From the IMG/VR virus record IMGVR_UViG_3300013308_000019, positions 1 to 64,000 of that record: a stretch of DNA of 64,000 bases. The stretch is one strand, 5' to 3'. How positions within the stretch are numbered: the first letter of the stretch is position 1; the number at the start of each line of letters is the position of its first letter. Position numbers and translations under genes: made by a program. The stretch comes from a virus (lineage: Duplodnaviria > Caudoviricetes). This document shows positions 1-64,000 of the stretch, in pieces. The notes beneath the pieces were generated by a model. The model was not told where the DNA came from, did not search any database, and saw only the letters and a program-made list of their open reading frames with translations.

Positions 1-89
1 TGTGCCTGTTCTTCGGTATAGCCGCCCCAGATTTCTTCTTGTTCTTCGAGAGAAAGTTCTGCGATTTCTTCCGCTATGGATTTTGACAT
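1..89 (-). CDS. Probable terminase large subunit, N-terminal fragment (runs off window)
   Basis: Reverse strand reads MSKSIAEEIAELSLEEQEEIWGGYTEEQA, resembling the helical N-terminus of actinophage large terminases. Only 29 codons are visible. Confidence 0.4.
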   Translation of the reverse strand, partial: MSKSIAEEIAELSLEEQEEIWGGYTEEQA

Positions 90-104
90 CGGTCTGCCTT
101 AGTG

Positions 105-359
105 CTAGAGTTGGGATGACTCTTCCACCGGAGAGACAATAAGGTAGGTGGCACCTGAAGGAAGGTCCTTGAGTGCCGCTGTGTACTGGTCTGCCAGATC
201 AACCGGGGTGTTGATCGGAAGCTCAGTAGTGAGCCGGTAGGTGTAGCCTGTATTCGGTGGGAAATACTCCGATGCAACATCTCTGGAGATATGATCGGCT
301 GTATCGTCGTCGGGAGTCTCGTTGAGTAGCAGGATAGCCCCGCTGAATAGATTAGTCAT
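105..359 (-). CDS. Hypothetical protein
   Basis: ORF from MTNLFSG; TATAAT 7 nt upstream suggests a leaderless start. Confidence 0.65.
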   Translation of the reverse strand: MTNLFSGAILLLNETPDDDTADHISRDVASEYFPPNTGYTYRLTTELPINTPVDLADQYTAALKDLPSGATYLIVSPVEESSQL

Positions 360-396
360 AACATCTATTATACCGTATGTCAAGTAACAAAAAGTG

Positions 397-425
397 TTGA
401 CATTGTGTCTGTTTACTAGTAAACT
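397..425 (+). promoter_or_regulatory. SigA-like promoter
   Basis: TTGACA-17 bp-TAAACT upstream of RBS AAGGA and ATG 448. Confidence 0.75.
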
Positions 426-447
426 GGCCATTCAAAAGGAAAGGAAC

Positions 448-663
448 ATGATGAAAGTTTATGAAACACTTCTGAAGGTCAAGCGAGCCGCTGACCCGTT
501 GCGCACTACCCGAGGGATCACGGAAGAGAATCGGGATGAGGCCGTCCAGCAGCTTCAGGCTCTGATGTCCGCCGTCAAACTCTCGCTCGACGCTGGAGCC
601 ACCCGCTATGAAATGGTCTGCTCTGTAGCAGGCAAGGTGCCCGAGTACCTGAAGGAGGCTTAG
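448..663 (+). CDS. Hypothetical protein
   Basis: ORF with RBS. Confidence 0.7.
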   Translation: MMKVYETLLKVKRAADPLRTTRGITEENRDEAVQQLQALMSAVKLSLDAGATRYEMVCSVAGKVPEYLKEA

Positions 664-1082
664 TGGAGAACTTTGTCGCGGCCCTGAAGTTCTGGAGGTG
701 GCCCATCCTCGGGCTGATTGGTATCTCAGGCCTGATTCCTGTGTTCGCCCTGTCAGTGGTGGCACACTCCGCGTGGATGGTTCTGCCGATCTTTGGTGTT
801 CCTGTTATCGGCATCCTGACCGGACTTGGAATCTACAACAACTGTGCAGAAATCTATCTTCTCTCGAAGAAGTCAGGTCCACACTCGGGATTCAACTACA
901 AGCGCAGGCTCCGCCAACTGGAGCGCAGGCGCAAGGACGCAGTACGTAAGCTGTGGTCGATGAAGAATTACGGTCATGGCAAAGCCTACTACATGGACAT
1001 CATTGACATCGAGAAGGAGATCGCAGAACATAAGGGTATCGACTATGTCAAGCCGGATTACCTTCCGAAGAGTCGGTACTGA
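663..1082 (+). CDS. Membrane protein (2 TM)
   Basis: Two N-terminal hydrophobic segments and a basic C-terminus. Confidence 0.7.
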   Translation: MENFVAALKFWRWPILGLIGISGLIPVFALSVVAHSAWMVLPIFGVPVIGILTGLGIYNNCAEIYLLSKKSGPHSGFNYKRRLRQLERRRKDAVRKLWSMKNYGHGKAYYMDIIDIEKEIAEHKGIDYVKPDYLPKSRY

Positions 1083-1160
1083 GTTGACACTGCCTGCCTA
1101 AGTGTGTAAAGTTAGTGGTGTCGGGAGGGACCGGCACCACTAACTTTGAAAGGACTGAAT

Positions 1161-1838
1161 ATGCGAATCGAAGACGCGAAGAGGATTTTCCGCGAAGAGA
1201 TGAACCTGCACGGACTGGTGTCTTGGAATCTGGAAGTCGTCAACCTGAAGACCGTAGCTGGGTGGTGCCAAACCCGGAGGTGGAGCGAGAACCCGCGTAT
1301 GAGCTTCGGAACCATCGCCCTCTCCATTCCCTTCATGGAAGTCTTCGATGAAAAGGAAGTACGTGAGACTGCCCGTCACGAAGTGGCTCACGCCCTGAAC
1401 AACCCGAAGAATGCTGACCACGGCGCGGAGTGGCGTAAGATCGCCCGGAGGATTGGCTCCACCGGGAAGCGCTGTGTCTCTGTGGACGCACCCAAGGTCC
1501 AGTCCCGGTACACCGGTACTTGCCCTCAGGGTCACCAGTACGCACGTCACCGGGAAACGTGGAACATGCGAATCCAGTCCCACTACTGCCCCACTTGCTG
1601 GAAGCAGTACAAGGACAAACAGCGTGCCTACATCACGTGGTTTGACACCCACACTCGGCGTACGCTAAACTCGGTTGCACCGGCCATGCCGAAGACGTTG
1701 GACACGTCGATGCCGGTACGTATCGCCGCACAAAAGGTCTCAACTCCTGTGCGAAGGACTGTTCCCGCACCTGCCAAGGAACTGTCGTGGAAAGAAAAAT
1801 TCGACCGGGGAGTGTCCTCGTTCGGTGATGAATGGTAG
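1161..1838 (+). CDS. SprT-like zinc metalloprotease
   Basis: HEVAH, downstream HGAEW, and a Cys-rich C-terminal module (CPQGH...CPTC). Confidence 0.85.
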   Translation: MRIEDAKRIFREEMNLHGLVSWNLEVVNLKTVAGWCQTRRWSENPRMSFGTIALSIPFMEVFDEKEVRETARHEVAHALNNPKNADHGAEWRKIARRIGSTGKRCVSVDAPKVQSRYTGTCPQGHQYARHRETWNMRIQSHYCPTCWKQYKDKQRAYITWFDTHTRRTLNSVAPAMPKTLDTSMPVRIAAQKVSTPVRRTVPAPAKELSWKEKFDRGVSSFGDEW

Positions 1839-1860
1839 GACATAACAAGTAAAGGAGAAA

Positions 1861-2652
1861 ATGAAGACAGCAGAAGAACTCGAAGCCAAGGTCTCAGAGC
1901 TTCGACAGATTGGATCACCCAGCGCCCTCTCTAAGGCCCGAGAACTGGAATGGGCACTGGGACATGAGGTAGAGGCTGATGAGGACGCAGACCGCATCAC
2001 AGACGCCCTGTTGGGCAGTGTGAAGACACAGGAGCCAGACCTGATCGATCAGGTCCCGGAATTCGCTAGGGGCCACAACCTCTACACCTTCTCCAAGCAG
2101 AAGGAAGCCATCAAGAGAGACGTGCCCCAAAAGTTCCCCGGACATGATGCCAGTAAAGAAGAGAAGGAAGAATACTGGAAAGCGGTTCAGGAGCAGGAAA
2201 AATTGGAGCAGGAACGCCGCATCGGTAAGTCCTTCAAGTGGGAGAAGCTTCTGGGAACGGAACTGCTCAAGTCCACGCAGAAGCTCCTGAAGAAAAAGAA
2301 ATCCGAAGATGCCTACGACGAGGGTTTCTACACCAAGATTCCGGACGAGGCCGCAGGCATTTCCGATGCCGAACTGATCGCCTCGCTGAACGCGCACGGC
2401 AAGCACCGCCCCCTTCTGGACATCGACTTTCCAGCGGCTGTGATCCCTTCCTCTACTGGAGGTCACTGCCACCTGTACATCGACAAAGAACTGGAATGGA
2501 AGGACTACAAGAAGCTCTTGAACGTTCTGGCCGATCTCGGCATCATCGAACATGGGTATCGTGGGGCCTCACTGGCTCGCGGGTACTCCGCACTGCGGCT
2601 TCCTTGGATCAAGAAAGATGAAGAGGACGAAGTCGTAACACAAAAATTCTAG
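1861..2652 (+). CDS. Hypothetical protein with C-terminal AEP/prim-pol-like motifs
   Basis: LDID and SSTGGHCHLY resemble AEP motifs I and II. Confidence 0.5.
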   Translation: MKTAEELEAKVSELRQIGSPSALSKARELEWALGHEVEADEDADRITDALLGSVKTQEPDLIDQVPEFARGHNLYTFSKQKEAIKRDVPQKFPGHDASKEEKEEYWKAVQEQEKLEQERRIGKSFKWEKLLGTELLKSTQKLLKKKKSEDAYDEGFYTKIPDEAAGISDAELIASLNAHGKHRPLLDIDFPAAVIPSSTGGHCHLYIDKELEWKDYKKLLNVLADLGIIEHGYRGASLARGYSALRLPWIKKDEEDEVVTQKF

Positions 2653-2664
2653 AAAGGAGATATA

Positions 2665-3387
2665 ATGTGGGCTAAGGTCATACGCTGGGTAAAGACCTTA
2701 TTTATTGGATACACACCCGAACAACCTGAAGTAATCCCGGAGTACAAGACTCCGGATGTGTGGCCGTATGATTCTCCCAGACCGCCTAATGAGGTCATCC
2801 ATAAGCTGAACACGGGGCTGGAGACCATAATGGACCACATCGTGTACCGCTCTCAGGACACAGGGAGGGTTGCTGGTCAAATCACATGGGAGGGTCAGAC
2901 GTGGCTTGTCAAGCCCTTGACCTACTGGCTCGCCGGTGGTACACTGTTAGAAGGCCACAAATTTGAGACCATCCGGTCTGACTGCAAATGGCAGAAATGC
3001 TGCCGACCTGACCACCTGAAGCCAAAGTACGCGCCCTCGAAAAAGGTAGCCGAAAAGCCCAAGCCCAAACAGCGCAAGCCTGCGCTCGATGTGAACATGG
3101 TGGCTGGACCTCCGGAATACAAGACCAAGCCTAAGGCCGTCCATGTATCCTCCAAGACAGCGGATGACCTGCTGGGTGGGGATCGGACAAAGTGCGTAAG
3201 CTCCAAGGTGTACTTCCGGGATGAGGCTGAATCCAAAGAGGTTGCCGCAGAGTGGAACAGACGTTTCCGCGCACCCGGAGGCCGTAAGCTTTACGGGTAT
3301 ACCTGTGACTGGTGCGGCGGTGGCCACCTGACCAAACAGAATCCGGAAACACGACCGAAGTACAAGCACAAAGGTTCTTGGACCTAA
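2665..3387 (+). CDS. Hypothetical protein with degenerate HNH-like and Zn-binding motifs
   Basis: CKWQKCCRPDHL and YTCDWCGGGHLT. Confidence 0.55.
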   Translation: MWAKVIRWVKTLFIGYTPEQPEVIPEYKTPDVWPYDSPRPPNEVIHKLNTGLETIMDHIVYRSQDTGRVAGQITWEGQTWLVKPLTYWLAGGTLLEGHKFETIRSDCKWQKCCRPDHLKPKYAPSKKVAEKPKPKQRKPALDVNMVAGPPEYKTKPKAVHVSSKTADDLLGGDRTKCVSSKVYFRDEAESKEVAAEWNRRFRAPGGRKLYGYTCDWCGGGHLTKQNPETRPKYKHKGSWT

Positions 3388-3403
3388 ACTGAAAGGTAGA
3401 TGA

Positions 3404-3928
3404 ATGACAACGATTATCGCAAAAGAACACAATGGAGAGGTCATCATTGGATTCGATTCTCTCGTTTCTGGCGGGGAATCCTTCGAGATGGAGCAGGACA
3501 AGGTGTTCGTCAACAACGGGGTGATCTATGGTGTTGCCGGGAGGCTGTTGCTCTCCACGGAAATCAAGCACGCCCGTATGCCTTCGCCCCCAACTGAGGT
3601 CTCGGACACAGATGGCTGGGTTTCCAGCACCCTGTCTCCGAAGATTCGGCACATCCTCAACACTGTCAATCCGCGTCGTGGGCAGGACGAATTCGGCATG
3701 CAGATTCTGGTTGTCGTGAACAACCGGGTCTATGAGATCGGCTGTGACACCGCGTGGTACCGCAAGGTGGACGGAGTCTACGCCATCGGCTCCGGGAGTC
3801 CTTATGCCTCTGGTGCCCTCTCGCATGGCGCAACCATCAAGGACGCACTGGCTATTGCGGCGGAACGCGACTCGCACACTGGCGGGCGGCTCACGGTTAC
3901 CACTGCACGGAAGCTCTTGAGTAAGTGA
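3404..3928 (+). CDS. HslV/proteasome-beta-like Ntn-hydrolase peptidase
   Basis: N-terminal MTT nucleophile, GFDS, GVAG, AIGSGS, DSHTGG. Confidence 0.8.
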   Translation: MTTIIAKEHNGEVIIGFDSLVSGGESFEMEQDKVFVNNGVIYGVAGRLLLSTEIKHARMPSPPTEVSDTDGWVSSTLSPKIRHILNTVNPRRGQDEFGMQILVVVNNRVYEIGCDTAWYRKVDGVYAIGSGSPYASGALSHGATIKDALAIAAERDSHTGGRLTVTTARKLLSK

Positions 3929-4149
3929 TGGACAGCAGTCTGCGCAAGCGCCTCAGGAAGGCCGCTGAAGACCTCTATATCCACCGGAGGACCCGAAGTG
4001 ACATCGCCAACGCAGAGGCCCGTCTAGCGGCCATACAGAGCGCGTGGCTGGATGCGGGTCCTGTGCCCGACTACCACGAACACATGAAAAACAAACTGCG
4101 CCGTGACTGGCCGACACTTGCAGGTGCATTGGACGAAGCTACCAAGTAG
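3925..4149 (+). CDS. Hypothetical protein
   Basis: ORF coupled to the upstream stop. Confidence 0.6.
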   Translation: MMDSSLRKRLRKAAEDLYIHRRTRSDIANAEARLAAIQSAWLDAGPVPDYHEHMKNKLRRDWPTLAGALDEATK

Positions 4150-4229
4150 TTTGACGAAGGCACGCAAGTAGTGTAGTATCGAAGGACAGAAAGCAAGCTG
4201 GGGAGCAAAAAGAAAGGTCTGATAATTTA

Positions 4230-4448
4230 ATGGATACGATTGGAATTGATGATTTCATTCTGGAATGCTGGTCTATTGACGATTCGGGGTGGAAGTTCAC
4301 ACTCTTCTCCGATCTGTGGTGGGAAATCAAGGCGGTCTCGGACGAACTAGGGGAGTTCAGGGCACACTCGCTTTACCATGACGATGTCGAGGTAACACTT
4401 GCAAGGCTTCTGGAACAAATCAGAAAGGTGGCAGATGCAGTCCTTTAA
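4230..4448 (+). CDS. Hypothetical protein
   Basis: ORF after promoter TTGACG...TAGTAT. Confidence 0.6.
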   Translation: MDTIGIDDFILECWSIDDSGWKFTLFSDLWWEIKAVSDELGEFRAHSLYHDDVEVTLARLLEQIRKVADAVL

Positions 4449-4653
4449 AGAAGGTGACCTTGTCACAGTCACCAACTACGCGGGTGAGGAAGACGGTAGG
4501 TACACAGGACTTACTGGACCCATCACCCATATCATGAAGCTCGACACAGGAGAGCTAAACTATTTCGTTGACGTAGGGGTTGCCGGATTCTTTTTCCGGG
4601 ACTTGATCTGCTATGACGGCGAATTCGAACACGCAAAGGAAGAAACAAAATGA
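4435..4653 (+). CDS. SH3/KOW-like small protein
   Basis: FKEGDLV...G.TG.I pattern. Confidence 0.6.
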   Translation: MQSFKEGDLVTVTNYAGEEDGRYTGLTGPITHIMKLDTGELNYFVDVGVAGFFFRDLICYDGEFEHAKEETK

Positions 4654-4802
4654 GCAATATCACCGACAAGATTCTCAAACAGCTTGAAGAGTACAAGCTG
4701 AAGTCCATCATCAACACCAAGACCAAGAAGGAACGCTTCGCCAAGGCCCGCAAGGCAGGCTACAGCGTCGAGTTCGCGGTCATCTTCGCTACCCAGAAGT
4801 AG
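4650..4802 (+). CDS. Small basic hypothetical protein
   Basis: ATGA overlap; MSNITDKILKQ...FATQK (50 aa, below the track cutoff). Confidence 0.55.
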   Translation: MSNITDKILKQLEEYKLKSIINTKTKKERFAKARKAGYSVEFAVIFATQK

Positions 4803-4811
4803 CAACAACAG

Positions 4812-4853
4812 GAGGACCCAGTGCTTGACAAGTGCTGGGTCCTTCTGTATGCT
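4812..4853 (+). promoter_or_regulatory. Terminator-like hairpin overlapping a promoter
   Basis: GGACCCAG...CTGGGTCC arms around TTGACA; TATGCT -10; ATG 7 nt later. Confidence 0.7.
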
Positions 4854-4859
4854 GTAGGT

Positions 4860-5285
4860 ATGAACAACGACGAATTTCACCTAATCAGCGAGGTCTCACT
4901 GGCAGGCCTGCCATACAACTCCGAGATCATCTTCCGGGATGGGAAATCGTACCGCAAGGAGTTCTCTCCCGAAGACCTCGAATGGCGGGAACTCGGTGAC
5001 GGCTGGAACAGCCGCACCTATAAGGCAAGCGCTCGGCTCGCTTCTGAATACTCCGAGGCCCAAATCTGGCCCCATGACCACAAAAACCCGCAACACAAGT
5101 TTGTCACAGGTGACCGGCTTGACCATATCGAAGCTGAATCGAAGAGGCTGTCGGAGCAAGCAGTACAGATGCTTGAGGTGGCAACAACACAGGATGAACT
5201 CCTGAAAGCAAAAGTCTACGTCGAACGCGCACGAGGAATGCTCGCGACACTCCGGATGATCCGGGGATACCACGAAGGGAATTAA
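4860..5285 (+). CDS. Hypothetical protein (leaderless)
   Basis: ATG at predicted +1. Confidence 0.7.
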   Translation: MNNDEFHLISEVSLAGLPYNSEIIFRDGKSYRKEFSPEDLEWRELGDGWNSRTYKASARLASEYSEAQIWPHDHKNPQHKFVTGDRLDHIEAESKRLSEQAVQMLEVATTQDELLKAKVYVERARGMLATLRMIRGYHEGN

Positions 5286-5287
5286 CA

Positions 5288-5731
5288 ATGAACTCGAACT
5301 CACACTATGAGACAGAAGGCAACTGGGGAGGCAAAATTTCTCTGGACTTCAACAACACGTTTTCCGGCGCGGAAGCACATGATGTGATGATCACTGCTGA
5401 ATCGTCAGCCGCTCGTGACGTGGCTTATCTGTCCGTCAAGGGGGAGAAAGCAATCCGGGAATTCCTCTACAGCTTCGCCGTCATCGGTGGTATCATCAAG
5501 GAAGGTGAGACCCTGTCCATTGCCGAGCCTTCGGGCAAGGATGTCCCTGATGACGGTGCCTACAAGCTTGACGGTGCTGCCGAGTCACGCAACATCGCTA
5601 TCGTTCAGGGTGGCCGGGTTATGGTGCCGCAGCCTGACAAGAACGAGATTGTAGATTTCACAGATGTCTACCTGTCCAAGTACTCTGGCTGGACGCTGAC
5701 ACCGCTGGTGAGGGCTGAACGTAATGCCTAA
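5288..5731 (+). CDS. Hypothetical protein; N-half paralogous to 25157..25438
   Basis: EFLYSFAVIGGIIKEGETL vs QFLYAAAVRSQLIKDGEPL. Confidence 0.65.
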   Translation: MNSNSHYETEGNWGGKISLDFNNTFSGAEAHDVMITAESSAARDVAYLSVKGEKAIREFLYSFAVIGGIIKEGETLSIAEPSGKDVPDDGAYKLDGAAESRNIAIVQGGRVMVPQPDKNEIVDFTDVYLSKYSGWTLTPLVRAERNA

Positions 5732-6104
5732 CTGGCCTACACCGCTCGACCTACAGGAGCGCTACGATCACGCAGACAAGATGCTCAGCGCCGCATCACA
5801 GGTCCATGATTCCGTGGCTGTCCAGTTTTACGCCGGTCAGCTTTCTGTGCTAGGCTTGTTCCTAGAGGATGATGTGTTCATTCCACGGAAGGAGATTGCT
5901 ATTTATTCTCCGAATTCAAAGGTCAATCCGGCCTACAAGGTGGTAGACTTGGATGACGAGACAGAGGCTATCGATCATGCAGACAAGATGACTGAATCGT
6001 ACCGCCGACAGGCAAAGGACGGCGGCATCCATGCTGATAAGGAAGCCGCAGTTGTATTCCGTTATGTTACGGAATGGGAATTTCTAAAGGAAAGGAACAA
6101 GTAA
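5724..6104 (+). CDS. Hypothetical protein
   Basis: Overlapping ORF in operon. Confidence 0.65.
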   Translation: MPNWPTPLDLQERYDHADKMLSAASQVHDSVAVQFYAGQLSVLGLFLEDDVFIPRKEIAIYSPNSKVNPAYKVVDLDDETEAIDHADKMTESYRRQAKDGGIHADKEAAVVFRYVTEWEFLKERNK

Positions 6105-6578
6105 ATGGAGATTGTACTCGCAATTTTCTTCGGCACCCTACTGAGTGTCGGGGGTCTCGGGGGTCTCATCTACGTCAAGGCAAAGGATGACTGGAACGCA
6201 CTGTTTAAACGTGCCGCACAGATCGGACGTGCCAACCTTGGCACCAAGTCTGCCCGGTTGGGACTGGAGTTCCAGAAGAAGCCGATCAGCAATGAACTGG
6301 CCGTACGGGACTGGGAAGCGGAGTACCAAGGCAAGAAGGAACTGGCGATTGCCAACAGGGAATTCCATGTCATCGTCCGCTCGTGGAACGAGATCAACGA
6401 CAACTACTACGATGGCATCGAAGAGCGCTGGTTCTGGGAGTGCGCCTGTGGTGAGAAGCAACACCGCAAGAACAAGGAAGCAGGGCGCAACTCCGCACGC
6501 CGCCACCTCGAACTGATGGGTGGCCGCAACGAAGAGGGCGTGCGCGACGAAGGCTGGCTCCGGGGAAAGGGATTCTAA
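6105..6578 (+). CDS. Membrane-anchored protein with CxC...H motif
   Basis: N-terminal TM; WECACG...RRH. Confidence 0.65.
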   Translation: MEIVLAIFFGTLLSVGGLGGLIYVKAKDDWNALFKRAAQIGRANLGTKSARLGLEFQKKPISNELAVRDWEAEYQGKKELAIANREFHVIVRSWNEINDNYYDGIEERWFWECACGEKQHRKNKEAGRNSARRHLELMGGRNEEGVRDEGWLRGKGF

Positions 6579-6790
6579 TGTCAGATGAGAAGGAAGTAAT
6601 TGACGCTGGTGAACTCACGGTAGGTGACCTGACTGTGTCGAGTCTTGACACCGGACACATTGCCCTTGGAATTATCAACATGGAGACTGGCAAGCGGGGT
6701 GTGCGGCATCTGTACAGTGACGCATACCGCGAGCGCTGGCCACAGGACCAGTACCCGGAGTTGTACAAAGAGGACGTACCTGTTGACTAA
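6578..6790 (+). CDS. Hypothetical protein
   Basis: Coupled ORF. Confidence 0.6.
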   Translation: MSDEKEVIDAGELTVGDLTVSSLDTGHIALGIINMETGKRGVRHLYSDAYRERWPQDQYPELYKEDVPVD

Positions 6791-6796
6791 ACAACG

Positions 6797-7099
6797 ATGG
6801 AGAGGACGAAGATGAATAGGAACATCGAGGGCGAAGCGAAAGAGGCTATCTCGGATGTTGAATTCCGTAACTACGGAGAACGGTCCTACATGGACGAAGA
6901 GATGGCCCAAGAACTGGTCCAGCGTAAGCTTCTGGTGGGCGAAATCGACGGCAAGGACACTCTGGCGCTGGAGCGGATCAAGGAGCGCCACAAGGCCCGT
7001 CTGGAGGCGGAGCAGGGTGGTGTACTCGGAGGGGTGCGGGAAGACTTCGAGGTCGTACGGTTGTTGGGCATTATTGACAAATTGATGCGGAACGACTAA
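6797..7099 (+). CDS. Hypothetical protein
   Basis: ORF with GGAGG RBS (likely start 6812). Confidence 0.65.
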   Translation: MERTKMNRNIEGEAKEAISDVEFRNYGERSYMDEEMAQELVQRKLLVGEIDGKDTLALERIKERHKARLEAEQGGVLGGVREDFEVVRLLGIIDKLMRND

Positions 7100-7108
7100 A
7101 CTGTAGGT

Positions 7109-7354
7109 ATGACTGAAGTAATCCACAGATACATCGGGACAGTATCGAGAACCAAGGCCGCAGATTTGACAGACGCCTCCATCGTATGGTTTGATGGTGA
7201 GTACAGAAGCCTCGCGGCTATCGCGCATGAAGGCAACAAGGTACGTCTCCGTTTCAACTGGCTCTCCCAAGAATGGGATCGAAGCTTGACAACGAAGGAA
7301 ACGGTGCGTACACTGGACACATACAGGATTACAGGAATAAAAGAAGGGGAATAA
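7109..7354 (+). CDS. Hypothetical protein (leaderless)
   Basis: TTGACA-17-TAAACT-6-ATG. Confidence 0.65.
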   Translation: MTEVIHRYIGTVSRTKAADLTDASIVWFDGEYRSLAAIAHEGNKVRLRFNWLSQEWDRSLTTKETVRTLDTYRITGIKEGE

Positions 7355-7735
7355 ATGATTGTTTATGGTATCGGAGATAAGATCAAGGTCAAGGAAGACA
7401 GCAGTTGTCTCGGGGTGAAGCTGAAGAAAGGCATGGAGGGAATCGTCGTATCTCCGCAAACGGGACGCGTTGAAGCCGCGTTCGAAGGTTTGGGTCTGGT
7501 ATCGGTGGACCATGGCCTCATCAAGAAGAAGGTCCGCAAGACGGAACGTCTTGTCAAGGCCAAGAATGTCAAGGTCAGCGATGAGGTACGCATCCCCGGA
7601 ATCAGTGAGTACAGCAAGGTCGCTAACATCTTCCGCGACGACTACGATTCCTCAGAACCTCCCATCACTATCGAGACGGTAGAATACGACGCCAACGAGT
7701 ACGGCTACCACGATCTGGTTGAGGTGCGTCGATGA
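7355..7735 (+). CDS. Tandem SH3/KOW-like protein
   Basis: GIGDKIKV...GMEGIV and VKVSDEV. Confidence 0.6.
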   Translation: MIVYGIGDKIKVKEDSSCLGVKLKKGMEGIVVSPQTGRVEAAFEGLGLVSVDHGLIKKKVRKTERLVKAKNVKVSDEVRIPGISEYSKVANIFRDDYDSSEPPITIETVEYDANEYGYHDLVEVRR

Positions 7736-7935
7736 GCTACGTTCTACTCGGAATCGCCATCGTGGCGGCGTTCTTCGCGTTGATGTATCTGCTTCTGGGT
7801 CTACGGGCGGTGCTTTTCGGCGGCGGTTTCGAAACTCTGGGCACAGTCTTCGTCTACGCTTTGGTGATTGCAGTCGGCGCAATTGTTGCCCTCTGGCTTG
7901 GACCTCTGGCCCTCGCAGGGATTGGACTACTGTGA
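7732..7935 (+). CDS. Small membrane protein
   Basis: Almost entirely hydrophobic. Confidence 0.65.
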   Translation: MSYVLLGIAIVAAFFALMYLLLGLRAVLFGGGFETLGTVFVYALVIAVGAIVALWLGPLALAGIGLL

Positions 7936-8109
7936 GACGTACGGCAAAGCACCGCTACTCGCAGGCGGAAGAAGACCTCATCTGGAAGCTCTACACTGCG
8001 GAAGAAAAAGCAGAACACAACAAATTTGTCATGGGCTACGGACAGTTCACGGCAAACACTAACTTCATCGATTCTCTGCGGAGCAAGGTGATGACACGAA
8101 AGGAACAAG

Positions 8110-8526
8110 ATGACACAGTTTAATGAGTTCAAGGTAGGGGACCTCGTGTTCTCCAATGAGGACCACCCGCTTCTGGATGTGGACGGCGAAAGCCCCGGTA
8201 TTGTTACCGAGGTTATGGAGGACTCCTTCGGGGTGCAGGTCGAGGTCGGGGTGGAGTTCTACCCTGACAACAATGAGGTCCGGTTTACCCCGCAGGAGTT
8301 GACCATCGTCGGACGTGACGGGGAGCTTACCACGTTCGATGACCTCAAGGAAGGTGACCGGATCATGATGGTCAGCCCTGACGACGAACTGGTCAAGGTA
8401 CTGGTGGAGGACATTCTCTACAGGGATGGCATTGCCGACATCTATGGTGCGTACGCGGACGATGTTGACACGTCTGTCAGCTTCGAAGTTCCTTCCGACT
8501 CTGATGTCTTCAAGGTATCTGCTTGA
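8110..8526 (+). CDS. Tandem SH3/KOW-like protein
   Basis: FKVGDLV...PGIVTEV and LKEGDRI. Confidence 0.65.
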   Translation: MTQFNEFKVGDLVFSNEDHPLLDVDGESPGIVTEVMEDSFGVQVEVGVEFYPDNNEVRFTPQELTIVGRDGELTTFDDLKEGDRIMMVSPDDELVKVLVEDILYRDGIADIYGAYADDVDTSVSFEVPSDSDVFKVSA

Positions 8527-8973
8527 ACATGAACATCACCCATACTGCCGTTGCTTCGGGTAATTCCCGACTTACTGCTGGGGACCTTGTGAGCTTTGCC
8601 AAAGGTATCCCCGCAGAATCCACCGTGCGAGTTGAGACGCACAGCCCTGTTGACCAGCGCGACAACCACCGCTGGTCTATTGAAGCCGAATGGGACGAAG
8701 TTGCCCAGAAGAATTGGACGAGGCCACAAACACGATGACACACGGAAACGACAGCATCAAAGATGAACTGACCAAGGCCCTAAGGGGTATGCACGACAGT
8801 GGGTATGCCAAGGGCAGGGTGGACGCCGTCAGGGCGCTGTCCACCTCCTTCCATATCGTCTACGATCTTGGTATCCTTACGGAAGGTGAGAAGGGTGGGT
8901 ACAAGATTGCCCTTGACACCCTAGACTCGACACTGAAGATTCTCGAACAGGACACTGAGGAAAGCGGCTTCTA

Positions 8974-9270
8974 GTGGAAAATGAAGATGAACTGTTCGCC
9001 AGATGGGAGCAGGAGATGGAAATCATGCCCTGCGAATCCGGCACGCATGATTCTTCACCCGCACATGCGGGGCCGGGTGAATGGTATGTATCATTCGCCT
9101 GCCCCCGCTGTAAAAAAGTCAGCACCACCCTGCTCGTGTGTGACCGATATAACAGTTTCCTGCCGTCCATGATGATCATAGCCGGTGCGTCTGTGGTAGA
9201 ATGTGGTAAATGTAACCAGCAATTTCTTTACCGGGAGACCATAGTCGTCTCCGAAAGAAGGCAAGTGTGA
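8974..9270 (+). CDS. Zn-binding protein; paralog of 27295..27582
   Basis: CE..H...H.G..WYV...CxxC...CD.Y...CxxC. Confidence 0.65.
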   Translation: MENEDELFARWEQEMEIMPCESGTHDSSPAHAGPGEWYVSFACPRCKKVSTTLLVCDRYNSFLPSMMIIAGASVVECGKCNQQFLYRETIVVSERRQV

Positions 9271-9515
9271 GTGATCTGATCGCCCTAGCACTCGGAGTGC
9301 TGTTCCTTATCGTGTGGGTCTGTGCAATGATCTATTGGAATTCGCTGACTAAAGCTTATGACCTAGGGAAAGAGGACCACTCGCGCCGGAAGAACCGGCT
9401 GGTAGAGTACAGGGGTCTCGCCCGTATCGCCTACAGCAGGGGCCGAAGACACTCGGCCTATACAGGCAACGCAAAACTGAAGAACAGACTTAAAGGCCGC
9501 AGGTTGACAATTTAA
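9267..9515 (+). CDS. Membrane-anchored basic protein
   Basis: N-terminal TM. Confidence 0.6.
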   Translation: MSDLIALALGVLFLIVWVCAMIYWNSLTKAYDLGKEDHSRRKNRLVEYRGLARIAYSRGRRHSAYTGNAKLKNRLKGRRLTI

Positions 9516-9572
9516 GTGTAAGGGGTTAGACTATTCGTAGTTTAGCCCCTTATCTGTGAAAGGACAAAATAA

Positions 9573-9932
9573 ATGAGTAAACTCAAAACAGCAAAAGCCA
9601 TCCGGAAATCATTCACCGTCGCGGGTGCGATCCTCAAATGGGTCGGCATCGTTGCCCTCGTTGTGGGTATTGGTATAGGTCTATGGGCTTGGGCCAATGC
9701 TCACTTCCTCAGCTTCGCCATTGTCATGGGGATTGTCGTCCTGTTCTTCACGGTCGGAATTATCGGTGAGGCGTGGGACTGGAGCAAGAAAACAATCGAA
9801 GAGGCTGAGGCGGAAGAGCGCCGTGCGCAAGAACATAACCGTGCCGAGAAGGAACGGGAAGAGTATCCGGACAGGTACGTGCCTTCCTTTGAGGATGAAG
9901 ATGTACTCTACAGTAGAATTATTCGCCGGTAA
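9573..9932 (+). CDS. Membrane protein (2 TM)
   Basis: Two hydrophobic segments; RBS. Confidence 0.7.
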   Translation: MSKLKTAKAIRKSFTVAGAILKWVGIVALVVGIGIGLWAWANAHFLSFAIVMGIVVLFFTVGIIGEAWDWSKKTIEEAEAEERRAQEHNRAEKEREEYPDRYVPSFEDEDVLYSRIIRR

Positions 9933-9968
9933 TTTGACACCGTCCCAACTAGCTGATAGGTTATACAT

Positions 9969-10244
9969 ATGAAACTTGAACACATGCTGGAGGTCGAACA
10001 CGCCATCCACGAAATCGAAGAACGAGCCGAGCGCAACCGCCTCGGAATGCTGGTGACACAGGAGGTCGCCAACTACCGCGCACACGGCGCTAGGAAGGAC
10101 GTAGAGACCCTTCTGGCGGTCGTCAACGCGGTGCTGGACGAACTGGTGGTCGGAAGCCACAACAAGCACCCGGAGGACCTTCTGGAGGTCATCTACAAGG
10201 CACTGACGGATGAAGAGGAAGGGGAAGAAGATGTCGCGGTTTAA
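9969..10244 (+). CDS. Hypothetical protein (leaderless)
   Basis: TTGACA-17-TAGGTT-6-ATG. Confidence 0.65.
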   Translation: MKLEHMLEVEHAIHEIEERAERNRLGMLVTQEVANYRAHGARKDVETLLAVVNAVLDELVVGSHNKHPEDLLEVIYKALTDEEEGEEDVAV

Positions 10245-10632
10245 GAACGAAGAACGCGTTCAGATTATTGCTGTCGGATCGGCCTACTCCCTTGGGTATG
10301 GCACGGTGGTTGAAACGCGTCCATCCTCTGTGCGGGTCCGAGTTGATGGCGGTCCACAGGATGCCATGACATTCTGGGACACGGAACTTATCCCCGCGCC
10401 AAATGTTCCGGCACCGGCAAAGGAATTCCTCCGGACCCAGAAATACATCCGTGAACTGGTTGAGGACACCAAGCTACTGAGAGATGCTGCTGGCCTGCTC
10501 CCGCAGGGTACAAGCGCACAGAAGGACCTGCAAGCCTACGCAAGCCATCAGGCCAAGATCGTAGCCAGCCTGAAGGCCGTACTGCGGCAGGACGGCGTAA
10601 CGTTCGCGGAGGATGCAGATGGCGGGAAGTGA
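10231..10632 (+). CDS. SH3/KOW-like protein with helical tail
   Basis: FKNEERVQI...GYGTVVE...VRVRVD. Confidence 0.6.
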   Translation: MSRFKNEERVQIIAVGSAYSLGYGTVVETRPSSVRVRVDGGPQDAMTFWDTELIPAPNVPAPAKEFLRTQKYIRELVEDTKLLRDAAGLLPQGTSAQKDLQAYASHQAKIVASLKAVLRQDGVTFAEDADGGK

Positions 10633-10814
10633 GGATTGGGCACCCGGAGAAACTGGTGATCTGGAGCTTGATCTGATAGAGTTGATCATGTTCGGTGTCT
10701 CTGATGGGTACGTCAGGGATGAGGACATTGAAGCATGTAGAGAAGAACCCGGTACCTATGGGTACGCGGCAGACTTGGTAATGGATTACCTCCGAGAGAA
10801 GGGAGTTGTTTTAG

Positions 10815-11114
10815 ATGGGTAGCAAGGTTTGGCCTGAAGCACGGAATGGTTACGGTGAGGACATCGTGGCGGTTCGTAAGGCAGAACGTACGGTCAAGGT
10901 GTTTCGTGCAATCCTGATGGTACTGGTTGCGGCGGCAGTCGTGGCGGGGGCGGCATTCATCCCGCCCATCGTCCTGATGTGGATCGGCGGTGTGATCCTC
11001 GGTGTAGGCGGAACCTATGCCGTGGGAGGCGGAATCGGTCTGGGCCTGTACGCACGCAAGGAAGCTGTCAAGACGCTGAAGCGTGCAAGGGAACGCGGCG
11101 TGTCCGCGACTTGA
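10815..11114 (+). CDS. Membrane protein
   Basis: Two TM segments. Confidence 0.6.
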   Translation: MGSKVWPEARNGYGEDIVAVRKAERTVKVFRAILMVLVAAAVVAGAAFIPPIVLMWIGGVILGVGGTYAVGGGIGLGLYARKEAVKTLKRARERGVSAT

Positions 11115-11383
11115 AATTCTAGAGGAAGAGAGCAAGCAAATGGAATCATACATCACTGACGAGATCAACAAGGGCCACACCGTCTACATGAAGAGCCAGT
11201 GGACTGATCCTGAGCCTGACACCTTCCGGATGTCTGTGGAGTCCGCTAAGCCCGGTGCCCCGAAGTTCGTGGTCATGAGCGGTTGTGCCACGTGGCTGAG
11301 CCTGAAGCAGGCCCGAGAAGTCTACGAGACTCTGGGCCGGTACATCGCGTTCATGGAGCGCCGCGACAAGCGACGTAGCCGGA

Positions 11384-11830
11384 TTGAGAACACTGGTGGA
11401 TAGCTGGTACGACGAGATGCGCAAGTGGTCCAGAGACTTCTACCGGACGCAGGAGCGAGTGGACATAACCCAGTTGCTGTTTGGCAGTCAAAAGGGCTGG
11501 ACGTGGCCTGACATGTGGCTTCCCTACTTCGGCGGTGACCCTGCCAAGGACGTGATAGGTAACCCCAACTGGATGAGTGGCGTGGTTAAGGAACCCTACA
11601 CCCTGACCTTTATCTCGACCGGACATTGGATCAGCTACCATAACTTCGGAACCCGGTGGATGGCATCCTTCGATCCGGGCGGAAACGTTCCGACTAAAGT
11701 TCTTCGAGGTCTGCACAATGCGGAACGACACGTGGAGCCAAAAGTTGACATCAGGACTGTGGTACAGTACGCTGAAGACACACACAAAGACGATGTAGCA
11801 ACACTGAAAAAGAAATGGAAATTCTTATGA
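11384..11830 (+). CDS. Hypothetical protein
   Basis: ORF in operon. Confidence 0.55.
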   Translation: MRTLVDSWYDEMRKWSRDFYRTQERVDITQLLFGSQKGWTWPDMWLPYFGGDPAKDVIGNPNWMSGVVKEPYTLTFISTGHWISYHNFGTRWMASFDPGGNVPTKVLRGLHNAERHVEPKVDIRTVVQYAEDTHKDDVATLKKKWKFL

Positions 11831-12160
11831 CACCACAGGAACGTATCGCCATGGCCCTCTTCGAGGACTGGAAGAAGTCGGACAGGGAGATCGCCCTGAC
11901 ATGGGAGACCGCAGGAGCGACCCTCCAGCGTGTCTTCATGCGTCAGGCTGAAGTGGCTCTGGAGGCCCTGTCCCTGCCGCTTGAACACCTGACGATGTTT
12001 GTTCTTACGGCGGAGGCACTGGGAATCGCAACGGAAGACAAACCCCTTGCGGACCACATTGAGGAATACATGGTCAGGCAGGGGCTTACTTCCTGACTTG
12101 CATCTGGTAGTAAGGACTGCTAGACTGACTGCAACGAACATGAACAAGGAAAGGCACACA

Positions 12161-13078
12161 ATGACTTTTGCAAACGGAACCAAAGTACGCTACAAGGCAA
12201 CTATCGCCCCGCTCGATGACCTCAACGGGATTGAGGGGATTGTCACTGAATCGAAGCACTTCAACACGACCTTCATCAAGGTCACCAAGGGTTCGGACAG
12301 TGGGCACCATGACTACCTCATCGGCAAGGTAGAGGGCTTCAGTACGTCTTCCCTTGTCGAGGTGCCTGCAAAGAAGGAGATCGAGGTGGGGGACCGTGTG
12401 AGGGTCAACGACCCATACTCGCGCCATCATGATCTCGTCGGTGTCGTCACGGATGTAGGCGACTCCTTCGGCAGGGACACCGCAAAGGTGGATGTCGATG
12501 AGTCCTGTGAGACTTTCCTGAACTTCAAGAAGTGGAACCCGTCGCTCGATGGGAAGAACTTCTACCTGACGATCTCCACACTGGAACTTGTCGAGGATGA
12601 GGAAGAAAAGCCGCTTGTCGGCGGGGCGATCAGCTACGAGCAGGTGGAGCGCGGCCAGCGAATCCGGGTCTCCTACGAGAGCAAGGGACTTATCCACAGC
12701 CGCGAGGGCATCGTGGGTGTGGTCACCAAGAACACCTACATCGGCAAGGACAACTACAACTGGACCATCAACCTTCTGGACGATGAAGCAGAGCGCTACG
12801 GCGGCAAGGGCCAGCGTCTGAACTGGGGCAGTGACAAGGTGAAGGAGACCATCGTGCTTCTCGAAGCGGCTCCTGAGGTTGACGCGGTGCTGGAGCGTCT
12901 GCTAGAGTCAAAGGGTGGCACAGTGGTTCGGGCGTTCAGCAACGAGTTCTTTGTACGTGATGCCTTCTCCGACACATGGCGGAACTGGTCCAGCGAGAAG
13001 TCCTACTCGTCCGAGACCCTGCGTCGTGAAGCTGGCGACAAGATCGTGTTCTTCGTGGAAGACAAGGAAGGGAACTAA
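12161..13078 (+). CDS. Multi-SH3/KOW-like module protein
   Basis: Repeated G.KVR / EVGDRVRV / RGQRIRV modules; C-terminus paralogous to the next gene. Confidence 0.7.
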   Translation: MTFANGTKVRYKATIAPLDDLNGIEGIVTESKHFNTTFIKVTKGSDSGHHDYLIGKVEGFSTSSLVEVPAKKEIEVGDRVRVNDPYSRHHDLVGVVTDVGDSFGRDTAKVDVDESCETFLNFKKWNPSLDGKNFYLTISTLELVEDEEEKPLVGGAISYEQVERGQRIRVSYESKGLIHSREGIVGVVTKNTYIGKDNYNWTINLLDDEAERYGGKGQRLNWGSDKVKETIVLLEAAPEVDAVLERLLESKGGTVVRAFSNEFFVRDAFSDTWRNWSSEKSYSSETLRREAGDKIVFFVEDKEGN

Positions 13079-14110
13079 ATGGGAATCAAAGAGGGATCAA
13101 TCGTTGTCCGGATTACGGACAGCGAAGGGGAACTGACCAAGTTCCGGGTGGAGAAGGTGGACGGCGGCTATGCCACCATGCGGAGCCTGAAGGACTACAT
13201 GCTCGCGACAGATCACATCGACAATCTTGCACTCCGCTACCAGACTGACTACTTCGATGTAGGGGATACAGTCCGGATTCGGGAGGACTACGTAAACAAG
13301 TACAACGAAGCAGATGGTGGAAATGACCTGACAGTGGTTGCGAACAGCAACACCTCAGGCCGTACCTCCACCACGGCAGTTGCGAACAACAACGGGGATG
13401 ACTTCACGGTACTCAGCGAACGTCTCTACTTGGTCAAGCCCGCCAAGAGTTTCAAGGCAGGGGACAGGGTTGTGGTGGACCCTGACCTTGCAAGGAAGTA
13501 CGACAACGACAGTATCTTCCACCACGTTAGCAACGTCGGCGTCCTTGTGATGACTGAGGACAGCGGCAGTCGGGCGGTCCAGACCACCAGCCACGTTGAA
13601 TACGAGAAGGACGGCTTCACCAACAACATCCCTACGCGCTGGCTGAAGCTCTACGAAGAGCCTGCCAAGCGGGTTGTTGGTGAACCTATCCGTCCGAACG
13701 ATGTGGTGGTGGGGGATACCCTCCGCGCAACATATTCCCATATGGGTATGAGTGTGACCTCTGAGGGTGCCGTGAGCCATATTGAGAAGATGTCTGACGG
13801 CACGCAAGTTCTCTATGTTGACGGAGGCGCACGGTTCCCTCTACCGGGTTTGGGTACCACCTACATCCTCGTGGAGGAAGCTCCTGAGCCTGTGGACGAG
13901 AACCTTCAGCGTCTTCTGGATGCTGAGATCGGGGACATCGCCCACGGCACCTACGCCCACGAATACTGGAAAAAGGTCGGTGATGACGAGTGGATGCTGC
14001 TTGAGCTTGACGCAGGCCTCATTCGTACGACAGATCATGTGTTCGGCTCGTTCTACAAGCTGAAGTACGGTACTCTGGTATTCTACCGGAAGGTTGAGGA
14101 TGCTGACTAA
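13079..14110 (+). CDS. Multi-SH3/KOW-like module protein
   Basis: FDVGDTVRI, FKAGDRVVV, VVVGDTLR modules. Confidence 0.7.
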   Translation: MGIKEGSIVVRITDSEGELTKFRVEKVDGGYATMRSLKDYMLATDHIDNLALRYQTDYFDVGDTVRIREDYVNKYNEADGGNDLTVVANSNTSGRTSTTAVANNNGDDFTVLSERLYLVKPAKSFKAGDRVVVDPDLARKYDNDSIFHHVSNVGVLVMTEDSGSRAVQTTSHVEYEKDGFTNNIPTRWLKLYEEPAKRVVGEPIRPNDVVVGDTLRATYSHMGMSVTSEGAVSHIEKMSDGTQVLYVDGGARFPLPGLGTTYILVEEAPEPVDENLQRLLDAEIGDIAHGTYAHEYWKKVGDDEWMLLELDAGLIRTTDHVFGSFYKLKYGTLVFYRKVEDAD

Positions 14111-14296
14111 GGAAGAGTTTCTGGACCTGCTACCGGGGGAGGAATTCCTCTCTGAGGGCCTGCGGGCCTTCAAGATGGCCGATGATGCGTTCGCGTTCCT
14201 AGAGGGCGGCAGAGGCATCGTCTGGGGCCAGCCAGCAGATATTTAAAGGAAGGACTCGGGGTTGACGCTCCGGGTCCTTTCTGTTATGCTGGGACT

Positions 14297-14680
14297 ATGG
14301 TAAAGAACGAGACAAACAACAAGAGACGCGTACAACAGCTACGTGAAGGTGGGGCAGAAGACCTGAAGGATTTCTACACCCACTACAGGGACACGTGCTA
14401 CGGCAGTGGGTCTGTCTCCCTCACGTGGGCTAGAGAGGCCTCAGAACTGATCCTGACGCTTCTGGAAGAGCGGGAGGCACTCAAGGAGCGGGCGCAGTAT
14501 TCTGAGTCACCTAGGGTTGTCCTGCGGCTGATGAAGGACGGCCACATCTGGGACTACACCAAGCACGTCGAAGACGTAACCGCATGGTCCCGGAAGATTC
14601 TGGCGTATGAGCCGGATGCAAGAATTGAAGTAGAGTACGCCTCGGAAGAGGAAATGTACGCGTGGAAGGAAGGATTCTAA
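14297..14680 (+). CDS. Hypothetical protein (leaderless)
   Basis: Hairpin promoter TTGACG-17-TATGCT-6-ATG. Confidence 0.7.
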   Translation: MVKNETNNKRRVQQLREGGAEDLKDFYTHYRDTCYGSGSVSLTWAREASELILTLLEEREALKERAQYSESPRVVLRLMKDGHIWDYTKHVEDVTAWSRKILAYEPDARIEVEYASEEEMYAWKEGF

Positions 14681-14681
14681 A

Positions 14682-14942
14682 ATGACCACATTATTCGCTT
14701 TTTACATCACCGGAGTGGTCCTGCCTGTGATATTCTCCTTGGTCGTATACATGGGCGAGGGGCGTGATAGGACCCGCACAGGGGCGCGTATTATCCTGCT
14801 CGCCCCCGTCTGGCCGCTACTGATCCCCGTCGTCCTAACGCGGGGCGTTCGGTGGCTCTGGAAGACGGCGGACTGGCGCGGCGTGGAAGAGGAAGAGGCA
14901 ATCCTTCAGGCACAGCGAAGGGGGATAAGGGGTGGCTGGTAA
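14682..14942 (+). CDS. Membrane protein
   Basis: TM segments; PVWPLL motif. Confidence 0.65.
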   Translation: MTTLFAFYITGVVLPVIFSLVVYMGEGRDRTRTGARIILLAPVWPLLIPVVLTRGVRWLWKTADWRGVEEEEAILQAQRRGIRGGW

Positions 14943-15376
14943 GACTCTGAAGCAGGTAGTACAGGAAGCCATCTATCAGGCACGATGGGTGGACGCATTT
15001 GGTAAGGACGGCAAGCTGGCGACAGATGAACAGATTGCCAAGGCAGTCATTGAAGCTATTGGAAAGGAAACAAGTGGGGTTTGGTCTGAAACCGAACAGG
15101 AACCGGATTCGGTTTGAAGACATTCAGGAGGGAGACCGCCTGAGGGTCCGCTACACAGAGGGAGACCGCTGGGAGGATCAGGACATGTGGAAGCCACCGG
15201 GAGCGCGTGTAGGGGCCAGCATTGGCGTCCTGCGCACCATTGTGTCGGAAGCCAAGGTACGCCCGTTGGAGAGCGTCTGGCTGTCTGAAGATGGCCGCAC
15301 GGTGGTTCACAAGGACTGGGCAGAGTTGGAGATCATCCGGCTTGACAAGATGCGAGAGGAAGGTTAGGCTGTAGAC

Positions 15377-15751
15377 ATGAAAACTGACCAACAGGCGGCG
15401 GCAATCGGCAACGTCCGAACCATGCTGGGAATTGACAAGAGGGCCGGAAAGCGCTGGACGAGTGTCCCGGTACCCGATATGGAGACACTTCTGGGGTACG
15501 TGGCCGAGCTTGAGAATAATCAAGTGGAGTCCGAGGAAGACGACTACGAGTACAACATCGAAGGCACGGACCTTGTGACCGGCGAGACCAGACTCTGGCG
15601 CAAGACGTGGGAACCGAAGCCTGACTGGCTGAGGAAGAAGGTCGATGAGCGCAATGCATACGACGACAAGCTACGCAACGCTGGCGGATCACCGGAGTAC
15701 ACACGCAGGTTAGTCAAGAGAAGAAAGGCAGGAAAGGTTCAGGGTGTCTAA
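15377..15751 (+). CDS. Hypothetical protein, YEYNIE...KRRKAG family
   Basis: Shares its C-terminal module with the next two listed genes. Confidence 0.7.
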   Translation: MKTDQQAAAIGNVRTMLGIDKRAGKRWTSVPVPDMETLLGYVAELENNQVESEEDDYEYNIEGTDLVTGETRLWRKTWEPKPDWLRKKVDERNAYDDKLRNAGGSPEYTRRLVKRRKAGKVQGV

Positions 15752-15885
15752 AATGAAGTGGCTATTGCGCCCTGTATTCCATGCTGACGGGGCTATCACG
15801 TTCACCAAGTACAAGCAGGTCCCAGAAGAATCGGTACAGGTAGTCGCGGTCCATAAAACCGTACAAGAGATGAGGGAGTTCTGGG

Positions 15886-16275
15886 GTGGAAATGTCTAAG
15901 TTCAAGGTAGGTCAAGAGGTGATCTTCAGCCATGGGGATTTGGAGGATGTGAAGGGTGTGATACTTAATCCTCACTTCCAGATCAGTCAGTCGGACTGGC
16001 CCGAGGTCGTCGTCCAGTACGGTGACGACCGGCGTTTCTTTGTGGACATCGACAAGGTGCGTCCTGCGGAGGACCCGTACGAGTACAACATCGAACGGAC
16101 CTCCGGGATCACAGGTCGGACCAGCATGTGCTTTGGCATGGATGGCTGGGATGATGACCGCGAGGCTGTCGAGGGGGATTTTAAGGACTACCTCGAAGGG
16201 GATGGGGCAACCATGCTGGGAGCTAAATTCAGGATGGTCAAGCGAAGGAAGGCGGGGCCGGTAGAAGATGTCTAA
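15886..16275 (+). CDS. SH3-like plus YEYNIE...KRRKAG module protein
   Basis: FKVGQEV; YEYNIE; KRRKAG. Confidence 0.7.
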   Translation: MEMSKFKVGQEVIFSHGDLEDVKGVILNPHFQISQSDWPEVVVQYGDDRRFFVDIDKVRPAEDPYEYNIERTSGITGRTSMCFGMDGWDDDREAVEGDFKDYLEGDGATMLGAKFRMVKRRKAGPVEDV

Positions 16276-16690
16276 GTTTATCAAGGGTGACATTGTGGAT
16301 GCACAGTGGCTGGGTGGGACGACCACACGCGGCATGGTCCACGAGTCGTGGGGCAGTCACATCAGCAGGAGAACGGGCCTTCCGATGACGGAAATCTTCT
16401 TGTTCGATCAGGGGTTCGTTGGGAGCTTCGATGAGGATGAGGTAGAGTTGGCTCTGGATGAGTACGAGTTCATGGCTGTCTACGTTGACCAAGAGGACTT
16501 CGATCAGGCCGCTATTGGGGTTGACGAATGGGGCACGCTGGAGTACGCTGAGAGTATGATCCAGAGGGCCAAGGAGCAGGAAGAAGACCCTGAGTGGAAG
16601 GAAGCTAAACAGCTTCAAATCAACCGACGCAGAAAGGCAGGGCACACAGTTGGACACGAAGCATTCCGTTGGGATATTCAGGGACGGTGA
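16268..16690 (+). CDS. SH3-like plus ...RRRKAG module protein
   Basis: FIKGDIV; EYEF; RRRKAG. Confidence 0.65.
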   Translation: MSKFIKGDIVDAQWLGGTTTRGMVHESWGSHISRRTGLPMTEIFLFDQGFVGSFDEDEVELALDEYEFMAVYVDQEDFDQAAIGVDEWGTLEYAESMIQRAKEQEEDPEWKEAKQLQINRRRKAGHTVGHEAFRWDIQGR

Positions 16691-17120
16691 CCGAGTAGTT
16701 ACCACCGTGAAGCTCTATGTGGTAGGCTACTCCGGAGAGTGGCTGGAGCCGGGAGCGCAGGGCCTGATCATCGGGGCCACCAAGACACAAGACTACCTCA
16801 TTGTCAAGCTGGATGAGGTTGACCTTCCTACCTACATCAGGGCGGCGAATCTGAAACTCGGCGCTCCGGGAGGTCTGGAGGATTTGAGTTTCTCGGACAA
16901 CCACGTTACTGTGGAGTACTGGCCGGGAGACAGGCTCAACAAACCCGAAGTTGCTATTTCGATCAAGACGTGGTACACACATCTTGATCGGGATTACGGC
17001 ACAGAGACTGAGGTCACTGGCGACTACGAGCTTGGTCTTGATGAGATGGTCGAGCTTCGGGATTTCCTCGACAAGGCCATCGACAAGGCGAAGGACTGGA
17101 AGTACAAGGGAACCAGTTAG
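16650..17120 (+). CDS. Hypothetical protein with SH3-like N-terminus
   Basis: FRDGDRV. Confidence 0.6.
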   Translation: MDTKHSVGIFRDGDRVVTTVKLYVVGYSGEWLEPGAQGLIIGATKTQDYLIVKLDEVDLPTYIRAANLKLGAPGGLEDLSFSDNHVTVEYWPGDRLNKPEVAISIKTWYTHLDRDYGTETEVTGDYELGLDEMVELRDFLDKAIDKAKDWKYKGTS

Positions 17121-17191
17121 GTTGACAAGGGCTACTCTTCTGGGGTAGCCTTTTCACATCAGGAAGTAATCAGACTATCGAAGGAGGAAAC

Positions 17192-17473
17192 GTGGAACTG
17201 TTCAAACTTGAAGCAATCCAGCCGACCGACGCTGTACGGGAACGCAACGCACGGAGGGCGGGTACAGGCGACGACTACCGGTGCATGGTGTGCAGTCTGC
17301 CGGTGAACACGGATTCCCCCAAAACGGTCTGGGTTCACATGTCCTACCATGGAAACCTTTACCCTTCGTCTGTGTCGTGCGAAGAGGCTGAGGACCTTCC
17401 GGAAGGTTCGATGTACATGCAACCGGTAGGTCCGGAATGCGCCAAGAAGATTCCCGTCGAGTACAAGGGGTAG
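17192..17473 (+). CDS. Putative Zn-binding protein
   Basis: CMVC...PVGPECAKK. Confidence 0.65.
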   Translation: MELFKLEAIQPTDAVRERNARRAGTGDDYRCMVCSLPVNTDSPKTVWVHMSYHGNLYPSSVSCEEAEDLPEGSMYMQPVGPECAKKIPVEYKG

Positions 17474-17477
17474 GACA

Positions 17478-17750
17478 ATGGAATTCATCAAAGGACACAG
17501 GAGCGCCACGCAGACGTACACCGTAGTGGACGGGCCGGTGATGGAGACAGCACCGGGACACCTGACACAGGGGAAGTTCAAGGTGGACTATCTGGCCGTG
17601 TCGTGGATTGACAACGAGGTGCAGATGGTGTACGTCAAGGGTCCGGGACTGAAGGCAGACGGCAGTCTGGGTAAGTACGTCCGCTCGCGGAAGCTCTTCG
17701 GATCGGACATTCCGGACTGGATGAACGAGGTACTGGACATTACCCTGTAA
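17478..17750 (+). CDS. Hypothetical protein
   Basis: ORF with RBS. Confidence 0.65.
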   Translation: MEFIKGHRSATQTYTVVDGPVMETAPGHLTQGKFKVDYLAVSWIDNEVQMVYVKGPGLKADGSLGKYVRSRKLFGSDIPDWMNEVLDITL

Positions 17751-17999
17751 CTTTGGTAGGCTGTAGCTAACAGGTTAACGACAAGGGAAGGAAGCCGTGA
17801 AGAAGAAAAGCGTCGAGAGACGGCAACTGAAACGTGGATGGGACAACAACCCGTACACGATTGACGCACGCTGGGATAAGGTTATCAACCGAATCCTGAA
17901 GTATCACAACTCCACAAGACCTGCACTTCGGCGGGCATCGCCTAAGATGATGTTCGGGTTCTTGGGCGCACCACAACTTATCCACAAGGGAGGAAAACC

Positions 18000-18251
18000 G
18001 TGAAGTATCTAGCAGGGTTCGTGTTGGGAGTGGCAATGGTTCTGGGAGTGGTGTCGTGTACACCCTCAGCACAGGCTGTCGATCCCAACCATGGGAACAA
18101 CAACCCCGGAATGTACCGGGACACGTGGCACAAGATGCCAGACGGGCGTACAGTGTACTGCCTGTACATCGAGGGACATCTGGGTGGCTACTCTCAGGGC
18201 AACACTCCTTCGTTCGAATGCGACTTCGATGGGGCTATGGTGCACAAGTGA
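18000..18251 (+). CDS. Small lipoprotein/secreted two-Cys protein
   Basis: Signal with VVSC; DGRTVYC...ECDF. Confidence 0.65.
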   Translation: MKYLAGFVLGVAMVLGVVSCTPSAQAVDPNHGNNNPGMYRDTWHKMPDGRTVYCLYIEGHLGGYSQGNTPSFECDFDGAMVHK

Positions 18252-19403
18252 GCGTAGAGGAAATAGCTAGGGTCCTCGCGGAGCATCAGAAGGAAGGATT
18301 CGCGTTCCGGAACGCGGCGAGCGGTGACCTGTTTGACTGCACCTGCGGAAGGCGGTACACTAGTCTTCCGGACCATCAGGCCGAAGCACTCGTTAGAGAA
18401 GGGATATGAAAGAAGCATGAGCAACACACGAAAGAATTCCACGACAGTCTCTCTGACTGCGGACGAACTGGTGAAACTGGACGCACTCTACCGGGTGGCG
18501 TGGGGTAGCTCCTACAACCCGGACAAGACCCAGAAGAAGCTTGCAAAGGCGCTGGCACGGATCGAGAACCAGCGGGAGGACTCCGGTGAGTAAGAGAGCC
18601 AGAGACCACCGCGCACGCATTCGACGGGACGAGCGGTATCTTGAAGGACGGGCCAAGCCTGACGACATGGACATCCACCTGTACGGTTGGAACCGTGCAA
18701 GGGTACGCAACCTTCGTAAGTGGGAGAGGCAGGAGGGACAGCTATTGTTTCAGAACAATATGGTGTACCTGAACTGGCTCCACTACGGGATGTGGCGACC
18801 ACTAGTGAAGGGGGACAAATGAGCGTAGGGAAGACACACAGGCTATATCTGATCGGGACTAGTCAGGAGAGTGCAGTGAAGAACGAGCCGTACCTAGACG
18901 CAGGGTCGGCACAGGAAGATGTGGTGGAGGATGAAAACATCTACTCCATCGACGTGACCCTGTTCGCCTCGCGGCTGAAGCCTGTGGAGAAGTGGGCTTC
19001 TGATGTATAGCTACACCATCTATGATGAGGACGGTGCCCTTCTGGAGCATACAGAGCAGGAGGGTCCTCCCGACATTGAGGCACTGTGTCACAAACACGA
19101 ACTGGGGTTCTGGCGACGGACACACAGAACAGAGAAGTTCAACATGACCACCTTCTACTGCTTCCACGGTAGGATTCACGTTAAGTACATGGAAGAGAAG
19201 GAGAATAATGAAGAAGAAAATTAACTGGTGGATGGTGGCCTGTGCCGCGTGCTTTGTGTTGTCTGCCGTGTGCTTCCTGCTATACGGGAACTGGTGGATG
19301 CTGGGGCTTTCCTTGGCATTCCAGATTGGAATCTTCGCCTTCGACTGGGCGGATCGCGGGACACTAAAAGACTTCTTCAGGAAGTAGAAGGGGAGTAAAC
19401 ATA

Positions 19404-20003
19404 ATGGACGAATTGAAAGCTTTTATCCAGAATGAAATTACGATGGCTGAAAACTCGGAGGCCTTCTACGAATTCTCTCAAGGATACGCAGAGGGTTGTA
19501 AAGCAGTCCTGAAGCACATCGAGGACATGGAAAAGACCGTACCTGCCGCTGTGACGCTCCCGGAAACGTCGAGGGTGGAACTGGATGTACTCTACCCTGA
19601 GAAGGACGGAGAGAGCGCGTCAGACCACACCACGCGCCTGCTGAGCCATGCGAAGGAACACCGAACCAACCGGCAGTGTTCCATCGGCTGGCACGAGGAA
19701 TGCTCGGAGAAAGACGAGGGAGAGTTCGCGCTGTGCAACTGTCTTTGCCATGCTGAGGGTGCTGAGGTATACTCGGTGGAAGGCCACGCCGAGGATGGCG
19801 TGGTGACTGTGATCCGCGCAGAGCGTGGGGCACACTACTGGCCCCCGCAGGAAGGCGAACCGGCAACGATGTGGGCTTGGTGGGTTCGGGCACGTTCGGA
19901 GACAGAGGCCGCAGTACAGGGAGCTACGAAGGAAAGGAACAGACTGACACATGGATGGACTACAGAAGACAGTCGAGAAGGCGATCATCGCCACGCTAAC
20001 TAA
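19404..20003 (+). CDS. Hypothetical protein with Cys/His cluster
   Basis: CSIGWHEEC...CNCLCH. Confidence 0.65.
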   Translation: MDELKAFIQNEITMAENSEAFYEFSQGYAEGCKAVLKHIEDMEKTVPAAVTLPETSRVELDVLYPEKDGESASDHTTRLLSHAKEHRTNRQCSIGWHEECSEKDEGEFALCNCLCHAEGAEVYSVEGHAEDGVVTVIRAERGAHYWPPQEGEPATMWAWWVRARSETEAAVQGATKERNRLTHGWTTEDSREGDHRHAN

Positions 20004-20128
20004 CCTAGAGGATGGGGCAGGCAGTGACTTGGAGTTCTGCCGCCCTGTCCTTGGCGGTGAGTGGTTGCATCTGGAGGGGAACCTCGATGTGGCACACCTT
20101 GCCTCTGATGTGATCAGGGCTATTACTG

Positions 20129-20437
20129 GTGAGTAACTGGACGTACACCCCGGAACACTGGGACATCGGGACGGTGGAGGAACGTATCCACCGTCTTCGT
20201 CGTCTGGTGCTGGCGCACTCTGTGCTGTACTACAGCATGGGGGAGACGGCGGTGCCTGACGCGCAGTTCGATACGTGGGCGTATGAGCTTGTGGAGTTAC
20301 AAAAAACGCATCCTGAAGAATCGGAGCGTGTGTTGTATCATCGTGAGGCGTTCGCTGACTTCACCGGGGAGACAGGGTTTGACCTGCCCCTGACAGATGC
20401 AGGAGCGGTACGGGCGGCAGAGAGGATGAGACCATGA
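20129..20437 (+). CDS. Stand-alone NAD-dependent DNA ligase domain Ia-like protein
   Basis: RIHRLRR...HSVLYY...VPDAQFD...ELVELQKTHPE matches the LigA N-terminal Ia pattern; no KxDG adenylation motif. Confidence 0.75.
   Translation: MSNWTYTPEHWDIGTVEERIHRLRRLVLAHSVLYYSMGETAVPDAQFDTWAYELVELQKTHPEESERVLYHREAFADFTGETGFDLPLTDAGAVRAAERMRP
20297..20309 (+). repeat. Isolated copy of the 13-bp array motif inside a CDS
   Basis: TTACAAAAAACGC, exact consensus. Confidence 0.6.
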
Positions 20438-20652
20438 TCGATTACGACTCGGGCCTCGCAAGGACGGTGGCGGGAATCATTCGGGACCATGAGGTCACAC
20501 ATGTGGTTGACTACACGTGGGGCAAGGAGATTGTCCCTCACTGTGTATTCTGTGGGTACCTCGGGGACAAGGAAGACCCCGCTTTACATACCGCCAACGT
20601 CGTGCTAGAGTATCTGGAAACACGAGGAACAACGACAACGGAGGATTAAATA

Positions 20653-20871
20653 ATGTCTAAGGGTAACGTCTTCATCCAGTACAAGGGAACTGATCTGTGT
20701 GCGGACATCTGGTGTGAGTGCGGGAAACACCTGCACGTGGATTCTGGGTTCGCCTACGCCGTACAGTGCGGCCACTGTCAGACCATCTACGAGTTGCCAC
20801 AGATGGTGACGGCTGTTAAGGTGGAGAGTACCCAGTACACTGTACTGGTTCTTGAGGACGAAGAGGTATGA
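20653..20871 (+). CDS. Zn-ribbon protein
   Basis: CECG...CGHC. Confidence 0.65.
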   Translation: MSKGNVFIQYKGTDLCADIWCECGKHLHVDSGFAYAVQCGHCQTIYELPQMVTAVKVESTQYTVLVLEDEEV

Positions 20872-20872
20872 A

Positions 20873-21223
20873 ATGCCCTACAAGAACGAGAAGCCCGGTA
20901 ATTACATCAAGCCCAAGGACGACCGGCGACGGAAGCTGAGCGAGGCGGACAAGGATCGGATCAGGGAACTGTACAAGCTCCCCGACTGGTCCCAGCTCCG
21001 TCTCGCGGGCGAGTTTAAGGTGAGCCGACGACTGATCCAGTTCGTGTTGGACCCGGACAAGGAAGCCCGGAACAAGGAAGCCTTTGCCGAACGACAGAAG
21101 GACGGCAGGTATTACGACCGTGAGAAGCACAGCGAGCAAGTGAAGCAGACCCGCCGACACCGGCAGGAACTTTACCTCAAGGGTGAACTGGAGACAGGCC
21201 CTCCGCTTGACACTGAGGAATAG
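20873..21223 (+). CDS. HTH DNA-binding protein
   Basis: KLSEADKDRIRELY...SQLRLAGEFKVSRRLIQFVL. Confidence 0.75.
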   Translation: MPYKNEKPGNYIKPKDDRRRKLSEADKDRIRELYKLPDWSQLRLAGEFKVSRRLIQFVLDPDKEARNKEAFAERQKDGRYYDREKHSEQVKQTRRHRQELYLKGELETGPPLDTEE

Positions 21224-21872
21224 ATGCCTTAGAGTATCTAGAAGAATAGTACAAGGAGAGGATACCCTATGGTAATGGGACACTACCCACAACCCGGAAG
21301 CTCAGCACCTAGTGAGCGAGAGGTCAACATCCGATTGGTGGGAGTCCTGTTGGTTATCGTGGCCGTTCTGGTAGGGTTTAGCATCCAAGTTGGCGCTTTG
21401 GTAGTTGCTCATGTAGAATGTTCTCAGGTCAAACATGGACAGGTTATGCGAAGCAACATGTCAGACCAAGTGTACTGTCACGTCTACGAAAGGTAAAGCA
21501 TGTTTGATAGGGCTATGGTTTGGGTGGCGCTTGGACTCTTTGTCGGTGGGTTCGGCTCCGGTATTGCGGCAGTTCTGGGACTCTGGTGGGTGTGGGCCAT
21601 TGTAGTTGCAGTCGTTATCCTCTCTGTGGTAATGTACAGTGTGGACCTACAGAAAGGATTAAGGGAATGATTGACTACGAGACCATGGACTGGGAGGCCC
21701 GGAACAGACTCTGGGAGAAGTACTACAAGGTGGACACCAACGACTGGGGTGTCCCTACGCGGGATAAACCTGTGCGGGGTGTGGAGGTCTGCCAGCGCTG
21801 TAGCGCTCTGGTGGATGACACGTGGAAGCATCTGGACTGGCACACTAAACTTGAGGGAGAGGACTGGGAGCG

Positions 21873-22055
21873 ATGAAGGTAGGAGACAAGGTACGGGTCA
21901 CTGATGACATGCTGGGTGTAGCCCCTGAGTACGTGGGACAGGTCGGGATTGTGGACCTCATTACGAGCGACGGGACGTACGACTACGTCGTCAAGCACGA
22001 GGACGGTAAGTACATCTGCTGGGACCTGAAGGAACTTGAGGTAGTGGATGGCTAA
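21873..22055 (+). CDS. KOW/SH3-like mini-protein
   Basis: MKVGDKVRV...GQVGIV. Confidence 0.7.
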   Translation: MKVGDKVRVTDDMLGVAPEYVGQVGIVDLITSDGTYDYVVKHEDGKYICWDLKELEVVDG

Positions 22056-22742
22056 ACCATTCGATGGATGGGTTGACGATCCGGAGGTAATCGCGTATGC
22101 TGTCGAGAGAGCTACTGGCTGGGATAAGTTCTACCTGTCGCTGTATTTAGGCGAGGTGCTGGGACGAGTGAAGGAGAGGACTGGGAACGATGAACAAGAA
22201 GTGCACCAACGGACACAACATGGTGGGGGTTGACCTGCCCAAGTTTACTGAGATAGTCTGGTACTGCATGGTGGAGGACTGTGAAGGGATCGAGGTACTG
22301 GATGTCTGAGCAGGACCCCGGAGTGGGCGGACCGAAGATGTCCAAGTCCGGAGGCAACGGGGCGGAAGAGCGCAACAAGTCCTACGAGAAGGTGCTGGAC
22401 TTACAGGCCACGTACATCCGTCGAGTGCAGTCTGGTCAGTTTGACGAGATTCCCAATGCACTCTTCCGCTGGAAGCAGAAGTCAGCGTGGCACGAGAGGA
22501 CGTACGGCTGGTGAAGGTGCGTGAGATGTACCTGTACTGGTGCGAGATTTGCTGGGCCTGTGTGGTACTCTGCGGGTTGGCGTGGGTCTTCATGACGGTG
22601 ATTGCGCTGATCTTACTGTTCGCTGGAGTGTGGGCAGGTGTAGCTTGGGTGGGCGGAGCCTCTGTGCTTTACGGAGGGCTGGTCTTCATGATAGGCTATC
22701 TGGAAGCACGAAGGCATTGGAAACTAAAGGAAGGTAAATAGT

Positions 22743-23183
22743 ATGGACGAAGGCAAGTGGGTAGCAGTAAAGCACGGAGAGGTCCAGAAGGGGGATCGCG
22801 TACGCGTCACCACCAAGGAGGGTCCGCAGACGATTACCACCGAGGGTACCGTCACCCTTGTGTCTGAGAACAGGTTCGATGGGAGGGCGTGGAGCATCGA
22901 AGATTTCGAGAACTTCTACGCGCACGAGTTCGAGCCTGACGATGACGGGAAGTTCGCCACACTAGAGCGTTTTGTTCCGCCGTTCACGTGGCCTACCAAG
23001 CTGGGCGCTGTGGTAAAGGGCAGGGATATGGAAGGCTCGTATGTAGCCGTTCTGGTGAAGCTGGCGCACGACCTTAACGCGGACTACCACCTCTGGTGGT
23101 CCGCCGAGTGGGGCACTGTCACTGCGGCGGACCTTTCCGGTCTGGAGGATTTGACAGTCGTCTCGGAAGGTGTTACAGTATAG
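22743..23183 (+). CDS. SH3-like protein; paralog of the next gene
   Basis: VQKGDRV; FTWPTKLGAVV. Confidence 0.65.
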   Translation: MDEGKWVAVKHGEVQKGDRVRVTTKEGPQTITTEGTVTLVSENRFDGRAWSIEDFENFYAHEFEPDDDGKFATLERFVPPFTWPTKLGAVVKGRDMEGSYVAVLVKLAHDLNADYHLWWSAEWGTVTAADLSGLEDLTVVSEGVTV

Positions 23184-23185
23184 TC

Positions 23186-23623
23186 ATGACAACAGATGTG
23201 AAAGTTACGTGGGAAGAGATCAAATCGCTGGAGACGCTGAAGCTCGGTGATGAGCTTGAGTACGTCAGTACCGGTGAGAACAGGGAGTTCAAGTACTGGG
23301 GCAAGGTCATCGACATCCGGAAGAACAACCGGGACGAGACCTCAGTCGTTGCGATGGAAGGGGACTGGACCCTGCTTCCGTCCACGCTGAAGGTTCCCGG
23401 CGCAAAGGTCACCCGGAAGGTCGTGGAGTTCGGCTGGCCTGACTACATCGGGGCGTGCGTGGAGGCGACGTGGACTGGGGAAAACTTGGTCTTCCACTAC
23501 GTGCGCGTGGCTGAATCCGGCCACAACGAGTGGGTTGTTGCGGAGACCGGCGAACACTACGCCACGTGGGAACTGGACTTGATCAGCCGCAACTACACTC
23601 ACCGTGTCATCAGCCAAGAGTAA
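23186..23623 (+). CDS. SH3-like protein (leaderless)
   Basis: LKLGDEL; FGWPDYIGACV. Confidence 0.65.
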   Translation: MTTDVKVTWEEIKSLETLKLGDELEYVSTGENREFKYWGKVIDIRKNNRDETSVVAMEGDWTLLPSTLKVPGAKVTRKVVEFGWPDYIGACVEATWTGENLVFHYVRVAESGHNEWVVAETGEHYATWELDLISRNYTHRVISQE

Positions 23624-23736
23624 ACGGGAAGAGCTTAGTGCGCAGGAGTTGTATAAACGATCCCTGCGTGTTAGGCTTACTCGTGCTGGACTGGTAAAGA
23701 TCATGCGGGAAAATGAGGCTAGGGAGAGGGAGAAGA

Positions 23737-24051
23737 ATGAACTACAAGGAAAAGATTCTGGAACACGCGATAGCGAACGTTCTGACGAACTCGGCTAATT
23801 TCCCGGAGGGTGTTGCGCACCGCGTGCTTGGTATGGACATGAGCAAGACCATCGGTGCTGTCAAGGAGGCTGTGACGAACACCGGCCTGTACATCATCGA
23901 CAACGACTACATGCTGGCACACGAGCAGGTAAACCGCGTGGAAGTGATCGACAATAACGGTCGTGCGTACGTGAAGTACGGCGTGGGGGATGTCATCACC
24001 CACTTGCAGGACGACGGGCGTACGCTGAAGCTCTTCCTGAGGGGTGGCTGA
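23737..24051 (+). CDS. Hypothetical protein
   Basis: VNRVEVID..GRAYV...LQDDGRTLKLF pattern common in phage proteins. Confidence 0.65.
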   Translation: MNYKEKILEHAIANVLTNSANFPEGVAHRVLGMDMSKTIGAVKEAVTNTGLYIIDNDYMLAHEQVNRVEVIDNNGRAYVKYGVGDVITHLQDDGRTLKLFLRGG

Positions 24052-24054
24052 GGT

Positions 24055-25125
24055 ATGGAAAGAGACTGGGAAGCAGAAGACAGGAAGTTCTGGCGCAGGG
24101 TGTGGTTGGCGATTGGAGTCGTCGTGGTGGCATTCGTGCTGTTCATGTCCCTCGTGGTGATGCCAAGCCATACCGAGCGGCGTGAGGCATGCGAAGCCAA
24201 GGGCGGCGTGCTGGTCGGGAAGTACTCGGATTGCATCAAGAAAGAATACGTGCTATAGTCTAAAGCTATGGAAAACAACGGAAAGGCAAACGCAATGGAA
24301 ACTCTCAAGGCAAAGGTTCTGGAACTCAAGGAGAAATGGAACCCGCCGTTCTGGCCGTTGGTACTGCTGGCGTGGTTCTTTGCTGTACCCATGGTCGGAG
24401 GCACACTGGCGCTGGGTACGTACCTCGTTGGTGCGTCTGCCGGGACTGTGGTCTGGGTGGTCGCCGGTCTGGTATGGTACACGTACCTCATCTACAGGCT
24501 GATCCACGGCTTCCTGTCAAATCTGGATGCGCAGATCGCGGGGAAGGAAGAAAGGGTATAGATGCTCTGGAAGATTATAATCTCTGTGATGTTTCTCTCG
24601 GTACTCGTGGCATGTGTTGCGGCCCTGCCAGCGGCTATCGTATCGGGTGCCGGATTCGCCACAGGGTACGCTCTGGGAGGCGGAGCGATTCTGTCCCTCT
24701 ACACCACTGTAAATGTCTGGGTGGTGAAGGCGTGACGTGGCGGTGAAGATGAGCGAGGGTGAATCCTCTGCCCTGTACCAGTCGGCGGTGTACGCTCTGG
24801 TCATGGTCCTGCTGGTGTTCGGCACTGTGACGCTGTGGAAGTATGTCTCGGTGTACCTGCTTCTGGGCCTGCCGATGGTGTACTACCTGTTCTCGGAAGA
24901 GTGGGAAGAGTATAAGAAACAAAAGAGAATCAGGAAGAGGACGAAAGAATGATCTTGTATGTGATTAACCTAGCGTTGGCGTCAGCACTTGTGCTGGGCA
25001 TGCTGACGCTGGTAGCCTCTGCCATGGTGGGAGCAATAGCTGTAGGTGCCCTATGGTTGTTGCTCCCTTTGTCGTTGTATGTTTTTGCGTTCTGGACGCT
25101 TGCGCAAATGGCGAGGGATATGTAA
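24055..25125 (+). other. Run of five small membrane-protein genes
   Basis: ORFs 24055..24258, 24268..24561 and 24737..24952 plus two sub-60-aa hydrophobic ORFs. Confidence 0.6.
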
Positions 25126-25156
25126 GATGGAAGTAACAACACAAGGAAAGGAAACA

Positions 25157-25438
25157 ATGAGCAACTTCGCTGGGGATGAAGGAACGACCGTTTACACTGA
25201 GCCGGAAGGTTCGCTGGTCTATCAGGGGATGGTCTCACTGACCGCTGATTACGGGGATGAGCGCGTGGGCCTGTGCATGATCGCGTCGGGAGGTGGGAGC
25301 AGTGTCGTGGTGGGTATCAATGATGAGGCTGATGTACAGCAGTTCCTCTATGCGGCGGCTGTCCGGTCACAGTTGATCAAGGACGGCGAGCCGCTGATCC
25401 TGATGAAGCGTGTCACCGCTGACGAGGACGCGGCGTGA
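25157..25438 (+). CDS. Hypothetical protein; paralog of 5288..5731
   Basis: Shared FLY..AV...IK.GE.L. Confidence 0.65.
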   Translation: MSNFAGDEGTTVYTEPEGSLVYQGMVSLTADYGDERVGLCMIASGGGSSVVVGINDEADVQQFLYAAAVRSQLIKDGEPLILMKRVTADEDAA

Positions 25439-25788
25439 TGTATCGCAAGGGGGACATGGTCGAGATCAATGAACCCGGTGGGCCGTTCCATGGCCGGATC
25501 GGGGAGGTAATCTTTGCGGACCACGAGGCCCTGAGGGTCGATGTGTGCCCTAAATGGTACTGGGGTGAGGGTGATGTGCGGGAAGCCGGGTTTGAGACCG
25601 CTGTGAGCCTACAGGCCTACCCTATGGGCACCATCGTGGAGACCGAGTCTGGACAGCTTTGGGTACGCATCTCGGGGGACACATGGGCCGCTGAGCGTAC
25701 GGTTGGATTCAAGACCGTGGCGGCTCTGCCCTCCAGTGCACTGCCCACGTACAACGTCAAGCGCATCTTCTTGGGGATGATGGAGTAG
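25435..25788 (+). CDS. KOW-motif protein
   Basis: YRKGDMVEI..GGPFHGRIGEV. Confidence 0.65.
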   Translation: MMYRKGDMVEINEPGGPFHGRIGEVIFADHEALRVDVCPKWYWGEGDVREAGFETAVSLQAYPMGTIVETESGQLWVRISGDTWAAERTVGFKTVAALPSSALPTYNVKRIFLGMME

Positions 25789-25845
25789 ACTTGCAGGCTA
25801 AGCTGTGGTAGGCTGGTCCTACATAAAGACAAGGAAAGGACAGAG

Positions 25846-26893
25846 ATGAGTATGTATAGGGGACGGGCGGAACGCCTGTCGGTCTACGGAGTGGCGGGAC
25901 TGTTCTTCTTCTTCGCTGGGTGTGTGGCGGTCGTGCTGGCTGCTGCGCTGTCGGTGGAGTGGCTGTGTGCCCTGTGGGGTGTGCTGTGGACTGCCGCTGT
26001 GGTCATGGCGGTAGTTGGGGTGGTGAAGAGTGACTGATTTCTTTCAGGACAGAAAGAACCACCCGAAGATTCGCTACATGGGATTCTCCATGGGAGCGGT
26101 GGGAATGCTGGTGGGGATCGTGGCGGCAATTGTTGCCGGGGTGATCGGGAGTGCTGGCTTGGGGATTTGCGCGGCAGGGATGTTTCTGCTAAGCTTTGTC
26201 CTGTTGCCGGTGACCGATGTCAACTTCTCGAAGTGGCACTAGATGGTGTGGCTTTATAAACTGAAGTGGAAACTGCTGAGGAACACCGTGCTGGCAGGGC
26301 TTGCCAACATCATGATCTTTGCCGGGATGCTGGGCTGTGTGATGGGCGGGTTCATGTTTGCGCTGACGCCGTGGGTCACGTGGATCAGTCTGGCAGTGTT
26401 TATTGGCGGGTTCTGTGTGCTGGCGTACTCGGACAAATACCTGCCTTCGGAGAAGAAAGGGAGCGGTAATGGGTAAGTTGAGAACGCGGTTCGTGCACTG
26501 GGTGAACTCGCAGGGCGGCGAAGCCGGTGACTGGATGGTGGCCGGGGCGCTCATCGGGGCAATGGTGGCGGGGGTTCTCGCCCTTGTGGTGTCTGTGATG
26601 CTGGAGTCTGTCCCGCTGTTGATTCTGGGGTTCGTGGTGTTTGTCGCGCACCTGATCTACGTGCTGGCGGTGCTGTGATGTCGAACTGGTGGTACTCGCT
26701 GGGCAGTAAGCGACAGGGCTGGTTTCTGATCTCAGGGTTTCTGGGGCTGATGGTGGTAGGGTTTGGTGTTGCGATTATGGCAGGGACCAGCATGGCTGTC
26801 GTGCATACACTGGTACCCTTTTTTCATCTGGGCATGGGTACAGGACTCTTCGGTCTGGTGGGGGCGTTTGTGACGGCCATGGTGAGGATGTAA
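25846..26893 (+). other. Run of five small 2-TM membrane-protein genes
   Basis: ORFs starting at 25846, 26030, 26243, 26469 and 26675. Confidence 0.65.
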
Positions 26894-26956
26894 GGGTAGG
26901 GTTGACCGTGGAGAGAGTCTGTGGTAGGCTGGAGGAAACGACAAGGAAGGTGGACA

Positions 26957-27298
26957 ATGGACAGGAAAATTGAATCAGCAGGTAAACGGGCGGCAGTGGC
27001 CCTTGAGGGTGAACTGGACTTCCAGATCAACAACGCACGTGCGTTGGTGGACGTACGTGTACTGGAGGACCTGCTGGTCTACGTCAAGGCTCTGGAGAAC
27101 CCTGAGAAGGTGACCAAGGATGTCTACCTGAGAGGGGAGTGGTGGGTCACCGTTCTGAAGGTGGACCTGACCGAGGACCAAGTGCGCCTGCTGGATGAAC
27201 TGGGCGACAGGTCTAAGAACACGGAGGCTACCATCGAGGTACAGGAACACAACCCTGACTACCCCCTGCCCAACTGGAGAGGACACACAAGGAAGTGA
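26957..27298 (+). CDS. Hypothetical protein
   Basis: ORF with RBS. Confidence 0.6.
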   Translation: MDRKIESAGKRAAVALEGELDFQINNARALVDVRVLEDLLVYVKALENPEKVTKDVYLRGEWWVTVLKVDLTEDQVRLLDELGDRSKNTEATIEVQEHNPDYPLPNWRGHTRK

Positions 27299-27582
27299 CA
27301 GCATTGGATACAACTCTACTGTTCTTGCAGGTCTCTGAGGTGTTTGCCGAAGAGAAGGCCTGTGAGGTACCGTTTCACGACGAGAACCCTCGGGGGCATG
27401 AAGGGTCGGCTACGTGGTACGTGAAGACCCATTGCCTGAACTGTACTGCACAGTCTGTGGTGTTCGCGGCGTGTGACAAGTACGTCGAGATACTGAAGCA
27501 TGGGACGATGCCCATGATGTGCCTGCCGTGTGGAACGGACGGGGCGATGTTTGCCATTACCCTCTTGGAGAAGATACAGTGA
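27295..27582 (+). CDS. Zn-binding protein; paralog of 8974..9270
   Basis: CE..H...HEG.ATWYV..HCLNC...CDKY...CLPC. Confidence 0.65.
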   Translation: MTALDTTLLFLQVSEVFAEEKACEVPFHDENPRGHEGSATWYVKTHCLNCTAQSVVFAACDKYVEILKHGTMPMMCLPCGTDGAMFAITLLEKIQ

Positions 27583-27981
27583 AGATGCAACCGGGACTGA
27601 AGGAACTGGAACCGGGGGACACCGTACAGGTTAACGAAGGCACGCGACCTCATGCGATTGCAGGACAGGTCTGTACTGTTGTGAAGAAGGTGCCGCACTT
27701 CGCTGGCGAGGCGTACGAGATAACAGTCTCGCACCCGCACCACAATGAACTGGTGTATTTGCGGCATGAATTGACCTTACTTGGAAAGGGGGAGTCTGAT
27801 GCTTAAGATGTTTGTGGCCCTGCTGAGGGTCTTGGTCTGGATGGTGGTCTGCATGGTGGTCGGGATACTGAGTGCCCTGACGATACATGCGTTTACTGTG
27901 GCCGGTATTGGGTGGCTGGGAGTACTGGTTACAGTCAGCATAGCGGTCGGTGTCGGTGCGATTCTGGCTGACTTCTTGTAA

Positions 27982-28690
27982 TTTTTGAGCGGGTTGGACA
28001 TGGCCGGATTCGGTTTTCGAGGGGTGTTTTGAGGGCGTTTTCGGCGGTTTTTCTTATCAAACTGCCTCTTCTGGATTGGTCTGGGAGGGGCAGTTTTTCT
28101 ATAGTATTAGTGTAACGAGTAGGTAACGGGGCCAGTGCTGGCGCGGCAGGATCGGTGGTTAACAGCATAGTGTTTGTGGGGATAATAGGATTCTCGGAGA
28201 GGGCTGGGTTGACGCTTGGCTGTGTATCTTGAGGGGTGGTTCTTACTAGATATGGGCTGTTTGGGATGTCTAACATGGGGTGAAACAGCAGGGATGTCTT
28301 GAAAAGGACATCTTTTTGAGTATGTTGGTTTGAGGGGATGTTAGAATCGTTTTGAGAACCGAAGAAGTAAGATCGAATCCTACTGAATCAAGGGGTTTTG
28401 GATCGGTTGCCCCCTCGGTTTGGGGCCAAAAACCCCCTAATTCTCTACTATTACTTACTACTATTTTTTACTAACTCTTACTTAGTAAGTAGTAAGAAGT
28501 ATGTATATACTTCTTACTAAGTGTGTTTACGTTGGGACCTCATATAAACGCATTTTCGTCTCTTTCTGTATGCCACGGCTGTCGGGCTTAAAACCACTTA
28601 GTAAGACTGGGTGGTCTGGAGAGGTTGACAAGGGTGGGGTGAAGTGACATACTAGGATTTGGTGTGATTTGCTTTCCTTACTCTCTTGTG
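27982..28690. other. Non-coding region of about 700 bp with AT-rich palindromic core; candidate replication origin
   Basis: No credible ORF; AT-rich 28436-28525; inverted repeat AGTAAGAAGTA...TACTTCTTACT. Confidence 0.45.
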
Positions 28691-28735
28691 GTAGAATTGA
28701 TCTATAAGCAAAGGAACAAGAGATTGGAGGCTGTT

Positions 28736-29068
28736 GTGGCCGAAGAGAACAAGTATGTAGAAGGCAAGAAAAACTCAAGGGCCACCAAGACAGCCCGTAA
28801 GATTTGGGTCGAGGACAAGATTCGTGCGTACCAGCGTGAGCTTGAAGGACTGGACATCGAGATTGCCTCGGACGACAAGGTTATCACGAAGCTGGAGAGG
28901 CTTGACTCGGAACGCGAGAGCTTGGCTGAATCCATGGTCTCTGCACAGCGGAGGATGACCGGGTTGGAAGGCGAGGCTTTCGATGCTACACTGGACACCT
29001 ACATGGGCATCAAGGCAAAGATCGCCAAGGTTGACGCTGAGATGCGTTCGGTGTACTATGGACGATAG
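28736..29068 (+). CDS. Coiled-coil hypothetical protein
   Basis: GGAGG RBS and GTG start. Confidence 0.65.
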   Translation: MAEENKYVEGKKNSRATKTARKIWVEDKIRAYQRELEGLDIEIASDDKVITKLERLDSERESLAESMVSAQRRMTGLEGEAFDATLDTYMGIKAKIAKVDAEMRSVYYGR

Positions 29069-29498
29069 CGAGGCACTGGCACGCGTTGCCAAGATGAAGG
29101 CTGACAAGGAAGAAGCCAAGGCAAAACGCGAAGCAGACACCAAAAAGTTTATGAGCTTCGATATGACTCTGGAGGACATGCTTCGACAGAGCAGGAAGCG
29201 GAAGAACTACATGAACTCCCACCGGTTTGAGATGAGCGTTCCGGGATCGTTCGAATGGGGACTGCCTGCGAGAGCGGCCTCACGTCACCAACAGTTTGAA
29301 GATAACATCCGGCAGTATGAACAGGCCGAGGCTATGTATCAGGCGGCACTCCGGAACGGGGACGAGGCTCTGATCAAGGAACATCGTAAGGAAGCAGACA
29401 AGCGTTTGTCAAATTGTCTCTTCGCTTCCTACGCTGTTGGAATGCTGTACAGGCAGTTTGTTGAAGGTGCACAAAGGAGAGCGGGTTTGGATGGATGA
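29058..29498 (+). CDS. Hypothetical protein
   Basis: Overlapping ORF. Confidence 0.6.
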   Translation: MDDSEALARVAKMKADKEEAKAKREADTKKFMSFDMTLEDMLRQSRKRKNYMNSHRFEMSVPGSFEWGLPARAASRHQQFEDNIRQYEQAEAMYQAALRNGDEALIKEHRKEADKRLSNCLFASYAVGMLYRQFVEGAQRRAGLDG

Positions 29499-30042
29499 CG
29501 ACGAGCAGAGGGTAACGGGGTTTGCTCCCGGAGCGGGTGTGGTGATAACCTGTGATGTGGCTGACGGTACTGAGAAGTACATCGGATATGTCATTGGGAT
29601 GGACGACCTGTATCTCTACGCGAAGGTGACCCACACATGGGGGGAACGGATCGCTGAGGTGACCGAGGAAAGTGTCTCGGTGCTGAAGGGGATTCTCATG
29701 CAGAGGCCGCTCTGGTTGCTTCGGGTTCAGGTTCTCGCGAAGGGCGTCATGCCCCTGTGGCTGAGCAAGGAACAGCTTGTGGACGTTCTCTCGGAGCTAA
29801 TGCAACAGGAGGCTGTGAAGCAGGCTGGACCGCAGGGAGGATTCATTGCCGAGGTGTTGCCTACGGAGATGAGCCTGCCGCACTTCTCGGTTCGGAACAT
29901 TAAGAGTCTAGCGGATGTGATGGCGGGATCGGTTTTGACCAGTCTTGACTTCGCACCGGAACTAACGTATACTGAAGAGTCGGAATCGGAGGAAGGTGAG
30001 CATGGAGACGAAGGCACAGAAAGCCGCGAGGGTGATGACTAA
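29491..30042 (+). CDS. Hypothetical protein
   Basis: Overlapping ORF. Confidence 0.6.
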   Translation: MDDDEQRVTGFAPGAGVVITCDVADGTEKYIGYVIGMDDLYLYAKVTHTWGERIAEVTEESVSVLKGILMQRPLWLLRVQVLAKGVMPLWLSKEQLVDVLSELMQQEAVKQAGPQGGFIAEVLPTEMSLPHFSVRNIKSLADVMAGSVLTSLDFAPELTYTEESESEEGEHGDEGTESREGDD

Positions 30043-30218
30043 CATCAACTGGTTCATCTTCGGAGCCGTGTTCCTGACGGTGGGGATGTTCGTTATCTCT
30101 GCATCGGGTGCATGGGCTTGGGCAGGATTTGTGGCATCGTTTGTCTACGGACTGGGATGCGCTGGCGTGTATGGAGCCAGATCAATTGTAAACACTGAAA
30201 GTCAAGGAAAGGTAGAGC

Positions 30219-30845
30219 ATGACATTTGAAATCGGAGACAAGGTACTTACCAACACAGGTCTGTACATGAACGGAGCATGGCGGGACTCGGGGCTGAAGG
30301 GAAAGGTTGTCGCACTCCCTGATGGTGCGTTTGGACTACTCACCGTGAAGTTCAAAGAGATGGACCAGCTTCGCTTTATCCGCCCGGAGTATCTCATTCT
30401 GCGGAGCAAGAAGAAGGCGGAGAAGGAGCTTCTTTCGACTGAGGAAGACGTGGAACAGGGCGAGGAACCGGAGGTCGAGGCTGTACCGGACCTCCATGAG
30501 GTTAGGGACAACCCGGAGGTACAGGCCGCGCTCGCGTTGGTTCTGGAGCGGATCGAAGAGATCAAGGAACTGCTGACCGTTGGTCCGCGCCACGAGATCA
30601 CGGTGAACGTCCACAGCACCACTGAGGAATCACCGGAGGAAGAGCCAGCACCTGAGCCTGCTTTCAAGAAGGCCAAGGAAGTCAAGGCCGGTGACATGCT
30701 ATATACCGAGGCTGGAGTGTGGGACAAGGTGACCCGGATCGAGACCAAGGACAGCGGCTACACGTCACTGTTCGGGGCGTTCGGGAACAAGATCACTCAG
30801 GTTCCTTCGGGACGAGTAGTACAGGTTCTGGAAGAAGTCTCGTAA
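30219..30845 (+). CDS. SH3-like modules with acidic linker
   Basis: FEIGDKV; VKAGDML. Confidence 0.65.
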   Translation: MTFEIGDKVLTNTGLYMNGAWRDSGLKGKVVALPDGAFGLLTVKFKEMDQLRFIRPEYLILRSKKKAEKELLSTEEDVEQGEEPEVEAVPDLHEVRDNPEVQAALALVLERIEEIKELLTVGPRHEITVNVHSTTEESPEEEPAPEPAFKKAKEVKAGDMLYTEAGVWDKVTRIETKDSGYTSLFGAFGNKITQVPSGRVVQVLEEVS

Positions 30846-30885
30846 GGACTTGACAGAAGGGCCGTGAGCAGGTAAAGTTACATAC

Positions 30886-31512
30886 ATGGAAATCATTTTG
30901 AGCCTCATGATTGTGACCCCGTTGTTCACGGCCCTTTTTGTTGCTCCGTGGATGGCTATCGGCAAGCCGACCCGCAAGCGCTTGTACAAGGTGGCGCGGG
31001 CACACTGGACCCCGAAGTTCAAGCGCAAGTCCTTGGCACCTTCCATCGTCCCTGAGGGACTGGTGAAGCTCGAACCCCGCAACAAGGACTGGGGTCCGGA
31101 CGGCAAGCTGACCCAGATGTGGCAGGATGCGTTCGACTACTGGCAGATCGAGGACCCCGAGTTTTACCTCCAGCATTACCTCTCGCGTAAGGCCGACCTC
31201 AACAGGAAGGTAAAGGAACTTGAGCAGGCCGCAAAGAAGGGGGATGCAGTGTACGAGGAATACCTGCGTCCGGGTAGCTACGCGGTGAGTGTGGGCACGG
31301 CTGTGGATGCCAAATCGATGGCGCGGAAGAAGCGTGACGAGATCGACCGGCTCAAGACCAACTTCGACCGCACCATGAGTCAGGAAGAGCGTGTCATGGA
31401 CCGGCTGGTGGACCGGTACGGGAGCGAGATTTTCTATAACAACGACCTTGTCCGTCTGTCTTCCCAGAAGCAGATGCCGACATTTGACTACATCGCACTG
31501 ACCAGTGTATGA
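30886..31512 (+). CDS. Membrane-anchored protein
   Basis: N-terminal TM; promoter directly upstream. Confidence 0.65.
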   Translation: MEIILSLMIVTPLFTALFVAPWMAIGKPTRKRLYKVARAHWTPKFKRKSLAPSIVPEGLVKLEPRNKDWGPDGKLTQMWQDAFDYWQIEDPEFYLQHYLSRKADLNRKVKELEQAAKKGDAVYEEYLRPGSYAVSVGTAVDAKSMARKKRDEIDRLKTNFDRTMSQEERVMDRLVDRYGSEIFYNNDLVRLSSQKQMPTFDYIALTSV

Positions 31513-31544
31513 TGGACACAACAACGAACAAGAAAAGGAGTCAC

Positions 31545-31877
31545 ATGACTAACCCAACTGGAATGAACAACCTCACAGGACTTCTCGAAGGACTGGCGGA
31601 TGCCGTCGAAATCGTGGTAGGATTCGCGGAGAGCAAGCTCTCGGAATTCGCTGAGGGCGCGGAGACCGACAAGACGGGCGTGGATGAACCGGGGGAACGG
31701 GTCGAGTATAAGCTCGTTGCAGAGCTTGGTCTGGCGGACGAACTGGTACTCCATGACGGTAGCTGGCAGGTGACCTCTGTGCAGGGTGACGGGTTCGACA
31801 CTGACATCGTGTCGGTCACGCTGGCAAACGGCGAGAGCTACGACCTGTTGCGGACCTCTCTGGTGCGTGTAGCATGA
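31545..31877 (+). CDS. Hypothetical protein
   Basis: AAGGAG RBS. Confidence 0.6.
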   Translation: MTNPTGMNNLTGLLEGLADAVEIVVGFAESKLSEFAEGAETDKTGVDEPGERVEYKLVAELGLADELVLHDGSWQVTSVQGDGFDTDIVSVTLANGESYDLLRTSLVRVA

Positions 31878-32362
31878 GCGACCGGAAGTATGACGGCGGC
31901 GACCGGATCATTGTCTCACAGACCCCGGTAGACGACACAGACAAGGCGTACTCCGGAATGGCAGGCACCGTGAATGCCCTGACCCATCGGAACGACGATC
32001 TGGATGTCTACCGAGTGACACTGGACGACGACGAGTACCCGCACAGTTTCTACGGCGTGGACCTGCTTCCGTACAACGAACTGGATGCACTCCGGGCAGA
32101 GCTTGCACAGGCGGAGGCCAAGGTGCTAGACTTGAAGGAAGCGATCAAGCTGAGGGAACGGAACGCCACAGAGCTTCCCGTTGCCACCGTGGTGTCCTAC
32201 AAGGATGTTTTTGGCCCTGCGGCCATGACCAAGCAGGCAGAGGATAGCTGGCTGAATGTCTTCCCGACGCAGTTGGGCAACATGAACACGGAGCGCCTGA
32301 ATGACTACAGGGTCACCCAGTTGCTCGTCAACACTGAGAGTGCTGTAGTCCGGAAGCCCTAG
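31874..32362 (+). CDS. SH3-like plus coiled-coil protein
   Basis: YDGGDRI...GMAGTV. Confidence 0.6.
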   Translation: MSDRKYDGGDRIIVSQTPVDDTDKAYSGMAGTVNALTHRNDDLDVYRVTLDDDEYPHSFYGVDLLPYNELDALRAELAQAEAKVLDLKEAIKLRERNATELPVATVVSYKDVFGPAAMTKQAEDSWLNVFPTQLGNMNTERLNDYRVTQLLVNTESAVVRKP

Positions 32363-32571
32363 ACAAAACCACCGGGAGGTGGTAGACTAGAGGTATAGAC
32401 GAAGGGAGGAATCATGTAGATGAACTGGAACCGCTGAAAGTACTGCACGGCGCAGGAGCGGGGTAATACAACTTATGATAGATTTACCTTTGATAAACCG
32501 CTTGACGGATGAGGACCCTAGGCTAGTGGAATCCATGGCCTAAGGGTCCTCTCCCATTTGGAAGGATAGAG

Positions 32572-32859
32572 ATGAAGAGAAACACCATTTCGATGTTGCT
32601 GGCTATACTGCTGGTTATACCTCTCGCCCCGGTAGTGTACGCTCTACTGGGTGGAGGACTGGCAGGAAGCGTGGCGTGTATCCTACTGGGTGTAGTGACT
32701 GCCGCATCCACGACTGTAGCAGTCAACTCGGTGGTGTCGTTGTACAACTGGATCAAGTACCGTAACGTACACGTAGAGTCACCGAAGCCCCTGTCCGTAC
32801 CCCAACACACGGCTTACGAGTTGGACTGGACAAAGATCACCAAAGGTGATAATATGTAG
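32572..32859 (+). CDS. Membrane protein
   Basis: Two TM segments. Confidence 0.6.
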   Translation: MKRNTISMLLAILLVIPLAPVVYALLGGGLAGSVACILLGVVTAASTTVAVNSVVSLYNWIKYRNVHVESPKPLSVPQHTAYELDWTKITKGDNM

Positions 32860-32861
32860 CC

Positions 32862-33149
32862 ATGGAAACAGTAGATACGTACACCGAGGAACCCGAAGAC
32901 TTTCTCCACCTACAGGAGCCGACAGAGTTCGTGGCGGATGACACAGCAAGCATGATGGTGTCCGATGGCATGGTCACTTTCATCAACCGTCAGACCGGAG
33001 ACTCTGTATCCCTCTCAGAGTGGGACTTCTCGAATCTTGACTTGGCATACATCTGTGCTAGACTTGAGGAAAAGAATCCGAGACTCAAGGAGTCCCGCCT
33101 TGAGCGCGAGGCCTACGAGGCAGAACAGGAGCAGGACAATGATGAGTGA
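32862..33149 (+). CDS. Acidic hypothetical protein
   Basis: ORF. Confidence 0.6.
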   Translation: METVDTYTEEPEDFLHLQEPTEFVADDTASMMVSDGMVTFINRQTGDSVSLSEWDFSNLDLAYICARLEEKNPRLKESRLEREAYEAEQEQDNDE

Positions 33150-33370
33150 AATGCGTAAGCACGAACTGGAACAGATCGCAGAGAACGAGATTCGGTACCG
33201 GGGATTCAACTCAGGTGCCGAGTACCTCAAGAAGACCTACGCCATTTACGACCTGACTGACGGAGAAGCGTTGGCTGTCGGCTTCCTCATCCGGAATGCT
33301 GTCATCGAGTTCCCGCCATTCCCTCATCACCTGCTTTGACATTCACCCGAAAGGAAAGTAAGCTATAACT

Positions 33371-33598
33371 ATGACCACCACAGAAGAAGAAACACTGGAG
33401 ACTGGCACTCTGGGATTCAAGACCGGCGACTACGTGGAGTCCTTCTACAACGGCTCACGGTACACCGGAGTGCTGGGAGAGATCAACACCCAGTGGATGT
33501 TCGCACAGGTCCGTATGTCTCCGGAGGTTGACATGATCCTCCCGCTGAGTACCATGACCGTCATCCGGGAAGAGGACTTCGATGAACTGGACGGCTAG
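33371..33598 (+). CDS. SH3-like mini-protein (leaderless)
   Basis: FKTGDYV; TTGACA-17-TAAGCT-6-ATG. Confidence 0.65.
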   Translation: MTTTEEETLETGTLGFKTGDYVESFYNGSRYTGVLGEINTQWMFAQVRMSPEVDMILPLSTMTVIREEDFDELDG

Positions 33599-33984
33599 CG
33601 AAAAGAAATATGCCGATGAGGTAGCATGGGACATGGACCTCATGGAGCGGGCACGTAAGCTCGTGGACATGGACGACACGTCCTACAGCACCCAGACGGT
33701 ACTGGAGACCGTGCACGAGAACTATCAGGGTGGCATCGTCCAGTTCTACTTGCAGAACAGTTTCTGATGCGGTACATCGTGAAGGCGAGGCTGGTAGTCG
33801 TACAGCCGTTCAAAGAGATACCGGTGGTAGCCGCAGTGCACAGGTTCAGACTCCCGGCGATTCTGAACGCCCGAGCCATGAACAAGATGAGCAAGGATTA
33901 CAACATCCAGTGGTACGCACTTGACACGAAGACCGGCAAGGCGTATGTTTAAGTAACAAGCCAAGCAACAGGGAAAGGGACATC

Positions 33985-34383
33985 ATGTTCTCAGCAGGAG
34001 AAGTAGTAAAGAACAAGATCAACAGCAAGCTCGCCACCGTCACCGAAGTACTGGAAGACGGCAAGATCAGGGTCCGCTTCGATGGGGACACTGGTACGGT
34101 CGAACTCCACGAGTCCCGGTTCCAAGCACACACGGGTCCGAACTTCGAGAAGCCGTTCGACTACGTGGACCCGCAGACCTTCAAGAAGGGTGACTACATC
34201 CGGGTCAGGCACGCCGAGCAGGTATTTCAGGGTGCGGCTTTGTCTGACATCGCGACGTTCGGGTACGCCACCTTCGAGATGCTGACCGAGGACGGACAGT
34301 ATCTTGAGTTCAATGCCAACTACGTCGATATCGTCGTCCTGTTTCGGGCGGATATCGCACGAGGACAGATGCCCAAGTACTGA
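33985..34383 (+). CDS. Tandem SH3-like protein
   Basis: FSAGEVV; FKKGDYIRV. Confidence 0.65.
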   Translation: MFSAGEVVKNKINSKLATVTEVLEDGKIRVRFDGDTGTVELHESRFQAHTGPNFEKPFDYVDPQTFKKGDYIRVRHAEQVFQGAALSDIATFGYATFEMLTEDGQYLEFNANYVDIVVLFRADIARGQMPKY

Positions 34384-34394
34384 GAGGAAAGTCA

Positions 34395-34646
34395 ATGGCA
34401 CAGGCACACATCACGAAAGTAAGTTCTTGGAACGACGAAGATAAGCCCGTACCTTGGGCCACCAAAGTGGTGACAGGCCATTACAGCAATACAGGGGAAC
34501 CTATCTTCCACTGGGAGGTCGAGGTAAACAGCCTTGAAGACCTAGCCCGGATTTCCGCCGCCAATGATAATGTTAGGCTGATCCTTAACTTTGGCGCTGA
34601 CGGTTCAGTCTTCAATATCAGCATCTACGACGATTACGTGGAGTAG
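34395..34646 (+). CDS. Hypothetical protein
   Basis: C-terminal IYDDYVE motif typical of small phage proteins. Confidence 0.65.
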   Translation: MAQAHITKVSSWNDEDKPVPWATKVVTGHYSNTGEPIFHWEVEVNSLEDLARISAANDNVRLILNFGADGSVFNISIYDDYVE

Positions 34647-34685
34647 TGTGCATGGTATCATGGTAGGAGCCTACTAAGGAGAACC

Positions 34686-35354
34686 ATGGTACGACACCGC
34701 GCAAACGTACGAGACCGAGTTAGAACATGGTGGGACGAGAGGTCTGTCCACCCTCTAGTTCTTCCGATTGTGTGGGTGGTATTGTCAGTCCTGTTGTTGA
34801 TAGGGCTGGCAATTACCATTCCGCCGATCATCCACGATATCATCACACCCAAGGAAACAGAGCAGACTACTCAGCAACCGACGCCCACGCCGAAGCAGAG
34901 TCCTCCGCCTGTATCGCAGTCACCTACTGCACAGCCACGTCCTAAGGCCACACAAGAGCCTGTGCCGACTCAGGCACCACAACCGGTAGCACCGGAGCCT
35001 CAGAACGTTCCACAGCCTGTAGCTCCACAGCCGGTGCCTGTACAGCCAGCACAGCCCGTCCAACCACAACCGGTACCGGTAGCTCCACAGCCGGTGCAAC
35101 CTGTACCGCAGGTACCACAGCCACCGCAGGCACCGAGACCACCACAGCTACCGCCTGTGTTACAGGTACCACAGCCACTGCCGTTGCCGTTGCCAAGTCT
35201 CCCGGAGGTTCTAGAGCCTGTTGTACCGCCCATCCTAGGTCCGGTACTGAACAAGCCACTGGACACGATAGACAAGACCGTGAGAGGTACGCTGGGCACA
35301 GTTGATAAGACTGTGGACGGGGCCACCGGAATCGTCGGAGGATTGCTCCCATAG
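34686..35354 (+). CDS. Pro/Gln-rich membrane-anchored protein
   Basis: TM segment followed by PQPV repeats. Confidence 0.75.
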   Translation: MVRHRANVRDRVRTWWDERSVHPLVLPIVWVVLSVLLLIGLAITIPPIIHDIITPKETEQTTQQPTPTPKQSPPPVSQSPTAQPRPKATQEPVPTQAPQPVAPEPQNVPQPVAPQPVPVQPAQPVQPQPVPVAPQPVQPVPQVPQPPQAPRPPQLPPVLQVPQPLPLPLPSLPEVLEPVVPPILGPVLNKPLDTIDKTVRGTLGTVDKTVDGATGIVGGLLP

Positions 35355-35416
35355 TTACAAGAAACGCTTAGAGGCATCAACTTGCACAGTTGGTGCCTCT
35401 TTGCTATTCTGAATGC

Positions 35417-35953
35417 ATGAGAACGAAATGCGTACTTTGTAACTGCCGGATCAAAGACCGTGCCAACGCGGACCAGAAGACATGCTCTGCTGAATGCCGA
35501 GGTACGTACAAGTGGAAGACGCGTACGATGACCAAGCACCACGACCGGAGTACCTCCGGTCAGCGCCCCAGCTTCAAGCCTGAGGACTGGATCGACATCC
35601 TCAACAGGCATGGCAGGCGTTGTGCGTACTGCGGAACCAAGAAGGGGAAGATGACCATGGACCACGTCCTACCGCTCTCACGTGGCGGACGACACTGTGT
35701 CTCCAACGTTGTCCCCGCTTGCGGCCAGTGCAACAAGACGAAGGCCGACATGACTCTCATGGAGTGGAAGCGGAAGAAGCTCTACGACATGCGTCCGTGG
35801 ACGATGACTGTCAACGGAATCAAGATGAAGCGGCCCAAGGAAGGCAAGCTGTCGAGGACTCCCATCTTCCAGCAGATGATGCAGGAGATGGCTGACAGGG
35901 CGCTTCTGGAGAAGTACCCGCCTACAGTTGACTACATCGACATTCTAGTGTAG
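35417..35953 (+). CDS. HNH endonuclease
   Basis: CAYCG...TMDHVLPLSRGG.H..SNVVPACGQCN..K; N-terminal CxxC...CS..C. Confidence 0.9.
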   Translation: MRTKCVLCNCRIKDRANADQKTCSAECRGTYKWKTRTMTKHHDRSTSGQRPSFKPEDWIDILNRHGRRCAYCGTKKGKMTMDHVLPLSRGGRHCVSNVVPACGQCNKTKADMTLMEWKRKKLYDMRPWTMTVNGIKMKRPKEGKLSRTPIFQQMMQEMADRALLEKYPPTVDYIDILV

Positions 35954-35962
35954 GATGGGAGT

Positions 35963-36172
35963 ATGAATAAGACAATCAAAACACTGGCAGTAGCAGGCGC
36001 ACTCATTGGGACACTGGCCCTTACAGGCTGTGGCAGTAACAGGGAGGGAGTCAACGATAAGGGTTGGTCCAGCCAGAACATCGGCACCCCCAACGGAACC
36101 GTAACTTGCGTACTGTTTGACGGATACGACGGAGACACGATCTCCTGTGACTGGGAAGGACTACGTAAATAA
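35963..36172 (+). CDS. Small lipoprotein (two-Cys family)
   Basis: LTGC lipobox; GTVTC...SCDW. Confidence 0.75.
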   Translation: MNKTIKTLAVAGALIGTLALTGCGSNREGVNDKGWSSQNIGTPNGTVTCVLFDGYDGDTISCDWEGLRK

Positions 36173-36513
36173 TGTTCGGGCGCAAGCAAGGTAGGGGGTA
36201 TTACACACCCCCGCCACAGGAGGCACCACAGCAACGTATGCGGGCCTCATTCGGTGGAGAGAGGGGAGAGTATGTTATAGCCCGTAGGATTGAGCGTCCG
36301 GACCCGCTTCCTGCGGCGCTGGAAGCAATCCTCAACGCCGTACGCACAGCACAGGAACTAGGAGCAACCCCACAGGAGTTGGACTCCGTTATTCGTCAAG
36401 CAGTCGCAGAACAGGGAGGATATAACAATGGCGGACTACTACCCCAAGAGCCGAACGGATCACATCGCCAAGGTGATGAAGCTGGACCCCATCAAGGAGG
36501 AAATGGCCTCTAA
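36172..36513 (+). CDS. Hypothetical protein
   Basis: Coupled ORF. Confidence 0.55.
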   Translation: MFGRKQGRGYYTPPPQEAPQQRMRASFGGERGEYVIARRIERPDPLPAALEAILNAVRTAQELGATPQELDSVIRQAVAEQGGYNNGGLLPQEPNGSHRQGDEAGPHQGGNGL

Positions 36514-36651
36514 GATTTATGCGGAGCGGTACTCGGACTGCTTCTGTCGAGAGGACCACGACATCAATCCGCCATGCGGGTCCGTGAAGTGGGCGCGAGA
36601 AAAGGTGGATGAAATCTTGGCAATCGCAAAGAAGAATGGTATGCTGAAGCC

Positions 36652-36975
36652 ATGAAGATCATGCGGGTCAACTACGACAAGCCCCACCGCTGTCCTACAT
36701 GGTCAGGTCCCGGATGGAGCGGAGGTAAGGGCGAGTGTGCAGGCGGTAGCTTCGCACGCGTATTCCACGAAGAGGAATACCACCAGAGGAAGAGACCCGA
36801 GTGGCGGTTCCATACCTGTGAGTCATGCGGTGTTGTGGTTCTTCCCGAGGTCTTGAAGAATCTGGACCCCACGTGGTGGACACACCGTATCAGAGTCAGG
36901 GTCAGAAACATCCAGTACCGGTGGGCTGACTGGAAGTACTGGCGGGAACTTGACAAACAGGAAAAGAACAACTAG
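36652..36975 (+). CDS. Putative Zn-binding protein
   Basis: HRCP...C...CESCG. Confidence 0.6.
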   Translation: MKIMRVNYDKPHRCPTWSGPGWSGGKGECAGGSFARVFHEEEYHQRKRPEWRFHTCESCGVVVLPEVLKNLDPTWWTHRIRVRVRNIQYRWADWKYWRELDKQEKNN

Positions 36976-36984
36976 GATAGGAAC

Positions 36985-37371
36985 ATGATGAAGAAACTTA
37001 TTATTGCAGGCGTTATCGCCTTGGGTGCCGTGTCGCTGACCGGCTGTCAGAACCTCGTCAAGAACGATCCGGCTGTGTGTACGGTGGTGGACAAGGACCG
37101 ATCAACCGAATCAACGAAGGACGGTTCCAAGTCTGTCTTCCGTGTCTACACCGAGGGTTGCGGCGACGATAACGAAACGCTGGGCCTCGCGGACAACATC
37201 TTGCAGGGCAACTTGCGTTCGTCGGACATGTACGCTAAGATCAAGGTAGGCGAGACCTACCGGTTCGAAACCGTAGGTATCCGCAACGGGGCCTTCTCGT
37301 CCTTCCGTGAGATCGTACGGTTCACCAAGGTGCAGGCACCAGCGCCGGGAGTCACGGAGCCTGCCAAGTGA
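36985..37371 (+). CDS. Lipoprotein, secreted beta-rich phage family
   Basis: LTGC lipobox; CTVVDKDR...SSDMYAKIKVGETY.F.TVG.R. Confidence 0.75.
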   Translation: MMKKLIIAGVIALGAVSLTGCQNLVKNDPAVCTVVDKDRSTESTKDGSKSVFRVYTEGCGDDNETLGLADNILQGNLRSSDMYAKIKVGETYRFETVGIRNGAFSSFREIVRFTKVQAPAPGVTEPAK

Positions 37372-37592
37372 CCAAGCTCCAGAAGATCATCGGCCTTGCG
37401 GCGGCGTTCATCCTCATGGTAGGGTTAAGCGCCTGTTCGGAAAACGGGACAGTGTACAACGCGGACAAGACGTACGAGTTTACAATGACCATGAACGATG
37501 GTACGGTTGTACCATGCATCAAGCACAAGGACTTCTACGGGTTCGCCTGCAACTTCGACAAGGCAGTACGGCCCAACACACCCAAGCCGTGA
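37368..37592 (+). CDS. Small lipoprotein (two-Cys family)
   Basis: LSAC lipobox; DGTVVPC...ACNF. Confidence 0.7.
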   Translation: MTKLQKIIGLAAAFILMVGLSACSENGTVYNADKTYEFTMTMNDGTVVPCIKHKDFYGFACNFDKAVRPNTPKP

Positions 37593-37815
37593 GCGAGGTC
37601 ACCGAACCGGTCTTTGAGAAAGGGGACCGGGTCAAGATAGACACACCGAAGGAAACCTGCCACGGCAGGGTCGGCAAGGTGAGCCACTACACCGAGTCAG
37701 GAAAGCTGGTCTACGTGGAGACACCGACCGGACTGGTATGGGTGTATCCATGGGAGATATCCCACCACAAAGAACGTTAGTTACAAAAACCGCACAACAA
37801 GAAGGAGAATAGACA

Positions 37816-37953
37816 ATGGCACGATTCAATGGTAAGCAGTACAAGGGTGCACAGAAGGCACTCAAGGAAATCCGTCGCGAAGAGGCGGAGAAGCGCAACG
37901 CCGAGACCCTGCCCGAGAACCGGCGTCAGGCTCGTCTTACAAAAGACGCTTAG
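37816..37953 (+). CDS. Small basic protein ending in the array motif
   Basis: AAGGAG RBS; MARFNGKQ...RLTKDA. Confidence 0.6.
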   Translation: MARFNGKQYKGAQKALKEIRREEAEKRNAETLPENRRQARLTKDA

Positions 37954-38222
37954 TGGAGACACTGGCGGGGATGGTGTTGGTCCTAGCTGGACTGTTCATG
38001 CTGTTCCTAACAGTAGGCATAGTGGTTAGCGGGACACCGATGCTACTGGTCATCGTCCCACTAGCACTGTCCGCAGTGTTTTTCAAAATGGCGTACGATC
38101 TTCTGACCGACCCGCAAGGTCTGTAATACAAAAAGCGCATAGGCTCCCTGTTTGACAGCAGGGGGCCTTTTGTGTAAGCTAGAGGTACAAGGTCAAACGA
38201 ACCGAAAGGGAAAGCTAAGGGT

Positions 38223-38510
38223 ATGAAAGCAGACGGAACACCAGAGACAGAGTTCGAAGAGGCCATGCCGCTGTTCGCCAGCATCCTCACGGCGAATGCC
38301 CGAGACCTCCAGTGGACAAACGACCAACTGCTGGCGATCAAAGAGGAACAGCTTCGCCAGATGCAGAAGGACTACGTGAAGCTGTACGCGGCTCTCCACA
38401 AGGTGGCAGAGCGTACCGACTCCGCTACTGCGTACGACGCACTGGACAGGTTCTGGCACGTGAACGAAGATGCCAAGAAAGAACTTGCCAAACCGCACGA
38501 GTCGTACTAG
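38223..38510 (+). CDS. Hypothetical protein
   Basis: ORF after cassette promoter. Confidence 0.65.
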   Translation: MKADGTPETEFEEAMPLFASILTANARDLQWTNDQLLAIKEEQLRQMQKDYVKLYAALHKVAERTDSATAYDALDRFWHVNEDAKKELAKPHESY

Positions 38511-38542
38511 ACTGGTATCACACCAAGCGAAAGGAAAAGAAC

Positions 38543-38932
38543 ATGTGGAAAGATCATCTTAAGTTCAGCGTTGGACAGACCGTCCAGATTGTCCGGGACA
38601 ACAAGGTCTGGAACGGAACGGTGGCAAAGATCGAGTCGTTGTCCAATGACCCGGAGTTCCCCTACGTCCTGTTGGTCAAGTCCTCGGGCCGTCCCAACGC
38701 CGTAGGTAATACGTATCAGTGGGACGAAGCATCGCTCGACCTCTTCGATGGGAAGCGCGAGAAGCTGGAGCGGGTCATCGAGGCCAACTTCCCGCGACGG
38801 TTGGATGTGTACTACTCCAACCTCTCCGGTGGTGCGGTGGTGCTGGGAGACAACGGGAAGCTCTACCGTGTTCTTGAATCCGGTGACATCGAGTCCGAGT
38901 CTGATCCCAAACCTTACGGGCGCAGGAAGTAG
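38543..38932 (+). CDS. SH3-like N-terminus plus module shared with 51708..52178
   Basis: FSVGQTV; KRE...FP.RLD.YYS...GDIE. Confidence 0.65.
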   Translation: MWKDHLKFSVGQTVQIVRDNKVWNGTVAKIESLSNDPEFPYVLLVKSSGRPNAVGNTYQWDEASLDLFDGKREKLERVIEANFPRRLDVYYSNLSGGAVVLGDNGKLYRVLESGDIESESDPKPYGRRK

Positions 38933-38993
38933 TTACAAAAAACGCAAGGGCCATCCGGTTGACATCGGGTGGCTTTTTGTGTATGCTAGAGGT

Positions 38994-39242
38994 ATGAAGA
39001 AGATGCAGAAGGTACTACTGTCCGTTGCTTCCCTTGTCGTGGCTTCGTCACTTACCGCGTGTTTCGGGGGGAGTACCGCGACAACTCCCGAACCTCCCAA
39101 GTACCCTGACTACAGAGAGATACAGTTGGGTGATGATATGTGGGAGGTCCGGTTCACCGACTCCGAGGGTGTCAAGATGCGTTGCTTCGTCTACGTCGGT
39201 TATCAAAAAGGCGGACTTGACGGATGCGAAAAGGTGGGCTAA
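38994..39242 (+). CDS. Small lipoprotein (two-Cys family, leaderless)
   Basis: LTAC lipobox; MRC...GGLDGC. Confidence 0.7.
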   Translation: MKKMQKVLLSVASLVVASSLTACFGGSTATTPEPPKYPDYREIQLGDDMWEVRFTDSEGVKMRCFVYVGYQKGGLDGCEKVG

Positions 39243-39251
39243 GGTAGAGAC

Positions 39252-39629
39252 ATGAAAACATACGAAGTAGGCGACAAGGTTTGGTTCCGGAACAAGGCGT
39301 GCGAGATTCTCGATCCCGCAACACTGAGCACCCCACGAGAGCTTCGGCCCTACGAGGTGTTCATCAGCTACGAGGATCAGCGGTTTACCGTGGACTCCCG
39401 GTATCTCTTCCCGTTCAAGCGTGCCGAGGATTACGTACTGGGTTCCATCCTCGCGTACCACGCAGATGATCCGGTGTACGGAAAGCTTCTGGTCAAGACG
39501 AGCAAAGGCTACTGGCACGTTGCTCGTGCCGACCGTGGCAACATGGGCGACTGGTCCGATGGTGAAGTGAACATGGGACTCCGTCCCGGTGGATCGATCA
39601 CCGTGGTACTTGACAACGACGAGAACTAG
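39252..39629 (+). CDS. SH3-like protein (leaderless)
   Basis: YEVGDKV. Confidence 0.65.
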   Translation: MKTYEVGDKVWFRNKACEILDPATLSTPRELRPYEVFISYEDQRFTVDSRYLFPFKRAEDYVLGSILAYHADDPVYGKLLVKTSKGYWHVARADRGNMGDWSDGEVNMGLRPGGSITVVLDNDEN

Positions 39630-39858
39630 GGTAAGGTGGAGATATGAAGAAGCCAAGCAGATACCGTGTCGGATCAGTGTTCATCTACAAGCCCGATCAC
39701 CCGCACTTCAAGGCGACCCTTGTCAAGGTAGGTCCTGATAAGTGGATGCGGGTTAACCACAACAGCCACGTTCGCCAGTACTTCACCAACAGCACAGTGG
39801 AGGCCCTGTTCTTCCCCAGCCTGTTGACTCTGGTACATGACTCTGGTAAGGTGGAGTC

Positions 39859-40269
39859 ATGAACACATTTAATGAGGGCGATAAGGTAATCTACACCGAC
39901 GAGAATGGGAACGATTGGGATGCGCAGTTCAAGCGTACCGAAGTGATCGATGACAAGGACGTGGTGGTCATTTCCATGAACGGAGGGTGGCCGATCTACG
40001 TACACGCCGAGCAGGTCCGGGCCACGAACCGGACCAAGAAGATCATTGCAAATGACATTGTCCGCAAGCTCAAGAAGATTGACAGCCTGCGGACGGAACT
40101 CGACCACTTGTACTCCGACCTTCACGAACTGTTGGAGGAAGATGGGCAACCACAGTGGGAGACCAAGCTGGTCGAGGTCATGCAGACCGTCCATCGGAAC
40201 ATCCTCCGGCTCGAAACCACGAACATGTTGACCGAGTGGGAAGGGTACCGGGACAACCGTCCGGAGTAG
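39859..40269 (+). CDS. SH3-like plus helical protein
   Basis: FNEGDKV. Confidence 0.65.
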   Translation: MNTFNEGDKVIYTDENGNDWDAQFKRTEVIDDKDVVVISMNGGWPIYVHAEQVRATNRTKKIIANDIVRKLKKIDSLRTELDHLYSDLHELLEEDGQPQWETKLVEVMQTVHRNILRLETTNMLTEWEGYRDNRPE

Positions 40270-40374
40270 TTGACAGGGCGGTGGTTTGTGTATATTGACC
40301 TAGTACCAAGTATTGCCGGTGGTATAATGGTTTTAGACCATGTCCCAGATAGTAGAGTACTTGGAAGTAGTAAT

Positions 40375-40971
40375 ATGGAATTTCCTTTTGATACACCACC
40401 ACCGCCCCCATTCTTAGACGAAGAGCCTAAGGTCAGCAAGTCCCTCAGTGCCGGTAAGACTTCACCGGCAGAGCAAGGACAAAACATCCCGATGGGATGG
40501 AAACCGACAGCCGCCGAACCCGTTGCCGTTGTCCGCTGTACCGGTACCGCTAGCACCACAGGCGAACAGTGCAAGCGCTGGTCCCTCCGTGGAACCAACG
40601 TCTGCTCTAAGCACGGCGGACAGTTGCCGACCGTTAGAGAGCATGCCGAGGCCGTTGTGGAGTCTGCACGCATGCGCCTCATGGGAATGGCTGACCAAGC
40701 CGTAGACGGACTGGAAGACCTCATTGCGGTAGGCACTGCACCGCAGATCAGGCTTGCCGCTATCAAGGAAGTTCTGGACCGCTCAGGCGTGAAGGGTGGA
40801 CCGGACCTGTCCGTAGAGGTTACGCACTCCGTATCATACAAAGACGAAATCTTCAACCGCCTCAAGGAAATCAAAGAGCGCAAAGAAGCCATGGAGAAAG
40901 AGAAAGCCGCCATGCTTGGAGAAGATATTGTCGATGCCGAGGTACTTGACGAACCCGAGGAAACCGAGTAA
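40375..40971 (+). CDS. HGG-motif Zn-finger protein; possible terminase small subunit
   Basis: RCTG...GEQCKR...G.NVCSKHGG followed by RLAAIKEVLDRSG. Confidence 0.6.
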   Translation: MEFPFDTPPPPPFLDEEPKVSKSLSAGKTSPAEQGQNIPMGWKPTAAEPVAVVRCTGTASTTGEQCKRWSLRGTNVCSKHGGQLPTVREHAEAVVESARMRLMGMADQAVDGLEDLIAVGTAPQIRLAAIKEVLDRSGVKGGPDLSVEVTHSVSYKDEIFNRLKEIKERKEAMEKEKAAMLGEDIVDAEVLDEPEETE

Positions 40972-40980
40972 GCTGGCCGT

Positions 40981-41187
40981 ATGACAGATAACCCAGCCCC
41001 CGATCCACAGTACATCGTCACCGACCGACACATGGCTCCGTCTCTCTCCGAGGAACACGCCAATGAACTCATCGAGAAGTACGGACACGTCGAGTCCACC
41101 GTGAGCATCGACATGGACGACTTCGATCCCACCGCCGAACCCGACGTAAGCATCCGACCTACGTGGCTGGATGGCAAGGGTTTCTAG
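40981..41187 (+). CDS. Acidic hypothetical protein (leaderless)
   Basis: TTGACG-17-TAAGCT-6-ATG. Confidence 0.65.
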   Translation: MTDNPAPDPQYIVTDRHMAPSLSEEHANELIEKYGHVESTVSIDMDDFDPTAEPDVSIRPTWLDGKGF

Positions 41188-41246
41188 TTACAAAAAACGC
41201 AACGGCTCCACTTGACGGTGGGGCCGTTTGCATGTAAGCTGTAACC

Positions 41247-41867
41247 ATGAACACATTCAATGAAGGCGACCGAGTCTCCCATCCCGTCTACGGGAAGGGT
41301 ATCGTAGACGACCCGTACTCCGGTACCGGCTACGCTACCGTCCTGTTCGAGAACGGTAACAAGGTGATGGCCGACACATCCCTGCTGACACCGGTAACCC
41401 CTGCCTCACGGTTCAAAGCAGGAGACCAAGTCCATCACGCCCACCACGGCTCCGCTACCGTAATCGCCGTGAATGAGGCCCTGAAGCTCGTGACCATCCA
41501 GCCGTTCGCATACCGTGCCGGTTGGACGACACAGGTCCATCCGATCAGCTTGACAATGGAGTCGAACGGTGGTAAGTTCAAGGTAGGCGACCGCGTCTCC
41601 CACAAGCTCCACCGTGACGGTACCGTGGAAGAGATTCAGGCCAACGGGTTGCACGTCGTGAACATCGGCGGTAACCGTGTCTACATGGCACTGGAACACC
41701 AGATCGAGCATGCGGTACCGGAACCGACCTACCACATCTGCATCGAAGAGATTACCGGTGCCGCTCATGTTCCCGGTAGCCTCACCGCTAAGGAAGTTGC
41801 CAACTACATCAACGATGGGGTAGACTGGCGAGTAGCCAAAGAGATCACCATCACCAAGGAAGGCTAA
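41247..41867 (+). CDS. Triple SH3/Tudor-like repeat protein
   Basis: Three F..GD.V.H..(Y/H)G.G.V repeats. Confidence 0.75.
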   Translation: MNTFNEGDRVSHPVYGKGIVDDPYSGTGYATVLFENGNKVMADTSLLTPVTPASRFKAGDQVHHAHHGSATVIAVNEALKLVTIQPFAYRAGWTTQVHPISLTMESNGGKFKVGDRVSHKLHRDGTVEEIQANGLHVVNIGGNRVYMALEHQIEHAVPEPTYHICIEEITGAAHVPGSLTAKEVANYINDGVDWRVAKEITITKEG

Positions 41868-41869
41868 CC

Positions 41870-42046
41870 GTGGAATTCAAAGAAGGCGACACCGTACGGA
41901 TCACCGTAGAGGGAGACTCCGAGTACGGTAAGGAGCTACCGGTCTTCGGTACATCCGGAGACCATGCCGTGTGGGTCAACGTAGGGTTCGGCATGATCTG
42001 GTGCTACCGCCCCTTCGAACTCGAACTCGTTACAAAAAACGCATAG
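41870..42046 (+). CDS. KOW-like mini-protein ending VTKNA (array motif)
   Basis: GTG start; FKEGDTVRI. Confidence 0.6.
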   Translation: MEFKEGDTVRITVEGDSEYGKELPVFGTSGDHAVWVNVGFGMIWCYRPFELELVTKNA

Positions 42047-42058
42047 GAAGGTACGGAC

Positions 42059-42322
42059 ATGGAAATCTATGAAAACCCCCCGAAGCCCGGAGACGAGGTC
42101 ACACTGCTGGCCTACGTCAACACCGCCATCAACGACTTCGAACTCTCCCCCGGTGATACGGGCACCATCAGCCGTATCGATGGAGACGACATCTTCGTAG
42201 ACGTTGTCTATTCCAACGCACACCCCAACTCTCCGTACGGCGGAGAGCATGAGGACTGGTTCACCGTACCGTACGACGAGGCCGACGAGTACTTCGCAGG
42301 CATCATCCGTATCGAGGAATAG
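42059..42322 (+). CDS. SH3-like protein
   Basis: KPGDEV...GDTGTI. Confidence 0.65.
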   Translation: MEIYENPPKPGDEVTLLAYVNTAINDFELSPGDTGTISRIDGDDIFVDVVYSNAHPNSPYGGEHEDWFTVPYDEADEYFAGIIRIEE

Positions 42323-42350
42323 TTACAAAAACCGCTTAGAAAGGATCAAC

Positions 42351-42734
42351 ATGTTTAACCGAGGCGACCGTGTTACTCACATCAATCACGGATACGGCCA
42401 GATCATCAAGGTCGTGTCCGACACCGAGGTAGAGTGCTTCTTCAAGAACGGTATGGTGGACGGTGGCAGGGGTAAGCTATGGGCCACCGTACCGAAGTCC
42501 TTCCTCAAACCGATGCCGAAGCCCGAGACGGCCCTGTCAAAGATGGTGGAGAAGCTTGACAACAAGCGTCCGGGTACCAGCGGCTATGTCACGTACCGTG
42601 ACGAGATCGTGGACATCCTGTCCGAGCTTTCCAAGCTTGTACCGGCCAACGTCTTTCTGGAGAAGTCACCGTTTGAGAACGAGGTGCAGGTTACCATTAA
42701 GGTTTCCTTCACTCTGGAACGGGACCTGCTGTGA
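42351..42734 (+). CDS. SH3-like protein
   Basis: FNRGDRVTH..HGYG. Confidence 0.65.
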   Translation: MFNRGDRVTHINHGYGQIIKVVSDTEVECFFKNGMVDGGRGKLWATVPKSFLKPMPKPETALSKMVEKLDNKRPGTSGYVTYRDEIVDILSELSKLVPANVFLEKSPFENEVQVTIKVSFTLERDLL

Positions 42735-42922
42735 TCACCTACACCATCGGAGACACCGTGTTCCTGACCTTCATGCGGGTACCGGGAACCGTCCTGAAGG
42801 TGGCCGACTACGGTCCCGAGGCCTACGGCTACATCGTGGAAATCGCTGACGGACACGGTACCGACCTCTTCCGTCTGGATGAAGTCGAGGACTACGACGC
42901 CGATCTGTGGGAAGGCGAGTAG
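42731..42922 (+). CDS. SH3-like mini-protein; module shared with the C-terminus of 45378..45878
   Basis: G.TVFLT..R.PG.V...E.YDA..WE. Confidence 0.65.
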   Translation: MITYTIGDTVFLTFMRVPGTVLKVADYGPEAYGYIVEIADGHGTDLFRLDEVEDYDADLWEGE

Positions 42923-43017
42923 TTACAAAAACCATTTAGCCCGACCGCTTGACAATACCGCTGGCATAGTGTAGATTCCTCTCATCAAAGTAAGCCAACC
43001 GATGAAAGGATTTCAAA

Positions 43018-43449
43018 ATGTCAACTCAATTCCAACCCGCCCCGCCGATGCCGACACACCAACCCCAGCAACCGAAGCCCAAACGCGGTTGGCTTGCACC
43101 GGTACTCGTTGCCGTAGCCCTGATCTTCGGATTCGGGGTGGGAGCAATCAAACCGACACCGGAACCGGTCACCATCACCAGAGAGGTACCGGTCGATAAG
43201 ATCGTCACCAAGGAGGTACCTGTCACACCTCAGGCATGCATCACAGCCCTTGAAGGTGCGGGAGAGATTATTGACCTCTCCGGAAAAACGATTGGCGTCA
43301 TCTCCGACAACGTGTCTGCGGCGGCTAAGCTGGACGTTTCCGCCCTCAGGGCCAACAACGAGAAGGTAGAGGCCAACACGGAGAAGCTGAAGGGGATCAC
43401 TCCCGGATACGTCGCGGCCCGAGAGGAATGCCAAGCCAGTGCCGAGTAA
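43018..43449 (+). CDS. Membrane-anchored protein
   Basis: TM segment; VTKEVPVTPQAC...EEC. Confidence 0.7.
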   Translation: MSTQFQPAPPMPTHQPQQPKPKRGWLAPVLVAVALIFGFGVGAIKPTPEPVTITREVPVDKIVTKEVPVTPQACITALEGAGEIIDLSGKTIGVISDNVSAAAKLDVSALRANNEKVEANTEKLKGITPGYVAAREECQASAE

Positions 43450-43511
43450 GTTACAAAAAACGCATAGCGGTTACGGTTGACGCCGTGGCCGCTTTTGTGT
43501 ATATTAGGGGT

Positions 43512-43904
43512 ATGGACATCAAGACAACAGCACCGTGGATCAATCCCGACGACGAGTTCACCGACGCACTAGGTCACCGCCACAAGGCGCTACGGATCGA
43601 CCGAGTCGAACGAGCGGACGGATACTACGTCTACGTGGAGGGCCAAGGCTACCCCGAGTTCTACCTGCGGGACCATGCGGTCACCATCCACGTACCCGAC
43701 CGTAAGTTCAAACCGGGCGAGTTCGTCACCGCACGGAACGGTAAGGGTGACTGTTACCAGATCGACCGTGTCTTCACCGACCGGTGGGGCAAGACCTACT
43801 ACGTGTTCAACAACGGTGCGGTGGATATCCGCAAGCGGAACCGCTCCGGTTGGCACGAGGCCGACCGTGCCGACCGAGGTTACAAAAAACTCTCAGATCA
43901 CTGA
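43512..43904 (+). CDS. Hypothetical cassette protein (leaderless)
   Basis: TTGACG-17-TATATT-6-ATG. Confidence 0.7.
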   Translation: MDIKTTAPWINPDDEFTDALGHRHKALRIDRVERADGYYVYVEGQGYPEFYLRDHAVTIHVPDRKFKPGEFVTARNGKGDCYQIDRVFTDRWGKTYYVFNNGAVDIRKRNRSGWHEADRADRGYKKLSDH

Positions 43905-43964
43905 CTTGCACCGACCGCACCGATGCGGTAAGCTTATTTCATCAGCCAAACAACAGGAGGAATC

Positions 43965-44234
43965 ATGAAGCTTCGTTACACCGAACACCGGACCACCGTC
44001 ACCCAAGACCACGTCGAGGCCAGCGAGGACTTCACCGGGCCGATGGGGTTCCGGGATGTCATGCAAAAGGAGATCGCTATCTGCAAGGACTACGGGTCCT
44101 ACGAGGCGGCTGAGAAGCTGGCCGAGTGGGGCAACTTCCTCACCGAACACGAAGAGGTACAGGTGGGCGAGAAGATGGTCCATCACTACGGCACCGGCCT
44201 TGATCCCGTAGGAACGTGGGAGATCATCGCGTAG
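43965..44234 (+). CDS. Hypothetical cassette protein
   Basis: AGGAGG RBS; stop abuts motif. Confidence 0.75.
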   Translation: MKLRYTEHRTTVTQDHVEASEDFTGPMGFRDVMQKEIAICKDYGSYEAAEKLAEWGNFLTEHEEVQVGEKMVHHYGTGLDPVGTWEIIA

Positions 44235-44425
44235 CTACAAAAAACGCTTACCGCATCCGAGTTGCACACCGCGTCCGGATGCGGTAAGCTTTGAATATGG
44301 AAACCACAGAGAACTGCTCCGTATGCGGAGCCGAGACATACACCACCGGAGAGGTCAAGACCTTCCGAGTGTGCGAGGATAACCCGACGCACGTCTTCTA
44401 CTCTCACAACTGAAAGGTTCACATC

Positions 44426-44710
44426 ATGTCAAACACCACACCGCAGGAAATGGTCGAAGCGTACGAAGCAATCTCCGAGTCTGACAACCGGGTCAACGTG
44501 GGTCGCGCCGATGCGATCTACCACGTCGGCAAGCTCATGACTGACGAGTGGACACCGGAGTTCGTCTCCGATGTTCAGGCAGGAATCGTGGACACCGGCC
44601 AGTTCGACTACGATCCGCACTACCACTACGGCTACCTCACCGCGTGGAACGCCATGGCCGGTCTACTCAAGGGCGAACCGCTCAAGTCCATCGCCAAGGA
44701 GAACGGCTAG
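44426..44710 (+). CDS. Hypothetical cassette protein
   Basis: RBS and ORF. Confidence 0.7.
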   Translation: MSNTTPQEMVEAYEAISESDNRVNVGRADAIYHVGKLMTDEWTPEFVSDVQAGIVDTGQFDYDPHYHYGYLTAWNAMAGLLKGEPLKSIAKENG

Positions 44711-44712
44711 TC

Positions 44713-44895
44713 ATGGTCAAGGTCTTTCACTCTGAGGACGAGGCCCTACAGGGCTACAACGGCAAGCGTGTGACCATCCTCCGCAGGTGGCAGGAGGTCT
44801 GCAACGGGTTCGTGTCGCACGTTGTAGAGGTCCGATTCGAGGACGGCACGGTGCTTACCTGCTGGCCGTCCGAGGTAGTTACAAAAACCGCTTAG
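44713..44895 (+). CDS. Small protein ending VTKTA (array motif)
   Basis: ORF reads through the motif. Confidence 0.6.
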   Translation: MVKVFHSEDEALQGYNGKRVTILRRWQEVCNGFVSHVVEVRFEDGTVLTCWPSEVVTKTA

Positions 44896-44966
44896 CTGCG
44901 CAGCTTGCATCGGCTGCGCTGCTGCGGTAAGCTGGTAACACAAGCCAACCACGAAGGAGAAACAAA

Positions 44967-45284
44967 ATGGCAAATCTCAAGTTCACCCCCCAGTCCCACG
45001 AAGACGCTGCTAAGGCTCTCGGATTCCGCGACAGCCTCGTGATCGGCCACAACACCGAACTCCGCCGTCTAGGGGACGGCTCCATCGTCGCCACGTACCA
45101 CGGCAACAGCATCGTACGGTACACCACCGAAGGCGTGTTCGCTACGTACGCCGGATGGGCCACGTCCACCACCACGAACCGCCTCAACCAGCTTGCACCG
45201 GCCCGGTTCAACATCAAGAACCGTCAGCCCCAGATCAACGGCAAGACGCTGGAAGACTGGTCCGAATGGGTGAAGGTCAGCTAG
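44967..45284 (+). CDS. Conserved phage hypothetical protein
   Basis: HNT...YHGN.IV...GW.T.TT.NRLN. Confidence 0.75.
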   Translation: MANLKFTPQSHEDAAKALGFRDSLVIGHNTELRRLGDGSIVATYHGNSIVRYTTEGVFATYAGWATSTTTNRLNQLAPARFNIKNRQPQINGKTLEDWSEWVKVS

Positions 45285-45377
45285 TTACAAAAAACGCTTT
45301 GCCCGTTGGACTTGCATGGATGCGGTCCAGCGGGTAGAGTTGTTTTATCAGCTACCGATGAACCGAAAGGGAATCCA

Positions 45378-45878
45378 ATGAACTCCATCGCCACCCTCCA
45401 CAACCACTTCGACATTCAGGTTGACTCGAACCACACGTGGGACGAACCGAACCGCACGGTCCAGATCGAGGTGTTCCCGCTGGGCATCACCGCCGAGGGT
45501 CTGAACGAGACCGATGGGATAACGACGCTGGCCTTTGTGGAAATCCCGAACGGTACCGACGTCTGCGAGGACATGTGGTACGACTCCACCGACACCGAGG
45601 CTCTCGCCAAGCTCCCGCAGACATGGCAGGATGCCGTGCGGTCTGCCGTGGAGACTGCGAAGGAGACGCAGGGTCCGCTCGGGCCGATGCGGTACGCATA
45701 CGGCCAGACCGTCTTCCTGACCGAACACCGCTTCCCCGGTGACGTGGAGGACTTCACCACCGATGGCCGGTACGTTGTGGAGATGGCCAACAGCGGCATC
45801 CGCGACGTGTTTACCGAGGCCGAGATGGAGCCGTACGACGCCAACCGCTGGGAGGACGGCGAGGACTGGAACGCCTAG
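45378..45878 (+). CDS. Two-module cassette protein
   Basis: C-terminus paralogous to 42731..42922. Confidence 0.7.
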   Translation: MNSIATLHNHFDIQVDSNHTWDEPNRTVQIEVFPLGITAEGLNETDGITTLAFVEIPNGTDVCEDMWYDSTDTEALAKLPQTWQDAVRSAVETAKETQGPLGPMRYAYGQTVFLTEHRFPGDVEDFTTDGRYVVEMANSGIRDVFTEAEMEPYDANRWEDGEDWNA

Positions 45879-45965
45879 TTACAAAAAACGCTTACCGTGT
45901 CGAGTTGCCAACCGTGACTCGATGCGGTAAGCTTGTTTTATCAAGCCAACCGAAAGGGGAACACA

Positions 45966-46280
45966 ATGGAAATCACCAAGGCCAAGTTCATGGAAGCCGT
46001 CTCCCACACCGAGGAAAACCACGACGACATCCGACTCCGGGAGGGCTACTCCGGTCGCGGGATGTACGGCGAGACCTGCTACGGCGTCGTCGGTGACGAG
46101 ACCGCTCTGGCCGAGTTCGAAACCGCTCTCGCCCTGCTTACCGTGATGGATGACCTCGATGATGAGGTGAACGGCTACACCGCCCTCAACGCCTTGACCG
46201 ACGTGCAGGACATGCGCCGTGAGGACTCGATGGGGCTGGACCGCATCTACTACTACCCGAGCCTGACGGTCACCGAGTAG
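45966..46280 (+). CDS. Conserved phage hypothetical protein
   Basis: YSGRGMYGETCYG...DSMG...YYYP. Confidence 0.75.
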   Translation: MEITKAKFMEAVSHTEENHDDIRLREGYSGRGMYGETCYGVVGDETALAEFETALALLTVMDDLDDEVNGYTALNALTDVQDMRREDSMGLDRIYYYPSLTVTE

Positions 46281-46523
46281 TTACAAGAAACGCTACGGCA
46301 TCACATTTGACACAACGGATGCGGTGCCGTAAGCTTGTTCTATCAGGCCAACCGAAAGGAACACAATGTCAACCGATACCGAGTCACCGTTCACCGTGGT
46401 AGGTGCCGCCGAGTATGATGCGGCTACGGATACCCTCACACCGTTGGAGGAACCGAACCGTTGGGAGTCTGCCGGTAAGCTCACCGCGCCCGAGGGCTAC
46501 CGCCGAGAGTACCGTGATGCGCT

Positions 46524-46847
46524 GTGAACGAGAAAAAACGGGAGAAGTTCTGGAACGGTGCGACGGAGTACACCGGAGGGATACCGAACTACCGGTTCCA
46601 TGACGAGTGGTACTACCTTGTCACCGATACGGCTTACCGTGTCGTGGACGTATACTCTCTGGATCAGGCGCTGTACCTGTTCCACAAGATTGTAGAGGAT
46701 GAAATGTGTGCGGTCTACCTCTACCGTGGCCGGGACCATATGGCGACGTACAACGGCGGACAGTCAGAACCGGAGTGCGAAATCTACTACTCCGTTACAA
46801 AAAGCGCATTGCCGGAATGGCTTGCGGCGCTCTCCAAGATACAGTAG
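46524..46847 (+). CDS. Hypothetical cassette protein
   Basis: ORF containing a motif copy. Confidence 0.55.
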   Translation: MNEKKREKFWNGATEYTGGIPNYRFHDEWYYLVTDTAYRVVDVYSLDQALYLFHKIVEDEMCAVYLYRGRDHMATYNGGQSEPECEIYYSVTKSALPEWLAALSKIQ

Positions 46848-46856
46848 GATGTAGGC

Positions 46857-47063
46857 ATGAGGACATTCAGCTTCACCACATACCGTCAGGACGATGCGGG
46901 TTACATCTACCGGATCACCGAGACAATCTCGGAGGCCGTATTCCGAGACGGTGGGTACGTGCCGCAACGTGTGCTATCCACCGTAGAGTCCGAGGTCCGG
47001 GATGTTGACACCGACTACCCTGATGCCTTAGACTATCTACAAGAGGTCAACCAACAGTACTAG
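46857..47063 (+). CDS. Hypothetical protein (leaderless)
   Basis: TTGCGG-17-TAGGAT-6-ATG. Confidence 0.65.
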   Translation: MRTFSFTTYRQDDAGYIYRITETISEAVFRDGGYVPQRVLSTVESEVRDVDTDYPDALDYLQEVNQQY

Positions 47064-47074
47064 AAGGGAACATC

Positions 47075-47392
47075 ATGGCACCGAAGAGGACTCAACTGGA
47101 GTGGACCGAACTGGCCGTCAAGGGTCTGGAGACCAAGGCAAAAGAGGCCGGGTTGCTGGGCGCAGACGAGCGGCTTGTCTACACCGCACCAGACAAGAAG
47201 AACGGCGTTACGGCTAGCATTGTGGCTTATGACAGCCACGGTGTTGTGGCCCGTCCGCTGTACTGGATCGCGGAACCGTTGCCGGGAGACACCAACCGGA
47301 CGGTCGAACGTATCGTCAATGCGCAGGAGCGTATGCTCTACGCCACGCTTCTTCAGTCCAGTTTCGTCAAGGCAATCGACGCTCAGGACTAG
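47075..47392 (+). CDS. Hypothetical cassette protein
   Basis: Stop abuts motif. Confidence 0.7.
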   Translation: MAPKRTQLEWTELAVKGLETKAKEAGLLGADERLVYTAPDKKNGVTASIVAYDSHGVVARPLYWIAEPLPGDTNRTVERIVNAQERMLYATLLQSSFVKAIDAQD

Positions 47393-47476
47393 TTACAAAA
47401 GACGCTTAGCATCCATCTTGCATCTGATGCGGATGGGTGCTAAGCTGTAGGTATCGGCCAAACGAAAGGGAAGACA

Positions 47477-47680
47477 ATGGCAAAGTTCACGGAAGCACCG
47501 GCAGACACCCCGTTCAACCGGCGACTGGCGGAGGGTCATCTGAACCGGACAGGCCACAAAATGAATCTGGTGCAGGTCAGCGACGACGGCATCTTGTGGA
47601 CCAACGTACGGTTGTGTTGCGGCGAAACCATACCGGAGACCGTGGACACGTGGCAGGAGAAACCTACTCCATCGTGGTAG
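47477..47680 (+). CDS. Hypothetical cassette protein
   Basis: Own promoter and RBS; stop abuts motif. Confidence 0.7.
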   Translation: MAKFTEAPADTPFNRRLAEGHLNRTGHKMNLVQVSDDGILWTNVRLCCGETIPETVDTWQEKPTPSW

Positions 47681-47765
47681 TTACAAAACACGCTTAGCGT
47701 CCGGACTTGCGAGTTCGGACTCTATGCGGTAAGCTTGAGTTATCAGCCAATCGAAAGGGAAGACC

Positions 47766-47981
47766 ATGAAGCAATTTCGGCTTTTGACAGTGACCAGCGT
47801 AGACCGCAAGAAATTGATCTCCGTTCCCATCGGACAGATCACACTCATCGGGTACGGGCAATACACCGGTACGGGTCGGTTGATCCTTACCAGCGGTGGG
47901 CACGTGGACACCGTCGAACCGTACGAGGATTTGGTCTCCCTGTACGAGGAACTGGCGGAGTACGAGGGACCGAACCGGTAG
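47766..47981 (+). CDS. FlbD-like small beta protein
   Basis: ISVP..QI..I...LILTSG..V.T.E.YEDLV. Confidence 0.55.
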   Translation: MKQFRLLTVTSVDRKKLISVPIGQITLIGYGQYTGTGRLILTSGGHVDTVEPYEDLVSLYEELAEYEGPNR

Positions 47982-48042
47982 TTACAAAACACGCATAGCG
48001 GCCCTAGTTGACACTGGGGCCGCAGGTGTGTATACTAGAAGT

Positions 48043-48124
48043 AGATGGTAAGCCATTGATATCGGCCCTGTAGCGGGGTCGGGGGAAAGAGCCATCCTAA
48101 ACGCGTTTCGGCCTTTTATTTTTT
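48043..48124 (+). ncRNA. Candidate small RNA, family 2, copy 1
   Basis: TTGACA-17-TATACT promoter, no credible protein ORF, hairpins, U-tract; paralog at 50357..50428. Confidence 0.55.
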
Positions 48125-48170
48125 GGGTCCTCTGGTTTCCCTGCCCCGCGTCTTTGCGGCTCCGCTTCAT
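48125..48170 (-). ncRNA. Candidate small RNA/minigene, family 1, copy A (core)
   Basis: ATGAAGC...GCAGGGAAACCAGAGGACCC. Confidence 0.5.
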
Positions 48171-48325
48171 AGCTTCATTCTTTCACAATTTCGATGCGGA
48201 TGCAAGTCTACAAGAAACGCGTTACAAGAAACGCATTGCGGTTAGAGTTTGCATCCGGTGGCCGTATGCCGTAGAGTAGAGCTATCGGGAACGACCGGTT
48301 CCCCCGAAGCCTTGGAGGTCTCATC

Positions 48326-48949
48326 ATGGGCGCACCCCGTATCGGTAACGTGCTGGACGTTCCGACTAAGCGTGTATATGCCGCTAACCCTAACTCGGCC
48401 CGTATCGTGGACGTGTGGCGGCAGGCTACCGTTTCCGAATTGGTAGAGGGTATGGAGTGGTACCGTGACGCTCACGCGCTCGCCGTGGAACTCTCCCCTA
48501 CTGATCCGGCGCAGGCCGCTGGCGTTATCGCCGCGCTGTCTCCCCTTATGTCATGGGGTCAGAATGTGGTGCTGGCAGTCCGCGCATATGCGGACGGTAA
48601 AGCATCCGGTGCACTCTTTAGCAACGTTGCTAAAGCCAACCGTATCCTCGCCGGTGAGCGTCCGGAGGATGTACTGGGCGGCGATAAAGTACGGGCGTTC
48701 TACGGTGCTATTGCTGATCCGGCATCGGATGCGGTTGTCGTTGACCGGCACGCGTTCGACATTGCCGTTGGCCGCGTGACTAACAACGAGTCGCGGCAGG
48801 CACTGGGCCGTAAGGGTGTGTACGATTCGTTCGCACGGGCCTACGTACGGGCCGCTAAGGCCATTTCAGCAGAGACTGGCATGGATGTATCGGCCAGTCA
48901 GGTACAGGCCGTTACGTGGACGGTATGGCGTAGGCTCAAGGGTCTGTAG
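48326..48949 (+). CDS. Conserved phage protein, HhH-GPD DNA-glycosylase-like
   Basis: WY..A...IAALSP..SW..N...G.KVRAFY...VVVDRHA...QAVTW. Confidence 0.55.
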   Translation: MGAPRIGNVLDVPTKRVYAANPNSARIVDVWRQATVSELVEGMEWYRDAHALAVELSPTDPAQAAGVIAALSPLMSWGQNVVLAVRAYADGKASGALFSNVAKANRILAGERPEDVLGGDKVRAFYGAIADPASDAVVVDRHAFDIAVGRVTNNESRQALGRKGVYDSFARAYVRAAKAISAETGMDVSASQVQAVTWTVWRRLKGL

Positions 48950-49044
48950 TTACAAGAAACGCATAGGCGGCAGGACTAGACACCCTGCCGCTTATGCCAT
49001 AGACTTTATTCATCGGAACAATCCGAACCACTTAGGAGGCCAAC

Positions 49045-49404
49045 ATGGCAAGCATCGCAGAAACTCTTCTTACCCGCACGGCACGCGACGGCGGCGTTAC
49101 TGTCTCACTCGTTAGCGGCGACGTGGCCGCGCACACGTCGGGGTTCTACGTCGGCGGACGCGTCAAGGAAACCATCGTTTCCGACCCGTCAAGCATCGGG
49201 GACTACCTGACTGCCGTCTCCACCATCACCCGCCGTGCCGGTGGCGTAGGCTACGTGGGAGCGTGGAAGAACCACGAGACCGGTCTGGTCCACGTGGATG
49301 CATCGGATCACGTGGAGGACTTCGGGACCGCCGTACGGATCGCGCAGGAACGCGGCGAACTGGCGATTTGGGAGATCGCGGGCGGAACTGAATTCCGCCT
49401 CTAG
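49045..49404 (+). CDS. Conserved phage protein; paralog of 58435..58869
   Basis: GG.T..L...HT.GFYVGG...G.W...G.V..DAS...ELAIW. Confidence 0.7.
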   Translation: MASIAETLLTRTARDGGVTVSLVSGDVAAHTSGFYVGGRVKETIVSDPSSIGDYLTAVSTITRRAGGVGYVGAWKNHETGLVHVDASDHVEDFGTAVRIAQERGELAIWEIAGGTEFRL

Positions 49405-49493
49405 TTACAAAAACCGCATAGCGTCTAGGACTTGCGTCTTAGGCGCTATGCGGGTAAGCTAGTCATATCAGCCAAACCAAACAGGAGGACAAA

Positions 49494-49787
49494 ATGCCGC
49501 TCATGTCAGTCAAGCTCAAGAATCGCATTCTCAAGGCCGACCCCACGTTGGAGGTCCACCTGCGGAACATCCGGGTCAATGCGGACCCTCGCGGATGCTC
49601 TGGATTCATCGTCAACCCTGCCAATGGCAAGGTCGTGTACGTAGACACTGAGGAAAGTGTCTACGGGCCGCTACGGGGCAAGATTCTGTACCGGACGGCG
49701 GAACACACCAAGGACTTTACCGGTGGCGTCAACCGGTGGGCAACGGATGAAACGCTCGTTGCGGACGTGCTGCAACTGCTCAAGTAG
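49494..49787 (+). CDS. Conserved phage hypothetical protein
   Basis: RGCSGFI...VYV.TE...YRTA...KDFTGG.N. Confidence 0.75.
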   Translation: MPLMSVKLKNRILKADPTLEVHLRNIRVNADPRGCSGFIVNPANGKVVYVDTEESVYGPLRGKILYRTAEHTKDFTGGVNRWATDETLVADVLQLLK

Positions 49788-49872
49788 TTACAAAAAACGC
49801 TTACGGGATGGGACTTGCACAATGCGGTCCCATCCCCTAGAATTGAAGTATCAGCCAAACAGGAGGAACAAA

Positions 49873-50001
49873 ATGGATCGCGAAACTCGGGCCGAAATCA
49901 TCTGCAACCTTGCAGGCAAGGACCCCAACAACGAGGCCGACTGGGCGGAGGCTTTGAAAGAAGCTGACCAGCAGATCGCAGACGGGTTTGAATACCAGTA
50001 G
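49873..50001 (+). CDS. Small cassette protein (42 aa)
   Basis: AGGAGG RBS; stop abuts motif. Confidence 0.65.
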   Translation: MDRETRAEIICNLAGKDPNNEADWAEALKEADQQIADGFEYQ

Positions 50002-50092
50002 TTACAAAAAACGCTTAGCGGATGGGGTTGCATCTAGCGGCCCCATCCGGTAGACTCTTACTATCAGCCAAACAACGGGAGAGGAACCCAAA

Positions 50093-50302
50093 ATGGACTG
50101 GATCACTGTAACACCGGCTTACGGACGCGACTACCGCAACAAGACGGAGGCGCTCGCAGACTGGGATGCGGACAAGGACTTTCGGGAGACGGCGTCCAGC
50201 AAGTACATCAACAAGTCGCAGGCCGAACGGATGGGACTCAAGGTCATCATCCGGTACGGGAAGGGCATGAAGAATCTGGACACCACGGCGAAACGCCGGT
50301 AG
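50093..50302 (+). CDS. Conserved phage hypothetical protein
   Basis: PAYGRDY...ADW...KDF...YINK. Confidence 0.75.
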   Translation: MDWITVTPAYGRDYRNKTEALADWDADKDFRETASSKYINKSQAERMGLKVIIRYGKGMKNLDTTAKRR

Positions 50303-50311
50303 AACTTACAA

Positions 50312-50346
50312 GAAACGCTTAGCCGAAAGGCTAGGCGTTTTTTGTT
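50312..50346 (+). terminator. Intrinsic terminator built onto a motif copy
   Basis: AAACGCTTAGCC-GAAA-GGCTAGGCGTTT followed by a T-tract. Confidence 0.75.
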
Positions 50347-50356
50347 GTTGCGGCCT

Positions 50357-50428
50357 AAAAAATAAGGCCAGACTCGGCCTTCCCCGCCACCCGTCTCAGG
50401 GCGGCTATCATGTTCGCCTTGCGGCTAT
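50357..50428 (-). ncRNA. Candidate small RNA, family 2, copy 2
   Basis: TTGCAT-17-TAAGCT promoter on the minus strand; TGATA-hairpin-GGGGAAG; terminator and U-tract. Confidence 0.55.
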
Positions 50429-50545
50429 AAAATAAGCTTACCACCTTGCGGATGCAGATGCAAGTCTACAAGAAACGCATTGGGACTTGCGGATGCGCTC
50501 GCATGCGTGTACGTTTAGGGTAACGGATCAACGAAAGGGAAGATC

Positions 50546-50827
50546 ATGTCGGACTACACGAAGTTCCAGATGTACAGCTACGGGACGCACAACCTTGTGG
50601 AGACGTGGCAGACCTACGGACACAACGCGGCCATTCTGGCGGACGTGGAGTATCGGGACGGTATGTGCACCGTGACTGTGTACGACCCCACAACATCCCG
50701 TTGCCGTACGTACGACAACCGGCCTACCGTGGCCGCTCTCGGTATCGTAGAGCGTCACCTAGAGCGCATGGGTTACAAAAACTGCGTAGAGGTTCGGGAC
50801 TTGACGGCTGAGACCTCGGAGGACTAA
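50546..50827 (+). CDS. Hypothetical cassette protein
   Basis: RBS and ORF. Confidence 0.65.
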   Translation: MSDYTKFQMYSYGTHNLVETWQTYGHNAAILADVEYRDGMCTVTVYDPTTSRCRTYDNRPTVAALGIVERHLERMGYKNCVEVRDLTAETSED

Positions 50828-50860
50828 GCTTAGGTATCGGAACAACCTAGGAGGCGGACC

Positions 50861-51175
50861 ATGGCACGCAAACCACGCGCTAGTGAAGTAGCTACAAGAA
50901 ACGCATTCTTGGACTACTTGGAGTCACTGGAGACTCGGGCGACGGAGGACATTTGCGGAGTCTGGTATAACCGTCTGGGAGCCTCTAAGCATGCGGCAGG
51001 GGAATTGTGCCAGTGGGATATGTTCAGCCGCCCATGGCACCTTGTAGCGCGTTACGCGTCTGAAGAGCTTACGGAGTGGTTCGCTCGCAATGGCCGGATG
51101 ACGTTTACCGAGTGGCGCGAATCGGAACGCGAATACCTGCGGGAACAGTTTGACATGTACGCACAGAGCGCGTAA
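50861..51175 (+). CDS. Conserved actinophage hypothetical protein
   Basis: RYASEEL.EWF...GRMTF.EW. Confidence 0.7.
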   Translation: MARKPRASEVATRNAFLDYLESLETRATEDICGVWYNRLGASKHAAGELCQWDMFSRPWHLVARYASEELTEWFARNGRMTFTEWRESEREYLREQFDMYAQSA

Positions 51176-51216
51176 GCTCTAGGTATCAGCCAAACCAACC
51201 AGTCAAGGAGACTAAA

Positions 51217-51615
51217 ATGGCAAAGACTTTCAAGCTCACCAACCAGCGGGCAAACGAACTGCTGGCAGACATCCGGCAGGTATCCGCGCAGGAAGGTGAC
51301 TGGCGGGCAACGCTGGACAATCTCGAAGAGACGTTCGAAGCGTTCGCGGAGATGACGGCGGAACCGGAGCGTGTGATCTTCCGGAAGTTCACCCATGACG
51401 GCGCAATCATCGCCCTGCTCCCTGACCAGTACAACGAGCGGAACGGCAACATCGGGAGCTACATGGAGTTGGGACAGCACGCGGAGACGGCTCCCGATTT
51501 CGGAGACACCAAACCGGCAGACGCACCGGAGTACCGGAACCTCTACAACGAGTTGGTACGGCAGGGTTACCACAACCTGAAGGTGGTCAAGCGTTTCGGG
51601 AAGCTTGGCCGGTAG
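51217..51615 (+). CDS. Conserved phage hypothetical protein
   Basis: VIFRKF...IALLP...SYM..GQH. Confidence 0.7.
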   Translation: MAKTFKLTNQRANELLADIRQVSAQEGDWRATLDNLEETFEAFAEMTAEPERVIFRKFTHDGAIIALLPDQYNERNGNIGSYMELGQHAETAPDFGDTKPADAPEYRNLYNELVRQGYHNLKVVKRFGKLGR

Positions 51616-51707
51616 TTACAAGAAACGCATACGGGACCGGAGTTGCTTAGGTGGCTCCGGTCCTGTAGTCTTTAGGTATCAGTTCATCAACGGCACAGGA
51701 GGCCACC

Positions 51708-52178
51708 GTGGTATACATGCTCACCATCAAAGACTTGGAAACCCGTCCGGAGGGTACGTACTACACAGGACCGCTGGAAGAGGCTAAGGCCTTTATCGCG
51801 GACTGGATCAACTCCACTGAGGCCCGATACCTCGACACCACCGGTAAAGTCCGGTACGCGGTCTACCTGACCTTGGAAGTCGGAGACGGCAAACCTGCCA
51901 GCATGGACAACTGCAACGACATTGGGGTCGGAGACACCAGCGAAGAGGCTTGGCGGTACGCTCTGGGCGCAGAGTTTGGACCTGCCGACGACGAGTTTAG
52001 CGCGTTCCCGCTGACACACGACAAGCGGGAGGCTGTAGAGGCTATGGTGGCGCACCACTTCCCGGAGCGTCTGGACGCGTTCTACTCGCCCACAACAGGC
52101 CTTGCGGCAGTCGAGGACACGGATGGGAACATGTGGCGCGTGTGGCCGGATGGGGACATTGAGGTCTACCGCCGATAG
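51708..52178 (+). CDS. Two-module cassette protein
   Basis: C-terminus paralogous to 38543..38932. Confidence 0.7.
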   Translation: MVYMLTIKDLETRPEGTYYTGPLEEAKAFIADWINSTEARYLDTTGKVRYAVYLTLEVGDGKPASMDNCNDIGVGDTSEEAWRYALGAEFGPADDEFSAFPLTHDKREAVEAMVAHHFPERLDAFYSPTTGLAAVEDTDGNMWRVWPDGDIEVYRR

Positions 52179-52272
52179 GTTACAAGAAACGCGTAGCGGG
52201 TAGGATTTGCGTCTTACCCGCTATGCGTGTATTCTTTAGGTACAAGGTAAGAACAACGGCTAGGAGGCCACC

Positions 52273-52518
52273 ATGAACAAGGCAAAAGCGGAGAAGGTAC
52301 TGGCAGAGGTTGAAGAGCAGTTCAAGCTCTACATCGAAGCAGGGTACCCGAAGCCGAACCTGCGGGATGCGGACCATGAGCAACTGCCCAAGGGTTCGTG
52401 GTCCATCGACTGGGAAGATGGTCCGGACGAATGGTGCTACGCAATGCCAGCGTCGAAGATTCCCGGCGTTTTCGTGGAGCCGATCATGTCGTTTGTTCTC
52501 GGAGTCTACGACGACTGA
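52273..52518 (+). CDS. Hypothetical cassette protein
   Basis: WEDGP.EW...VFVEP. Confidence 0.7.
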   Translation: MNKAKAEKVLAEVEEQFKLYIEAGYPKPNLRDADHEQLPKGSWSIDWEDGPDEWCYAMPASKIPGVFVEPIMSFVLGVYDD

Positions 52519-52622
52519 GTTACAAGAAACGCTTAGCGGGTACGGGTTGGACAACAGCCCGTACCTGCTGTAGTCTTTACTTATCGGTTCAACCGGAACC
52601 GCCGAAAGCCTAGGAGGCTATC

Positions 52623-52835
52623 ATGCTTGAAGCTCGCACCCTCTCCCGTTCCCCGCTCAACTTCCTCCCCAACGACTCGGTAAGCATCGAGGGCATGTTG
52701 GTACGTGTGGACCGCGTAGAGGCCCTTACGGCGAATCTGGTACGCGTTGAGGGGAACGTCATGAGCTTCCCCGTCTCAATGGTACTGGGCGCTACTCAGA
52801 TCATGAAGGTAACCCGCATGGTCCACATGCTGTAG
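52623..52835 (+). CDS. Hypothetical cassette protein
   Basis: AGGAGG RBS. Confidence 0.7.
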   Translation: MLEARTLSRSPLNFLPNDSVSIEGMLVRVDRVEALTANLVRVEGNVMSFPVSMVLGATQIMKVTRMVHML

Positions 52836-52931
52836 GTTACAAGAAACGCGTAGGCCGGTGGACTTGTGTCCATCGGCCATAGCGGGTAGGATCATGGTAT
52901 AAGGTAGAACCAACCTACAAAAGGAGGAATC

Positions 52932-53102
52932 GTGGACAAGTTCAAGCTCGGTTACATCGTTGGCAAGCGTTACCGCGTGTGGACGGGAGACGTGGACTTG
53001 GTCCTCGGCTACCGTGATGATGGATGGGTCATCGTCCAAGACGAGAAGACTGGCGTAATTCGTACGCACATCACCACGTGTTCAAGCACTCCGCTCGACT
53101 AG
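52932..53102 (+). CDS. Small cassette protein
   Basis: AGGAGG RBS and GTG start; stop abuts motif. Confidence 0.65.
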   Translation: MDKFKLGYIVGKRYRVWTGDVDLVLGYRDDGWVIVQDEKTGVIRTHITTCSSTPLD

Positions 53103-53193
53103 CTACAAGAAACGCTTAGCCGGTAGGACTTGCGCCTACCGGCTGAGGCGTGTAGTCTTGAGGTATCAAGTCAACCACTCCAAAGGAGACACA

Positions 53194-53364
53194 GTGAACT
53201 TCGAAGTCGGAACCAAAGTCGAAATCCTCGAACGCGGCGCATGGGTAGGCCCGTTCACCGTTACGGCAGACGCGGGACGCACGCCGGATCACGTAGTGCT
53301 TTACGGTCCCTCTGGCCGGTTCGAAGTCTACAACGACGCACCGTTCAACATCCGTAAAGCTTAG
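53194..53364 (+). CDS. SH3-like cassette protein
   Basis: FEVGTKV. Confidence 0.65.
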   Translation: MNFEVGTKVEILERGAWVGPFTVTADAGRTPDHVVLYGPSGRFEVYNDAPFNIRKA

Positions 53365-53465
53365 TTACAAAAACCGCTTAGGGAGTCGGACTTGCATCCG
53401 GCTCCCATAGCGGGTAAGCTTTAGGTAATGGAGCAACCGGCTCCCCAAAGTCCTAGGAGGACACA

Positions 53466-53744
53466 ATGACTGGTGAAGAGTACTTGGAAGAATCGGGCGA
53501 CTTTGAGGACGCCGTGCAGGATTTGCCGCTGGCCGGTGGCATAGTCGGACGCCAGATTGTGGCGTACTTCGAAAACCTCGACGGACGCGTGGCAGTACAT
53601 GCCGAGTCCATCGACCACGTTGGAGAGGGCCAGCACGACTACCGGATCACCTTTGAGGGTGGACAGGTTCAGGCCTACCGCGTGACGTTCTCCAGCACCA
53701 ACATCTTCATTTCCACCATCGTGGACGCAACGCCGCTCAACTAG
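53466..53744 (+). CDS. Hypothetical cassette protein
   Basis: RBS; stop abuts motif. Confidence 0.7.
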   Translation: MTGEEYLEESGDFEDAVQDLPLAGGIVGRQIVAYFENLDGRVAVHAESIDHVGEGQHDYRITFEGGQVQAYRVTFSSTNIFISTIVDATPLN

Positions 53745-53840
53745 TTACAAAAACCGCTTAGCGGTTAGGGTTGACACTCTAGCCGCTAAGCCGGTAGACT
53801 CACTACATCGGAACAATCCGGAAACCAAAAGGAGAAAGTC

Positions 53841-54128
53841 ATGAAGTCGGTAATCACCAAGCTGGAAGTCTCGGAACGTCTGCTGGGCGTGGAGAAGTAC
53901 GAACTGGAGATCAAGGGCAAGAAGGCTCACGGGACCATCGTGGAACTCCACACGGACATTGACAGCGGCCAGCGCCACGTGTTCGTCCTGACGCCGGTAG
54001 ACGGCGGTCTGTCGCCCTCCACGGCGGATGCAGTAGCTCGACGCCTCATCGACGGCGCTCGCAAGTTCTCGGGCAACCACGTCGGCCCGAACAGCGTGGT
54101 ACGCGTCGGACGCTACGCGGCCAGCTAG
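53841..54128 (+). CDS. Hypothetical cassette protein
   Basis: RBS; stop abuts motif. Confidence 0.7.
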   Translation: MKSVITKLEVSERLLGVEKYELEIKGKKAHGTIVELHTDIDSGQRHVFVLTPVDGGLSPSTADAVARRLIDGARKFSGNHVGPNSVVRVGRYAAS

Positions 54129-54225
54129 TTACAAAACACGCATAGAGCCTCGGACTTGTGTCTGAGGCTCTTAGCGTGTAAGCTTTAAGTATCGGAACAA
54201 TCCGACAGAGACAAAGGGGTAGGAC

Positions 54226-54483
54226 ATGAACAACACTCTCATCCACAACATCGTGGATATGACGCGATTCGCGGTTAGCTCTGTGAATTTCTCGCAGGTC
54301 TACGCGTTCGACAACGGTACCAAGATGGCCGTGTCGCGTAACGCCATGACAGGCGGGCACAAGGCCGGTTACATGGCCGTCCTGCCTTACGACAAGGCCG
54401 GTAATCAGGTAGATGATCGGGCGGAGGCGTGGCTCTCAGCGGAGGACGTGGCTATCAAGATGGAAGTCCTCGCCAGCGAGTAG
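54226..54483 (+). CDS. Hypothetical cassette protein
   Basis: Y.F.NG...SV.....GG...G...AVL pattern. Confidence 0.7.
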   Translation: MNNTLIHNIVDMTRFAVSSVNFSQVYAFDNGTKMAVSRNAMTGGHKAGYMAVLPYDKAGNQVDDRAEAWLSAEDVAIKMEVLASE

Positions 54484-54568
54484 TTACAAGAAACGCGTAG
54501 GGCCTAAGTTGACTTCGGTTAGCTTAGGCCTTATGCTTGTAGTACACACCAACCGAAAGAAGGACACC

Positions 54569-54775
54569 ATGGCGCGCAACTCCACTCCCGCCACTCGTGC
54601 CGAGGCTCGCGACAAGGCCGAGGTAATCGGCGCGGCTGAGCGCGTGATCTACGCGGAAATCAACGACTTTGTGTTGCGGGTAGGCAAGCACAAGGCTACG
54701 CCGTTCCTCGCGGTACTGGGCGGGTTCGCCTACATCATCTTTGGTCACGAGCTTGTGAACTCCATAAACCTGTGA
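54569..54775 (+). CDS. Small membrane-anchored protein
   Basis: C-terminal hydrophobic segment. Confidence 0.6.
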   Translation: MARNSTPATRAEARDKAEVIGAAERVIYAEINDFVLRVGKHKATPFLAVLGGFAYIIFGHELVNSINL

Positions 54776-54787
54776 TACAATGAACTC

Positions 54788-54863
54788 ACAGACATAAAAT
54801 GAAGCCTCTGGGGATGACCACCAAATCTCCCCGGAGGCTTCGCCAATTGTGGGAGAGGTTGGC
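54788..54863 (+). ncRNA. Candidate structured small RNA
   Basis: TTGTGA-17-TACAAT; long hairpin GAAGCCTCTGGGGA/TCCCCGGAGGCTTC plus GCCAA/TTGGC. Confidence 0.4.
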
Positions 54864-54923
54864 TTACAAAAAACGCGTAGCGGATAGGTTTGCATTCCGG
54901 CGCAAAGGTGGTAAGCTTAGAAC

Positions 54924-55020
54924 ATGGAAAGGGAGGTTAGGAGCCTCCACCCGCCAGACTAAGAATCTGGGGGTCCGGGAAGTTCCCACCCACTGGGAAC
55001 CGTCAGCCCCACGCACGGGG
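54924..55020 (+). ncRNA. Candidate four-hairpin small RNA occupying a whole cassette
   Basis: Lies between motif copies 54864 and 55021, has its own promoter, only a 12-codon ORF and four hairpins. Confidence 0.6.
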
Positions 55021-55119
55021 TTACAAAACCCGCTTAGCGGATGGAGTAGACAGGCCGGTTGAAAGCTGGTAGTCTTATTCCATAAGCAGTTCACAACTCC
55101 ACAGAGAAAAGAGCAGACC

Positions 55120-55326
55120 ATGAAGGTTTTCTTCGAAGCACTGGTCGATGGACAGTACGTCAACCAGAAGCGTCTGGCGGATATCCCGGATGAGAAAGCT
55201 TACGCTCGGGCGGCTAAGGCCTACCCGAATGATCCGGACTACGTGGAGCAGATGCTCGACGGACGCGGCTACATCTACATCAACGGCCACAACTGCCGGT
55301 TCACCTACCAACAGGACAGCCTCTAG
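55120..55326 (+). CDS. Hypothetical cassette protein
   Basis: Stop abuts motif. Confidence 0.7.
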   Translation: MKVFFEALVDGQYVNQKRLADIPDEKAYARAAKAYPNDPDYVEQMLDGRGYIYINGHNCRFTYQQDSL

Positions 55327-55429
55327 TTACAAGACACGCATAGGGCCTCTACGGAGGCCCTATTTGCGTTTGGGCGGAAAGGTGGTATCGTTGAGGTATC
55401 GGCAAGGGTTGCCGGTAGGAAAGGGAGTC

Positions 55430-55750
55430 ATGGAACTCAACGTCAAGTACAGCACCGCGAATCTGGAAGCAACCAAGGGTAGCGCGGACGCCTCACCCGG
55501 TGACCGCAACGCGGCACCCTACCTGCTGAAGCTGGACACCGTGGAGCGGCGTCTGCGGGCTGTAGGCGAGGCCCACACGCTCATGAACCTGCTGGGCTTC
55601 CGGTACTCTGAGGCTGTCTACAACGCCGTATCGGACCTGAGTAAGAACATTGCCGCTGGGCAGGAGGATAAGGCCCTCTACGGCGAGGCTATCGCTAAGC
55701 GGTACCGCGACGAAGAGAACGCACGCCGGAAGCTGGAACGCGGGTACTGA
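55430..55750 (+). CDS. Hypothetical protein, last gene of the plus arm
   Basis: GGGAG RBS; followed by motif and terminator. Confidence 0.7.
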   Translation: MELNVKYSTANLEATKGSADASPGDRNAAPYLLKLDTVERRLRAVGEAHTLMNLLGFRYSEAVYNAVSDLSKNIAAGQEDKALYGEAIAKRYRDEENARRKLERGY

Positions 55751-55763
55751 TACAAAAAACTCT

Positions 55764-55800
55764 TAGGCTCTCATCCTCCGGGATGGGAGCCTATTGTTTT
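55764..55800 (+). terminator. Terminator closing the plus arm
   Basis: TAGGCTCTCATCC-TCCG-GGATGGGAGCCTA followed by TTGTTTT. Confidence 0.75.
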
Positions 55801-55970
55801 GTGTCTGGGCGGGGCTGTGTGGGCCTCTACGGGGCTGTGAGGGATTGGGTGGCACTCTCACCCATGGCGGCGATTCTAGGGCCTTAGGCGGGCACGTAGG
55901 GCCTGCGGTAGGCCTGCGTAGCTGTGAGGCTCTGGGCGGCTGTCTGCGGGCCTAACTGGGCGCAGACGCA

Positions 55971-56001
55971 CAAAGACCCCCAACCTTTCGGTTGAGGGCC
56001 T
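55971..56001 (-). terminator. Terminator closing the minus arm
   Basis: Minus strand AGGCCCTCAACC-GAAA-GGTTGGGGGTCT-TTG. Confidence 0.7.
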
Positions 56002-56020
56002 CTGTGGGGCTGTGGAGGGC

Positions 56021-56287
56021 CTAGGCTTCGATGTCCTCGGGGCTGATGTCCATCACGTAGGCTTTGATGTTGACCTCGTCATCTGACTGGCCTGAGCGGT
56101 CCCAAGGGTTGATGCAGGGAACGTCTGCGGCTTCGATTTCCACCTGAAGGGAGCCGTCCGGGTTGGTGGCCGCGATATCGGTTACGGTCATCTCTTCGCC
56201 AGCTTCGAGGACTGCCGTCCATCCGCTGGAAAGGTTGATTTCAATGCGCCGGTTGAGCTTGATGGTCTGGCCGATTTCGATGAACAT
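56021..56287 (-). CDS. SH3-like hypothetical protein
   Basis: RBS GAAAGGG; IEIGQTIKL. Confidence 0.65.
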   Translation of the reverse strand: MFIEIGQTIKLNRRIEINLSSGWTAVLEAGEEMTVTDIAATNPDGSLQVEIEAADVPCINPWDRSGQSDDEVNIKAYVMDISPEDIEA

Positions 56288-56388
56288 GGTTCCCTTTCGT
56301 GGCCGGTGTTTCCGGCTCATGTAATGAGCTTACCGGACAAACAGAAAACGCGCAACCCCGAAGGGTTACGCGTTTTTTGTAAGTGGGG

Positions 56389-56589
56389 CTAGTCCTCATC
56401 CCAGACTTCGCCCGCGTAGTCGTCCTGTTCGGACGAGTTGCAGACTGGGCACTGATCCGTGCAGGAGGCCCAAGAGTAGATGTAGTACCACGAGCCGTCG
56501 AACTTGGAGCGGGTGGGGGAGACGATGCGCTGGTGGCCAGCGGCGTCGGTGTAGACCTTGTCGCCGGGGTATTCTGCGAAGGTTGACAT
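56389..56589 (-). CDS. Small Cys-containing cassette protein
   Basis: AAGGAG RBS; CTDQCPVC. Confidence 0.65.
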   Translation of the reverse strand: MSTFAEYPGDKVYTDAAGHQRIVSPTRSKFDGSWYYIYSWASCTDQCPVCNSSEQDDYAGEVWDED

Positions 56590-56698
56590 TGTTTTCTCCT
56601 TGTTTGGTTTGACCTTGTACCTACAGCTTAGCATGGTTTCGCGGGGCTTGTCTACTCGGGAGGCTGTGCGTTTTTTGTAAGGGTCCTAATTATTTTAG

Positions 56699-56732
56699 GG
56701 GTCCTCTGGTTTCCCAGCCATGTCCGCTTCAT
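56699..56732 (-). ncRNA. Candidate small RNA/minigene, family 1, copy B (core)
   Basis: TTGACA-17-TAGACT-6-ATGAAGC...GCTGGGAAACCAGAGGACCC. Confidence 0.55.
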
Positions 56733-56828
56733 GGTTTGAGTCTACGGGGTTTGAGGGTGAGTGTCAAGCCTGCGGCAGACACAAGAGAGAGGGGAGCCTC
56801 TCGGCTCCCCTCTAAGCGTTTCTTGTAG

Positions 56829-57002
56829 TTACCAGCGGTCCATCATGAAGGTGTGTCCGCCGAATCCTTGGATGACTCCGCAGATGACCATGACGATGGT
56901 TGCCACCACCAGCCCGCCCATGAAGGCCCATCCGATGATGCAAAAGAGAATCCAAGATGCGATATCGAGGAAACCTTTGATTCCGGTGTATGAAGACTTC
57001 AT
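56829..57002 (-). CDS. Small membrane protein
   Basis: MKSSYTG...hydrophobic...MMDRW; stop abuts motif. Confidence 0.6.
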   Translation of the reverse strand: MKSSYTGIKGFLDIASWILFCIIGWAFMGGLVVATIVMVICGVIQGFGGHTFMMDRW

Positions 57003-57103
57003 GGCCTGCTCCTAAGTTTGTATCGGCTTGTTCCGATGTATAGAGCTTAGCATAGGCTCCGAGTAGTTGTCTACCCGAAGCCTATGCGTTTTTTGTAGCT
57101 GTG

Positions 57104-57346
57104 CTAGCGGTCAAGCGGCACGCGCTCCAGCGAGCCAGTGCCGAAGTAGTCCACGTTGAGCAGGTACTCAGAGCCGTTCCAGCGAGCGCGTGCGCCGCTC
57201 CTGTAGCCATTGTCGAGCATGTGATCTGCGATAGCCTCGCTAGAGGCGTTCTCGATGGCGTAGGCCTTGCCACGGACCACGTAGCGGCTTCCAGCGGCTC
57301 CCCGTACCGTGCGCTGAGTCTGGTTCTTCTTGATGGTCTTTCCCAT
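57104..57346 (-). CDS. Hypothetical cassette protein
   Basis: AAGGAG RBS. Confidence 0.65.
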   Translation of the reverse strand: MGKTIKKNQTQRTVRGAAGSRYVVRGKAYAIENASSEAIADHMLDNGYRSGARARWNGSEYLLNVDYFGTGSLERVPLDR

Positions 57347-57435
57347 TGTCTTACTCCTTGTGTGCGTTTTTTGTATTGGAATTGCCATTAGTGGCATGCC
57401 CTACTAGGTAGCGTACCACCTAGTAGAGCAAACTG

Positions 57436-57702
57436 CTAATCGCGGGCTTCGTCGTCCGAGACTTGGAACATCCACGAATCGGTGTAGATGTTCCGGCGAA
57501 CTGTGATCTTGCCCTGAGCTACCAGCGATTCGAACGCCTCGCGGTAGTTCTTGAGGTTCGCGGGAGTCTCGCGGATGTTGTGCCACGCGAGCGTGCTTTC
57601 GACGGTACGCTCCACCATGATGTCCCGGTGAGTGGTGTGGGAGTCGTAGAATCCGTCGTTCCACTCGTTGATGTAGGTGAGGATGTTGTCTTCGCGGCTC
57701 AT
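57436..57702 (-). CDS. Hypothetical cassette protein (possible winged helix)
   Basis: REAFESLVAQGKI.VRR. Confidence 0.65.
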   Translation of the reverse strand: MSREDNILTYINEWNDGFYDSHTTHRDIMVERTVESTLAWHNIRETPANLKNYREAFESLVAQGKITVRRNIYTDSWMFQVSDDEARD

Positions 57703-57798
57703 GTCTTGCTCCTTGGCTTGTCTCGGCTTGTTCCGATATGGATAGCTTACGCTAGTCGGGAGAGTTATGCAACCCTCCCGACTAAGCGTTTTTTGTAG

Positions 57799-57990
57799 CT
57801 AGTCTTCGAGGTCTTCGATCTCTTCCACCTCTGCGGCTTGGAAACCATGCTCGTCTTCGAGTTCTTCGAGAGTGGTGTACCAGAACCCGCCGACCCCATC
57901 CGGAGTGATGAAGTACATGTCATCCTTGCGGACGTAGTACGCGGTATCGACGGTGAGTTCGGAACGGGGAGTGAGGGTTGCCTGTGCCAT
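57799..57990 (-). CDS. Acidic cassette protein
   Basis: Stop abuts motif. Confidence 0.7.
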   Translation of the reverse strand: MAQATLTPRSELTVDTAYYVRKDDMYFITPDGVGGFWYTTLEELEDEHGFQAAEVEEIEDLED

Positions 57991-58085
57991 TTTCTTTTCC
58001 TTTGTTTGGAGCGGCTTTGCTTATGTGTCTAGCTTAGCCTAGGTGGGAGAGTATTGCAACCCTCCCACCTAAGCGTGTTTTGTAA

Positions 58086-58340
58086 CTACGCTTTACCGTA
58101 GTGCCCACCGTCTGGCAGGTCACCACAGCAGGGGAAGAAGTGGATAGGCCACGCCTCATCCTCGCCACCCTCTGCGATGAAATCGGCGTTGTAGTCGAGC
58201 CACAGATCACGCTTGCTGTCGAAGTCGTCATCGAACCAGTCGTGACCCTTCTTGGCTTTGGGAACGTCTGCACAGTCTGCGCGGTGAACGCTCACGTCGT
58301 AGTCGTTGTTCCCATTGCCGTTGATGGTTACCAGTTTCAT
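58086..58340 (-). CDS. Conserved actinophage hypothetical protein
   Basis: VHRADCAD...FFPC. Confidence 0.7.
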   Translation of the reverse strand: MKLVTINGNGNNDYDVSVHRADCADVPKAKKGHDWFDDDFDSKRDLWLDYNADFIAEGGEDEAWPIHFFPCCGDLPDGGHYGKA

Positions 58341-58434
58341 GATGACTCCTTAGGTCTATCGGCTTGTTCCGATATGAATAGCTTACACGCAAAAGGCCCG
58401 AGAACCAAATCTCGGGCCTATGCGTTTTTTGTAG

Positions 58435-58869
58435 CTAGTTGACGTAGATGCTCACCTTGTTGGCAACATCCCAGACGGCCAGTTCCTCGCGCTCCTTAGC
58501 TACGAGCATTGCCGTCTCGTAGTCCTCGTACCACTCGGAGGCTTCAGCGTAGACAACACCGGACTCTACCCACGTGCCCATCAGCCCGAGGCCTTCAGTG
58601 GTCGCGTAAGCCATTCCCAGTGCGTACTGGTAGTCTCGGGTATCCGAGGCCTTCAGGTCGAACATGTGGGGCTTGTGGAGGCCTGCCACGTAGTAGCCGG
58701 TGGTGTGCGAGGCCATGGCCATGGTGGGGCTGGAAAGGTCGAGAGTGCATCCACCGTTGGCGGACGTCTCACGTGAGAGGGTGACGCCGCGAATCTGACC
58801 ATAGGTCCGGAGCTTCGGCGTGACGCCGGAGTTTTCGTTGCGCATGGTCTCTACTGTCTGAGCGGACAT
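58435..58869 (-). CDS. Paralog of 49045..49404
   Basis: GGCTLDL...HTTGYYVAG...GTW...EAS...ELAVWD. Confidence 0.7.
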   Translation of the reverse strand: MSAQTVETMRNENSGVTPKLRTYGQIRGVTLSRETSANGGCTLDLSSPTMAMASHTTGYYVAGLHKPHMFDLKASDTRDYQYALGMAYATTEGLGLMGTWVESGVVYAEASEWYEDYETAMLVAKEREELAVWDVANKVSIYVN

Positions 58870-59002
58870 TGGTTCCTCCTGAGTGGATCGGATGGTTTGA
58901 TATGAAGAGCATACCACTACTTTTGCGGATGATGCAAACTGCGCGGATGACGTGCGTTTTTTGTAAGTTGCGCGTGAGCGCGGATGCGTGTAAGCTGAGA
59001 GT

Positions 59003-59040
59003 ATGAAGCAACCGATTGAAGCTGGGTCACCGGAGGACCC
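59003..59040 (+). ncRNA. Candidate small RNA/minigene, family 1, copy D (core)
   Basis: TTGCGC-17-TAAGCT-6-ATGAAGC...GCTGGGTCACCGGAGGACCC. Confidence 0.5.
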
Positions 59041-59147
59041 ACAAAATAAGTGGGTCGGAAAGTAGGCATCACTCCATTCTCTCATAGTTTTTGGGTGGTT
59101 GTCAAGTGGGCTGAGGGCAAAAGAAAAGGCCCTTTCGGGCCTTCCCT

Positions 59148-59459
59148 TTAGAGTACTTCGTACTTGCCATTCGGCTGGCGGTACTTGATGTACGTGCAAC
59201 CGGCGTCGTACTGCGCCCATTCCAGCGGCTGGAATGCATCCTCGCTGTCCGCGTCACCGTAGAAGTAGCCGGTGAAGTAGCAGTTGTCGTCGTCGTCGTA
59301 GAGCTTGAAGTGGGTACCCTTACCGGCCTTGCCGTCGCGGATGCTGGCACGCTCTGCGTTGCTGGTGCCGTACACGCGGGGAGTTTCCAGCTTTTCCAGC
59401 TTTTCACCGAAGTTGGGGTTGCTGTCTTCGATTGCCGAGTGAGTGATCGTGAAACCCAT
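59148..59459 (-). CDS. Conserved phage hypothetical protein
   Basis: F.LYDDD...YF.G...PL.W...DAGCT.I.Y. Confidence 0.75.
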   Translation of the reverse strand: MGFTITHSAIEDSNPNFGEKLEKLETPRVYGTSNAERASIRDGKAGKGTHFKLYDDDDNCYFTGYFYGDADSEDAFQPLEWAQYDAGCTYIKYRQPNGKYEVL

Positions 59460-59579
59460 TGTGACTCCTAAGTCCGTTTCTCAAGCTCCCTGCTTGATGA
59501 CTCAAGCCTATCATCTATTCGGCAGATTGCAAACCCCAATTTCGCAATGCGTTTTTTGTAACCGGCCTGAAAGTAAAAG

Positions 59580-59613
59580 GGGTCCTCTGGTTTCCCTGCC
59601 TCCGGAGCTTCAT
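59580..59613 (-). ncRNA. Candidate small RNA/minigene, family 1, copy C (core)
   Basis: TTGCTT-17-TACCAT-6-ATGAAGC...GCAGGGAAACCAGAGGACCC. Confidence 0.55.
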
Positions 59614-59693
59614 AGTTCCATGGTACCGGCTTTGCCGGTGGGAAGCAAGTCCCTGAGGACAAAAGAATAGGACCCCTTTCGGGGTCCTATTCT

Positions 59694-59882
59694 CTAGTCT
59701 TCGTCGTCTCGCGGATCGTAGATTTCCCGCTGACGTTCGCGGATTTCGTAGAGTTCCTCGTCCCACTTGCCAACCAGTACGCGGTACCGTGCGGCCTGAT
59801 CGGAGGTCATCCGCTCGCCGTTATCTACCATGTCGTCAAACAGGGACAGTTCGCGGGCCTCTTCGGTGGTGAGCTTTGCCAT
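59694..59882 (-). CDS. Hypothetical cassette protein
   Basis: AGGAG RBS; followed by terminator hairpin. Confidence 0.7.
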   Translation of the reverse strand: MAKLTTEEARELSLFDDMVDNGERMTSDQAARYRVLVGKWDEELYEIRERQREIYDPRDDED

Positions 59883-59974
59883 GATGTTCTCCTAAGTCTC
59901 TCGGCTTGTTCCGATGTACTAAGACTACAGGCATAGGGGACAGGATGCAAGTCCTATCCCCTACGCGTTTTTTG

Positions 59975-60298
59975 TTACCGCTTACGGGTGAACACGTGCC
60001 ACGTGTGGGGCAGGTTCACGGATCGGATGACCACGGAACGCGGGCTGACCTGTGGCCGCTTGTGGTAGGTCCCTGTGTACCGATACGGGTTGCTGTAGGT
60101 GTAGCGGATGTCTACCGCGTCGAAGGACTCCCACGCGTCACCGATGCCCTTGTAAGAGCCTGTGCACTGTGTGCGGCCTGTGGTGTCACAGTCCCACGTC
60201 TGCGGCTTGTGAGTGGCCGCTGTGGCCGGTGAGAGCATACCGAGGGCGAGGGCGAGGGTTGCGGCGAGGGCGAGCAGGATGCGGGTAAGGTTTTTCAT
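59975..60298 (-). CDS. Secreted protein
   Basis: Signal peptide ending ATA-A; two Cys. Confidence 0.7.
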   Translation of the reverse strand: MKNLTRILLALAATLALALGMLSPATAATHKPQTWDCDTTGRTQCTGSYKGIGDAWESFDAVDIRYTYSNPYRYTGTYHKRPQVSPRSVVIRSVNLPHTWHVFTRKR

Positions 60299-60368
60299 GT
60301 GTCTCCTTTGGGTTGCGGGTATCCAACATATAAGACTCTAGGGCATGCGGTGCACGATTGCAAGCTGA

Positions 60369-60818
60369 CTATGCGGCGCACTCGGGGTAGCTCCACAGTT
60401 CCACAGATTCGAACTGATGCGCGTAGGCCTCAGCCTCACACTCGTTAGCTCCCATGGTGTGTGCAAGCTCGTGGAACAGGATGTGATTCCCCCACGCTGT
60501 ATAGGCAAGCTCAGGGGAGATAAGGACTGCATAGCGCCCATCATCCATAGGGACTGTGCAACCACCTTGGCCTACCTCTGAGAGTGTAGCGCCACAGTTG
60601 TCTTCATTCTGGAAGACGAACACCACGTTCTCAGGGTAGTCTACGCCACCATCTGCAAGGGCCTCACGTGCCCACAGTGAGGGCAGTTTGAATGGGGCGA
60701 GGGACAGGTAGTCTGAGTAGTTGGCAGACTCCCTAACAGGGGCTGTAGCAGGGGCTGACGTGGGCACTGGAGCGAGGATCGCTGACAGGCTGAGGATGAT
60801 GGTGAGGATGATGTTCAC
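60369..60818 (-). CDS. Secreted HExxH metallopeptidase-like protein
   Basis: Signal peptide; HILFHELAH...ECEAEAYA. Confidence 0.7.
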   Translation of the reverse strand: MNIILTIILSLSAILAPVPTSAPATAPVRESANYSDYLSLAPFKLPSLWAREALADGGVDYPENVVFVFQNEDNCGATLSEVGQGGCTVPMDDGRYAVLISPELAYTAWGNHILFHELAHTMGANECEAEAYAHQFESVELWSYPECAA

Positions 60819-61267
60819 TGTGTCTCCCTTGTGAATGACTGACTACGTCTATCCTCTCATGTGTTTGTCTCATGTGTCAACTTGAAATGCTCATGAGTTT
60901 ATACTGTGTTCAAACGCGCACGCCCGCACGCGCACGTGATTGTCCTCTAGTATTTTATTTTTGTCAAGCCATTTGGCGATGCGTTTTTTGTAGGCTCGCG
61001 TGGTCAATGCGTTTTTTGTAACGCGCTTGGGTGTGGGTTGTGTGGGATACGCGAAGCGTTTTTTGTAGTGTGGTTTGTGTGGGTTGTTGGGATGCGTTTT
61101 TTGTAAGGTGTAGGTTGTGTAGGTTGTATTGCTTTGTTTGATGCGGCATGATACAATCCTTGCGGATGCGGCTGTTTTTTGGAAACTTTTGGGGGTGGGG
61201 TCGCTGTACATACGGCTACCTGCTACTAAAAATAGGAAAAAATTACACTAATATACACAGTTAAGTG

Positions 61268-61576
61268 TTAACTAGCGTCCAGTACCGCCCGCACTACATC
61301 ATCCGTGCCCTGTACCACCCAGTACGTCTGTCCGTCTGTCGTGGTCACCTTTGTCCGGAAGTAGTCCTTGAATTGAGGCTCCCCATTAGGGAACTGAGCC
61401 GCCATAGCACCCTGTAGGCGTTCTACCTGATCAGGATTGGCCCTCCCGATATCCCGCTTCGCCTTGAGATGTGCGAGCGAATCTCGCTGGTACGATTCAT
61501 GATCCATCCCATAGCCCACCGTGACAACATGCCTCACCACGATATTTTTTCCATCTGGTGTCGATAACAACTTCAT
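61268..61576 (-). CDS. FlbD-like beta protein with insertion
   Basis: MKLLSTPDGKNI...TKVTTTDGQTY.V....DDV. Confidence 0.55.
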   Translation of the reverse strand: MKLLSTPDGKNIVVRHVVTVGYGMDHESYQRDSLAHLKAKRDIGRANPDQVERLQGAMAAQFPNGEPQFKDYFRTKVTTTDGQTYWVVQGTDDVVRAVLDAS

Positions 61577-61809
61577 TTGCTCTCCTTCGGTTTCTGCGCC
61601 GCAGCACGGCACATGCGGTCCAGCTTAGCCTGCCCCTCCGCACGTCCAAGCATCCCGTCTGTAATGTTCTTTCTGTACGTGGGCCAATGTTTGGACCAGC
61701 ACTCTTTGTACACCGCTTGATTGACGTATACCTCTGGTTTGGTGCTGCCACACGCAGCGCTCCCTAGAAGCACGCCTACAGCCAGCAATACTGTTGCCGT
61801 CTTCCTCAT
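61573..61809 (-). CDS. Small lipoprotein
   Basis: SAAC lipobox. Confidence 0.65.
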   Translation of the reverse strand: MRKTATVLLAVGVLLGSAACGSTKPEVYVNQAVYKECWSKHWPTYRKNITDGMLGRAEGQAKLDRMCRAAAQKPKESK

Positions 61810-62111
61810 TTGCCTTCTTTCGGTCTCTTAATCTTCACAGGCTTCACAATACAAGCCCCGTAGTGTCCCTTCCAGAGTCCGCACTCCCCCAATGTGCACG
61901 GACCCTGCCGATCCATCAACTCCTGCTCACGCATAGCCAAGATGCGCTCCAGAACCTGTACCCGATACCCTACAGCCTCCCGGAGCCTCTTGTCAATCTT
62001 CCTGTCCGCCGCAGCGAAGCTCGGAAGCCCGAATGCCTTACCGTCTGCCATTGTGATGCTCCAGTTGCGCTCGATACGGATTCTTGTTGTCCTTGGTCGG
62101 AGGATGTACAT
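61806..62111 (-). CDS. Hypothetical protein
   Basis: C-terminal C...C...GH.G.C. Confidence 0.6.
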   Translation of the reverse strand: MYILRPRTTRIRIERNWSITMADGKAFGLPSFAAADRKIDKRLREAVGYRVQVLERILAMREQELMDRQGPCTLGECGLWKGHYGACIVKPVKIKRPKEGK

Positions 62112-62510
62112 AGCTCAGACGCTTAGGAGAAACCCCTCTTGTCGCGCCCTTGGCCCACCCCTTGTCCCAAGCCTTTGCCTGATACTCCGTGATAAGCTCG
62201 ATCAGTTCGCCAACCGCATCCTCGTCCCGGCTCAAAATCTCTTGAATCCTGTTTTCCAAATCAACCCCTTCCATCCAAATCCCAAAAATAAAATAGAAAA
62301 ATTTCTACATAACCATACACACTTACGTGTTAACTTCTAGTCGCGAAGCCTACGGTAGCTTCCCTGCCCGCTTGGTGCCCCCGATGTTTTTAGACCGGCG
62401 CACCTGCCGGTTGGGTTTGTACTCCTTCTGGGCCTCGTTGGCTTCGAGAGCCTTCTGAAAGTCGGACTTGGGTTTCTCGGTCTTGGTCCTTCTCTTGAAT
62501 GGGTTCCAGT

Positions 62511-63248
62511 TCATACGTTCACCCAGTTAACGAGGTCAACCTCAGAGAACCTCGGAGCAGGTTCCACAACCCACTTCTTGCGCGTGAACTCTACCGTCTC
62601 TTCCACGCCGTTCTTCCGCGTAAAGGAGGTTTTTCCGTAGGCCAGTTTACGCCGAATTAAGGAACCCTCCCTCACCCACGGAGCGACATGATGGTAGTTC
62701 ACCCCGATCTCATCCAGCTTCCTGATCCGACCGTACGTACTCACCCCGTCCAGAGACTTGTGCGAGAAGTGGTGCGAGGCCAGCATGCTCACGCTGTTCT
62801 TGATCGCATCCCCCTGCCGCCAGTCGAGGTACCCCTCAACCAGACCCAGATCGGACAGGTGGTGGACTCGGGCATCGAACAGAGCCACATCCCCCTTAGG
62901 CCGCAGAGAGTTGAACTTCGCAGTCGCCATGGCCGCAGTGATCGAGACGATCTTCTGAGTCTGACCGCCGAACCACCAGTCCGTGTTCTCGCCAGCCAAG
63001 TCCGAAAACACCACGGAGATTTCATCCGACTGGGTGTACCCCAGCACAGCCCCGTCGATGTTCTCACACAGGTACTGTGCAGTCTCCTGCATATGGAACG
63101 TGAAGTCCGCGTCGAACGGTTTCTTCAGCTTCTTGGTGTACTTGGAGAAGCCCTTTCCGTCCACGCGCACAACAGCGTAGCTCTTCTTGGGGAGGTACAA
63201 TCGGTACTCCTTCTCCAAATCCTTCATTACGGTATTCTCGCCGTTCAT
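62511..63248 (-). CDS. thg1: tRNA(His) guanylyltransferase Thg1-like protein
   Basis: RVDGKGFS, KPFD, GYTQSDEIS, WFGG..QK, FDAR, WRQ.DA.KNS. Confidence 0.93.
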   Translation of the reverse strand: MNGENTVMKDLEKEYRLYLPKKSYAVVRVDGKGFSKYTKKLKKPFDADFTFHMQETAQYLCENIDGAVLGYTQSDEISVVFSDLAGENTDWWFGGQTQKIVSITAAMATAKFNSLRPKGDVALFDARVHHLSDLGLVEGYLDWRQGDAIKNSVSMLASHHFSHKSLDGVSTYGRIRKLDEIGVNYHHVAPWVREGSLIRRKLAYGKTSFTRKNGVEETVEFTRKKWVVEPAPRFSEVDLVNWVNV

Positions 63249-63562
63249 ATCCTATGCCCTTTCATTGCCCAGAAGATGTCTAACTCCACCTCCTTACGTG
63301 TCTTACCCACTATACGGAACTCGCGCCCGCTTGTCAACTTCACGATCACTGCCGGGTGGTCCTCCATCTTAGGGGCGACTAACTTGCCCAACTCCCCTTC
63401 CAAGTCATCCAAATCCCGGATGCTCCGTGTATCCATCGCAATGTTCATCGAGTCATAATAGTATTTCCGCCACAGCCTGTCATACTCGTGTGACACGCCA
63501 TCCTCCACCGACTCAATGGCCGATACATACACGGTCACACCGTTCAACTCTACCGTACTCAA
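63245..63562 (-). CDS. FlbD-like hypothetical protein
   Basis: ELNG..V..SAIESVE...IVKLTSG. Confidence 0.55.
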   Translation of the reverse strand: MSTVELNGVTVYVSAIESVEDGVSHEYDRLWRKYYYDSMNIAMDTRSIRDLDDLEGELGKLVAPKMEDHPAVIVKLTSGREFRIVGKTRKEVELDIFWAMKGHRI

Positions 63563-63957
63563 TTCTCCCCGTCCATCAATAGTCCCGCCAAATAGTCAAG
63601 GTCATCCAGTTCATAAAGATCGGGCCATACCGAATAATTCCGGCCCAGCACCGTCTCCACCTGTATCTGCTTGTAGTAGTTGTCGGGCCTCGTGATACTT
63701 GCCATCACGTCCCTGAACGATTGATCCTTGTTGTACCCGACGCCAACCGTCGATACGTACTCCGGATTCACCCACGTATCCGACGACAGTTGGAACAGGT
63801 CGTACACAAGGGGGTAAACGTCTTTCAGCCCCACAGTAGTGCCCGACACCAGCCGCGCAATCTGGTAGTCATTCTTCCGCTCCACCATCACGATGTGGTC
63901 GAAGTTCACCGAACACCCGTCATCATCCAGTCTTACGCGCCTCATCGGTTTCCCCAC
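63559..63957 (-). CDS. Hypothetical protein (tandem FlbD/LytTR-like beta modules)
   Basis: VNFDHIVMVE and VNPEYVSTV. Confidence 0.5.
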   Translation of the reverse strand: MGKPMRRVRLDDDGCSVNFDHIVMVERKNDYQIARLVSGTTVGLKDVYPLVYDLFQLSSDTWVNPEYVSTVGVGYNKDQSFRDVMASITRPDNYYKQIQVETVLGRNYSVWPDLYELDDLDYLAGLLMDGEN

Positions 63958-64000
63958 CAGTACCCTCTAGGAAACTGCCGCTCCACATCTTCCGGCGTCA

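Follow-up and report, generated by a model that had tools for sequence, protein, structure and literature searches.

The window, a stretch of 64,000 nucleotides, is part of a phage of ~172 kb whose nearest isolates are the Arthrobacter phages Mimi and Racecar. In its capsid protein it is closest to Arthrobacter phages (64% identity), and this large soil phage probably has Arthrobacter-like bacteria as its hosts. Between positions 35355 and 61106 the window contains an array of small genes, nearly all of them ORFans, which is punctuated by the 13-mer TTACAARAAACGC. This motif occurs 26 times exactly in the window (0.02 expected from shuffles) and 61 times with at most two mismatches (1.6 expected from shuffles). 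Fifty-seven of the 61 copies lie in the array, all in gene orientation, in agreement with the roughly 58 copies that a first-pass annotation had counted at 35352-61106. They form two blocks that converge at ~56 kb. The plus-strand block (35355..55793) holds 41 copies, the last at 55750, each between small genes, with a predicted terminator at its end; the minus-strand block (56345..61106) holds 16, from 56382 to 61106. Outside the array, a motif scan of the 95-kb contig returned one exact copy, on the plus strand at 20297..20309 within coding sequence and probably not a member of the array system, and one match with two mismatches.

Stop codons were tallied at the 44 junctions with the end of an ORF of at least 35 codons. 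The stop directly adjoins the 13-mer in 24 of them, lies 1-6 nt away in 8, and in 8 is the TAG of a WTAG immediately following the 13-mer. TAG is used in 36/44 cases, compared with 22/101 in the motif-free region at 1-35 kb, which bears out the earlier impression of a motif placed mostly after a stop, usually TAG. A total of 44 junctions possess a -35 box (TTGCAT/TTGACA), which starts 11-16 nt past the 13-mer in 41. The spacer to the -10 (TAAGCT, TAGNCT or TATGCT) is 17 nt long in 35 of the 44 and 16 or 18 nt in the remainder. The consensus of these promoter junctions reads TAG, 13-mer, WTAG..TTGCAT/TTGACA-17-TAAGCT-6-A, and the reading of a junction as a gene end joined to a predicted host-type promoter is supported.

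A canonical example is located at 49402..49496 on the plus strand. TAG (49402-49404) is followed by the 13-mer (49405-49417), and an 18-bp hairpin extends from the CGC of the 13-mer to a GCG ahead of the -10, with the -35 TTGCGT (49432-49437) at its apex. The -10 TAAGCT (49455-49460), a predicted +1 A at 49467, a Shine-Dalgarno sequence (SD) and ATG 49494 complete the junction. The two arm pairs quoted in the first-pass annotation are present as written. One, AGAGGCATCAAC/GTTGGTGCCTCT at 35370, belongs to the first array junction (35352..35420, plus strand), whose hairpin differs from that of the metagenomic relative G001 by a compensatory A-T to G-C change. The other, the 14-bp arms GCTTACCGCATCCG/CGGATGCGGTAAGC at 44246, belongs to the plus-strand junction at 44232..44300, where the 3' arm extends into the -10 TAAGCT.

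In the first junction, ATG 35417 lies 6 nt past the -10, so that the ORF at 35417-35953 would be leaderless. The plus-strand junction at 41188..41253 is of the same type: ATG 41247 lies 6 nt past TAAGCT and opens an ORF (41247-41867) with CarD/TRCF-RID-like (Tudor) matches. Altogether six ORFs have their ATG exactly 6 nt past the -10, as leaderless mRNAs would; one such codon, ATG 43512, is the exact start of a homology block shared with G001. Two or three array genes are CarD-RID-like, and their products are possible polymerase binders.

Hairpins and 13-mers as separable parts

Over 43 junctions, the mean minimum free energy is -23.8 kcal/mol, versus -11.1 kcal/mol for shuffles. The first-pass annotation had inferred RNA-level pairing from U.G mismatches on the sense strand, and this bias is general: the sense RNA folds more stably than the antisense at 39 of the 43 junctions, and G.U pairs on the sense and antisense strands number 42/11, 22/10, 33/2 and 29/5 in four genomes. 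Its observation that the arms vary but keep pairing also holds between relatives. Of 35 base pairs altered across 16 orthologous hairpins, 27 still pair (9 by double changes), compared with 20% under the null. Since RNAalifold did not place the stems in a common register, the evidence for structure is per junction rather than column-wise. All lineages leave ~10-11 nt unpaired ahead of the stem.

The composite element proposed earlier is, however, not uniform. Its -35 recurs in 44 junctions, but 10 of 43 promoter junctions have no hairpin and 9-13 copies of the 13-mer (13/57 in the junction count) have no promoter at the usual distance. Folding energies separate without overlap into junctions with an ORF end (-27.7 kcal/mol, n=33) and without one (-10.8 kcal/mol, n=10); in G001 this link is weaker (p=0.007), with exceptions. 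At 46795..46862 (plus strand), for instance, a 13-mer identical in G001 and a promoter occur where no ORF ends, and there is no hairpin. Conversely, the plus-strand 13-mer at 50306..50347 precedes a tetraloop hairpin with a T run, a canonical and bidirectional-looking predicted terminator, without a promoter, and the final 13-mer of the plus block (55750..55793) also has a terminator hairpin and a T run. At 55327..55390 (plus strand) a tetraloop terminator hairpin precedes the -35 TTGCGT, and the final minus-strand junction (56345..56382) has the same succession of 13-mer, tetraloop terminator and promoter. At 42323..42353 (plus strand) the 13-mer leads directly to an SD and ATG, both hairpin and promoter being absent; similar sites occur at 37781, 42030 and 57376, and two of them are decayed in G001. 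The head of the minus-strand block (60939..61106) contains tandem 13-mers at 61106, 61068, 61021 and 60993 in CA-rich spacer DNA. A promoter follows 13 nt past the last of them (TTGACA 60967-60962, 17-nt spacer, GACAAT).

Retention of the 13-mer follows the promoter. It is kept in 21/21 and 9/9 orthologous promoter junctions (30/30 together), including those without a hairpin and without a gene end, and all four tandem head copies are present in G001. Decay is seen in 2 of 5 13-mers with neither promoter nor hairpin. Thus, the 13-mer goes with the promoter and the hairpin with the ORF end, as separable parts, and the hairpin is under selection as sense-strand RNA placed where an ORF ends. Of the roles considered in the first-pass annotation, the best fit is a site upstream of the -35 and in fixed phase with it, since the 13-mer stays at promoters lacking both hairpin and gene end and is retained in 30/30 cases; a recombination joint is not supported in the form proposed.

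The architecture is not confined to the window. Both metagenomic relatives, G001 and G002, possess arrays, and Mimi has the same junction architecture inside its 19,868-bp terminal repeat. The core common to the window, Mimi and the two relatives is a stop, TTACAAAA and a hairpin with the -35 in its loop. The 3' half of the 13-mer is lineage-specific, being AACGC in the window and CTTGA or CTTCA in Mimi and G002. The Mimi counterpart of the 13-mer is TTACAAAACTTGAATAG.

A proposed mechanism and alternative roles of the 13-mer

We consider it likely, judging from sequence, that the array represents cassettes of early genes in an actinophage lineage, similar to the promoter-early stem-loops (PeSLs) discussed below, with terminator and promoter interleaved. 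The interval would be the block of early genes, of the host-takeover type, in a virulent actinophage related to Mimi, and nearly every small gene in it would form its own transcription unit through a repeated junction of ~85-100 nt. Each junction would begin with a stop codon that closes the upstream gene and in most cases is a TAG contributed by the element itself. The conserved AT-rich 13-mer comes next, spanning roughly -62 to -50 relative to the promoter of the following gene. The upstream message would then end in a sense-RNA hairpin of 14-20 bp, which would terminate or attenuate transcription and also protect the transcript at its 3' end. A SigA-type promoter would be interleaved with this hairpin, leading to a leader of 24-40 nt with an SD or to an ATG at +1 (leaderless). 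Interleaving is feasible because the arms fill positions free of promoter elements, upstream of the -35 and in the 17-bp spacer, with the -35 at the apex. We infer that the array promoters fire early on host RNA polymerase and that the hairpins terminate or stabilise transcripts. Since the U tract is missing from most array hairpins, their role may be attenuation or stabilisation and not termination. The 13-mer is presumably read as DNA by a protein, for which the alpha subunit of the polymerase and a dedicated factor are candidates, and the common junction sequences may provide homology for cassette exchange, as in the PeSL model. The near-invariant TACAA.A..CGC, which exceeds what a plain UP element needs, counts against this explanation.

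It is possible, although we hold it to be clearly less probable, that the 13-mer serves a dedicated regulator, probably phage-encoded or virion-delivered, as its operator. Some 45 early promoters would then be switched together by a stoperator- or activator-like mark rather than a generic AT-rich element. The motif has 9-10 near-invariant positions, is asymmetric with an orientation that follows transcription, stands at a fixed distance from the -35, and is kept at every orthologous promoter junction, even those inside coding sequence. The promoter that opens the minus block has four conserved tandem copies upstream of it, and the constancy of TTACAAAA beside a 3' half that varies by lineage is the pattern of co-evolution with a binding protein. 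This 3' half is, however, also the stem base, which could account for its drift. A candidate binding protein was not found, the cassette proteins giving only weak wHTH matches. An immunity repressor is unlikely because neither an integrase nor a lysogeny module was found.

A role of the 13-mer in the RNA of the upstream gene appears unlikely. As an A-rich, unstructured spacer, it could separate the stop from the hairpin by the length of a ribosome footprint; alternatively, an RNA-binding protein or RNase that sets mRNA 3' ends could bind or cleave there. Its position within a few nucleotides of the stop in most junctions, the unpaired nucleotides before the stem in all lineages, its occurrence with the conserved promoter-less terminator hairpins at 50306 and 55750 and its placement between stop and SD in four junctions are consistent with this. 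But ten promoter-upstream copies with neither ORF end nor hairpin are perfectly kept, the four head copies have no upstream gene, and the copies that decay are those with only a stop and an SD. Moreover, a spacer accounts for length, not sequence.

It is quite improbable that the junctions are intrinsic terminators of antisense transcription, insulating each block from convergent transcription. Read on the opposite strand, every hairpin junction has GCGTTTYTTGTAA, a canonical U tract, right after the stem, the antisense folds are still stable (mean -18.5 kcal/mol), and the two blocks do converge. In four genomes the stems are nevertheless tuned to pairing in the sense strand (126 versus 28 G.U pairs), and ten junctions hold a 13-mer without a hairpin. 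This reading also leaves the conservation of TTAC and the tandem copies at the head without an explanation, and, given two good bidirectional terminators, forty more behind them as a fail-safe would be excessive.

Cassette turnover among relatives

Between G000 and G001 cassette bodies are covered to 100% or 0%, and some cassettes of G002 are found in the opposite block or orientation, in keeping with the self-contained gene units proposed earlier. Relatives differ by the gain, loss, movement and inversion of entire cassettes. Homology blocks start within -4 to +7 of a 13-mer in 10/24 cases (p=2e-10), and their ends are spread between the 13-mer and the SD. A single indel distinguishes Mimi from Racecar (94% identical), one motif-bounded cassette whose right-hand breakpoint lies at the SD. 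Breakpoints in relatives thus do fall at junctions, but mosaicism at gene boundaries is equal in the motif-free region at 1-35 kb. The absence of an integrase, observed for the window in the first-pass annotation, extends further: neither a tyrosine recombinase/integrase nor RecT was found in G000, two complete relatives or Mimi. Recombination driven by the motif is therefore not established.

An integron-like platform, in which a dedicated recombinase excises and inserts cassettes at the 13-mer or hairpin, is the least probable reading: all-or-none cassettes, blocks beginning at the 13-mer, relocated and inverted cassettes in G002, the motif-bounded Mimi/Racecar indel and the persistence of the 13-mer at some promoter-less junctions would suit it, but the hairpins lack conserved, attC-like inverted core sites, the spread of block ends from 13-mer to SD is what homologous exchange predicts, the Mimi/Racecar breakpoint misses the 13-mer, and neither the recombinase nor a difference from the motif-free control region is found.

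By synteny, the window array probably corresponds to the long terminal repeat of Mimi. Mimi gene 1 matches window positions 40270-40971, and its AT-rich boundary region resembles that at 61.2 kb. A repeat boundary based on Mimi would leave ~5 kb of the window array outside the repeat.

Comparison with known systems

Like an integron, the array consists of single-gene units split by imperfect inverted repeats that vary in sequence but keep pairing. Unlike integrons, with their attC hairpins and IntI, it has neither IntI nor another tyrosine recombinase, its stems show an RNA-type (G.U) strand bias and no conserved inverted core sites, and each cassette has its own promoter. The stoperators of cluster A mycobacteriophages are asymmetric repressor sites of 13-14 bp. 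They resemble the array motif in length and asymmetry, in their dozens of copies in short intergenic spaces, in an orientation that follows transcription, and in the host phylum. The array 13-mer is unrelated to them in sequence, lies at a fixed distance upstream of the -35 whereas stoperators lie within transcription units, and is paired with hairpins and promoters in a phage without an integrase, in which an immunity system was not found.

The host-takeover module of Bacillus phage SPO1, in its terminal redundancy, and the pre-early genes of T5, in its terminal repeats, comprise many small early genes without assigned function, each or nearly each with a strong host-type promoter and a terminator. 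A block of small, presumably early genes in a long direct terminal repeat is likewise found in the relative Mimi, from which the placement of the window array is inferred. To our knowledge, no conserved 13-mer or interleaved hairpin and promoter has been described for SPO1 or T5.

The closest system is that of the PeSLs, and the earlier statement that no known system matches was too strong. PeSLs were described in the T4-type phages RB49/phi1, T4/PST and KVP40/nt-1 by Arbiol et al. (2010, PMC2839356) and Comeau et al. (2014, PMC4122927). Each module is intergenic and combines a stem-loop with an AT-rich tract, a promoter of the host sigma-70 type and an SD. The array shares these repeated modules, their clustering among small non-conserved genes, the module-bounded indels, replacements and displacements among relatives, and crossovers in the AT-rich tract or between -10 and SD. 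It differs in belonging to an actinophage with a host of another phylum and no relationship to T4. In the array the AT-rich tract is a near-invariant 13-mer that adjoins, and often supplies, the stop, and the hairpin occurs only at ORF ends. The PeSL hairpin lies upstream of the promoter, the order also seen at 55327..55390, whereas in 33 array junctions the hairpin encloses the -35 and the spacer serves as its 3' arm. A leaderless class of junctions is a further difference, and the activities of the array are predicted from sequence. On this analogy the array is the PeSL design in another phage lineage, in a new form with the hairpin built around the -35.

Organization of the junctions

The 13-mer TTACAARAAACGC was found 26 times exactly and 61 times with at most two mismatches in the window, compared with 0.02 and 1.6 occurrences in shuffled sequences. 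This confirms the array described in the first-pass annotation, with 57 copies within 35355–61106 (26 kb), all of them in the local gene orientation. The copies occupy the plus strand until 55750 and the minus strand over 56382–61106; hence, two blocks converge near 56 kb. A motif scan of the whole genome had been proposed. In the 95,273-bp viral contig (IMG/VR, estimated to be 55% complete), copies outside the array are essentially nil; the 31 kb beyond the window contain a single match, with two mismatches.

At 44 junctions an ORF of at least 35 codons terminates. The stop codon directly adjoins the 13-mer at 24 of these, lies 1–6 nt from it at 8, and is the TAG within a WTAG located 3' of the 13-mer at 8. 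TAG is used at 36 of the 44 junctions, compared with 22 of 101 stops in the motif-free region 1–35 kb. Hence, stops in two reading frames are supplied by the element.

A predicted promoter of its own is present in 44 of the 57 junctions. It consists of a -35 (TTGCAT or TTGACA) and a -10 of the forms TAAGCT, TAGNCT and TATGCT, with a conserved A 7 nt downstream, inside TATC. Since the -10 is TAAGCT-like, a generic promoter scan undercounts these promoters. The spacer measures 17 nt in 35 junctions and 16 or 18 nt in 9, and the distance from the 13-mer to the -35 is 11–16 nt in 41 of the 44, with the 13-mer at about -62 to -50. Both hairpin and promoter accompany 33 of the 57 copies, and a promoter without hairpin 10. 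Five copies (50306, 55327, 55750, 56382 and 56828) are followed by a tetraloop terminator, with the promoter farther on or absent. Another 4–6 copies, located between stop and SD or within coding sequence, have neither hairpin nor promoter, and four form a tandem group where the minus block begins, the last one at the usual distance (13 nt) from a TTGACA. Thus, the 13-mer is separable from both hairpin and promoter. At 48208–48234, two 13-mers are arranged in tandem with one base between them (CTACAAGAAACGC g TTACAAGAAACGC); as the first is missing in the metagenomic relative G001, it resembles a local duplication of recent date or a scar of recombination. The four tandem copies at the head of the minus block adjoin a non-coding stretch of CA-rich short repeats (ACAACCCACAC-like) with an AT-rich patch (61110–61280), a possible repeat boundary or origin.

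In six junctions an ATG is located exactly 6 nt 3' of the -10 without an SD (35417, 38994, 41247, 43512, 44297 and 46857), and the ORFs that follow comprise 38–206 codons. These junctions look like those of leaderless mRNAs, which are frequent in Actinobacteria. Homology to G001 starts precisely at the putatively leaderless ATG 43512. The remaining junctions have leaders of 24–40 nt (median 32 nt) with an SD, and a small hairpin (ATCGGAACAAKCCGA) opens several of them. An invariant sequence, AACCAGAGGACCCC, is present on the minus strand at 56698–56711, 59579–59592 and 48124–48137, the last copy being antisense inside the plus block, and also in G001, in the second metagenomic relative G002 and in Arthrobacter phage Mimi. 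It lies within tiny predicted leaderless ORFs (MK..R..GNQRTP) beginning 6 nt after a -10 and could represent either a family of small basic peptides or an element acting as RNA or DNA. A small minus-strand unit at about 50360–50460 opposes the plus block. Its promoter (TTGCAT-17-TAAGCC) shares the 13-mer region of junction 50466 and is followed by a short structured stretch (GCCGCCCTGAGACGGGTGGC) and a terminator (50381–50364). The unit, which may encode a small RNA, is conserved in G001 and G002.

The hairpin and the role of the 13-mer

For each junction, the stretch between the 13-mer and the -10 was folded and compared with shuffled sequences (n=43). The mean energy was -23.8 kcal/mol, compared with -11.1 kcal/mol for the shuffles (p about 1e-10), and the two hairpins written out as examples in the first-pass annotation are present as described. 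The claim that U.G pairs on the sense strand indicate pairing in RNA was borne out statistically. The sense RNA folds more stably than the antisense RNA in 39 of 43 junctions and less stably in 3, and in a stricter junction set from four genomes the G.U pairs in sense and antisense number 42/11, 22/10, 33/2 and 29/5, whereas the counts in shuffled controls differ little between the strands. Among 16 gap-free orthologous hairpins of the window's phage and G001, 35 of 260 pairs have changed. Twenty-seven of these still pair, 9 by double changes and 18 via wobble, while random placement of the changes would keep pairing in 20%. The stems extend from the CGC of the 13-mer to a GCG immediately 5' of the -10, frequently with WTAG/CTAW pairing. 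A consensus fold of 31 aligned junctions (RNAalifold) revealed no common structure because the stem registers are shifted between junctions; therefore, folding of single junctions and comparison of orthologues were used instead.

The hairpin follows gene ends. The 33 promoter junctions with an ORF end have minimum free energies of -20 to -33, and the 10 without an ORF end remain at shuffle level (-3 to -16), without overlap between the two sets. The same comparison in G001 gave -23.6 and -11.4 (p=0.007), with exceptions. Hence, the hairpin is part of the upstream message. A clear T run on the sense strand is found in about eight junctions (38126, 38933, 43451, 50306, 55327, 55750, 56382 and 58434), and the remaining hairpins lead into a moderately T-rich -10 region rather than a clear T run. 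Hairpins without a U tract are common in Actinobacteria, and their termination efficiency is debated.

Retention of the 13-mer, defined as at most one mismatch, was compared between the window's phage and G001, which are about 80–87% identical. It is retained in all 21 orthologous junctions with hairpin plus promoter, in all 9 with a promoter only and in all four tandem copies at the head of the block, whereas 2 of 5 orthologous copies without hairpin or promoter (37781 and 57376) have decayed. Only positions 1, 7 and 9 vary. This pattern argues that the selected role of the 13-mer goes with the promoters, at about -62 to -50. The specificity of the 13-mer (TACAA.A..CGC) exceeds what an A tract requires. 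In antisense transcripts, the 13-mer would read as a perfect U tract; both the sense-strand bias of the stems and the copies without a hairpin speak against this as the main role. A trans-acting RNA complementary to the 13-mer was dismissed, since window and contig contain no complementary copy besides terminator T tracts.

For the promoter-associated role, a more specific joint reading can be taken into account. The 13-mer, composed of TTACAAAA and a lineage-specific 3' half, would be the recognition site of a dedicated, co-evolving factor of the phage lineage by which about 45 early promoters are switched jointly, as a single regulon, and the interleaving of the sense-RNA 3' hairpin with the SigA promoter would be a selected coupling device rather than mere compaction. 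We regard this combination as rather unlikely. If it were true, the termination of one unit and the firing of the following one would be physically coupled.

Carrier phages, gene content and cassette turnover

G001 (171,752 bp, 99% complete) was found by scanning viral contigs for the exact motif. Its array contains 58 copies with at most one mismatch at 80.6–107.5 kb, in the two-block layout of the window. Wider scans with degenerate patterns added, among the matches listed, the complete G002 (168,556 bp) and one 18-kb fragment. PHROG matches in G001 include large terminase, portal, major head protein, PolA, primase, rIIB, RNA ligase, PhoH, NAMPT and a PurZ-like enzyme. The latter, an adenylosuccinate-synthetase homologue (G001:190-1674, L052), could mean 2-aminoadenine DNA. 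Beyond the window, its contig encodes a DndB-like protein, two kinds of enzyme (PRPP-synthetase-like and NAMPT) and a protein of 2360 aa that contains a UvrD-type helicase core (L048:4240-5745, L049:1500-3931 and L049:7473-14555).

By tblastn the head protein is closest to those of the Arthrobacter phages Mimi, Racecar, Talia1610 and Atuin (64% identity; genomes of 192–194 kb), followed by other large actinophages of Gordonia, Microbacterium and Mycobacterium. A relationship to T4 was discarded, since this search places the lineage near actinophages; a Pfam search for Gp23 without a match was uninformative because the controls were silent too. Neither megablast nor blastn gave a DNA-level match to isolated phages. 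Mimi junctions (7.1–19.7 kb) share the design and read TAG, TTACAAAA[C/A]TTGAATAG, arm, TTGACA, arm', TAGTCT, leader, SD and ATG. A plus block again meets a minus block, and the depositors' gene calls stop exactly at the motif. In G002 the junction begins with TAG and TTACAAAACTTCAYWAG. Thus, the core common to the family consists of a stop, TTACAAAA, some bases that differ between lineages, and a hairpin whose apex carries the -35. The motif is absent from Microbacterium phage Pumpernickel, whose head protein is 42% identical. In the 192,528-bp record of Mimi, the motif matches are repeated with an offset of 172,660, which places the array inside a 19,868-bp direct terminal repeat. Mimi gene 1 matches 40270–40971 of the window, and an AT-rich non-coding stretch by the head cluster of the window resembles the inner end of the Mimi repeat (about 19,868). 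From this synteny, we infer that the repeat ends would correspond to window positions near 40.3 kb and 61.2 kb. Rfam and tRNA scans gave no match, and in the literature nothing was found for the motif string, nor anything relevant on intergenic stem-loop promoters of actinophages.

Thirty cassette proteins were searched against Pfam, nearly all without a match. The sole strong one is DUF7178 (48326–48949, E=1e-52); XTBD, wHTH and Kyano_Gp96 matched weakly, and every counterpart in Mimi is annotated as hypothetical. Matches to CarD/TRCF-RID (Tudor-like) at 41247–41867 and 42351–42731 suggest that these proteins may bind RNA polymerase. Repeats resembling this RNA-polymerase-interacting domain occur in three neighbouring early proteins (41247–41867, 41870–42046 and 42351–42731), which are candidate binders of the host polymerase. 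The longest ORF in the window has at most 361 aa under every genetic code. An alternative code was rejected as the cause of the short ORFs, since long frames appear under none of the codes. G001 shares the layout of small genes; hence, such genes simply fill the region. About 100 of them, closely packed on the plus strand and without a 13-mer, make up the first 35 kb, where 15–28 kb is highly mosaic.

G001 covers the body of a single-gene cassette either to 100% (about 30 cassettes) or to 0% (about 15), and intermediate coverage is limited to multi-gene intervals. As a test of whether breakpoints between relatives fall at the 13-mer, as had been proposed, the homology blocks were examined: 10 of 24 begin within -4 to +7 of a 13-mer (p=2e-10 against uniform placement), as do 9 of the 13 starts inside junctions (p=1.5e-6 for this 12-nt interval). 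Block ends are scattered from the 13-mer through the leader. Two neighbouring cassettes (45300–46277) are missing in G001, with both ends within 13-mers. The small gene 41870–42046 is located elsewhere in G001, in a picture too complicated for clean excision from 13-mer to 13-mer. In G002 the cassettes 59148–59459 and 55120–55326 lie in the opposite block and orientation. The 20-kb repeats of Mimi and Racecar (94% identical) differ by one cassette, which is bounded by the shared motif on the left and by the SD on the right; in addition, the neighbouring junction has had its promoter-hairpin replaced. However, the motif-free region 1–35 kb is comparably mosaic towards G001, with block ends mostly a few nt from gene boundaries, which weakens a causal role of the motif in turnover. 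The interpretation in the first-pass annotation is partly supported: it holds for cassette-wise units, but not for shuffling driven by the motif. As remarked there, an integrase is missing: neither a tyrosine integrase (PF00589) nor RecT was detected in the window's contig, G001, G002 or Mimi, with positive controls.

Since the cultured relative Mimi exists (on A. globiformis), the predictions are directly testable. With the roughly 55 ORFan cassettes, CarD-RID-like proteins among them, a defined set of candidate genes for host takeover is available, and the junction would serve as a compact, insulated expression part in Actinobacteria.

Comparison with known systems

Integrons differ in several respects. 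Their IntI-type tyrosine recombinase is absent from the four genomes. attC has inverted core sites at both ends, whereas the 13-mer stands outside the stem without an inverted partner, and only CGC/GCG and WTAG/CTAW recur at the stem base. Moreover, integron cassettes are mostly promoterless and use a common promoter, unlike the 44 of 57 junctions with their own predicted promoter. The stoperators of cluster A mycobacteriophages are likewise asymmetric sites of 13–14 bp, present in many copies with an orientation tied to transcription, but their phages are temperate with an integration/immunity system, in contrast to the four genomes without a PF00589 integrase. A canonical intrinsic terminator combines a GC-rich hairpin with a U tract, and only about eight junctions have a clear T run. 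SPO1 and T5 carry an early module in a long terminal repeat. The array of Mimi lies in such a repeat, and synteny with the ends of the Mimi repeat suggests that the array of the window may do so as well.

The closest likeness is to the promoter-early stem-loop (PeSL) modules of T4-type phages. In both, the module combines a stem-loop, a sigma-70-type -35/-10 and an SD that precedes the following start codon, and both are present in many copies amid small, poorly conserved genes (57 in 26 kb here). PeSLs have an AT-rich tract 5' of the -35, compared with which the 13-mer is far more conserved. The modules likewise delimit indels, replacements and displacements that distinguish relatives, although here the motif-free 1–35 kb is comparably mosaic. 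PeSL crossovers have been assigned to the AT-rich tract or to the stretch from -10 to SD (PMC2839356; PMC4122927), and the cassette breakpoints of the array match this picture. The PeSL stem-loop, however, is upstream of and separate from the promoter, an order found only at 55327, 56382 and 56828, whereas 33 junctions have the -35 at the apex of the hairpin and a 3' arm that is formed by the spacer. PeSLs were described in T4-type myoviruses, with measured promoter and terminator activity and inter-module mini-circles; the array is known from its sequence, and its carrier's capsid is nearest to actinophages.

Judged by its organization, the array is a cassette system for early genes that is of the PeSL type and belongs to a lineage of large actinophages. 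Three features are not described for PeSLs: the near-invariant 13-mer abutting the stop, the sense-RNA hairpin around the -35, and the putative leaderless class of junctions. The form is unusually tidy, with three signals in about 65 nt, each using positions left free by the others, yet the signals are separable, the hairpin going with the gene end and the 13-mer with the promoter. Thus, the array adds to the known PeSL kind rather than constituting a new category. It extends the idea of portable promoter/terminator cassettes, by which phages add, drop or swap small early genes while neighbours stay undisturbed, beyond the T4-type phages that infect Gram-negative hosts and into large actinophages.

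Follow-up and report, generated by a model that had tools for sequence, protein, structure and literature searches.

What are the four short, promoter-linked elements scattered through this phage genome, and at what level are they conserved? A sequence-only reading of the window, the 64,000-nt stretch of phage DNA analysed here, had taken them for a dispersed family of tiny transcripts with decoy, antisense or anti-defence function, keeping leaderless micro-peptides as a possibility. The degenerate 17-mer GGGWMACCRGAGGACCC matched four times in the window at up to two mismatches, against a chance expectation of 0.07, and none of 100 shuffled windows reached four. The coordinates and strands of these copies, here units A to D, are those first reported, and the whole 95,273-bp record holds the same four and none further. 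GGGAAACCAGAGGACCC is invariant in A, B and C, bearing out the earlier remark that the core is identical in three copies, while D deviates at three positions and carries it in another frame. Each unit starts at +1 of a host-type promoter with a 17-nt spacer and 6 nt between the -10 hexamer and the ATG, also as described before, down to the weak -10 of unit A. An A/U-rich tract does follow every core, but it is A-rich in A, B and D and U-rich in C. The features of the locus are as follows.

48008..48036, plus strand: strong promoter TTGACA-17-TATACT opposing unit A (11/12 consensus matches)
48043..48124, plus strand: F1, putative F-type small RNA, convergent with unit A and overlapped by its predicted transcript
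48125..48170, minus strand: unit A, type A; AUGAAGC, 19-nt insert with CCGC/GCGG hairpin, core GCAGGGAAACCAGAGGACCC; antisense to the local plus-strand genes
48177..48205, minus strand: unit A promoter TTGCAT-17-AAGAAT, weak -10; kept in the related locus G004
48208-48220: reversed module motif adjoining the -35 of the unit A promoter
50356..50428, minus strand: F2, second putative F-type small RNA; three hairpins, canonical terminator at its end
50435-50463, minus strand: F2 promoter TTGCAT-17-TAAGCT, adjoining a reversed module motif
56668..56680, minus strand: next promoter-module motif TTACAAAAAACGC, 18 nt 3' of the unit B core
56699..56732, minus strand: unit B, type B, insert GGACATG; co-directional with local genes
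56739..56767, minus strand: unit B promoter TTGACA-17-TAGACT (10/12 in the consensus scan)
56788..56813, minus strand: intrinsic terminator of the upstream gene, just 5' of the unit B promoter (11-bp stem and T-run)
58954-58966: reversed module motif adjoining the -35 of the unit D promoter
58968..58996, plus strand: unit D promoter TTGCGC-17-TAAGCT
59003..59040, plus strand: unit D, type D, insert AACCGATTGAA; antisense to the local minus-strand genes
59076..59105, minus strand: promoter TTGACA-18-GAGAAT opposing unit D, TG-extended (10/12)
59126..59143, no strand assigned: hairpin AAGGCCC-TTTC-GGGCCTT, separating the 103-aa gene from unit D
59148..59459, minus strand: 103-aa gene, phrog_12268, function unknown
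59549..59561, minus strand: module motif TTACAAAAAACGC, 18 nt 3' of the unit C core
59580..59613, minus strand: unit C, type C, insert TCCGGAG; co-directional with local genes, upstream of the 103-aa gene
59620..59648, minus strand: unit C promoter TTGCTT-17-TACCAT; another promoter at the same position in G004

Related units in other phages

We collected 52 distinct units from 29 related phage loci, and members of the family are also carried by Racecar and Mimi, two cultured Arthrobacter phages, those of Racecar lying within its ~20.5-kb terminal repeat. Every unit comprises AUGAAGC, a type-specific insert, a 20-nt purine-rich box (GCWGGG..ACC.GAGG..CC) and a ~17-nt tail. Five types are set apart by the 6-22-nt insert, which is either linear (6-11 nt) or a hairpin (16-22 nt) and is identical between distant phages. 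Mean pairwise identity was 0.88-0.96 over the unit, where column conservation of the metagenome-derived copies was largely imposed by the search patterns used, compared with 0.35-0.42 in the promoter spacer and 0.45-0.52 in the tail. The promoter lay outside every pattern used to collect units; its -10 hexamer ended 6 nt before the ATG in 51/51 units, its spacer measured 17 nt in 44 units and 18 nt in seven, and its -35 averaged 4.5 of 6 matches, with the AUG exactly at +1 in 54/54 units. Between the window and G004, slot C retains only positions +1 to +35 and the next module, its promoter having been swapped. Across 255 kb of related DNA the core accompanied AUGAAGC 54 times and stood without it in only four chance matches.

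These comparisons place units A to D in an undescribed family of tiny cassettes with early promoters that occurs in large Arthrobacter-type phages. The proposal of a dispersed, promoter-driven and phage-specific family thus held up: among 185,579 prokaryotic species, each represented by one genome, the 20-nt core pattern gave five chance matches only, all in coding sequence, and an Rfam search matched neither CRISPR-DR nor any other family. The same searches bear on an anti-defence decoy, whether an RNA anti-CRISPR mimicking a solitary repeat, a type III antitoxin mimic or a sponge for a host immune protein, in which the type-specific inserts would correspond to different host systems. Short, promoter-driven, phage-specific, multi-copy units would suit such a role, as would their location in the first-entering terminal-repeat early region of Racecar and the resemblance of type A/A' to a hairpin with a ~10-nt handle ending GGGAAAC. 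However, no core match lay in an array, neither tandem repeats nor an adjoining toxin-like gene was found, and the inserts are identical in distant phages, unlike host-tracking mimics. We found no support for this part of the earlier proposal and regard a decoy as very improbable.

Nucleotide conservation, translation and structure

The core occupies all three frames among the 52 units (34:13:5). Orthologous slots switch frame between slot B and its G004 counterpart, where the type also changes, and between L006- and L008-; stops fall before or inside the core in L019 (a TAG within it) and L059_6285, and ORF length varies from 8 to more than 53 codons, the stop lying at no fixed position. Within types, substitutions are spread 12:11:12 over the codon positions, with no third-position excess, and synonymous to non-synonymous changes number 7:18, with no synonymous excess; between the two type-A orthologues, read by eye, ~12 changes are replacements and 2 are silent. 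Synonymous sites stay frozen in comparisons of phages with only 30-60% protein identity. Because three frames are used, orthologues switch frame, stops come early and changes fall evenly over codon positions, we reject a conserved peptide, and the alignments indicate that it is the nucleotide sequence that is conserved. This agrees with the earlier view of selection; codon-level synonymous variation had been named as the sign of a peptide, and the homologs show no excess of synonymous changes. The invariant AUG and the preference of 34/52 units for a single frame are compatible with a role linked to translation or to a peptide.

At 31 further sites the record shows the identical arrangement of -35, -10, 6 nt and ATG, and 27 of these sites begin ORFs of 59-302 aa; the nearest cultured relatives have Arthrobacter hosts, and in mycobacteria a 5' AUG is both required and enough for translation (PMC4633059). 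For these reasons the units, formally leaderless mini-cistrons, are probably translated; their transcription starts, 3' ends and translation are all features that we infer from the DNA. The caveat about micro-peptides therefore gains strength from the 31 sites, although the peptides themselves are unconserved. Each type might encode its own small peptide as the active product; examples are the basic MKLRRQGNQRTP.. (type C) and MKRTWLGNQRTPKI.. (type B), MKQPIEAGSPEDP.. (type D) and, for type E, the 13-aa MKPTSRETRGPTK, three units of this type sharing a stop after 13 codons. The constant AUG at +1, a geometry shared with ORF-bearing sites, the sufficiency of a 5' AUG in mycobacteria and the majority frame all speak for such micro-proteins. 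The same conserved nucleotides nevertheless appear in three frames, the TAG of L019, the unconstrained ORF lengths and the substitution patterns run against a coding constraint, and the AUG is missing from the F-type partners and from Racecar's A-type unit. We consider micro-protein genes unlikely.

Translation could also act by programmed -1 frameshifting, with a slippery G_GGA_AAC, a spacer and a small hairpin recoding the mini-ORF, or by attenuation, in which the weak hairpin and U-run of U-tract units would terminate transcription unless a ribosome followed closely. GGGAAAC stands in the correct frame in A, B, C and most type-C units, and a U-run lies directly 3' of the box in the type-C units of the window, L017, L059, L106, L040 and L088. 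But many units of the same types carry a non-slippery GGGTCAC or GGGACAC instead, types D and E have the heptamer out of frame, the hairpin 3' of it is weak and unconserved, and most units have an A-run rather than a U-run, so that we give this reading hardly any credence.

No consensus secondary structure was found for core and tail across the units; folding energies were hardly below those of shuffles, and the complementary strand folded slightly better. Each of the 12 distinct long inserts forms a hairpin of 4-5 bp, always at one offset; the hairpins, which have five different stem sequences between them, covary, and two use G-U pairs that would be mismatches on the other strand. As core and tail have no consensus fold, the argument from RNA structure rests on the insert hairpins only. 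RNA as the level of selection is favoured by nucleotide conservation and these hairpins, while the core without a conserved fold counts against it; we see about an even chance that the selected entity is the RNA sequence of the first ~35-45 nt.

The poor folding of the core is also what a DNA-level element would show, either a protein-binding site (a roadblock or promoter regulator) or a transcription-activated replication origin, where G-rich RNA and the A-tract would prime from an R-loop and face-to-face pairs would give bidirectional starts. Units are found as imperfect palindromes whose promoters face inward, the insert of type C, CTCCGGAG, is perfectly palindromic, and the units cluster in ~13 kb of the genome. 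Yet it is always the transcribed strand that carries the box, whose distance from the promoter varies (6-22 nt) and which never occurs without promoter and AUGAAGC; the insert hairpins covary and use G-U pairs; one contig has up to 8 units in 13.8 kb, which would be odd for origins; and replication genes were not found adjoining the units. A DNA element thus appears decidedly unlikely.

Transcript context and a possible mode of action

The early gene arrays are punctuated by a 13-nt motif with 62 matches in the record (up to two mismatches), ~60 of them in the arrays. Most copies lie directly 3' of a stop codon, separating many small early genes, and most lead into a promoter, the -35 of which is often inside an inverted repeat; the same slot holds different cargo in related phages. 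A next promoter module follows 18 of the 52 units, mostly 16-19 nt past the core. At least nine units face a gene terminator from its reverse side, at least five were detected opposite another unit within ~105 bp, four were detected opposite an F-type RNA, and a small gene between a C-type unit and a convergent D/E-type unit recurs in at least 10 contigs.

No terminator separates unit B or unit C from the promoter module of the next gene, none being found between the unit B core and the next TTACAAAAAACGC; 3' of that motif, unit C is followed by the 103-aa gene's own promoter and then the conserved 5'UTR AUCAAGCAGGGAGCUUGAG. Because they run into the next gene without a terminator, the layout indicates that B and C are 5' leaders ahead of an early gene that also has its own promoter, so the earlier idea of tiny discrete transcripts is not borne out for these two.

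Units A and D, by their placement, are inverted antisense cassettes, each opposite another promoter. The predicted A transcript overlaps F1, of which ~45 nt are 100% conserved relative to G004. F1 has a predicted 5' hairpin, a central hairpin with G-U pairs, a weak stem and a U-rich run, with the stability of shuffled sequence (z +0.12); F2 has an MFE of -29.3 kcal/mol (z -2.3). The promoter facing unit D reads across its complement into the next gene. Unit D lies downstream of and convergent with the 103-aa gene, which has unit C upstream in the sense orientation, and its core is followed by a hairpin, GACCCAC/GUGGGUC. The hairpin at 59126..59143 was read from the sequence, and fold prediction pairs part of that stretch otherwise; its position indicates that it is the terminator of the 103-aa gene, and the unit D RNA could also have its 3' end there. 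This layout of gene hairpin and unit D recurs in at least nine homologous units. The proposed antisense role is hence plausible for A and D only. The stronger promoters facing both units were absent from the sequence-only reading. No complementary target beyond chance was found in the phage, and no informative domain in the neighbouring proteins.

The likeliest reading, to which we give about half our confidence, is that the units are RNA-level early regulatory leader or antisense modules. A host sigma-A/sigma-70-type promoter would produce a transcript starting exactly at AUGAAGC. Since the host would translate any RNA with a 5' AUG, the loading of ribosomes onto the 5' end probably contributes to the cassette's action. 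The largely unstructured box would then serve as a recognition site on nascent early RNA, with the ribosome, RNA polymerase or another phage or host factor as candidate partner. In the sense orientation it may tune neighbouring early genes in cis; inverted units may act by convergent transcription or antisense pairing, the A transcript converging on the separate conserved small RNA F1 and the D transcript on the next gene's leader.

Comparison with known systems

RNA anti-CRISPRs, solitary repeat units and type III antitoxin RNAs are likewise short, promoter-driven, multi-copy phage RNAs, but the units have no matching repeat in the cellular genomes searched, no tandem repeats and no toxin neighbour. 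In lambdoid phages, promoter-proximal antitermination RNAs such as lambda nut boxA/boxB and HK022 put also place a short conserved RNA just downstream of several early promoters, ahead of genes and terminators; many units further resemble them in a small CCC/GGG hairpin whose loop is A-rich. Unlike them, the units have no boxA or conserved hairpin, half are antisense, the element starts at +1 with AUG, and no N-like gene was identified. Temperate phages use face-to-face promoter switches and cis-antisense RNAs, among them coliphage 186 pR/pL, P22 sar and lambda OOP. Convergent promoters 65-130 bp apart with fully overlapping transcripts recall these, as in A with F1, D with the next gene's leader, and pairs in L006-L008, L079 and L082. 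Here, however, both partners bear the same conserved 5' module, several pairs occur per genome, and the phage is large with no lysogeny genes seen.

Mycobacterial leaderless 5' small ORFs (Shell et al. 2015, PMC4633059) share the AUG-first transcript, the lack of a Shine-Dalgarno, very short ORFs and, for B and C, a position at the 5' end of longer transcripts; the units differ in conserving nucleotides over three frames and in being paralogous, dispersed and often inverted or convergent. PeSLs (promoter-early stem-loops) are composite promoter-terminator cassettes of T4-type phages (PMC2839356; PMC4122927). The genomic setting is alike, with 13-nt motif modules and promoters separating small early genes and swapped cargo. 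PeSL hosts are Gram-negative whereas the host clade here is actinobacterial, there is no sequence similarity, and the AUGAAGC units would be cargo inside the slots rather than the borders of the cassettes.

Four promoter-anchored units and their homologues

Re-reading of the sequence bore out the four copies, at the coordinates and on the strands that a sequence-only reading had assigned to them, spread across 11.5 kb.

48125-48170, minus strand: unit A
56699-56732, minus strand: unit B
59580-59613, minus strand: unit C
59003-59040, plus strand: unit D

The pattern GGGWMACCRGAGGACCC, with up to two mismatches allowed, matches the window at these four units only, where 0.07 matches are expected and none of 100 shuffles reaches four. 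The whole 95,273-bp record, whose completeness is put at about 55% by CheckV, contains no match beyond the same four. The units have their own promoter, as is expected of a stand-alone small RNA, and the geometry described earlier was recovered in each of the four: TTGNNN, 17 nt, a TANNNT-like hexamer, 6 nt and then ATGAAGC, which leads through an insert into the conserved core, or box. The -10 of unit A is indeed weak (AAGAAT), and the promoter of unit B scores 10/12 in a consensus scan. Two stronger promoters that the sequence-only reading had not reported oppose units A and D, at 48008-48036 (+; 11/12 consensus) and 59105-59076 (-; 10/12), respectively.

We sought homologues in viral, metagenome and phage collections and filtered out chance matches, which left 52 distinct units in 29 loci. 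Proteins of the contigs with homologous units are 30-88% identical to those of the window. The cultured phage Racecar has one unit at 16,574 and, near 10.6 kb, a type-A unit paired with a second conserved small RNA, which we call F-type. Both are duplicated within the ~20.5-kb terminal repeat, and the same elements are present in Mimi, where ATGAAGC starts at 15,982. A sequence model counts four units in the present record, four plus one weak unit in a 99%-complete relative, two in a complete relative and three in a 91%-complete one; a single 13.8-kb contig has eight. The sequence model R1 gave no match in the Arthrobacter phage Atuin, nor in two Microbacterium phages, Cece and A3Wally.

Three properties of the family were not imposed by the search patterns, namely the distance from the -10 to the ATG, the insert types, and the coupling of the core to AUGAAGC. 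The -10 hexamer ends 6 nt ahead of the ATG in 51/51 units, with a spacer of 17 nt (44 units) or 18 nt (7 units). The insert between AUGAAGC and the box comes in a few types, each identical in distant phages: TCCGGAG (10 units), AACCGATTGAA (8) and GGACRTG (10), together with CCACCA or CCACGGGA, and hairpin inserts of 16-22 nt. When 255 kb of related DNA was scanned with a relaxed core pattern, 54 cores had an upstream AUGAAGC and only four lacked it, all four of them chance-like.

Probable leaderless expression and nucleotide constraint

No near-identical cultured phage was found among phage records. Compared with the portal protein of the 194-kb Arthrobacter globiformis phages Racecar, Mimi and Talia1610, that of the present phage shows 56% identity; for a neighbouring DUF7178 protein, the top matches come from Streptomyces, Mycobacterium and Gordonia phages. 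The host is probably an actinobacterium, because the relatives of both proteins lie in phages of these genera. A 5' AUG or GUG is both necessary and sufficient for a mycobacterial transcript to be translated (PMC4633059). Outside the units, 31 sites in the record have the arrangement TTGNNN, 17 or 18 nt, TANNNT, 6 nt and ATG (or GTG). Most of them (27/31) open ORFs of 59-302 aa, three with lipoprotein-like signal peptides.

Window 4860, 9969, 15377, 35963, 36985, 38994, 41247 and 43512: examples of leaderless geometry (-35, 17-18 nt, TANNNT, 6 nt, ATG or GTG)

Judged from these sites, this phage appears to express its genes mainly in leaderless form, with leaderless mRNAs as the norm. The units are likely to be translated as well because of this leaderless context, which is compatible with selection at the nucleotide level.

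Small genes fill the window (1-64000) almost throughout. No ORF exceeds 361 codons in the standard code, and relaxing one stop opens nothing clearly longer. The record further encodes a DndB-like protein, a Thg1-like homologue of tRNA-His guanylyltransferase, a nicotinamide phosphoribosyltransferase plus a PRPP-synthetase-like pair and, beside the portal gene, a UvrD-type helicase of 2360 aa.

Window 62511-63248, minus strand, and record 81.5-83.9 kb and 85.8-94.6 kb: side genes (Thg1-like, nicotinamide phosphoribosyltransferase plus PRPP-synthetase-like pair, DndB-like, UvrD-type)

A start codon at the transcription start, always 6 nt past the -10, and a geometry identical to that of the 31 other sites are what functional leaderless micro-peptides would call for. 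However, neither frame nor length is kept among homologues. The core is read in the three frames at a ratio of 34:13:5, ORF length varies from 8 to >53 codons, and no stop is conserved; the L019 locus has a TAG within the core, and unit L059_6285 meets a stop after 8 codons. The slot of unit B in the gene array is occupied by a type-B unit in the window versus a type-E unit, in another frame, in the close relative G004, and orthologous units of the L006 and L008 loci also differ in frame. Examination of codon-level variation within types showed changes distributed 12:11:12 over the codon positions and a synonymous to non-synonymous count of 7:18, with no third-position or synonymous excess. 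Frame switching, stops and codon-position evenness led us to reject a peptide as the main explanation, and we regard functional micro-peptides as rather doubtful. The earlier proposal of probable selection on the RNA is upheld in so far as the frame distribution, the frame switches and the lack of a codon-level signature point to selection on the nucleotide sequence instead of a peptide. At the slot of unit C, G004 has an entirely different promoter from the window, yet positions +1 to +35 are identical, which again argues for nucleotide-level selection. Mean pairwise identity is 0.88-0.96 for the unit, a figure partly forced by the search patterns, compared with 0.35-0.42 for the promoter spacer and 0.45-0.52 for the tail. 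Together, these units form a family of conserved, transcription-start-anchored, nucleotide-constrained cassettes with a defined architecture and two orientations.

RNAalifold predicted no pairs in a consensus of core plus tail from 43 sequences. Core plus tail folds with an MFE z of -0.6 to -1.0 relative to shuffles, the complementary strand folds slightly better, and units A, B and C folded one by one show nothing notable. In these models the box is probably presented single-stranded. The long inserts contain a hairpin of 4-5 bp at the same offset in 12/12 distinct sequences, with five different stem sequences; the stems include CCGC/GCGG, GCCG/CGGC, GUCCC/GGGAC and ACGCC/GGCGU, and two cases have G-U pairs and are much weaker on the other strand. 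These insert hairpins are the best evidence that the AUGAAGC strand may act as RNA, and action at the level of DNA, as a site or an origin, seems to us improbable. Candidate stems GGGUC/GACCC, GCAGG/CCUGC and GGCA/UGCC and a CCC/GGG tail hairpin were rejected for inconsistent covariation. A preQ1-I-like "hairpin plus A-tail" aptamer was also discarded, as its features are not conserved and no model matched. The Rfam search that had been proposed returned no family: nothing at the gathering score in the window and nothing at E<=1 in five related loci. Around unit A the matches at E<=10 were all at chance level, and no CRISPR-DR match of note was seen there.

Unit placement and partner RNAs

Small genes are arrayed from 35 to 61 kb, and most of them carry a 13-nt motif directly 3' of the stop codon.

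Window 35355-61106, plus sense up to 55.8 kb and minus sense from 56.4 kb: 13-nt motif TTACAARAAACGC

The record contains 62 matches to the motif with up to two mismatches, about 60 of them within two gene arrays, where orientation follows gene direction in all but three. About 13 nt past the motif there is a -35, often within an inverted repeat, and a TANNNT -10 comes next; motif and promoter make up the module repeated between early genes. The reversed motif gives a U-run after the module hairpin, so that the modules may terminate antisense transcripts. Four copies are packed into 126 bp at window 60981-61106 (-), with CA-rich spacers (ACCCACAC..), just upstream of a TTGACA promoter, and this segment may be a regulatory hub of the leftward early cluster.

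Units occupy gene slots of the module array in both orientations. For units in sense orientation (B, C and 16 more), the module motif that comes next mostly lies +16 to +19 nt past the core, and no terminator intervenes. The units had been described as tiny transcripts; they do have a promoter of their own, but B and C have no terminator between the core and the next module. From this layout, sense units would be extra 5' leaders on early mRNA with its own promoter. Inverted units (D and at least eight others) face a gene terminator from its reverse side, 22-26 nt past the core; for unit D this terminator is the hairpin at 59126-59143. The transcript path of unit A meets a reversed module hairpin and U-run at about 47985.

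Two arrangements of paired units recur. In at least 10 contigs, a type-C unit and a D/E-type unit point inward on either side of a small gene, which encodes a 103-aa protein in the window and is elsewhere replaced by another gene with the same 5'UTR. In loci L006-L008, L079 and L082, two units stand face to face about 105 bp apart. The locus forms an imperfect palindrome in which each strand begins with AUGAAGC. The 5'UTR AUCAAGCAGGGAGCUUGAG..ACUUAGGAGU, at window 59460-59510 (-), is conserved in L010, L017, L024 and the Racecar locus L040, and is kept between phages even before a different coding sequence. It starts like a unit, with AUC replacing AUG, and has a UCAAGC/GCUUGA hairpin.

Unit A faces an F-type RNA, which consists of a 5' covarying hairpin, a central G-U hairpin (..GCCCUG.AGCGGGGUCGG..) and a U-rich run or terminator.

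48043-48124, plus strand: F-type RNA, first copy, opposite unit A
50428-50356, minus strand: F-type RNA, second copy, folded clearly into three hairpins and ending in a canonical terminator

Related phages contain seven F-type homologues, of which the one in L007 is solitary and has a terminal run of nine U. The annotations "gene 22" of Racecar and "gene 21" of Mimi cover the A-type/F-type RNA pair. For annotators, neither Racecar "gene 22" nor the mini-ORFs should be called proteins.

Functional readings and known systems

Decoy, antisense and anti-defence functions had been suggested for the units. For a decoy that mimics CRISPR repeats, the comparison gave no match of note. A degenerate 20-mer, matched exactly as a pattern against a single genome per species from 185,579 prokaryotic species, gave five chance matches, all coding; therefore, at this stringency, the unit is no host repeat or CRISPR mimic. 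We consider an anti-defence decoy very unlikely. The comparison with type III toxin-antitoxin RNAs was equally negative, since the copies are dispersed, without tandem repeats, and the neighbouring proteins have no toxin domain and belong to no informative Pfam or PHROG family.

Recoding or attenuation would be suggested by a slippery heptamer, G_GGA_AAC, which lies in the frame of the 5' AUG within three of the cores and could direct a -1 frameshift.

48134-48140, minus strand: heptamer in the core of unit A
56708-56714, minus strand: heptamer in the core of unit B
59589-59595, minus strand: heptamer in the core of unit C

In many units, however, the heptamer becomes GGGTCAC or GGGACAC, or is out of frame. 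It is therefore probably incidental; a -1 frameshift at GGGAAAC was rejected for lack of conservation, and recoding or attenuation more generally is extremely unlikely. Shine-Dalgarno mimicry by GGAGGA/AGAGGA was rejected too, as the motif is lost in variants such as ACCGAACCTGCC. Within the phage, complementary 10-13-mers that might mark trans targets occur at chance level only, and the sole complementary 13-mer, at 3982, falls within coding sequence.

We give an even chance to the reading of the units as an RNA-level leader/antisense module. The cassettes would act as RNA, and ribosome loading at the 5' AUG would be part of their biology. Sense copies would work in cis on the mRNA they belong to, and the effect of inverted copies would come from convergent or antisense transcription. 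A more elaborate version, which we think unlikely as a whole, has the units as addressed early RNA modules. The 5' AUG, which loads a ribosome, and the unstructured, purine-rich box would form a scaffold for about five invariant address inserts (types A-E), each steering the nascent early transcript, or the antisense RNA converging on it, to a conserved partner of its own. The whole would be a translation-gated sense/antisense switch that times the first terminal-repeat genes of large actinophages.

The early regions of large phages are full of uncharacterised small genes, and their control is poorly understood. The element described here is conserved and non-protein, and its four or five paralogous types persist among phages that share only 30-60% protein identity. 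Its first nucleotides, exactly at the transcription start, are AUG, and in this host clade a 5' AUG suffices for translation. It would be a way into the question of how leaderless translation works together with convergent transcription and small RNAs in the control of early phage genes. Because the cultured, BSL-1 Arthrobacter phages Racecar and Mimi carry the element, these questions are directly testable.

PeSL-like arrays, leaderless small ORFs and cis-antisense pairs make up a known setting; the element and its combination of features were found neither in Rfam nor in the phage-related literature searched. Composite promoter-terminator PeSL cassettes are known in T4-type phages (PMC4122927). 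Like them, the 13-nt-motif modules place a short conserved promoter and stem-loop between small early ORFs. The likeness belongs to the modules that flank the units, whereas the AUGAAGC units themselves fill gene slots. The units lie close to their promoter, as nut/put antitermination RNA does, and core plus tail showed no conserved hairpin. In its one-orientation intergenic placement, the module array resembles the stoperators of mycobacteriophage L5.

Follow-up and report, generated by a model that had tools for sequence, protein, structure and literature searches.

The strand switch of a repeated 13-mer in a large actinophage contig very probably marks the meeting point of two convergent arms of oriented gene cassettes

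In the 64-kb stretch of viral DNA that we analysed (the window), an asymmetric 13-mer lies on the plus strand to the left of about 55.8 kb and on the minus strand to the right of about 56.3 kb. The preliminary description of this DNA offered two explanations. The motif may simply follow the main direction of transcription, or it may be a directional DNA signal, similar to KOPS, Chi or Ter, that points at this centre. We consider it very likely that the polarity switch is the meeting point of two convergent early-gene arms, both built from oriented cassettes. The polarity is therefore ordinary; it is the design of the cassette that is unusual.

The window is the start of a linear viral contig of 95,273 bp, with a completeness of 55% (CheckV) and a GC content of 55%. 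The source is a large actinophage, kin to Arthrobacter phage Racecar, which is among the closest cultured relatives together with Mimi and Talia1610 (~194 kb each). A further relative is the uncultured genome IMGVR_UViG_3300046615_000208 (171,752 bp, 99% complete; hereafter G001), which is collinear with the contig at ~75-90% nucleotide identity. By protein synteny, 0-30 kb of the contig corresponds to 144-171 kb of Racecar, 40.5-70.8 kb to genes in the Racecar terminal repeat, and 78-95 kb to 24-44 kb of Racecar, portal gene included. Gene calls and gene strands were obtained with a home-made, self-trained codon-usage gene finder. Plus-strand genes extend from 0.4 to 55.75 kb and minus-strand genes from 56.0 to 68.0 kb, with more blocks beyond.

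The commonest long words in the window are variants of GTTACAARAAACG. When up to two mismatches are allowed, the 13-mer GTTACAARAAACGC has 58 matches in the window, compared with 0.61 expected from dinucleotide-preserving shuffles, where the largest count was 4. There are 42 copies on the plus strand (20,296 to 55,749) and 15 on the minus strand (56,370 to 61,107). The remaining match is weak and is found on the minus strand at 35,430-35,443. An alignment of the copies shows that the 13-mer is the core of a 20-mer, tAGTTACAARAAACGCWTAG, and a 20-column weight matrix with a threshold of at least 12 bits recovers 43 plus copies in the window and the same 15 minus copies. Adding a degenerate copy at 48,207 gives the 44 plus copies left of the switch that had been reported at the outset, and the 15 minus copies to its right were returned by both types of search. 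The reported switch interval is also correct, as the last plus copy is at 55,749-55,761 and the first minus copy starts from 56,370; of the two outer coordinates then given, 55,327 is that of the plus copy before the last and 56,382 that of the first minus copy.

The copies occupy a small part of the genome. Apart from the isolated copy at 20,296 they are limited to 35.3-61.1 kb of the 95-kb contig, and a weight-matrix scan of the whole contig found the motif to be essentially absent from 61.2-95.3 kb. In G001 they are likewise limited to 80.7-107.5 kb of the 172-kb genome. The whole-contig scan gave two opposite-strand matches only, both of them weak: one at 35,430-35,443 (35,443(-), 16.5 bits), the other at 50,348(-) (14.8 bits), which is the U-tract side of a bidirectional terminator. 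Both scores are within the range of the best matches in shuffled sequences, where the top maximum was 16.9 bits. The strict polarity that had been described is consequently sound in the window, but it does not extend across the lineage. G001 carries one strong inverted copy (97,043-97,056, 28 bits) that is flanked by two plus-strand genes and lies directly upstream of a plus-strand hairpin and promoter. The position of a copy in an arm therefore does not dictate its orientation. We also observe that this copy (97,056) is inverted relative to its own genes and promoter, and to this extent the cassette described below does not fix orientation absolutely.

The motif is closely tied to gene boundaries. 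All 56 copies that score at least 17 bits share a strand with their genes, and in 27 of the 56 the motif position 0 is the final base of the upstream stop codon, the first TAG of the motif being the stop codon itself. TAG is the stop codon of 46 of the 67 genes inside the block, compared with 39 of 152 outside. The median distance from the motif to the start codon downstream is 96 nt, and 48 of the 56 copies are not wholly within a predicted CDS. The genes between 35.3 and 61.1 kb are small (40-200 aa). From ~42.9 kb onwards nearly every ~90-bp intergenic gap hosts one copy, while to the left of this point one copy is common to several genes. Four copies had been placed inside coding sequences (43,880; 46,795; 50,773; 50,892). 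These copies do exist, but all except 50,892 are in the final 25-55 nt of the gene, and these three precede the next promoter.

The motif is also in a nearly fixed register with a promoter-like sequence. In 42 of the 56 copies it is followed by T[TA]GNNN, 16-18 nt and TANNNT. The -35-like hexamer (e.g. TTGACA or TTGCAT) is offset by 27-28 nt downstream from motif position 0. A 17-nt spacer separates it from a -10 box (TAAGCT, as GTAAGCT, TAGTCT or TATACT), beyond which come a leader that is conserved as TATCAGCCAAAC or ATCGGAACAA, the ribosome-binding site and the next small ORF. As a sequence match, hexamers like those of the host sigma-70/sigma-A with 17-nt spacing are present. The 20-mer ends 13-15 nt upstream of the -35, and the A-tract within the 13-mer spans roughly -59 to -51.

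The -35 hexamer is located in the loop of a 10-18-bp hairpin. The 5' arm of this hairpin begins in or just past the CGCWTAG end of the 20-mer, the 3' arm is the promoter spacer, and the mean folding energy is ~ -21 kcal/mol. Column-wise covariation on ungapped cassette alignments was defeated by the differing loop lengths, and each cassette was instead folded on both strands. The hairpin is more stable as sense than as antisense RNA in 38 of 42 cassettes here, in 32 of 36 from G001 and in 20 of 22 from Racecar. The same is evident from the G-U pairs, with 71 in sense and 21 in antisense here, 54 and 26 in G001, and 48 and 6 in Racecar. The hairpin is selected as sense-strand RNA. Its greater stability in sense and the G-U bias imply that it belongs to the transcript of the upstream gene, where it is a putative terminator or 3' stabiliser, and its DNA may double as the core of the next promoter. 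Hairpin promoters formed in DNA, as in phage N4, were considered and rejected on account of the long stems, the -35 in the loop and the -10 after it, and because the G-U bias points to selection as RNA.

Not all copies head a complete cassette. At 37,780, 42,029, 42,322 and 57,377 only a ribosome-binding site follows, and at 50,305 and 55,749 only a terminator. About ten copies are without any hairpin; the four with only a ribosome-binding site and the four tandem copies at 61 kb have neither hairpin nor promoter. The tandem copies have no genes between them and are upstream of the first promoter of the minus arm. There are also matches to the promoter family that lack the motif, at 4,825, 28,669, 51,150 and 84,909 and, counter-oriented, at 50,463(-) and 58,968(+). 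If these are real promoters then the motif is dispensable for such promoters. The motif copies beside the two counter-oriented sites keep the orientation of their arm, in agreement with what had been noted earlier. A third counter-oriented promoter-like site, near 48,195(-), was noticed on visual inspection only. No Rfam family was found in 34-64 kb with E-values up to 1.

The features of the switch interval and of the two arms are listed in Table 1. Convergent terminators at the centre are confirmed as predictions from sequence and folding. The plus-arm terminator folds with -33.3 kcal/mol and z = -8.1 (55,745-55,810, flanks included), the minus-arm terminator with -34.1 kcal/mol and z = -4.9 (55,960-56,022, flanks included).

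Table 1. Coordinates of the motif arms and of the features in and around the strand switch; terminators and promoter-like sites are predictions.
Feature	Position	Strand	Remarks
Plus arm, ~43 copies of the 20-mer	35,354-55,768	+	Isolated copy at 20,296 lies outside the arm
Second-last plus copy	55,326-55,345	+	TAG ends gene 55,120-55,326; hairpin 55,340-55,363 follows
Last plus-arm gene, 106 aa	55,430-55,750	+	No credible family
Last plus copy, GATACAAAAAACT, 20.8 bits	55,749-55,768	+	Followed by a pure terminator, without promoter
Predicted plus-arm intrinsic terminator	55,764-55,805	+	13-bp stem, 4-nt loop, U-rich tail; 55,764-55,793 when given without the U-tract
G-rich non-coding spacer, four copies of a 22-nt repeat (TGTGGGCCTCTACGGGGCTGTG-like)	55,798-56,014	+	
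Predicted minus-arm intrinsic terminator	55,974-56,006	-	GAAA-loop hairpin, then UCUUUGUG
Last minus-arm gene, 88 aa (99 aa if the start is at 56,320)	56,021-56,287	-	
Promoter-like site for gene 56,021-56,287	56,327-56,355	-	-35 TTGCGC, 17-nt spacer, -10 TAAGCT
First minus copy	56,366-56,385	-	13-mer 56,371-56,383; putative terminator hairpin 56,376-56,345
Minus arm, 15 copies among small minus-strand genes	56,366-61,109	-	
Four tandem copies, spacings 28, 47 and 38 bp	60,981-61,107	-	CA-rich repeats

The spacer between the terminators is ~84% identical in G001 and its ORFs are short and unconvincing. It hosts a G-quadruplex-type motif (55,807-55,834), which is one of only three in the 95-kb contig. 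The centre of the Racecar array also has one such motif, of five in that genome; the G001 centre has none. A structured RNA in the spacer was rejected as a candidate, since its fold z-score (-3.6) is largely due to the two terminators. The G-rich repeats and the G-quadruplex-type motif are not explained by convergent termination alone. They may be incidental, and they are the sole feature that leaves the centre a possible role beyond termination. No credible family was found for the proteins near the centre, which is usual for early host-takeover genes, and G001 has an unrelated gene in place of 56,021-56,287. The AT skew flips at the centre, in line with the change of coding strand. The GC skew is unchanged there, with changes at ~34 and 61-62 kb, and for this reason a replication or terminus signal at the centre was rejected.

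Racecar is a convenient genome for comparison, as its ends are defined. The 194-kb genome has an exact direct terminal repeat of 20,468 bp. It carries a cognate motif, TAGTTACAAAAnTTGMATAG, within the same cassette architecture; the 5' half of the motif is kept between the contig and Racecar, the 3' half has changed as a block. Each repeat contains 35 copies; the unique part (153 kb) has only 3. The copies are on the plus strand at 0.9-17.3 kb, on the minus strand at 18.1-20.3 kb and again on the plus strand at 20,351, which matches the annotated strands of genes 6-41 (plus), 42-45 (minus) and 46 (plus). Most of the plus copies at 0.9-17.3 kb are among genes 6-41, with the three weakest to the left of gene 5, and the copy at 20,351(+) is just ahead of gene 46. 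This second flip, from 20,273(-) to 20,351(+), takes place within 78 bp at the divergent genes 45 and 46. The two arms converge at ~18.0 kb, 2.4 kb inside the repeat, and the physical ends are 1 and 20,468.

G001 has the same two-arm layout as this contig. The motif block is probably this phage's own long direct terminal repeat, collapsed in the assembly, because synteny pairs it with the repeat of Racecar; the composition changes at ~34 and 61-62 kb fit this reading. When homology to the Racecar repeat boundaries was sought in the contig, only a homologue of gene 1 matched (40,437-40,575). The initial mention of terminal-repeat processing touches on a real feature in one respect: the Racecar motif block as a whole is the direct terminal repeat. 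This holds for the block and not for the switch point.

We propose the following explanation for the switch. The region from 35.3 to 61.1 kb would be an array of small, early genes, many of which, and nearly all from ~42.9 kb, would be their own transcription units. These units would be parted by a cassette of ~100 bp, in the order 20-mer, hairpin with the -35 in its loop, -10, leader, ribosome-binding site and ORF. The hairpin would form in the RNA of the upstream gene, where it would terminate transcription or stabilise the 3' end. The plus arm (20 kb) and the minus arm (5 kb) would be transcribed toward each other, and the switch would be where they meet, with two convergent terminators, the G-rich spacer and the last minus-strand gene. 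The 13-mer would be found only on the coding strand because it is the fixed end of an oriented cassette that includes a stop codon and a promoter. We infer early expression, use of the host sigma-A polymerase and the terminal-repeat status, as well as, from the sequence of the cassettes, promoter use and termination at them. The idea that the motif follows transcription is well borne out. The strong copies are on the strand of their flanking genes, the TAG stop is inside the motif and the distance to the promoter is fixed, and the second flip in Racecar occurs at a divergent junction together with the annotated gene strand.

The function of the 13-mer is a separate question. Several copies occur without hairpin and promoter, which implies that the 13-mer has some role of its own. 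Our leading answer, a tentative one, is that a sequence-specific protein recognises it as an asymmetric DNA site and thereby acts on all cassettes together; the site would be either an upstream promoter element or a stoperator-like switch. A DNA-binding reader is favoured because the 20-mer is near-invariant within a cassette while the hairpin arms beside it diverge freely, because there are copies with no hairpin or promoter, because of the four-copy tandem array, and because the 3' half has changed block-wise relative to Racecar with the 5' half kept. One specific version, in which a T4-like ADP-ribosylation of the polymerase controls an UP-like element, gained no support, as the homologue here of the annotated Racecar ADP-ribosyltransferase is a Macro-domain protein. 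The next most likely answer, although a clearly less probable one, is that the 13-mer is the A-tract or a 3'-UTR element of the terminator.

It is rather unlikely that the 13-mer has no biochemical reader and is a patch of homology, used by recombination to swap, delete and duplicate cassettes, with its uniform orientation the result of descent by tandem duplication. Some evidence does point this way. The ends of homology blocks between this phage and G001 are in cassettes in 24 of 44 cases, where 20% is expected (p = 5e-7), with the caveat that conserved islands tend to end BLAST blocks anyway. In addition, copies 45,284 and 46,280 both align to a single G001 copy, 91,004, and the two genes between them are absent from G001; and the single copy 53,364 aligns to G001 copies 99,442 and 99,726, which flank an extra gene. 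Such a role has been suggested for the promoter-early stem-loop (PeSL) cassettes of T4-like phages (PMC2839356, PMC4122927). However, a near-invariant 20-mer beside diverged hairpin arms argues for direct selection on the sequence, and neither the block-wise change of the 3' half next to a 5' half conserved to Racecar, nor four tandem copies without genes between them, fits a mere patch.

More doubtful again is the reading that reverses the motif. Here, the real element would be the reverse complement, CGTTTYTTGTAAC, serving as the U-tract of a terminator against antisense transcription that comes from the opposite arm or from the counter-oriented promoters, and the cassettes would be polar barriers. 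Most stems in this phage do start directly after the A-tract, so that a stem and then UUUUUUGU are read on the opposite strand. Furthermore, the motif forms one side of the symmetrical bidirectional terminator at 50,305-50,348, downstream of the counter-oriented promoter-like site 50,463(-). Against this, the hairpins are clearly weaker as antisense RNA, with the G-U pairs on the sense strand, and the conserved GTTACAAAA of Racecar is 5-8 nt from the stem and has just four A. The roughly ten copies that lack a hairpin would have no stem to serve, and the invariant GTTAC and CGC flanks are not needed by a U-tract.

An improbable extension of the cassette model concerns DNA entry. The convergent junction would mark a functional limit to entry. 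Transcription from ~44 inward-pointing host-type promoters would accompany uptake of the repeat end, with a pause of either process at the spacer with its G-rich repeat and G-quadruplex. A single protein would turn every cassette on or off at once by way of the 20-mer. This would resemble the first-step-transfer stop in the terminal repeat of T5.

The last reading, a signal of the KOPS, Chi or Ter kind that points a translocase, recombinase, packaging motor or injection machinery to 55.8-56.3 kb, is very improbable, despite a strand separation that is perfect over 59 copies, an unusual G-rich repeat spacer at the centre with a G-quadruplex-type motif that is also found in Racecar, and the coincidence of the Racecar motif block with the terminal repeat. 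The copies occupy just 26 kb of a ~172-kb genome, mostly not wholly within predicted genes and in a fixed register with stops and promoters, an inverted copy exists inside the G001 plus arm, and at the centre the AT skew alone changes while the GC skew stays constant. The preliminary description had named beforehand what would speak against such a signal, and this is what the comparison with Racecar and G001 displays: in Racecar, orientation tracks the gene strand, down to the second flip at a divergent junction, and the centre lies 2.4 kb inside the repeat rather than at an end.

Several known systems invite comparison. KOPS, Chi and Ter are also short asymmetric motifs that switch strand at a defined point. 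They are spread over whole replichores, also within genes, and switch at dif or the terminus regardless of the gene strand, their readers being DNA motors or Tus. Both the spread and the independence of the switch from gene strand are features of those systems and not of the 13-mer: here, the copies do not extend over a whole replichore or through the interior of genes, and the second flip in Racecar ties the strand bias to gene orientation. No new DNA-compass signal is needed for the polarity switch.

A formal parallel is seen with the stoperators of the cluster A mycobacteriophages L5, Bxb1 and TipsytheTRex, which are asymmetric 13-mers present in many copies in short intergenic spaces (PMC9283540, PMC6550527). 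Their orientation correlates strikingly with transcription and switches between the genome arms, the consensus varies among related phages, and they are bound genome-wide by the monomeric immunity repressor of these temperate phages, a protein with an HTH and a stoperator domain (PMC9283540, PMC6550527). The sites described here share the asymmetric 13-mer, the many intergenic copies and the orientation with transcription. They differ in being limited to one 26-kb block and fused to stop codons and hairpins, and in being located ~14 nt upstream of the -35, whereas the operator copies among stoperators overlap the early promoter. The single HTH-like protein that we examined (84,579-84,866) has only sub-threshold Pfam hits.

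Blocks of early genes in long terminal repeats are a further parallel, with the terminal redundancy of SPO1 and the pre-early region of T5 as examples. In the Kayvirus long terminal repeat, transcripts of the phage K repeat are the first detected after infection (PMC9241854). These blocks share with ours the small genes of unknown function, and their own strong host-type promoters have candidate counterparts here. They are located in a terminal repeat of 10-20 kb; the Racecar motif block coincides with such a repeat, and the block of this contig probably does. We know of no report from SPO1, T5 or Kayvirus of a 20-mer linked to stop codons or of a -35 in a terminator loop.

Of the known systems, the PeSL of T4-like phages, a composite terminator/promoter cassette, is the nearest analogue (Arbiol et al. 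2010, PMC2839356; Comeau et al. 2014, PMC4122927). Promoter and terminator activity, as well as mini-circles, have been demonstrated for PeSLs (PMC2839356, PMC4122927). In terms of sequence features, both are short, repeated intergenic cassettes with a stem-loop of the terminating kind and a host-type -35 and -10, the -35 being preceded by an A/T-rich stretch. Both flank small orphan genes in a plastic region, are co-oriented with these genes, and have indel or replacement breakpoints between close relatives at the cassettes; by analogy, the indel pattern reported above is the signature described for the cassettes of T4-like phages. There are differences too. We find no sequence relationship, and the host here is an actinobacterium. 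The PeSL order is stem-loop, AT-rich stretch and promoter, with the stem-loop preceding the promoter, whereas the cassette described here opens with the A-rich 20-mer and continues with the hairpin, whose loop includes the -35, and then the -10. Moreover, the A-rich element here is a near-invariant 20-mer that includes the upstream stop, and the block is probably in a long terminal repeat. Judged by sequence, the cassette is a PeSL analogue, not a homologue.

In summary, ~60 near-identical units fuse a stop codon, a 20-mer, a putative RNA terminator hairpin and a promoter-like sequence with its -35 in the loop. The design is conserved, with the 3' half of the motif changed, in the cultured phage Racecar, where it fills a 20-kb terminal repeat. 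The cassettes are a ready set of candidate early promoters and terminators for actinobacteria, and may help to identify, in metagenome assemblies, terminal repeats of this phage group that have been collapsed. They also appear to be an independent case of cassette-mediated gene shuffling beyond the T4-like phages, and the cassette adds a new form to the known terminator/promoter modules of phages.

The stop codon of a cassette belongs to the 20-mer of which the motif is the core, and predicted genes in the early-gene block (35.3-61.2 kb) are accordingly biased towards TAG, which ends 46 of the 67, compared with 39 of the 152 elsewhere in the contig. Two single copies of the motif are listed in the table. 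The isolated one lies 15 kb to the left of the block and has a conserved counterpart at 65,360 in G001, an uncultured relative (IMGVR_UViG_3300046615_000208). The other, found in G001 itself, is immediately preceded by a TAA stop, with a plus-strand hairpin and promoter immediately downstream.

Features of the motif-bearing block, its flanks (L053 included) and its relatives (L009, Racecar; L051, part of G001)
Feature	Position	Strand	Remark
Isolated perfect motif copy	window 20296-20309	+	within ORF 20,129-20,437
Single strong motif copy, inverted in place	G001 97,036-97,056 (L051 17036-17056)		
HNH endonuclease	window 35528-35953	+	Pfam; directly 3' of first motif copy
Early-block protein, 206 aa	window 41247-41867	+	Pfam matches
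DUF7178 protein	window 48326-48949	+	Pfam
DndB-like protein	L053 4324-5745	+	Pfam
Macro-domain protein	L053 14262-14714	+	Pfam
Promoter-like site	window, near 48,195, in region ~48165-48205	-	seen by eye
Promoter-like site	window 50,463, in region 50305-50470	- (against plus arm)	sequence match
Promoter-like site	window 58,968, in region 58954-58995	+ (against minus arm)	sequence match
G-quadruplex-type motif, convergent junction	window 55807-55834	+	3 such motifs in 95 kb
G-quadruplex-type motif, Racecar convergent junction	L009 18008-18027	+	5 such motifs in 174 kb
Non-coding stretch, ~450 bp	window 60820-61300	read on -	four tandem motif copies

The non-coding stretch at the right of the block may mark where a terminal repeat has its right edge. 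Its tandem motif copies are held in CA-rich, ACAACCCACAC-like repeats, two sigma-70-like promoter-like sites can be read within it on the minus strand, and the sign of the GC skew changes at 61-62 kb. The stretch also hosts a GCGTGCGCGTG run, which in Racecar, a cultured Arthrobacter phage, is likewise found 5' of the first minus-arm gene.

At three places in the window, opposite-strand promoter-like sites stand back to back with motif copies that follow the orientation of the arm, and these sites may produce small RNAs. Judged from sequence, a transcript of about 100 nt from the site at 50,463 would stop at the bidirectional terminator at 50,310-50,348. The convergent junctions of the window and of Racecar each carry a G-quadruplex-type motif, which is absent from the G001 junction.

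The 206-aa protein matches CarD_TRCF_RID (28.6 bits against a cut-off of 23) as well as the Tudor domains of PcrA/UvrD and RapA. Because folds of this type interact with RNA polymerase, we regard the product as a candidate phage factor, with host RNA polymerase as its putative target. Apart from it, the few proteins of the block or its flanks that have Pfam families are the four listed in the table. In Racecar, the homologue of the DndB-like protein is oppositely oriented and carries the annotation ParB-like nuclease, and that of the Macro-domain protein is annotated as an ADP-ribosyltransferase.

Finally, the interval that separates each -10 box from the ribosome-binding site contains a conserved leader box with the sequence TATCAGCCAAAC or ATCGGAACAAnC. 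It lies about 10-25 nt 3' of the -10 box, for instance at 45935-45950 and at 49455-49470; at this position the Racecar equivalent is ACTACCAAC.
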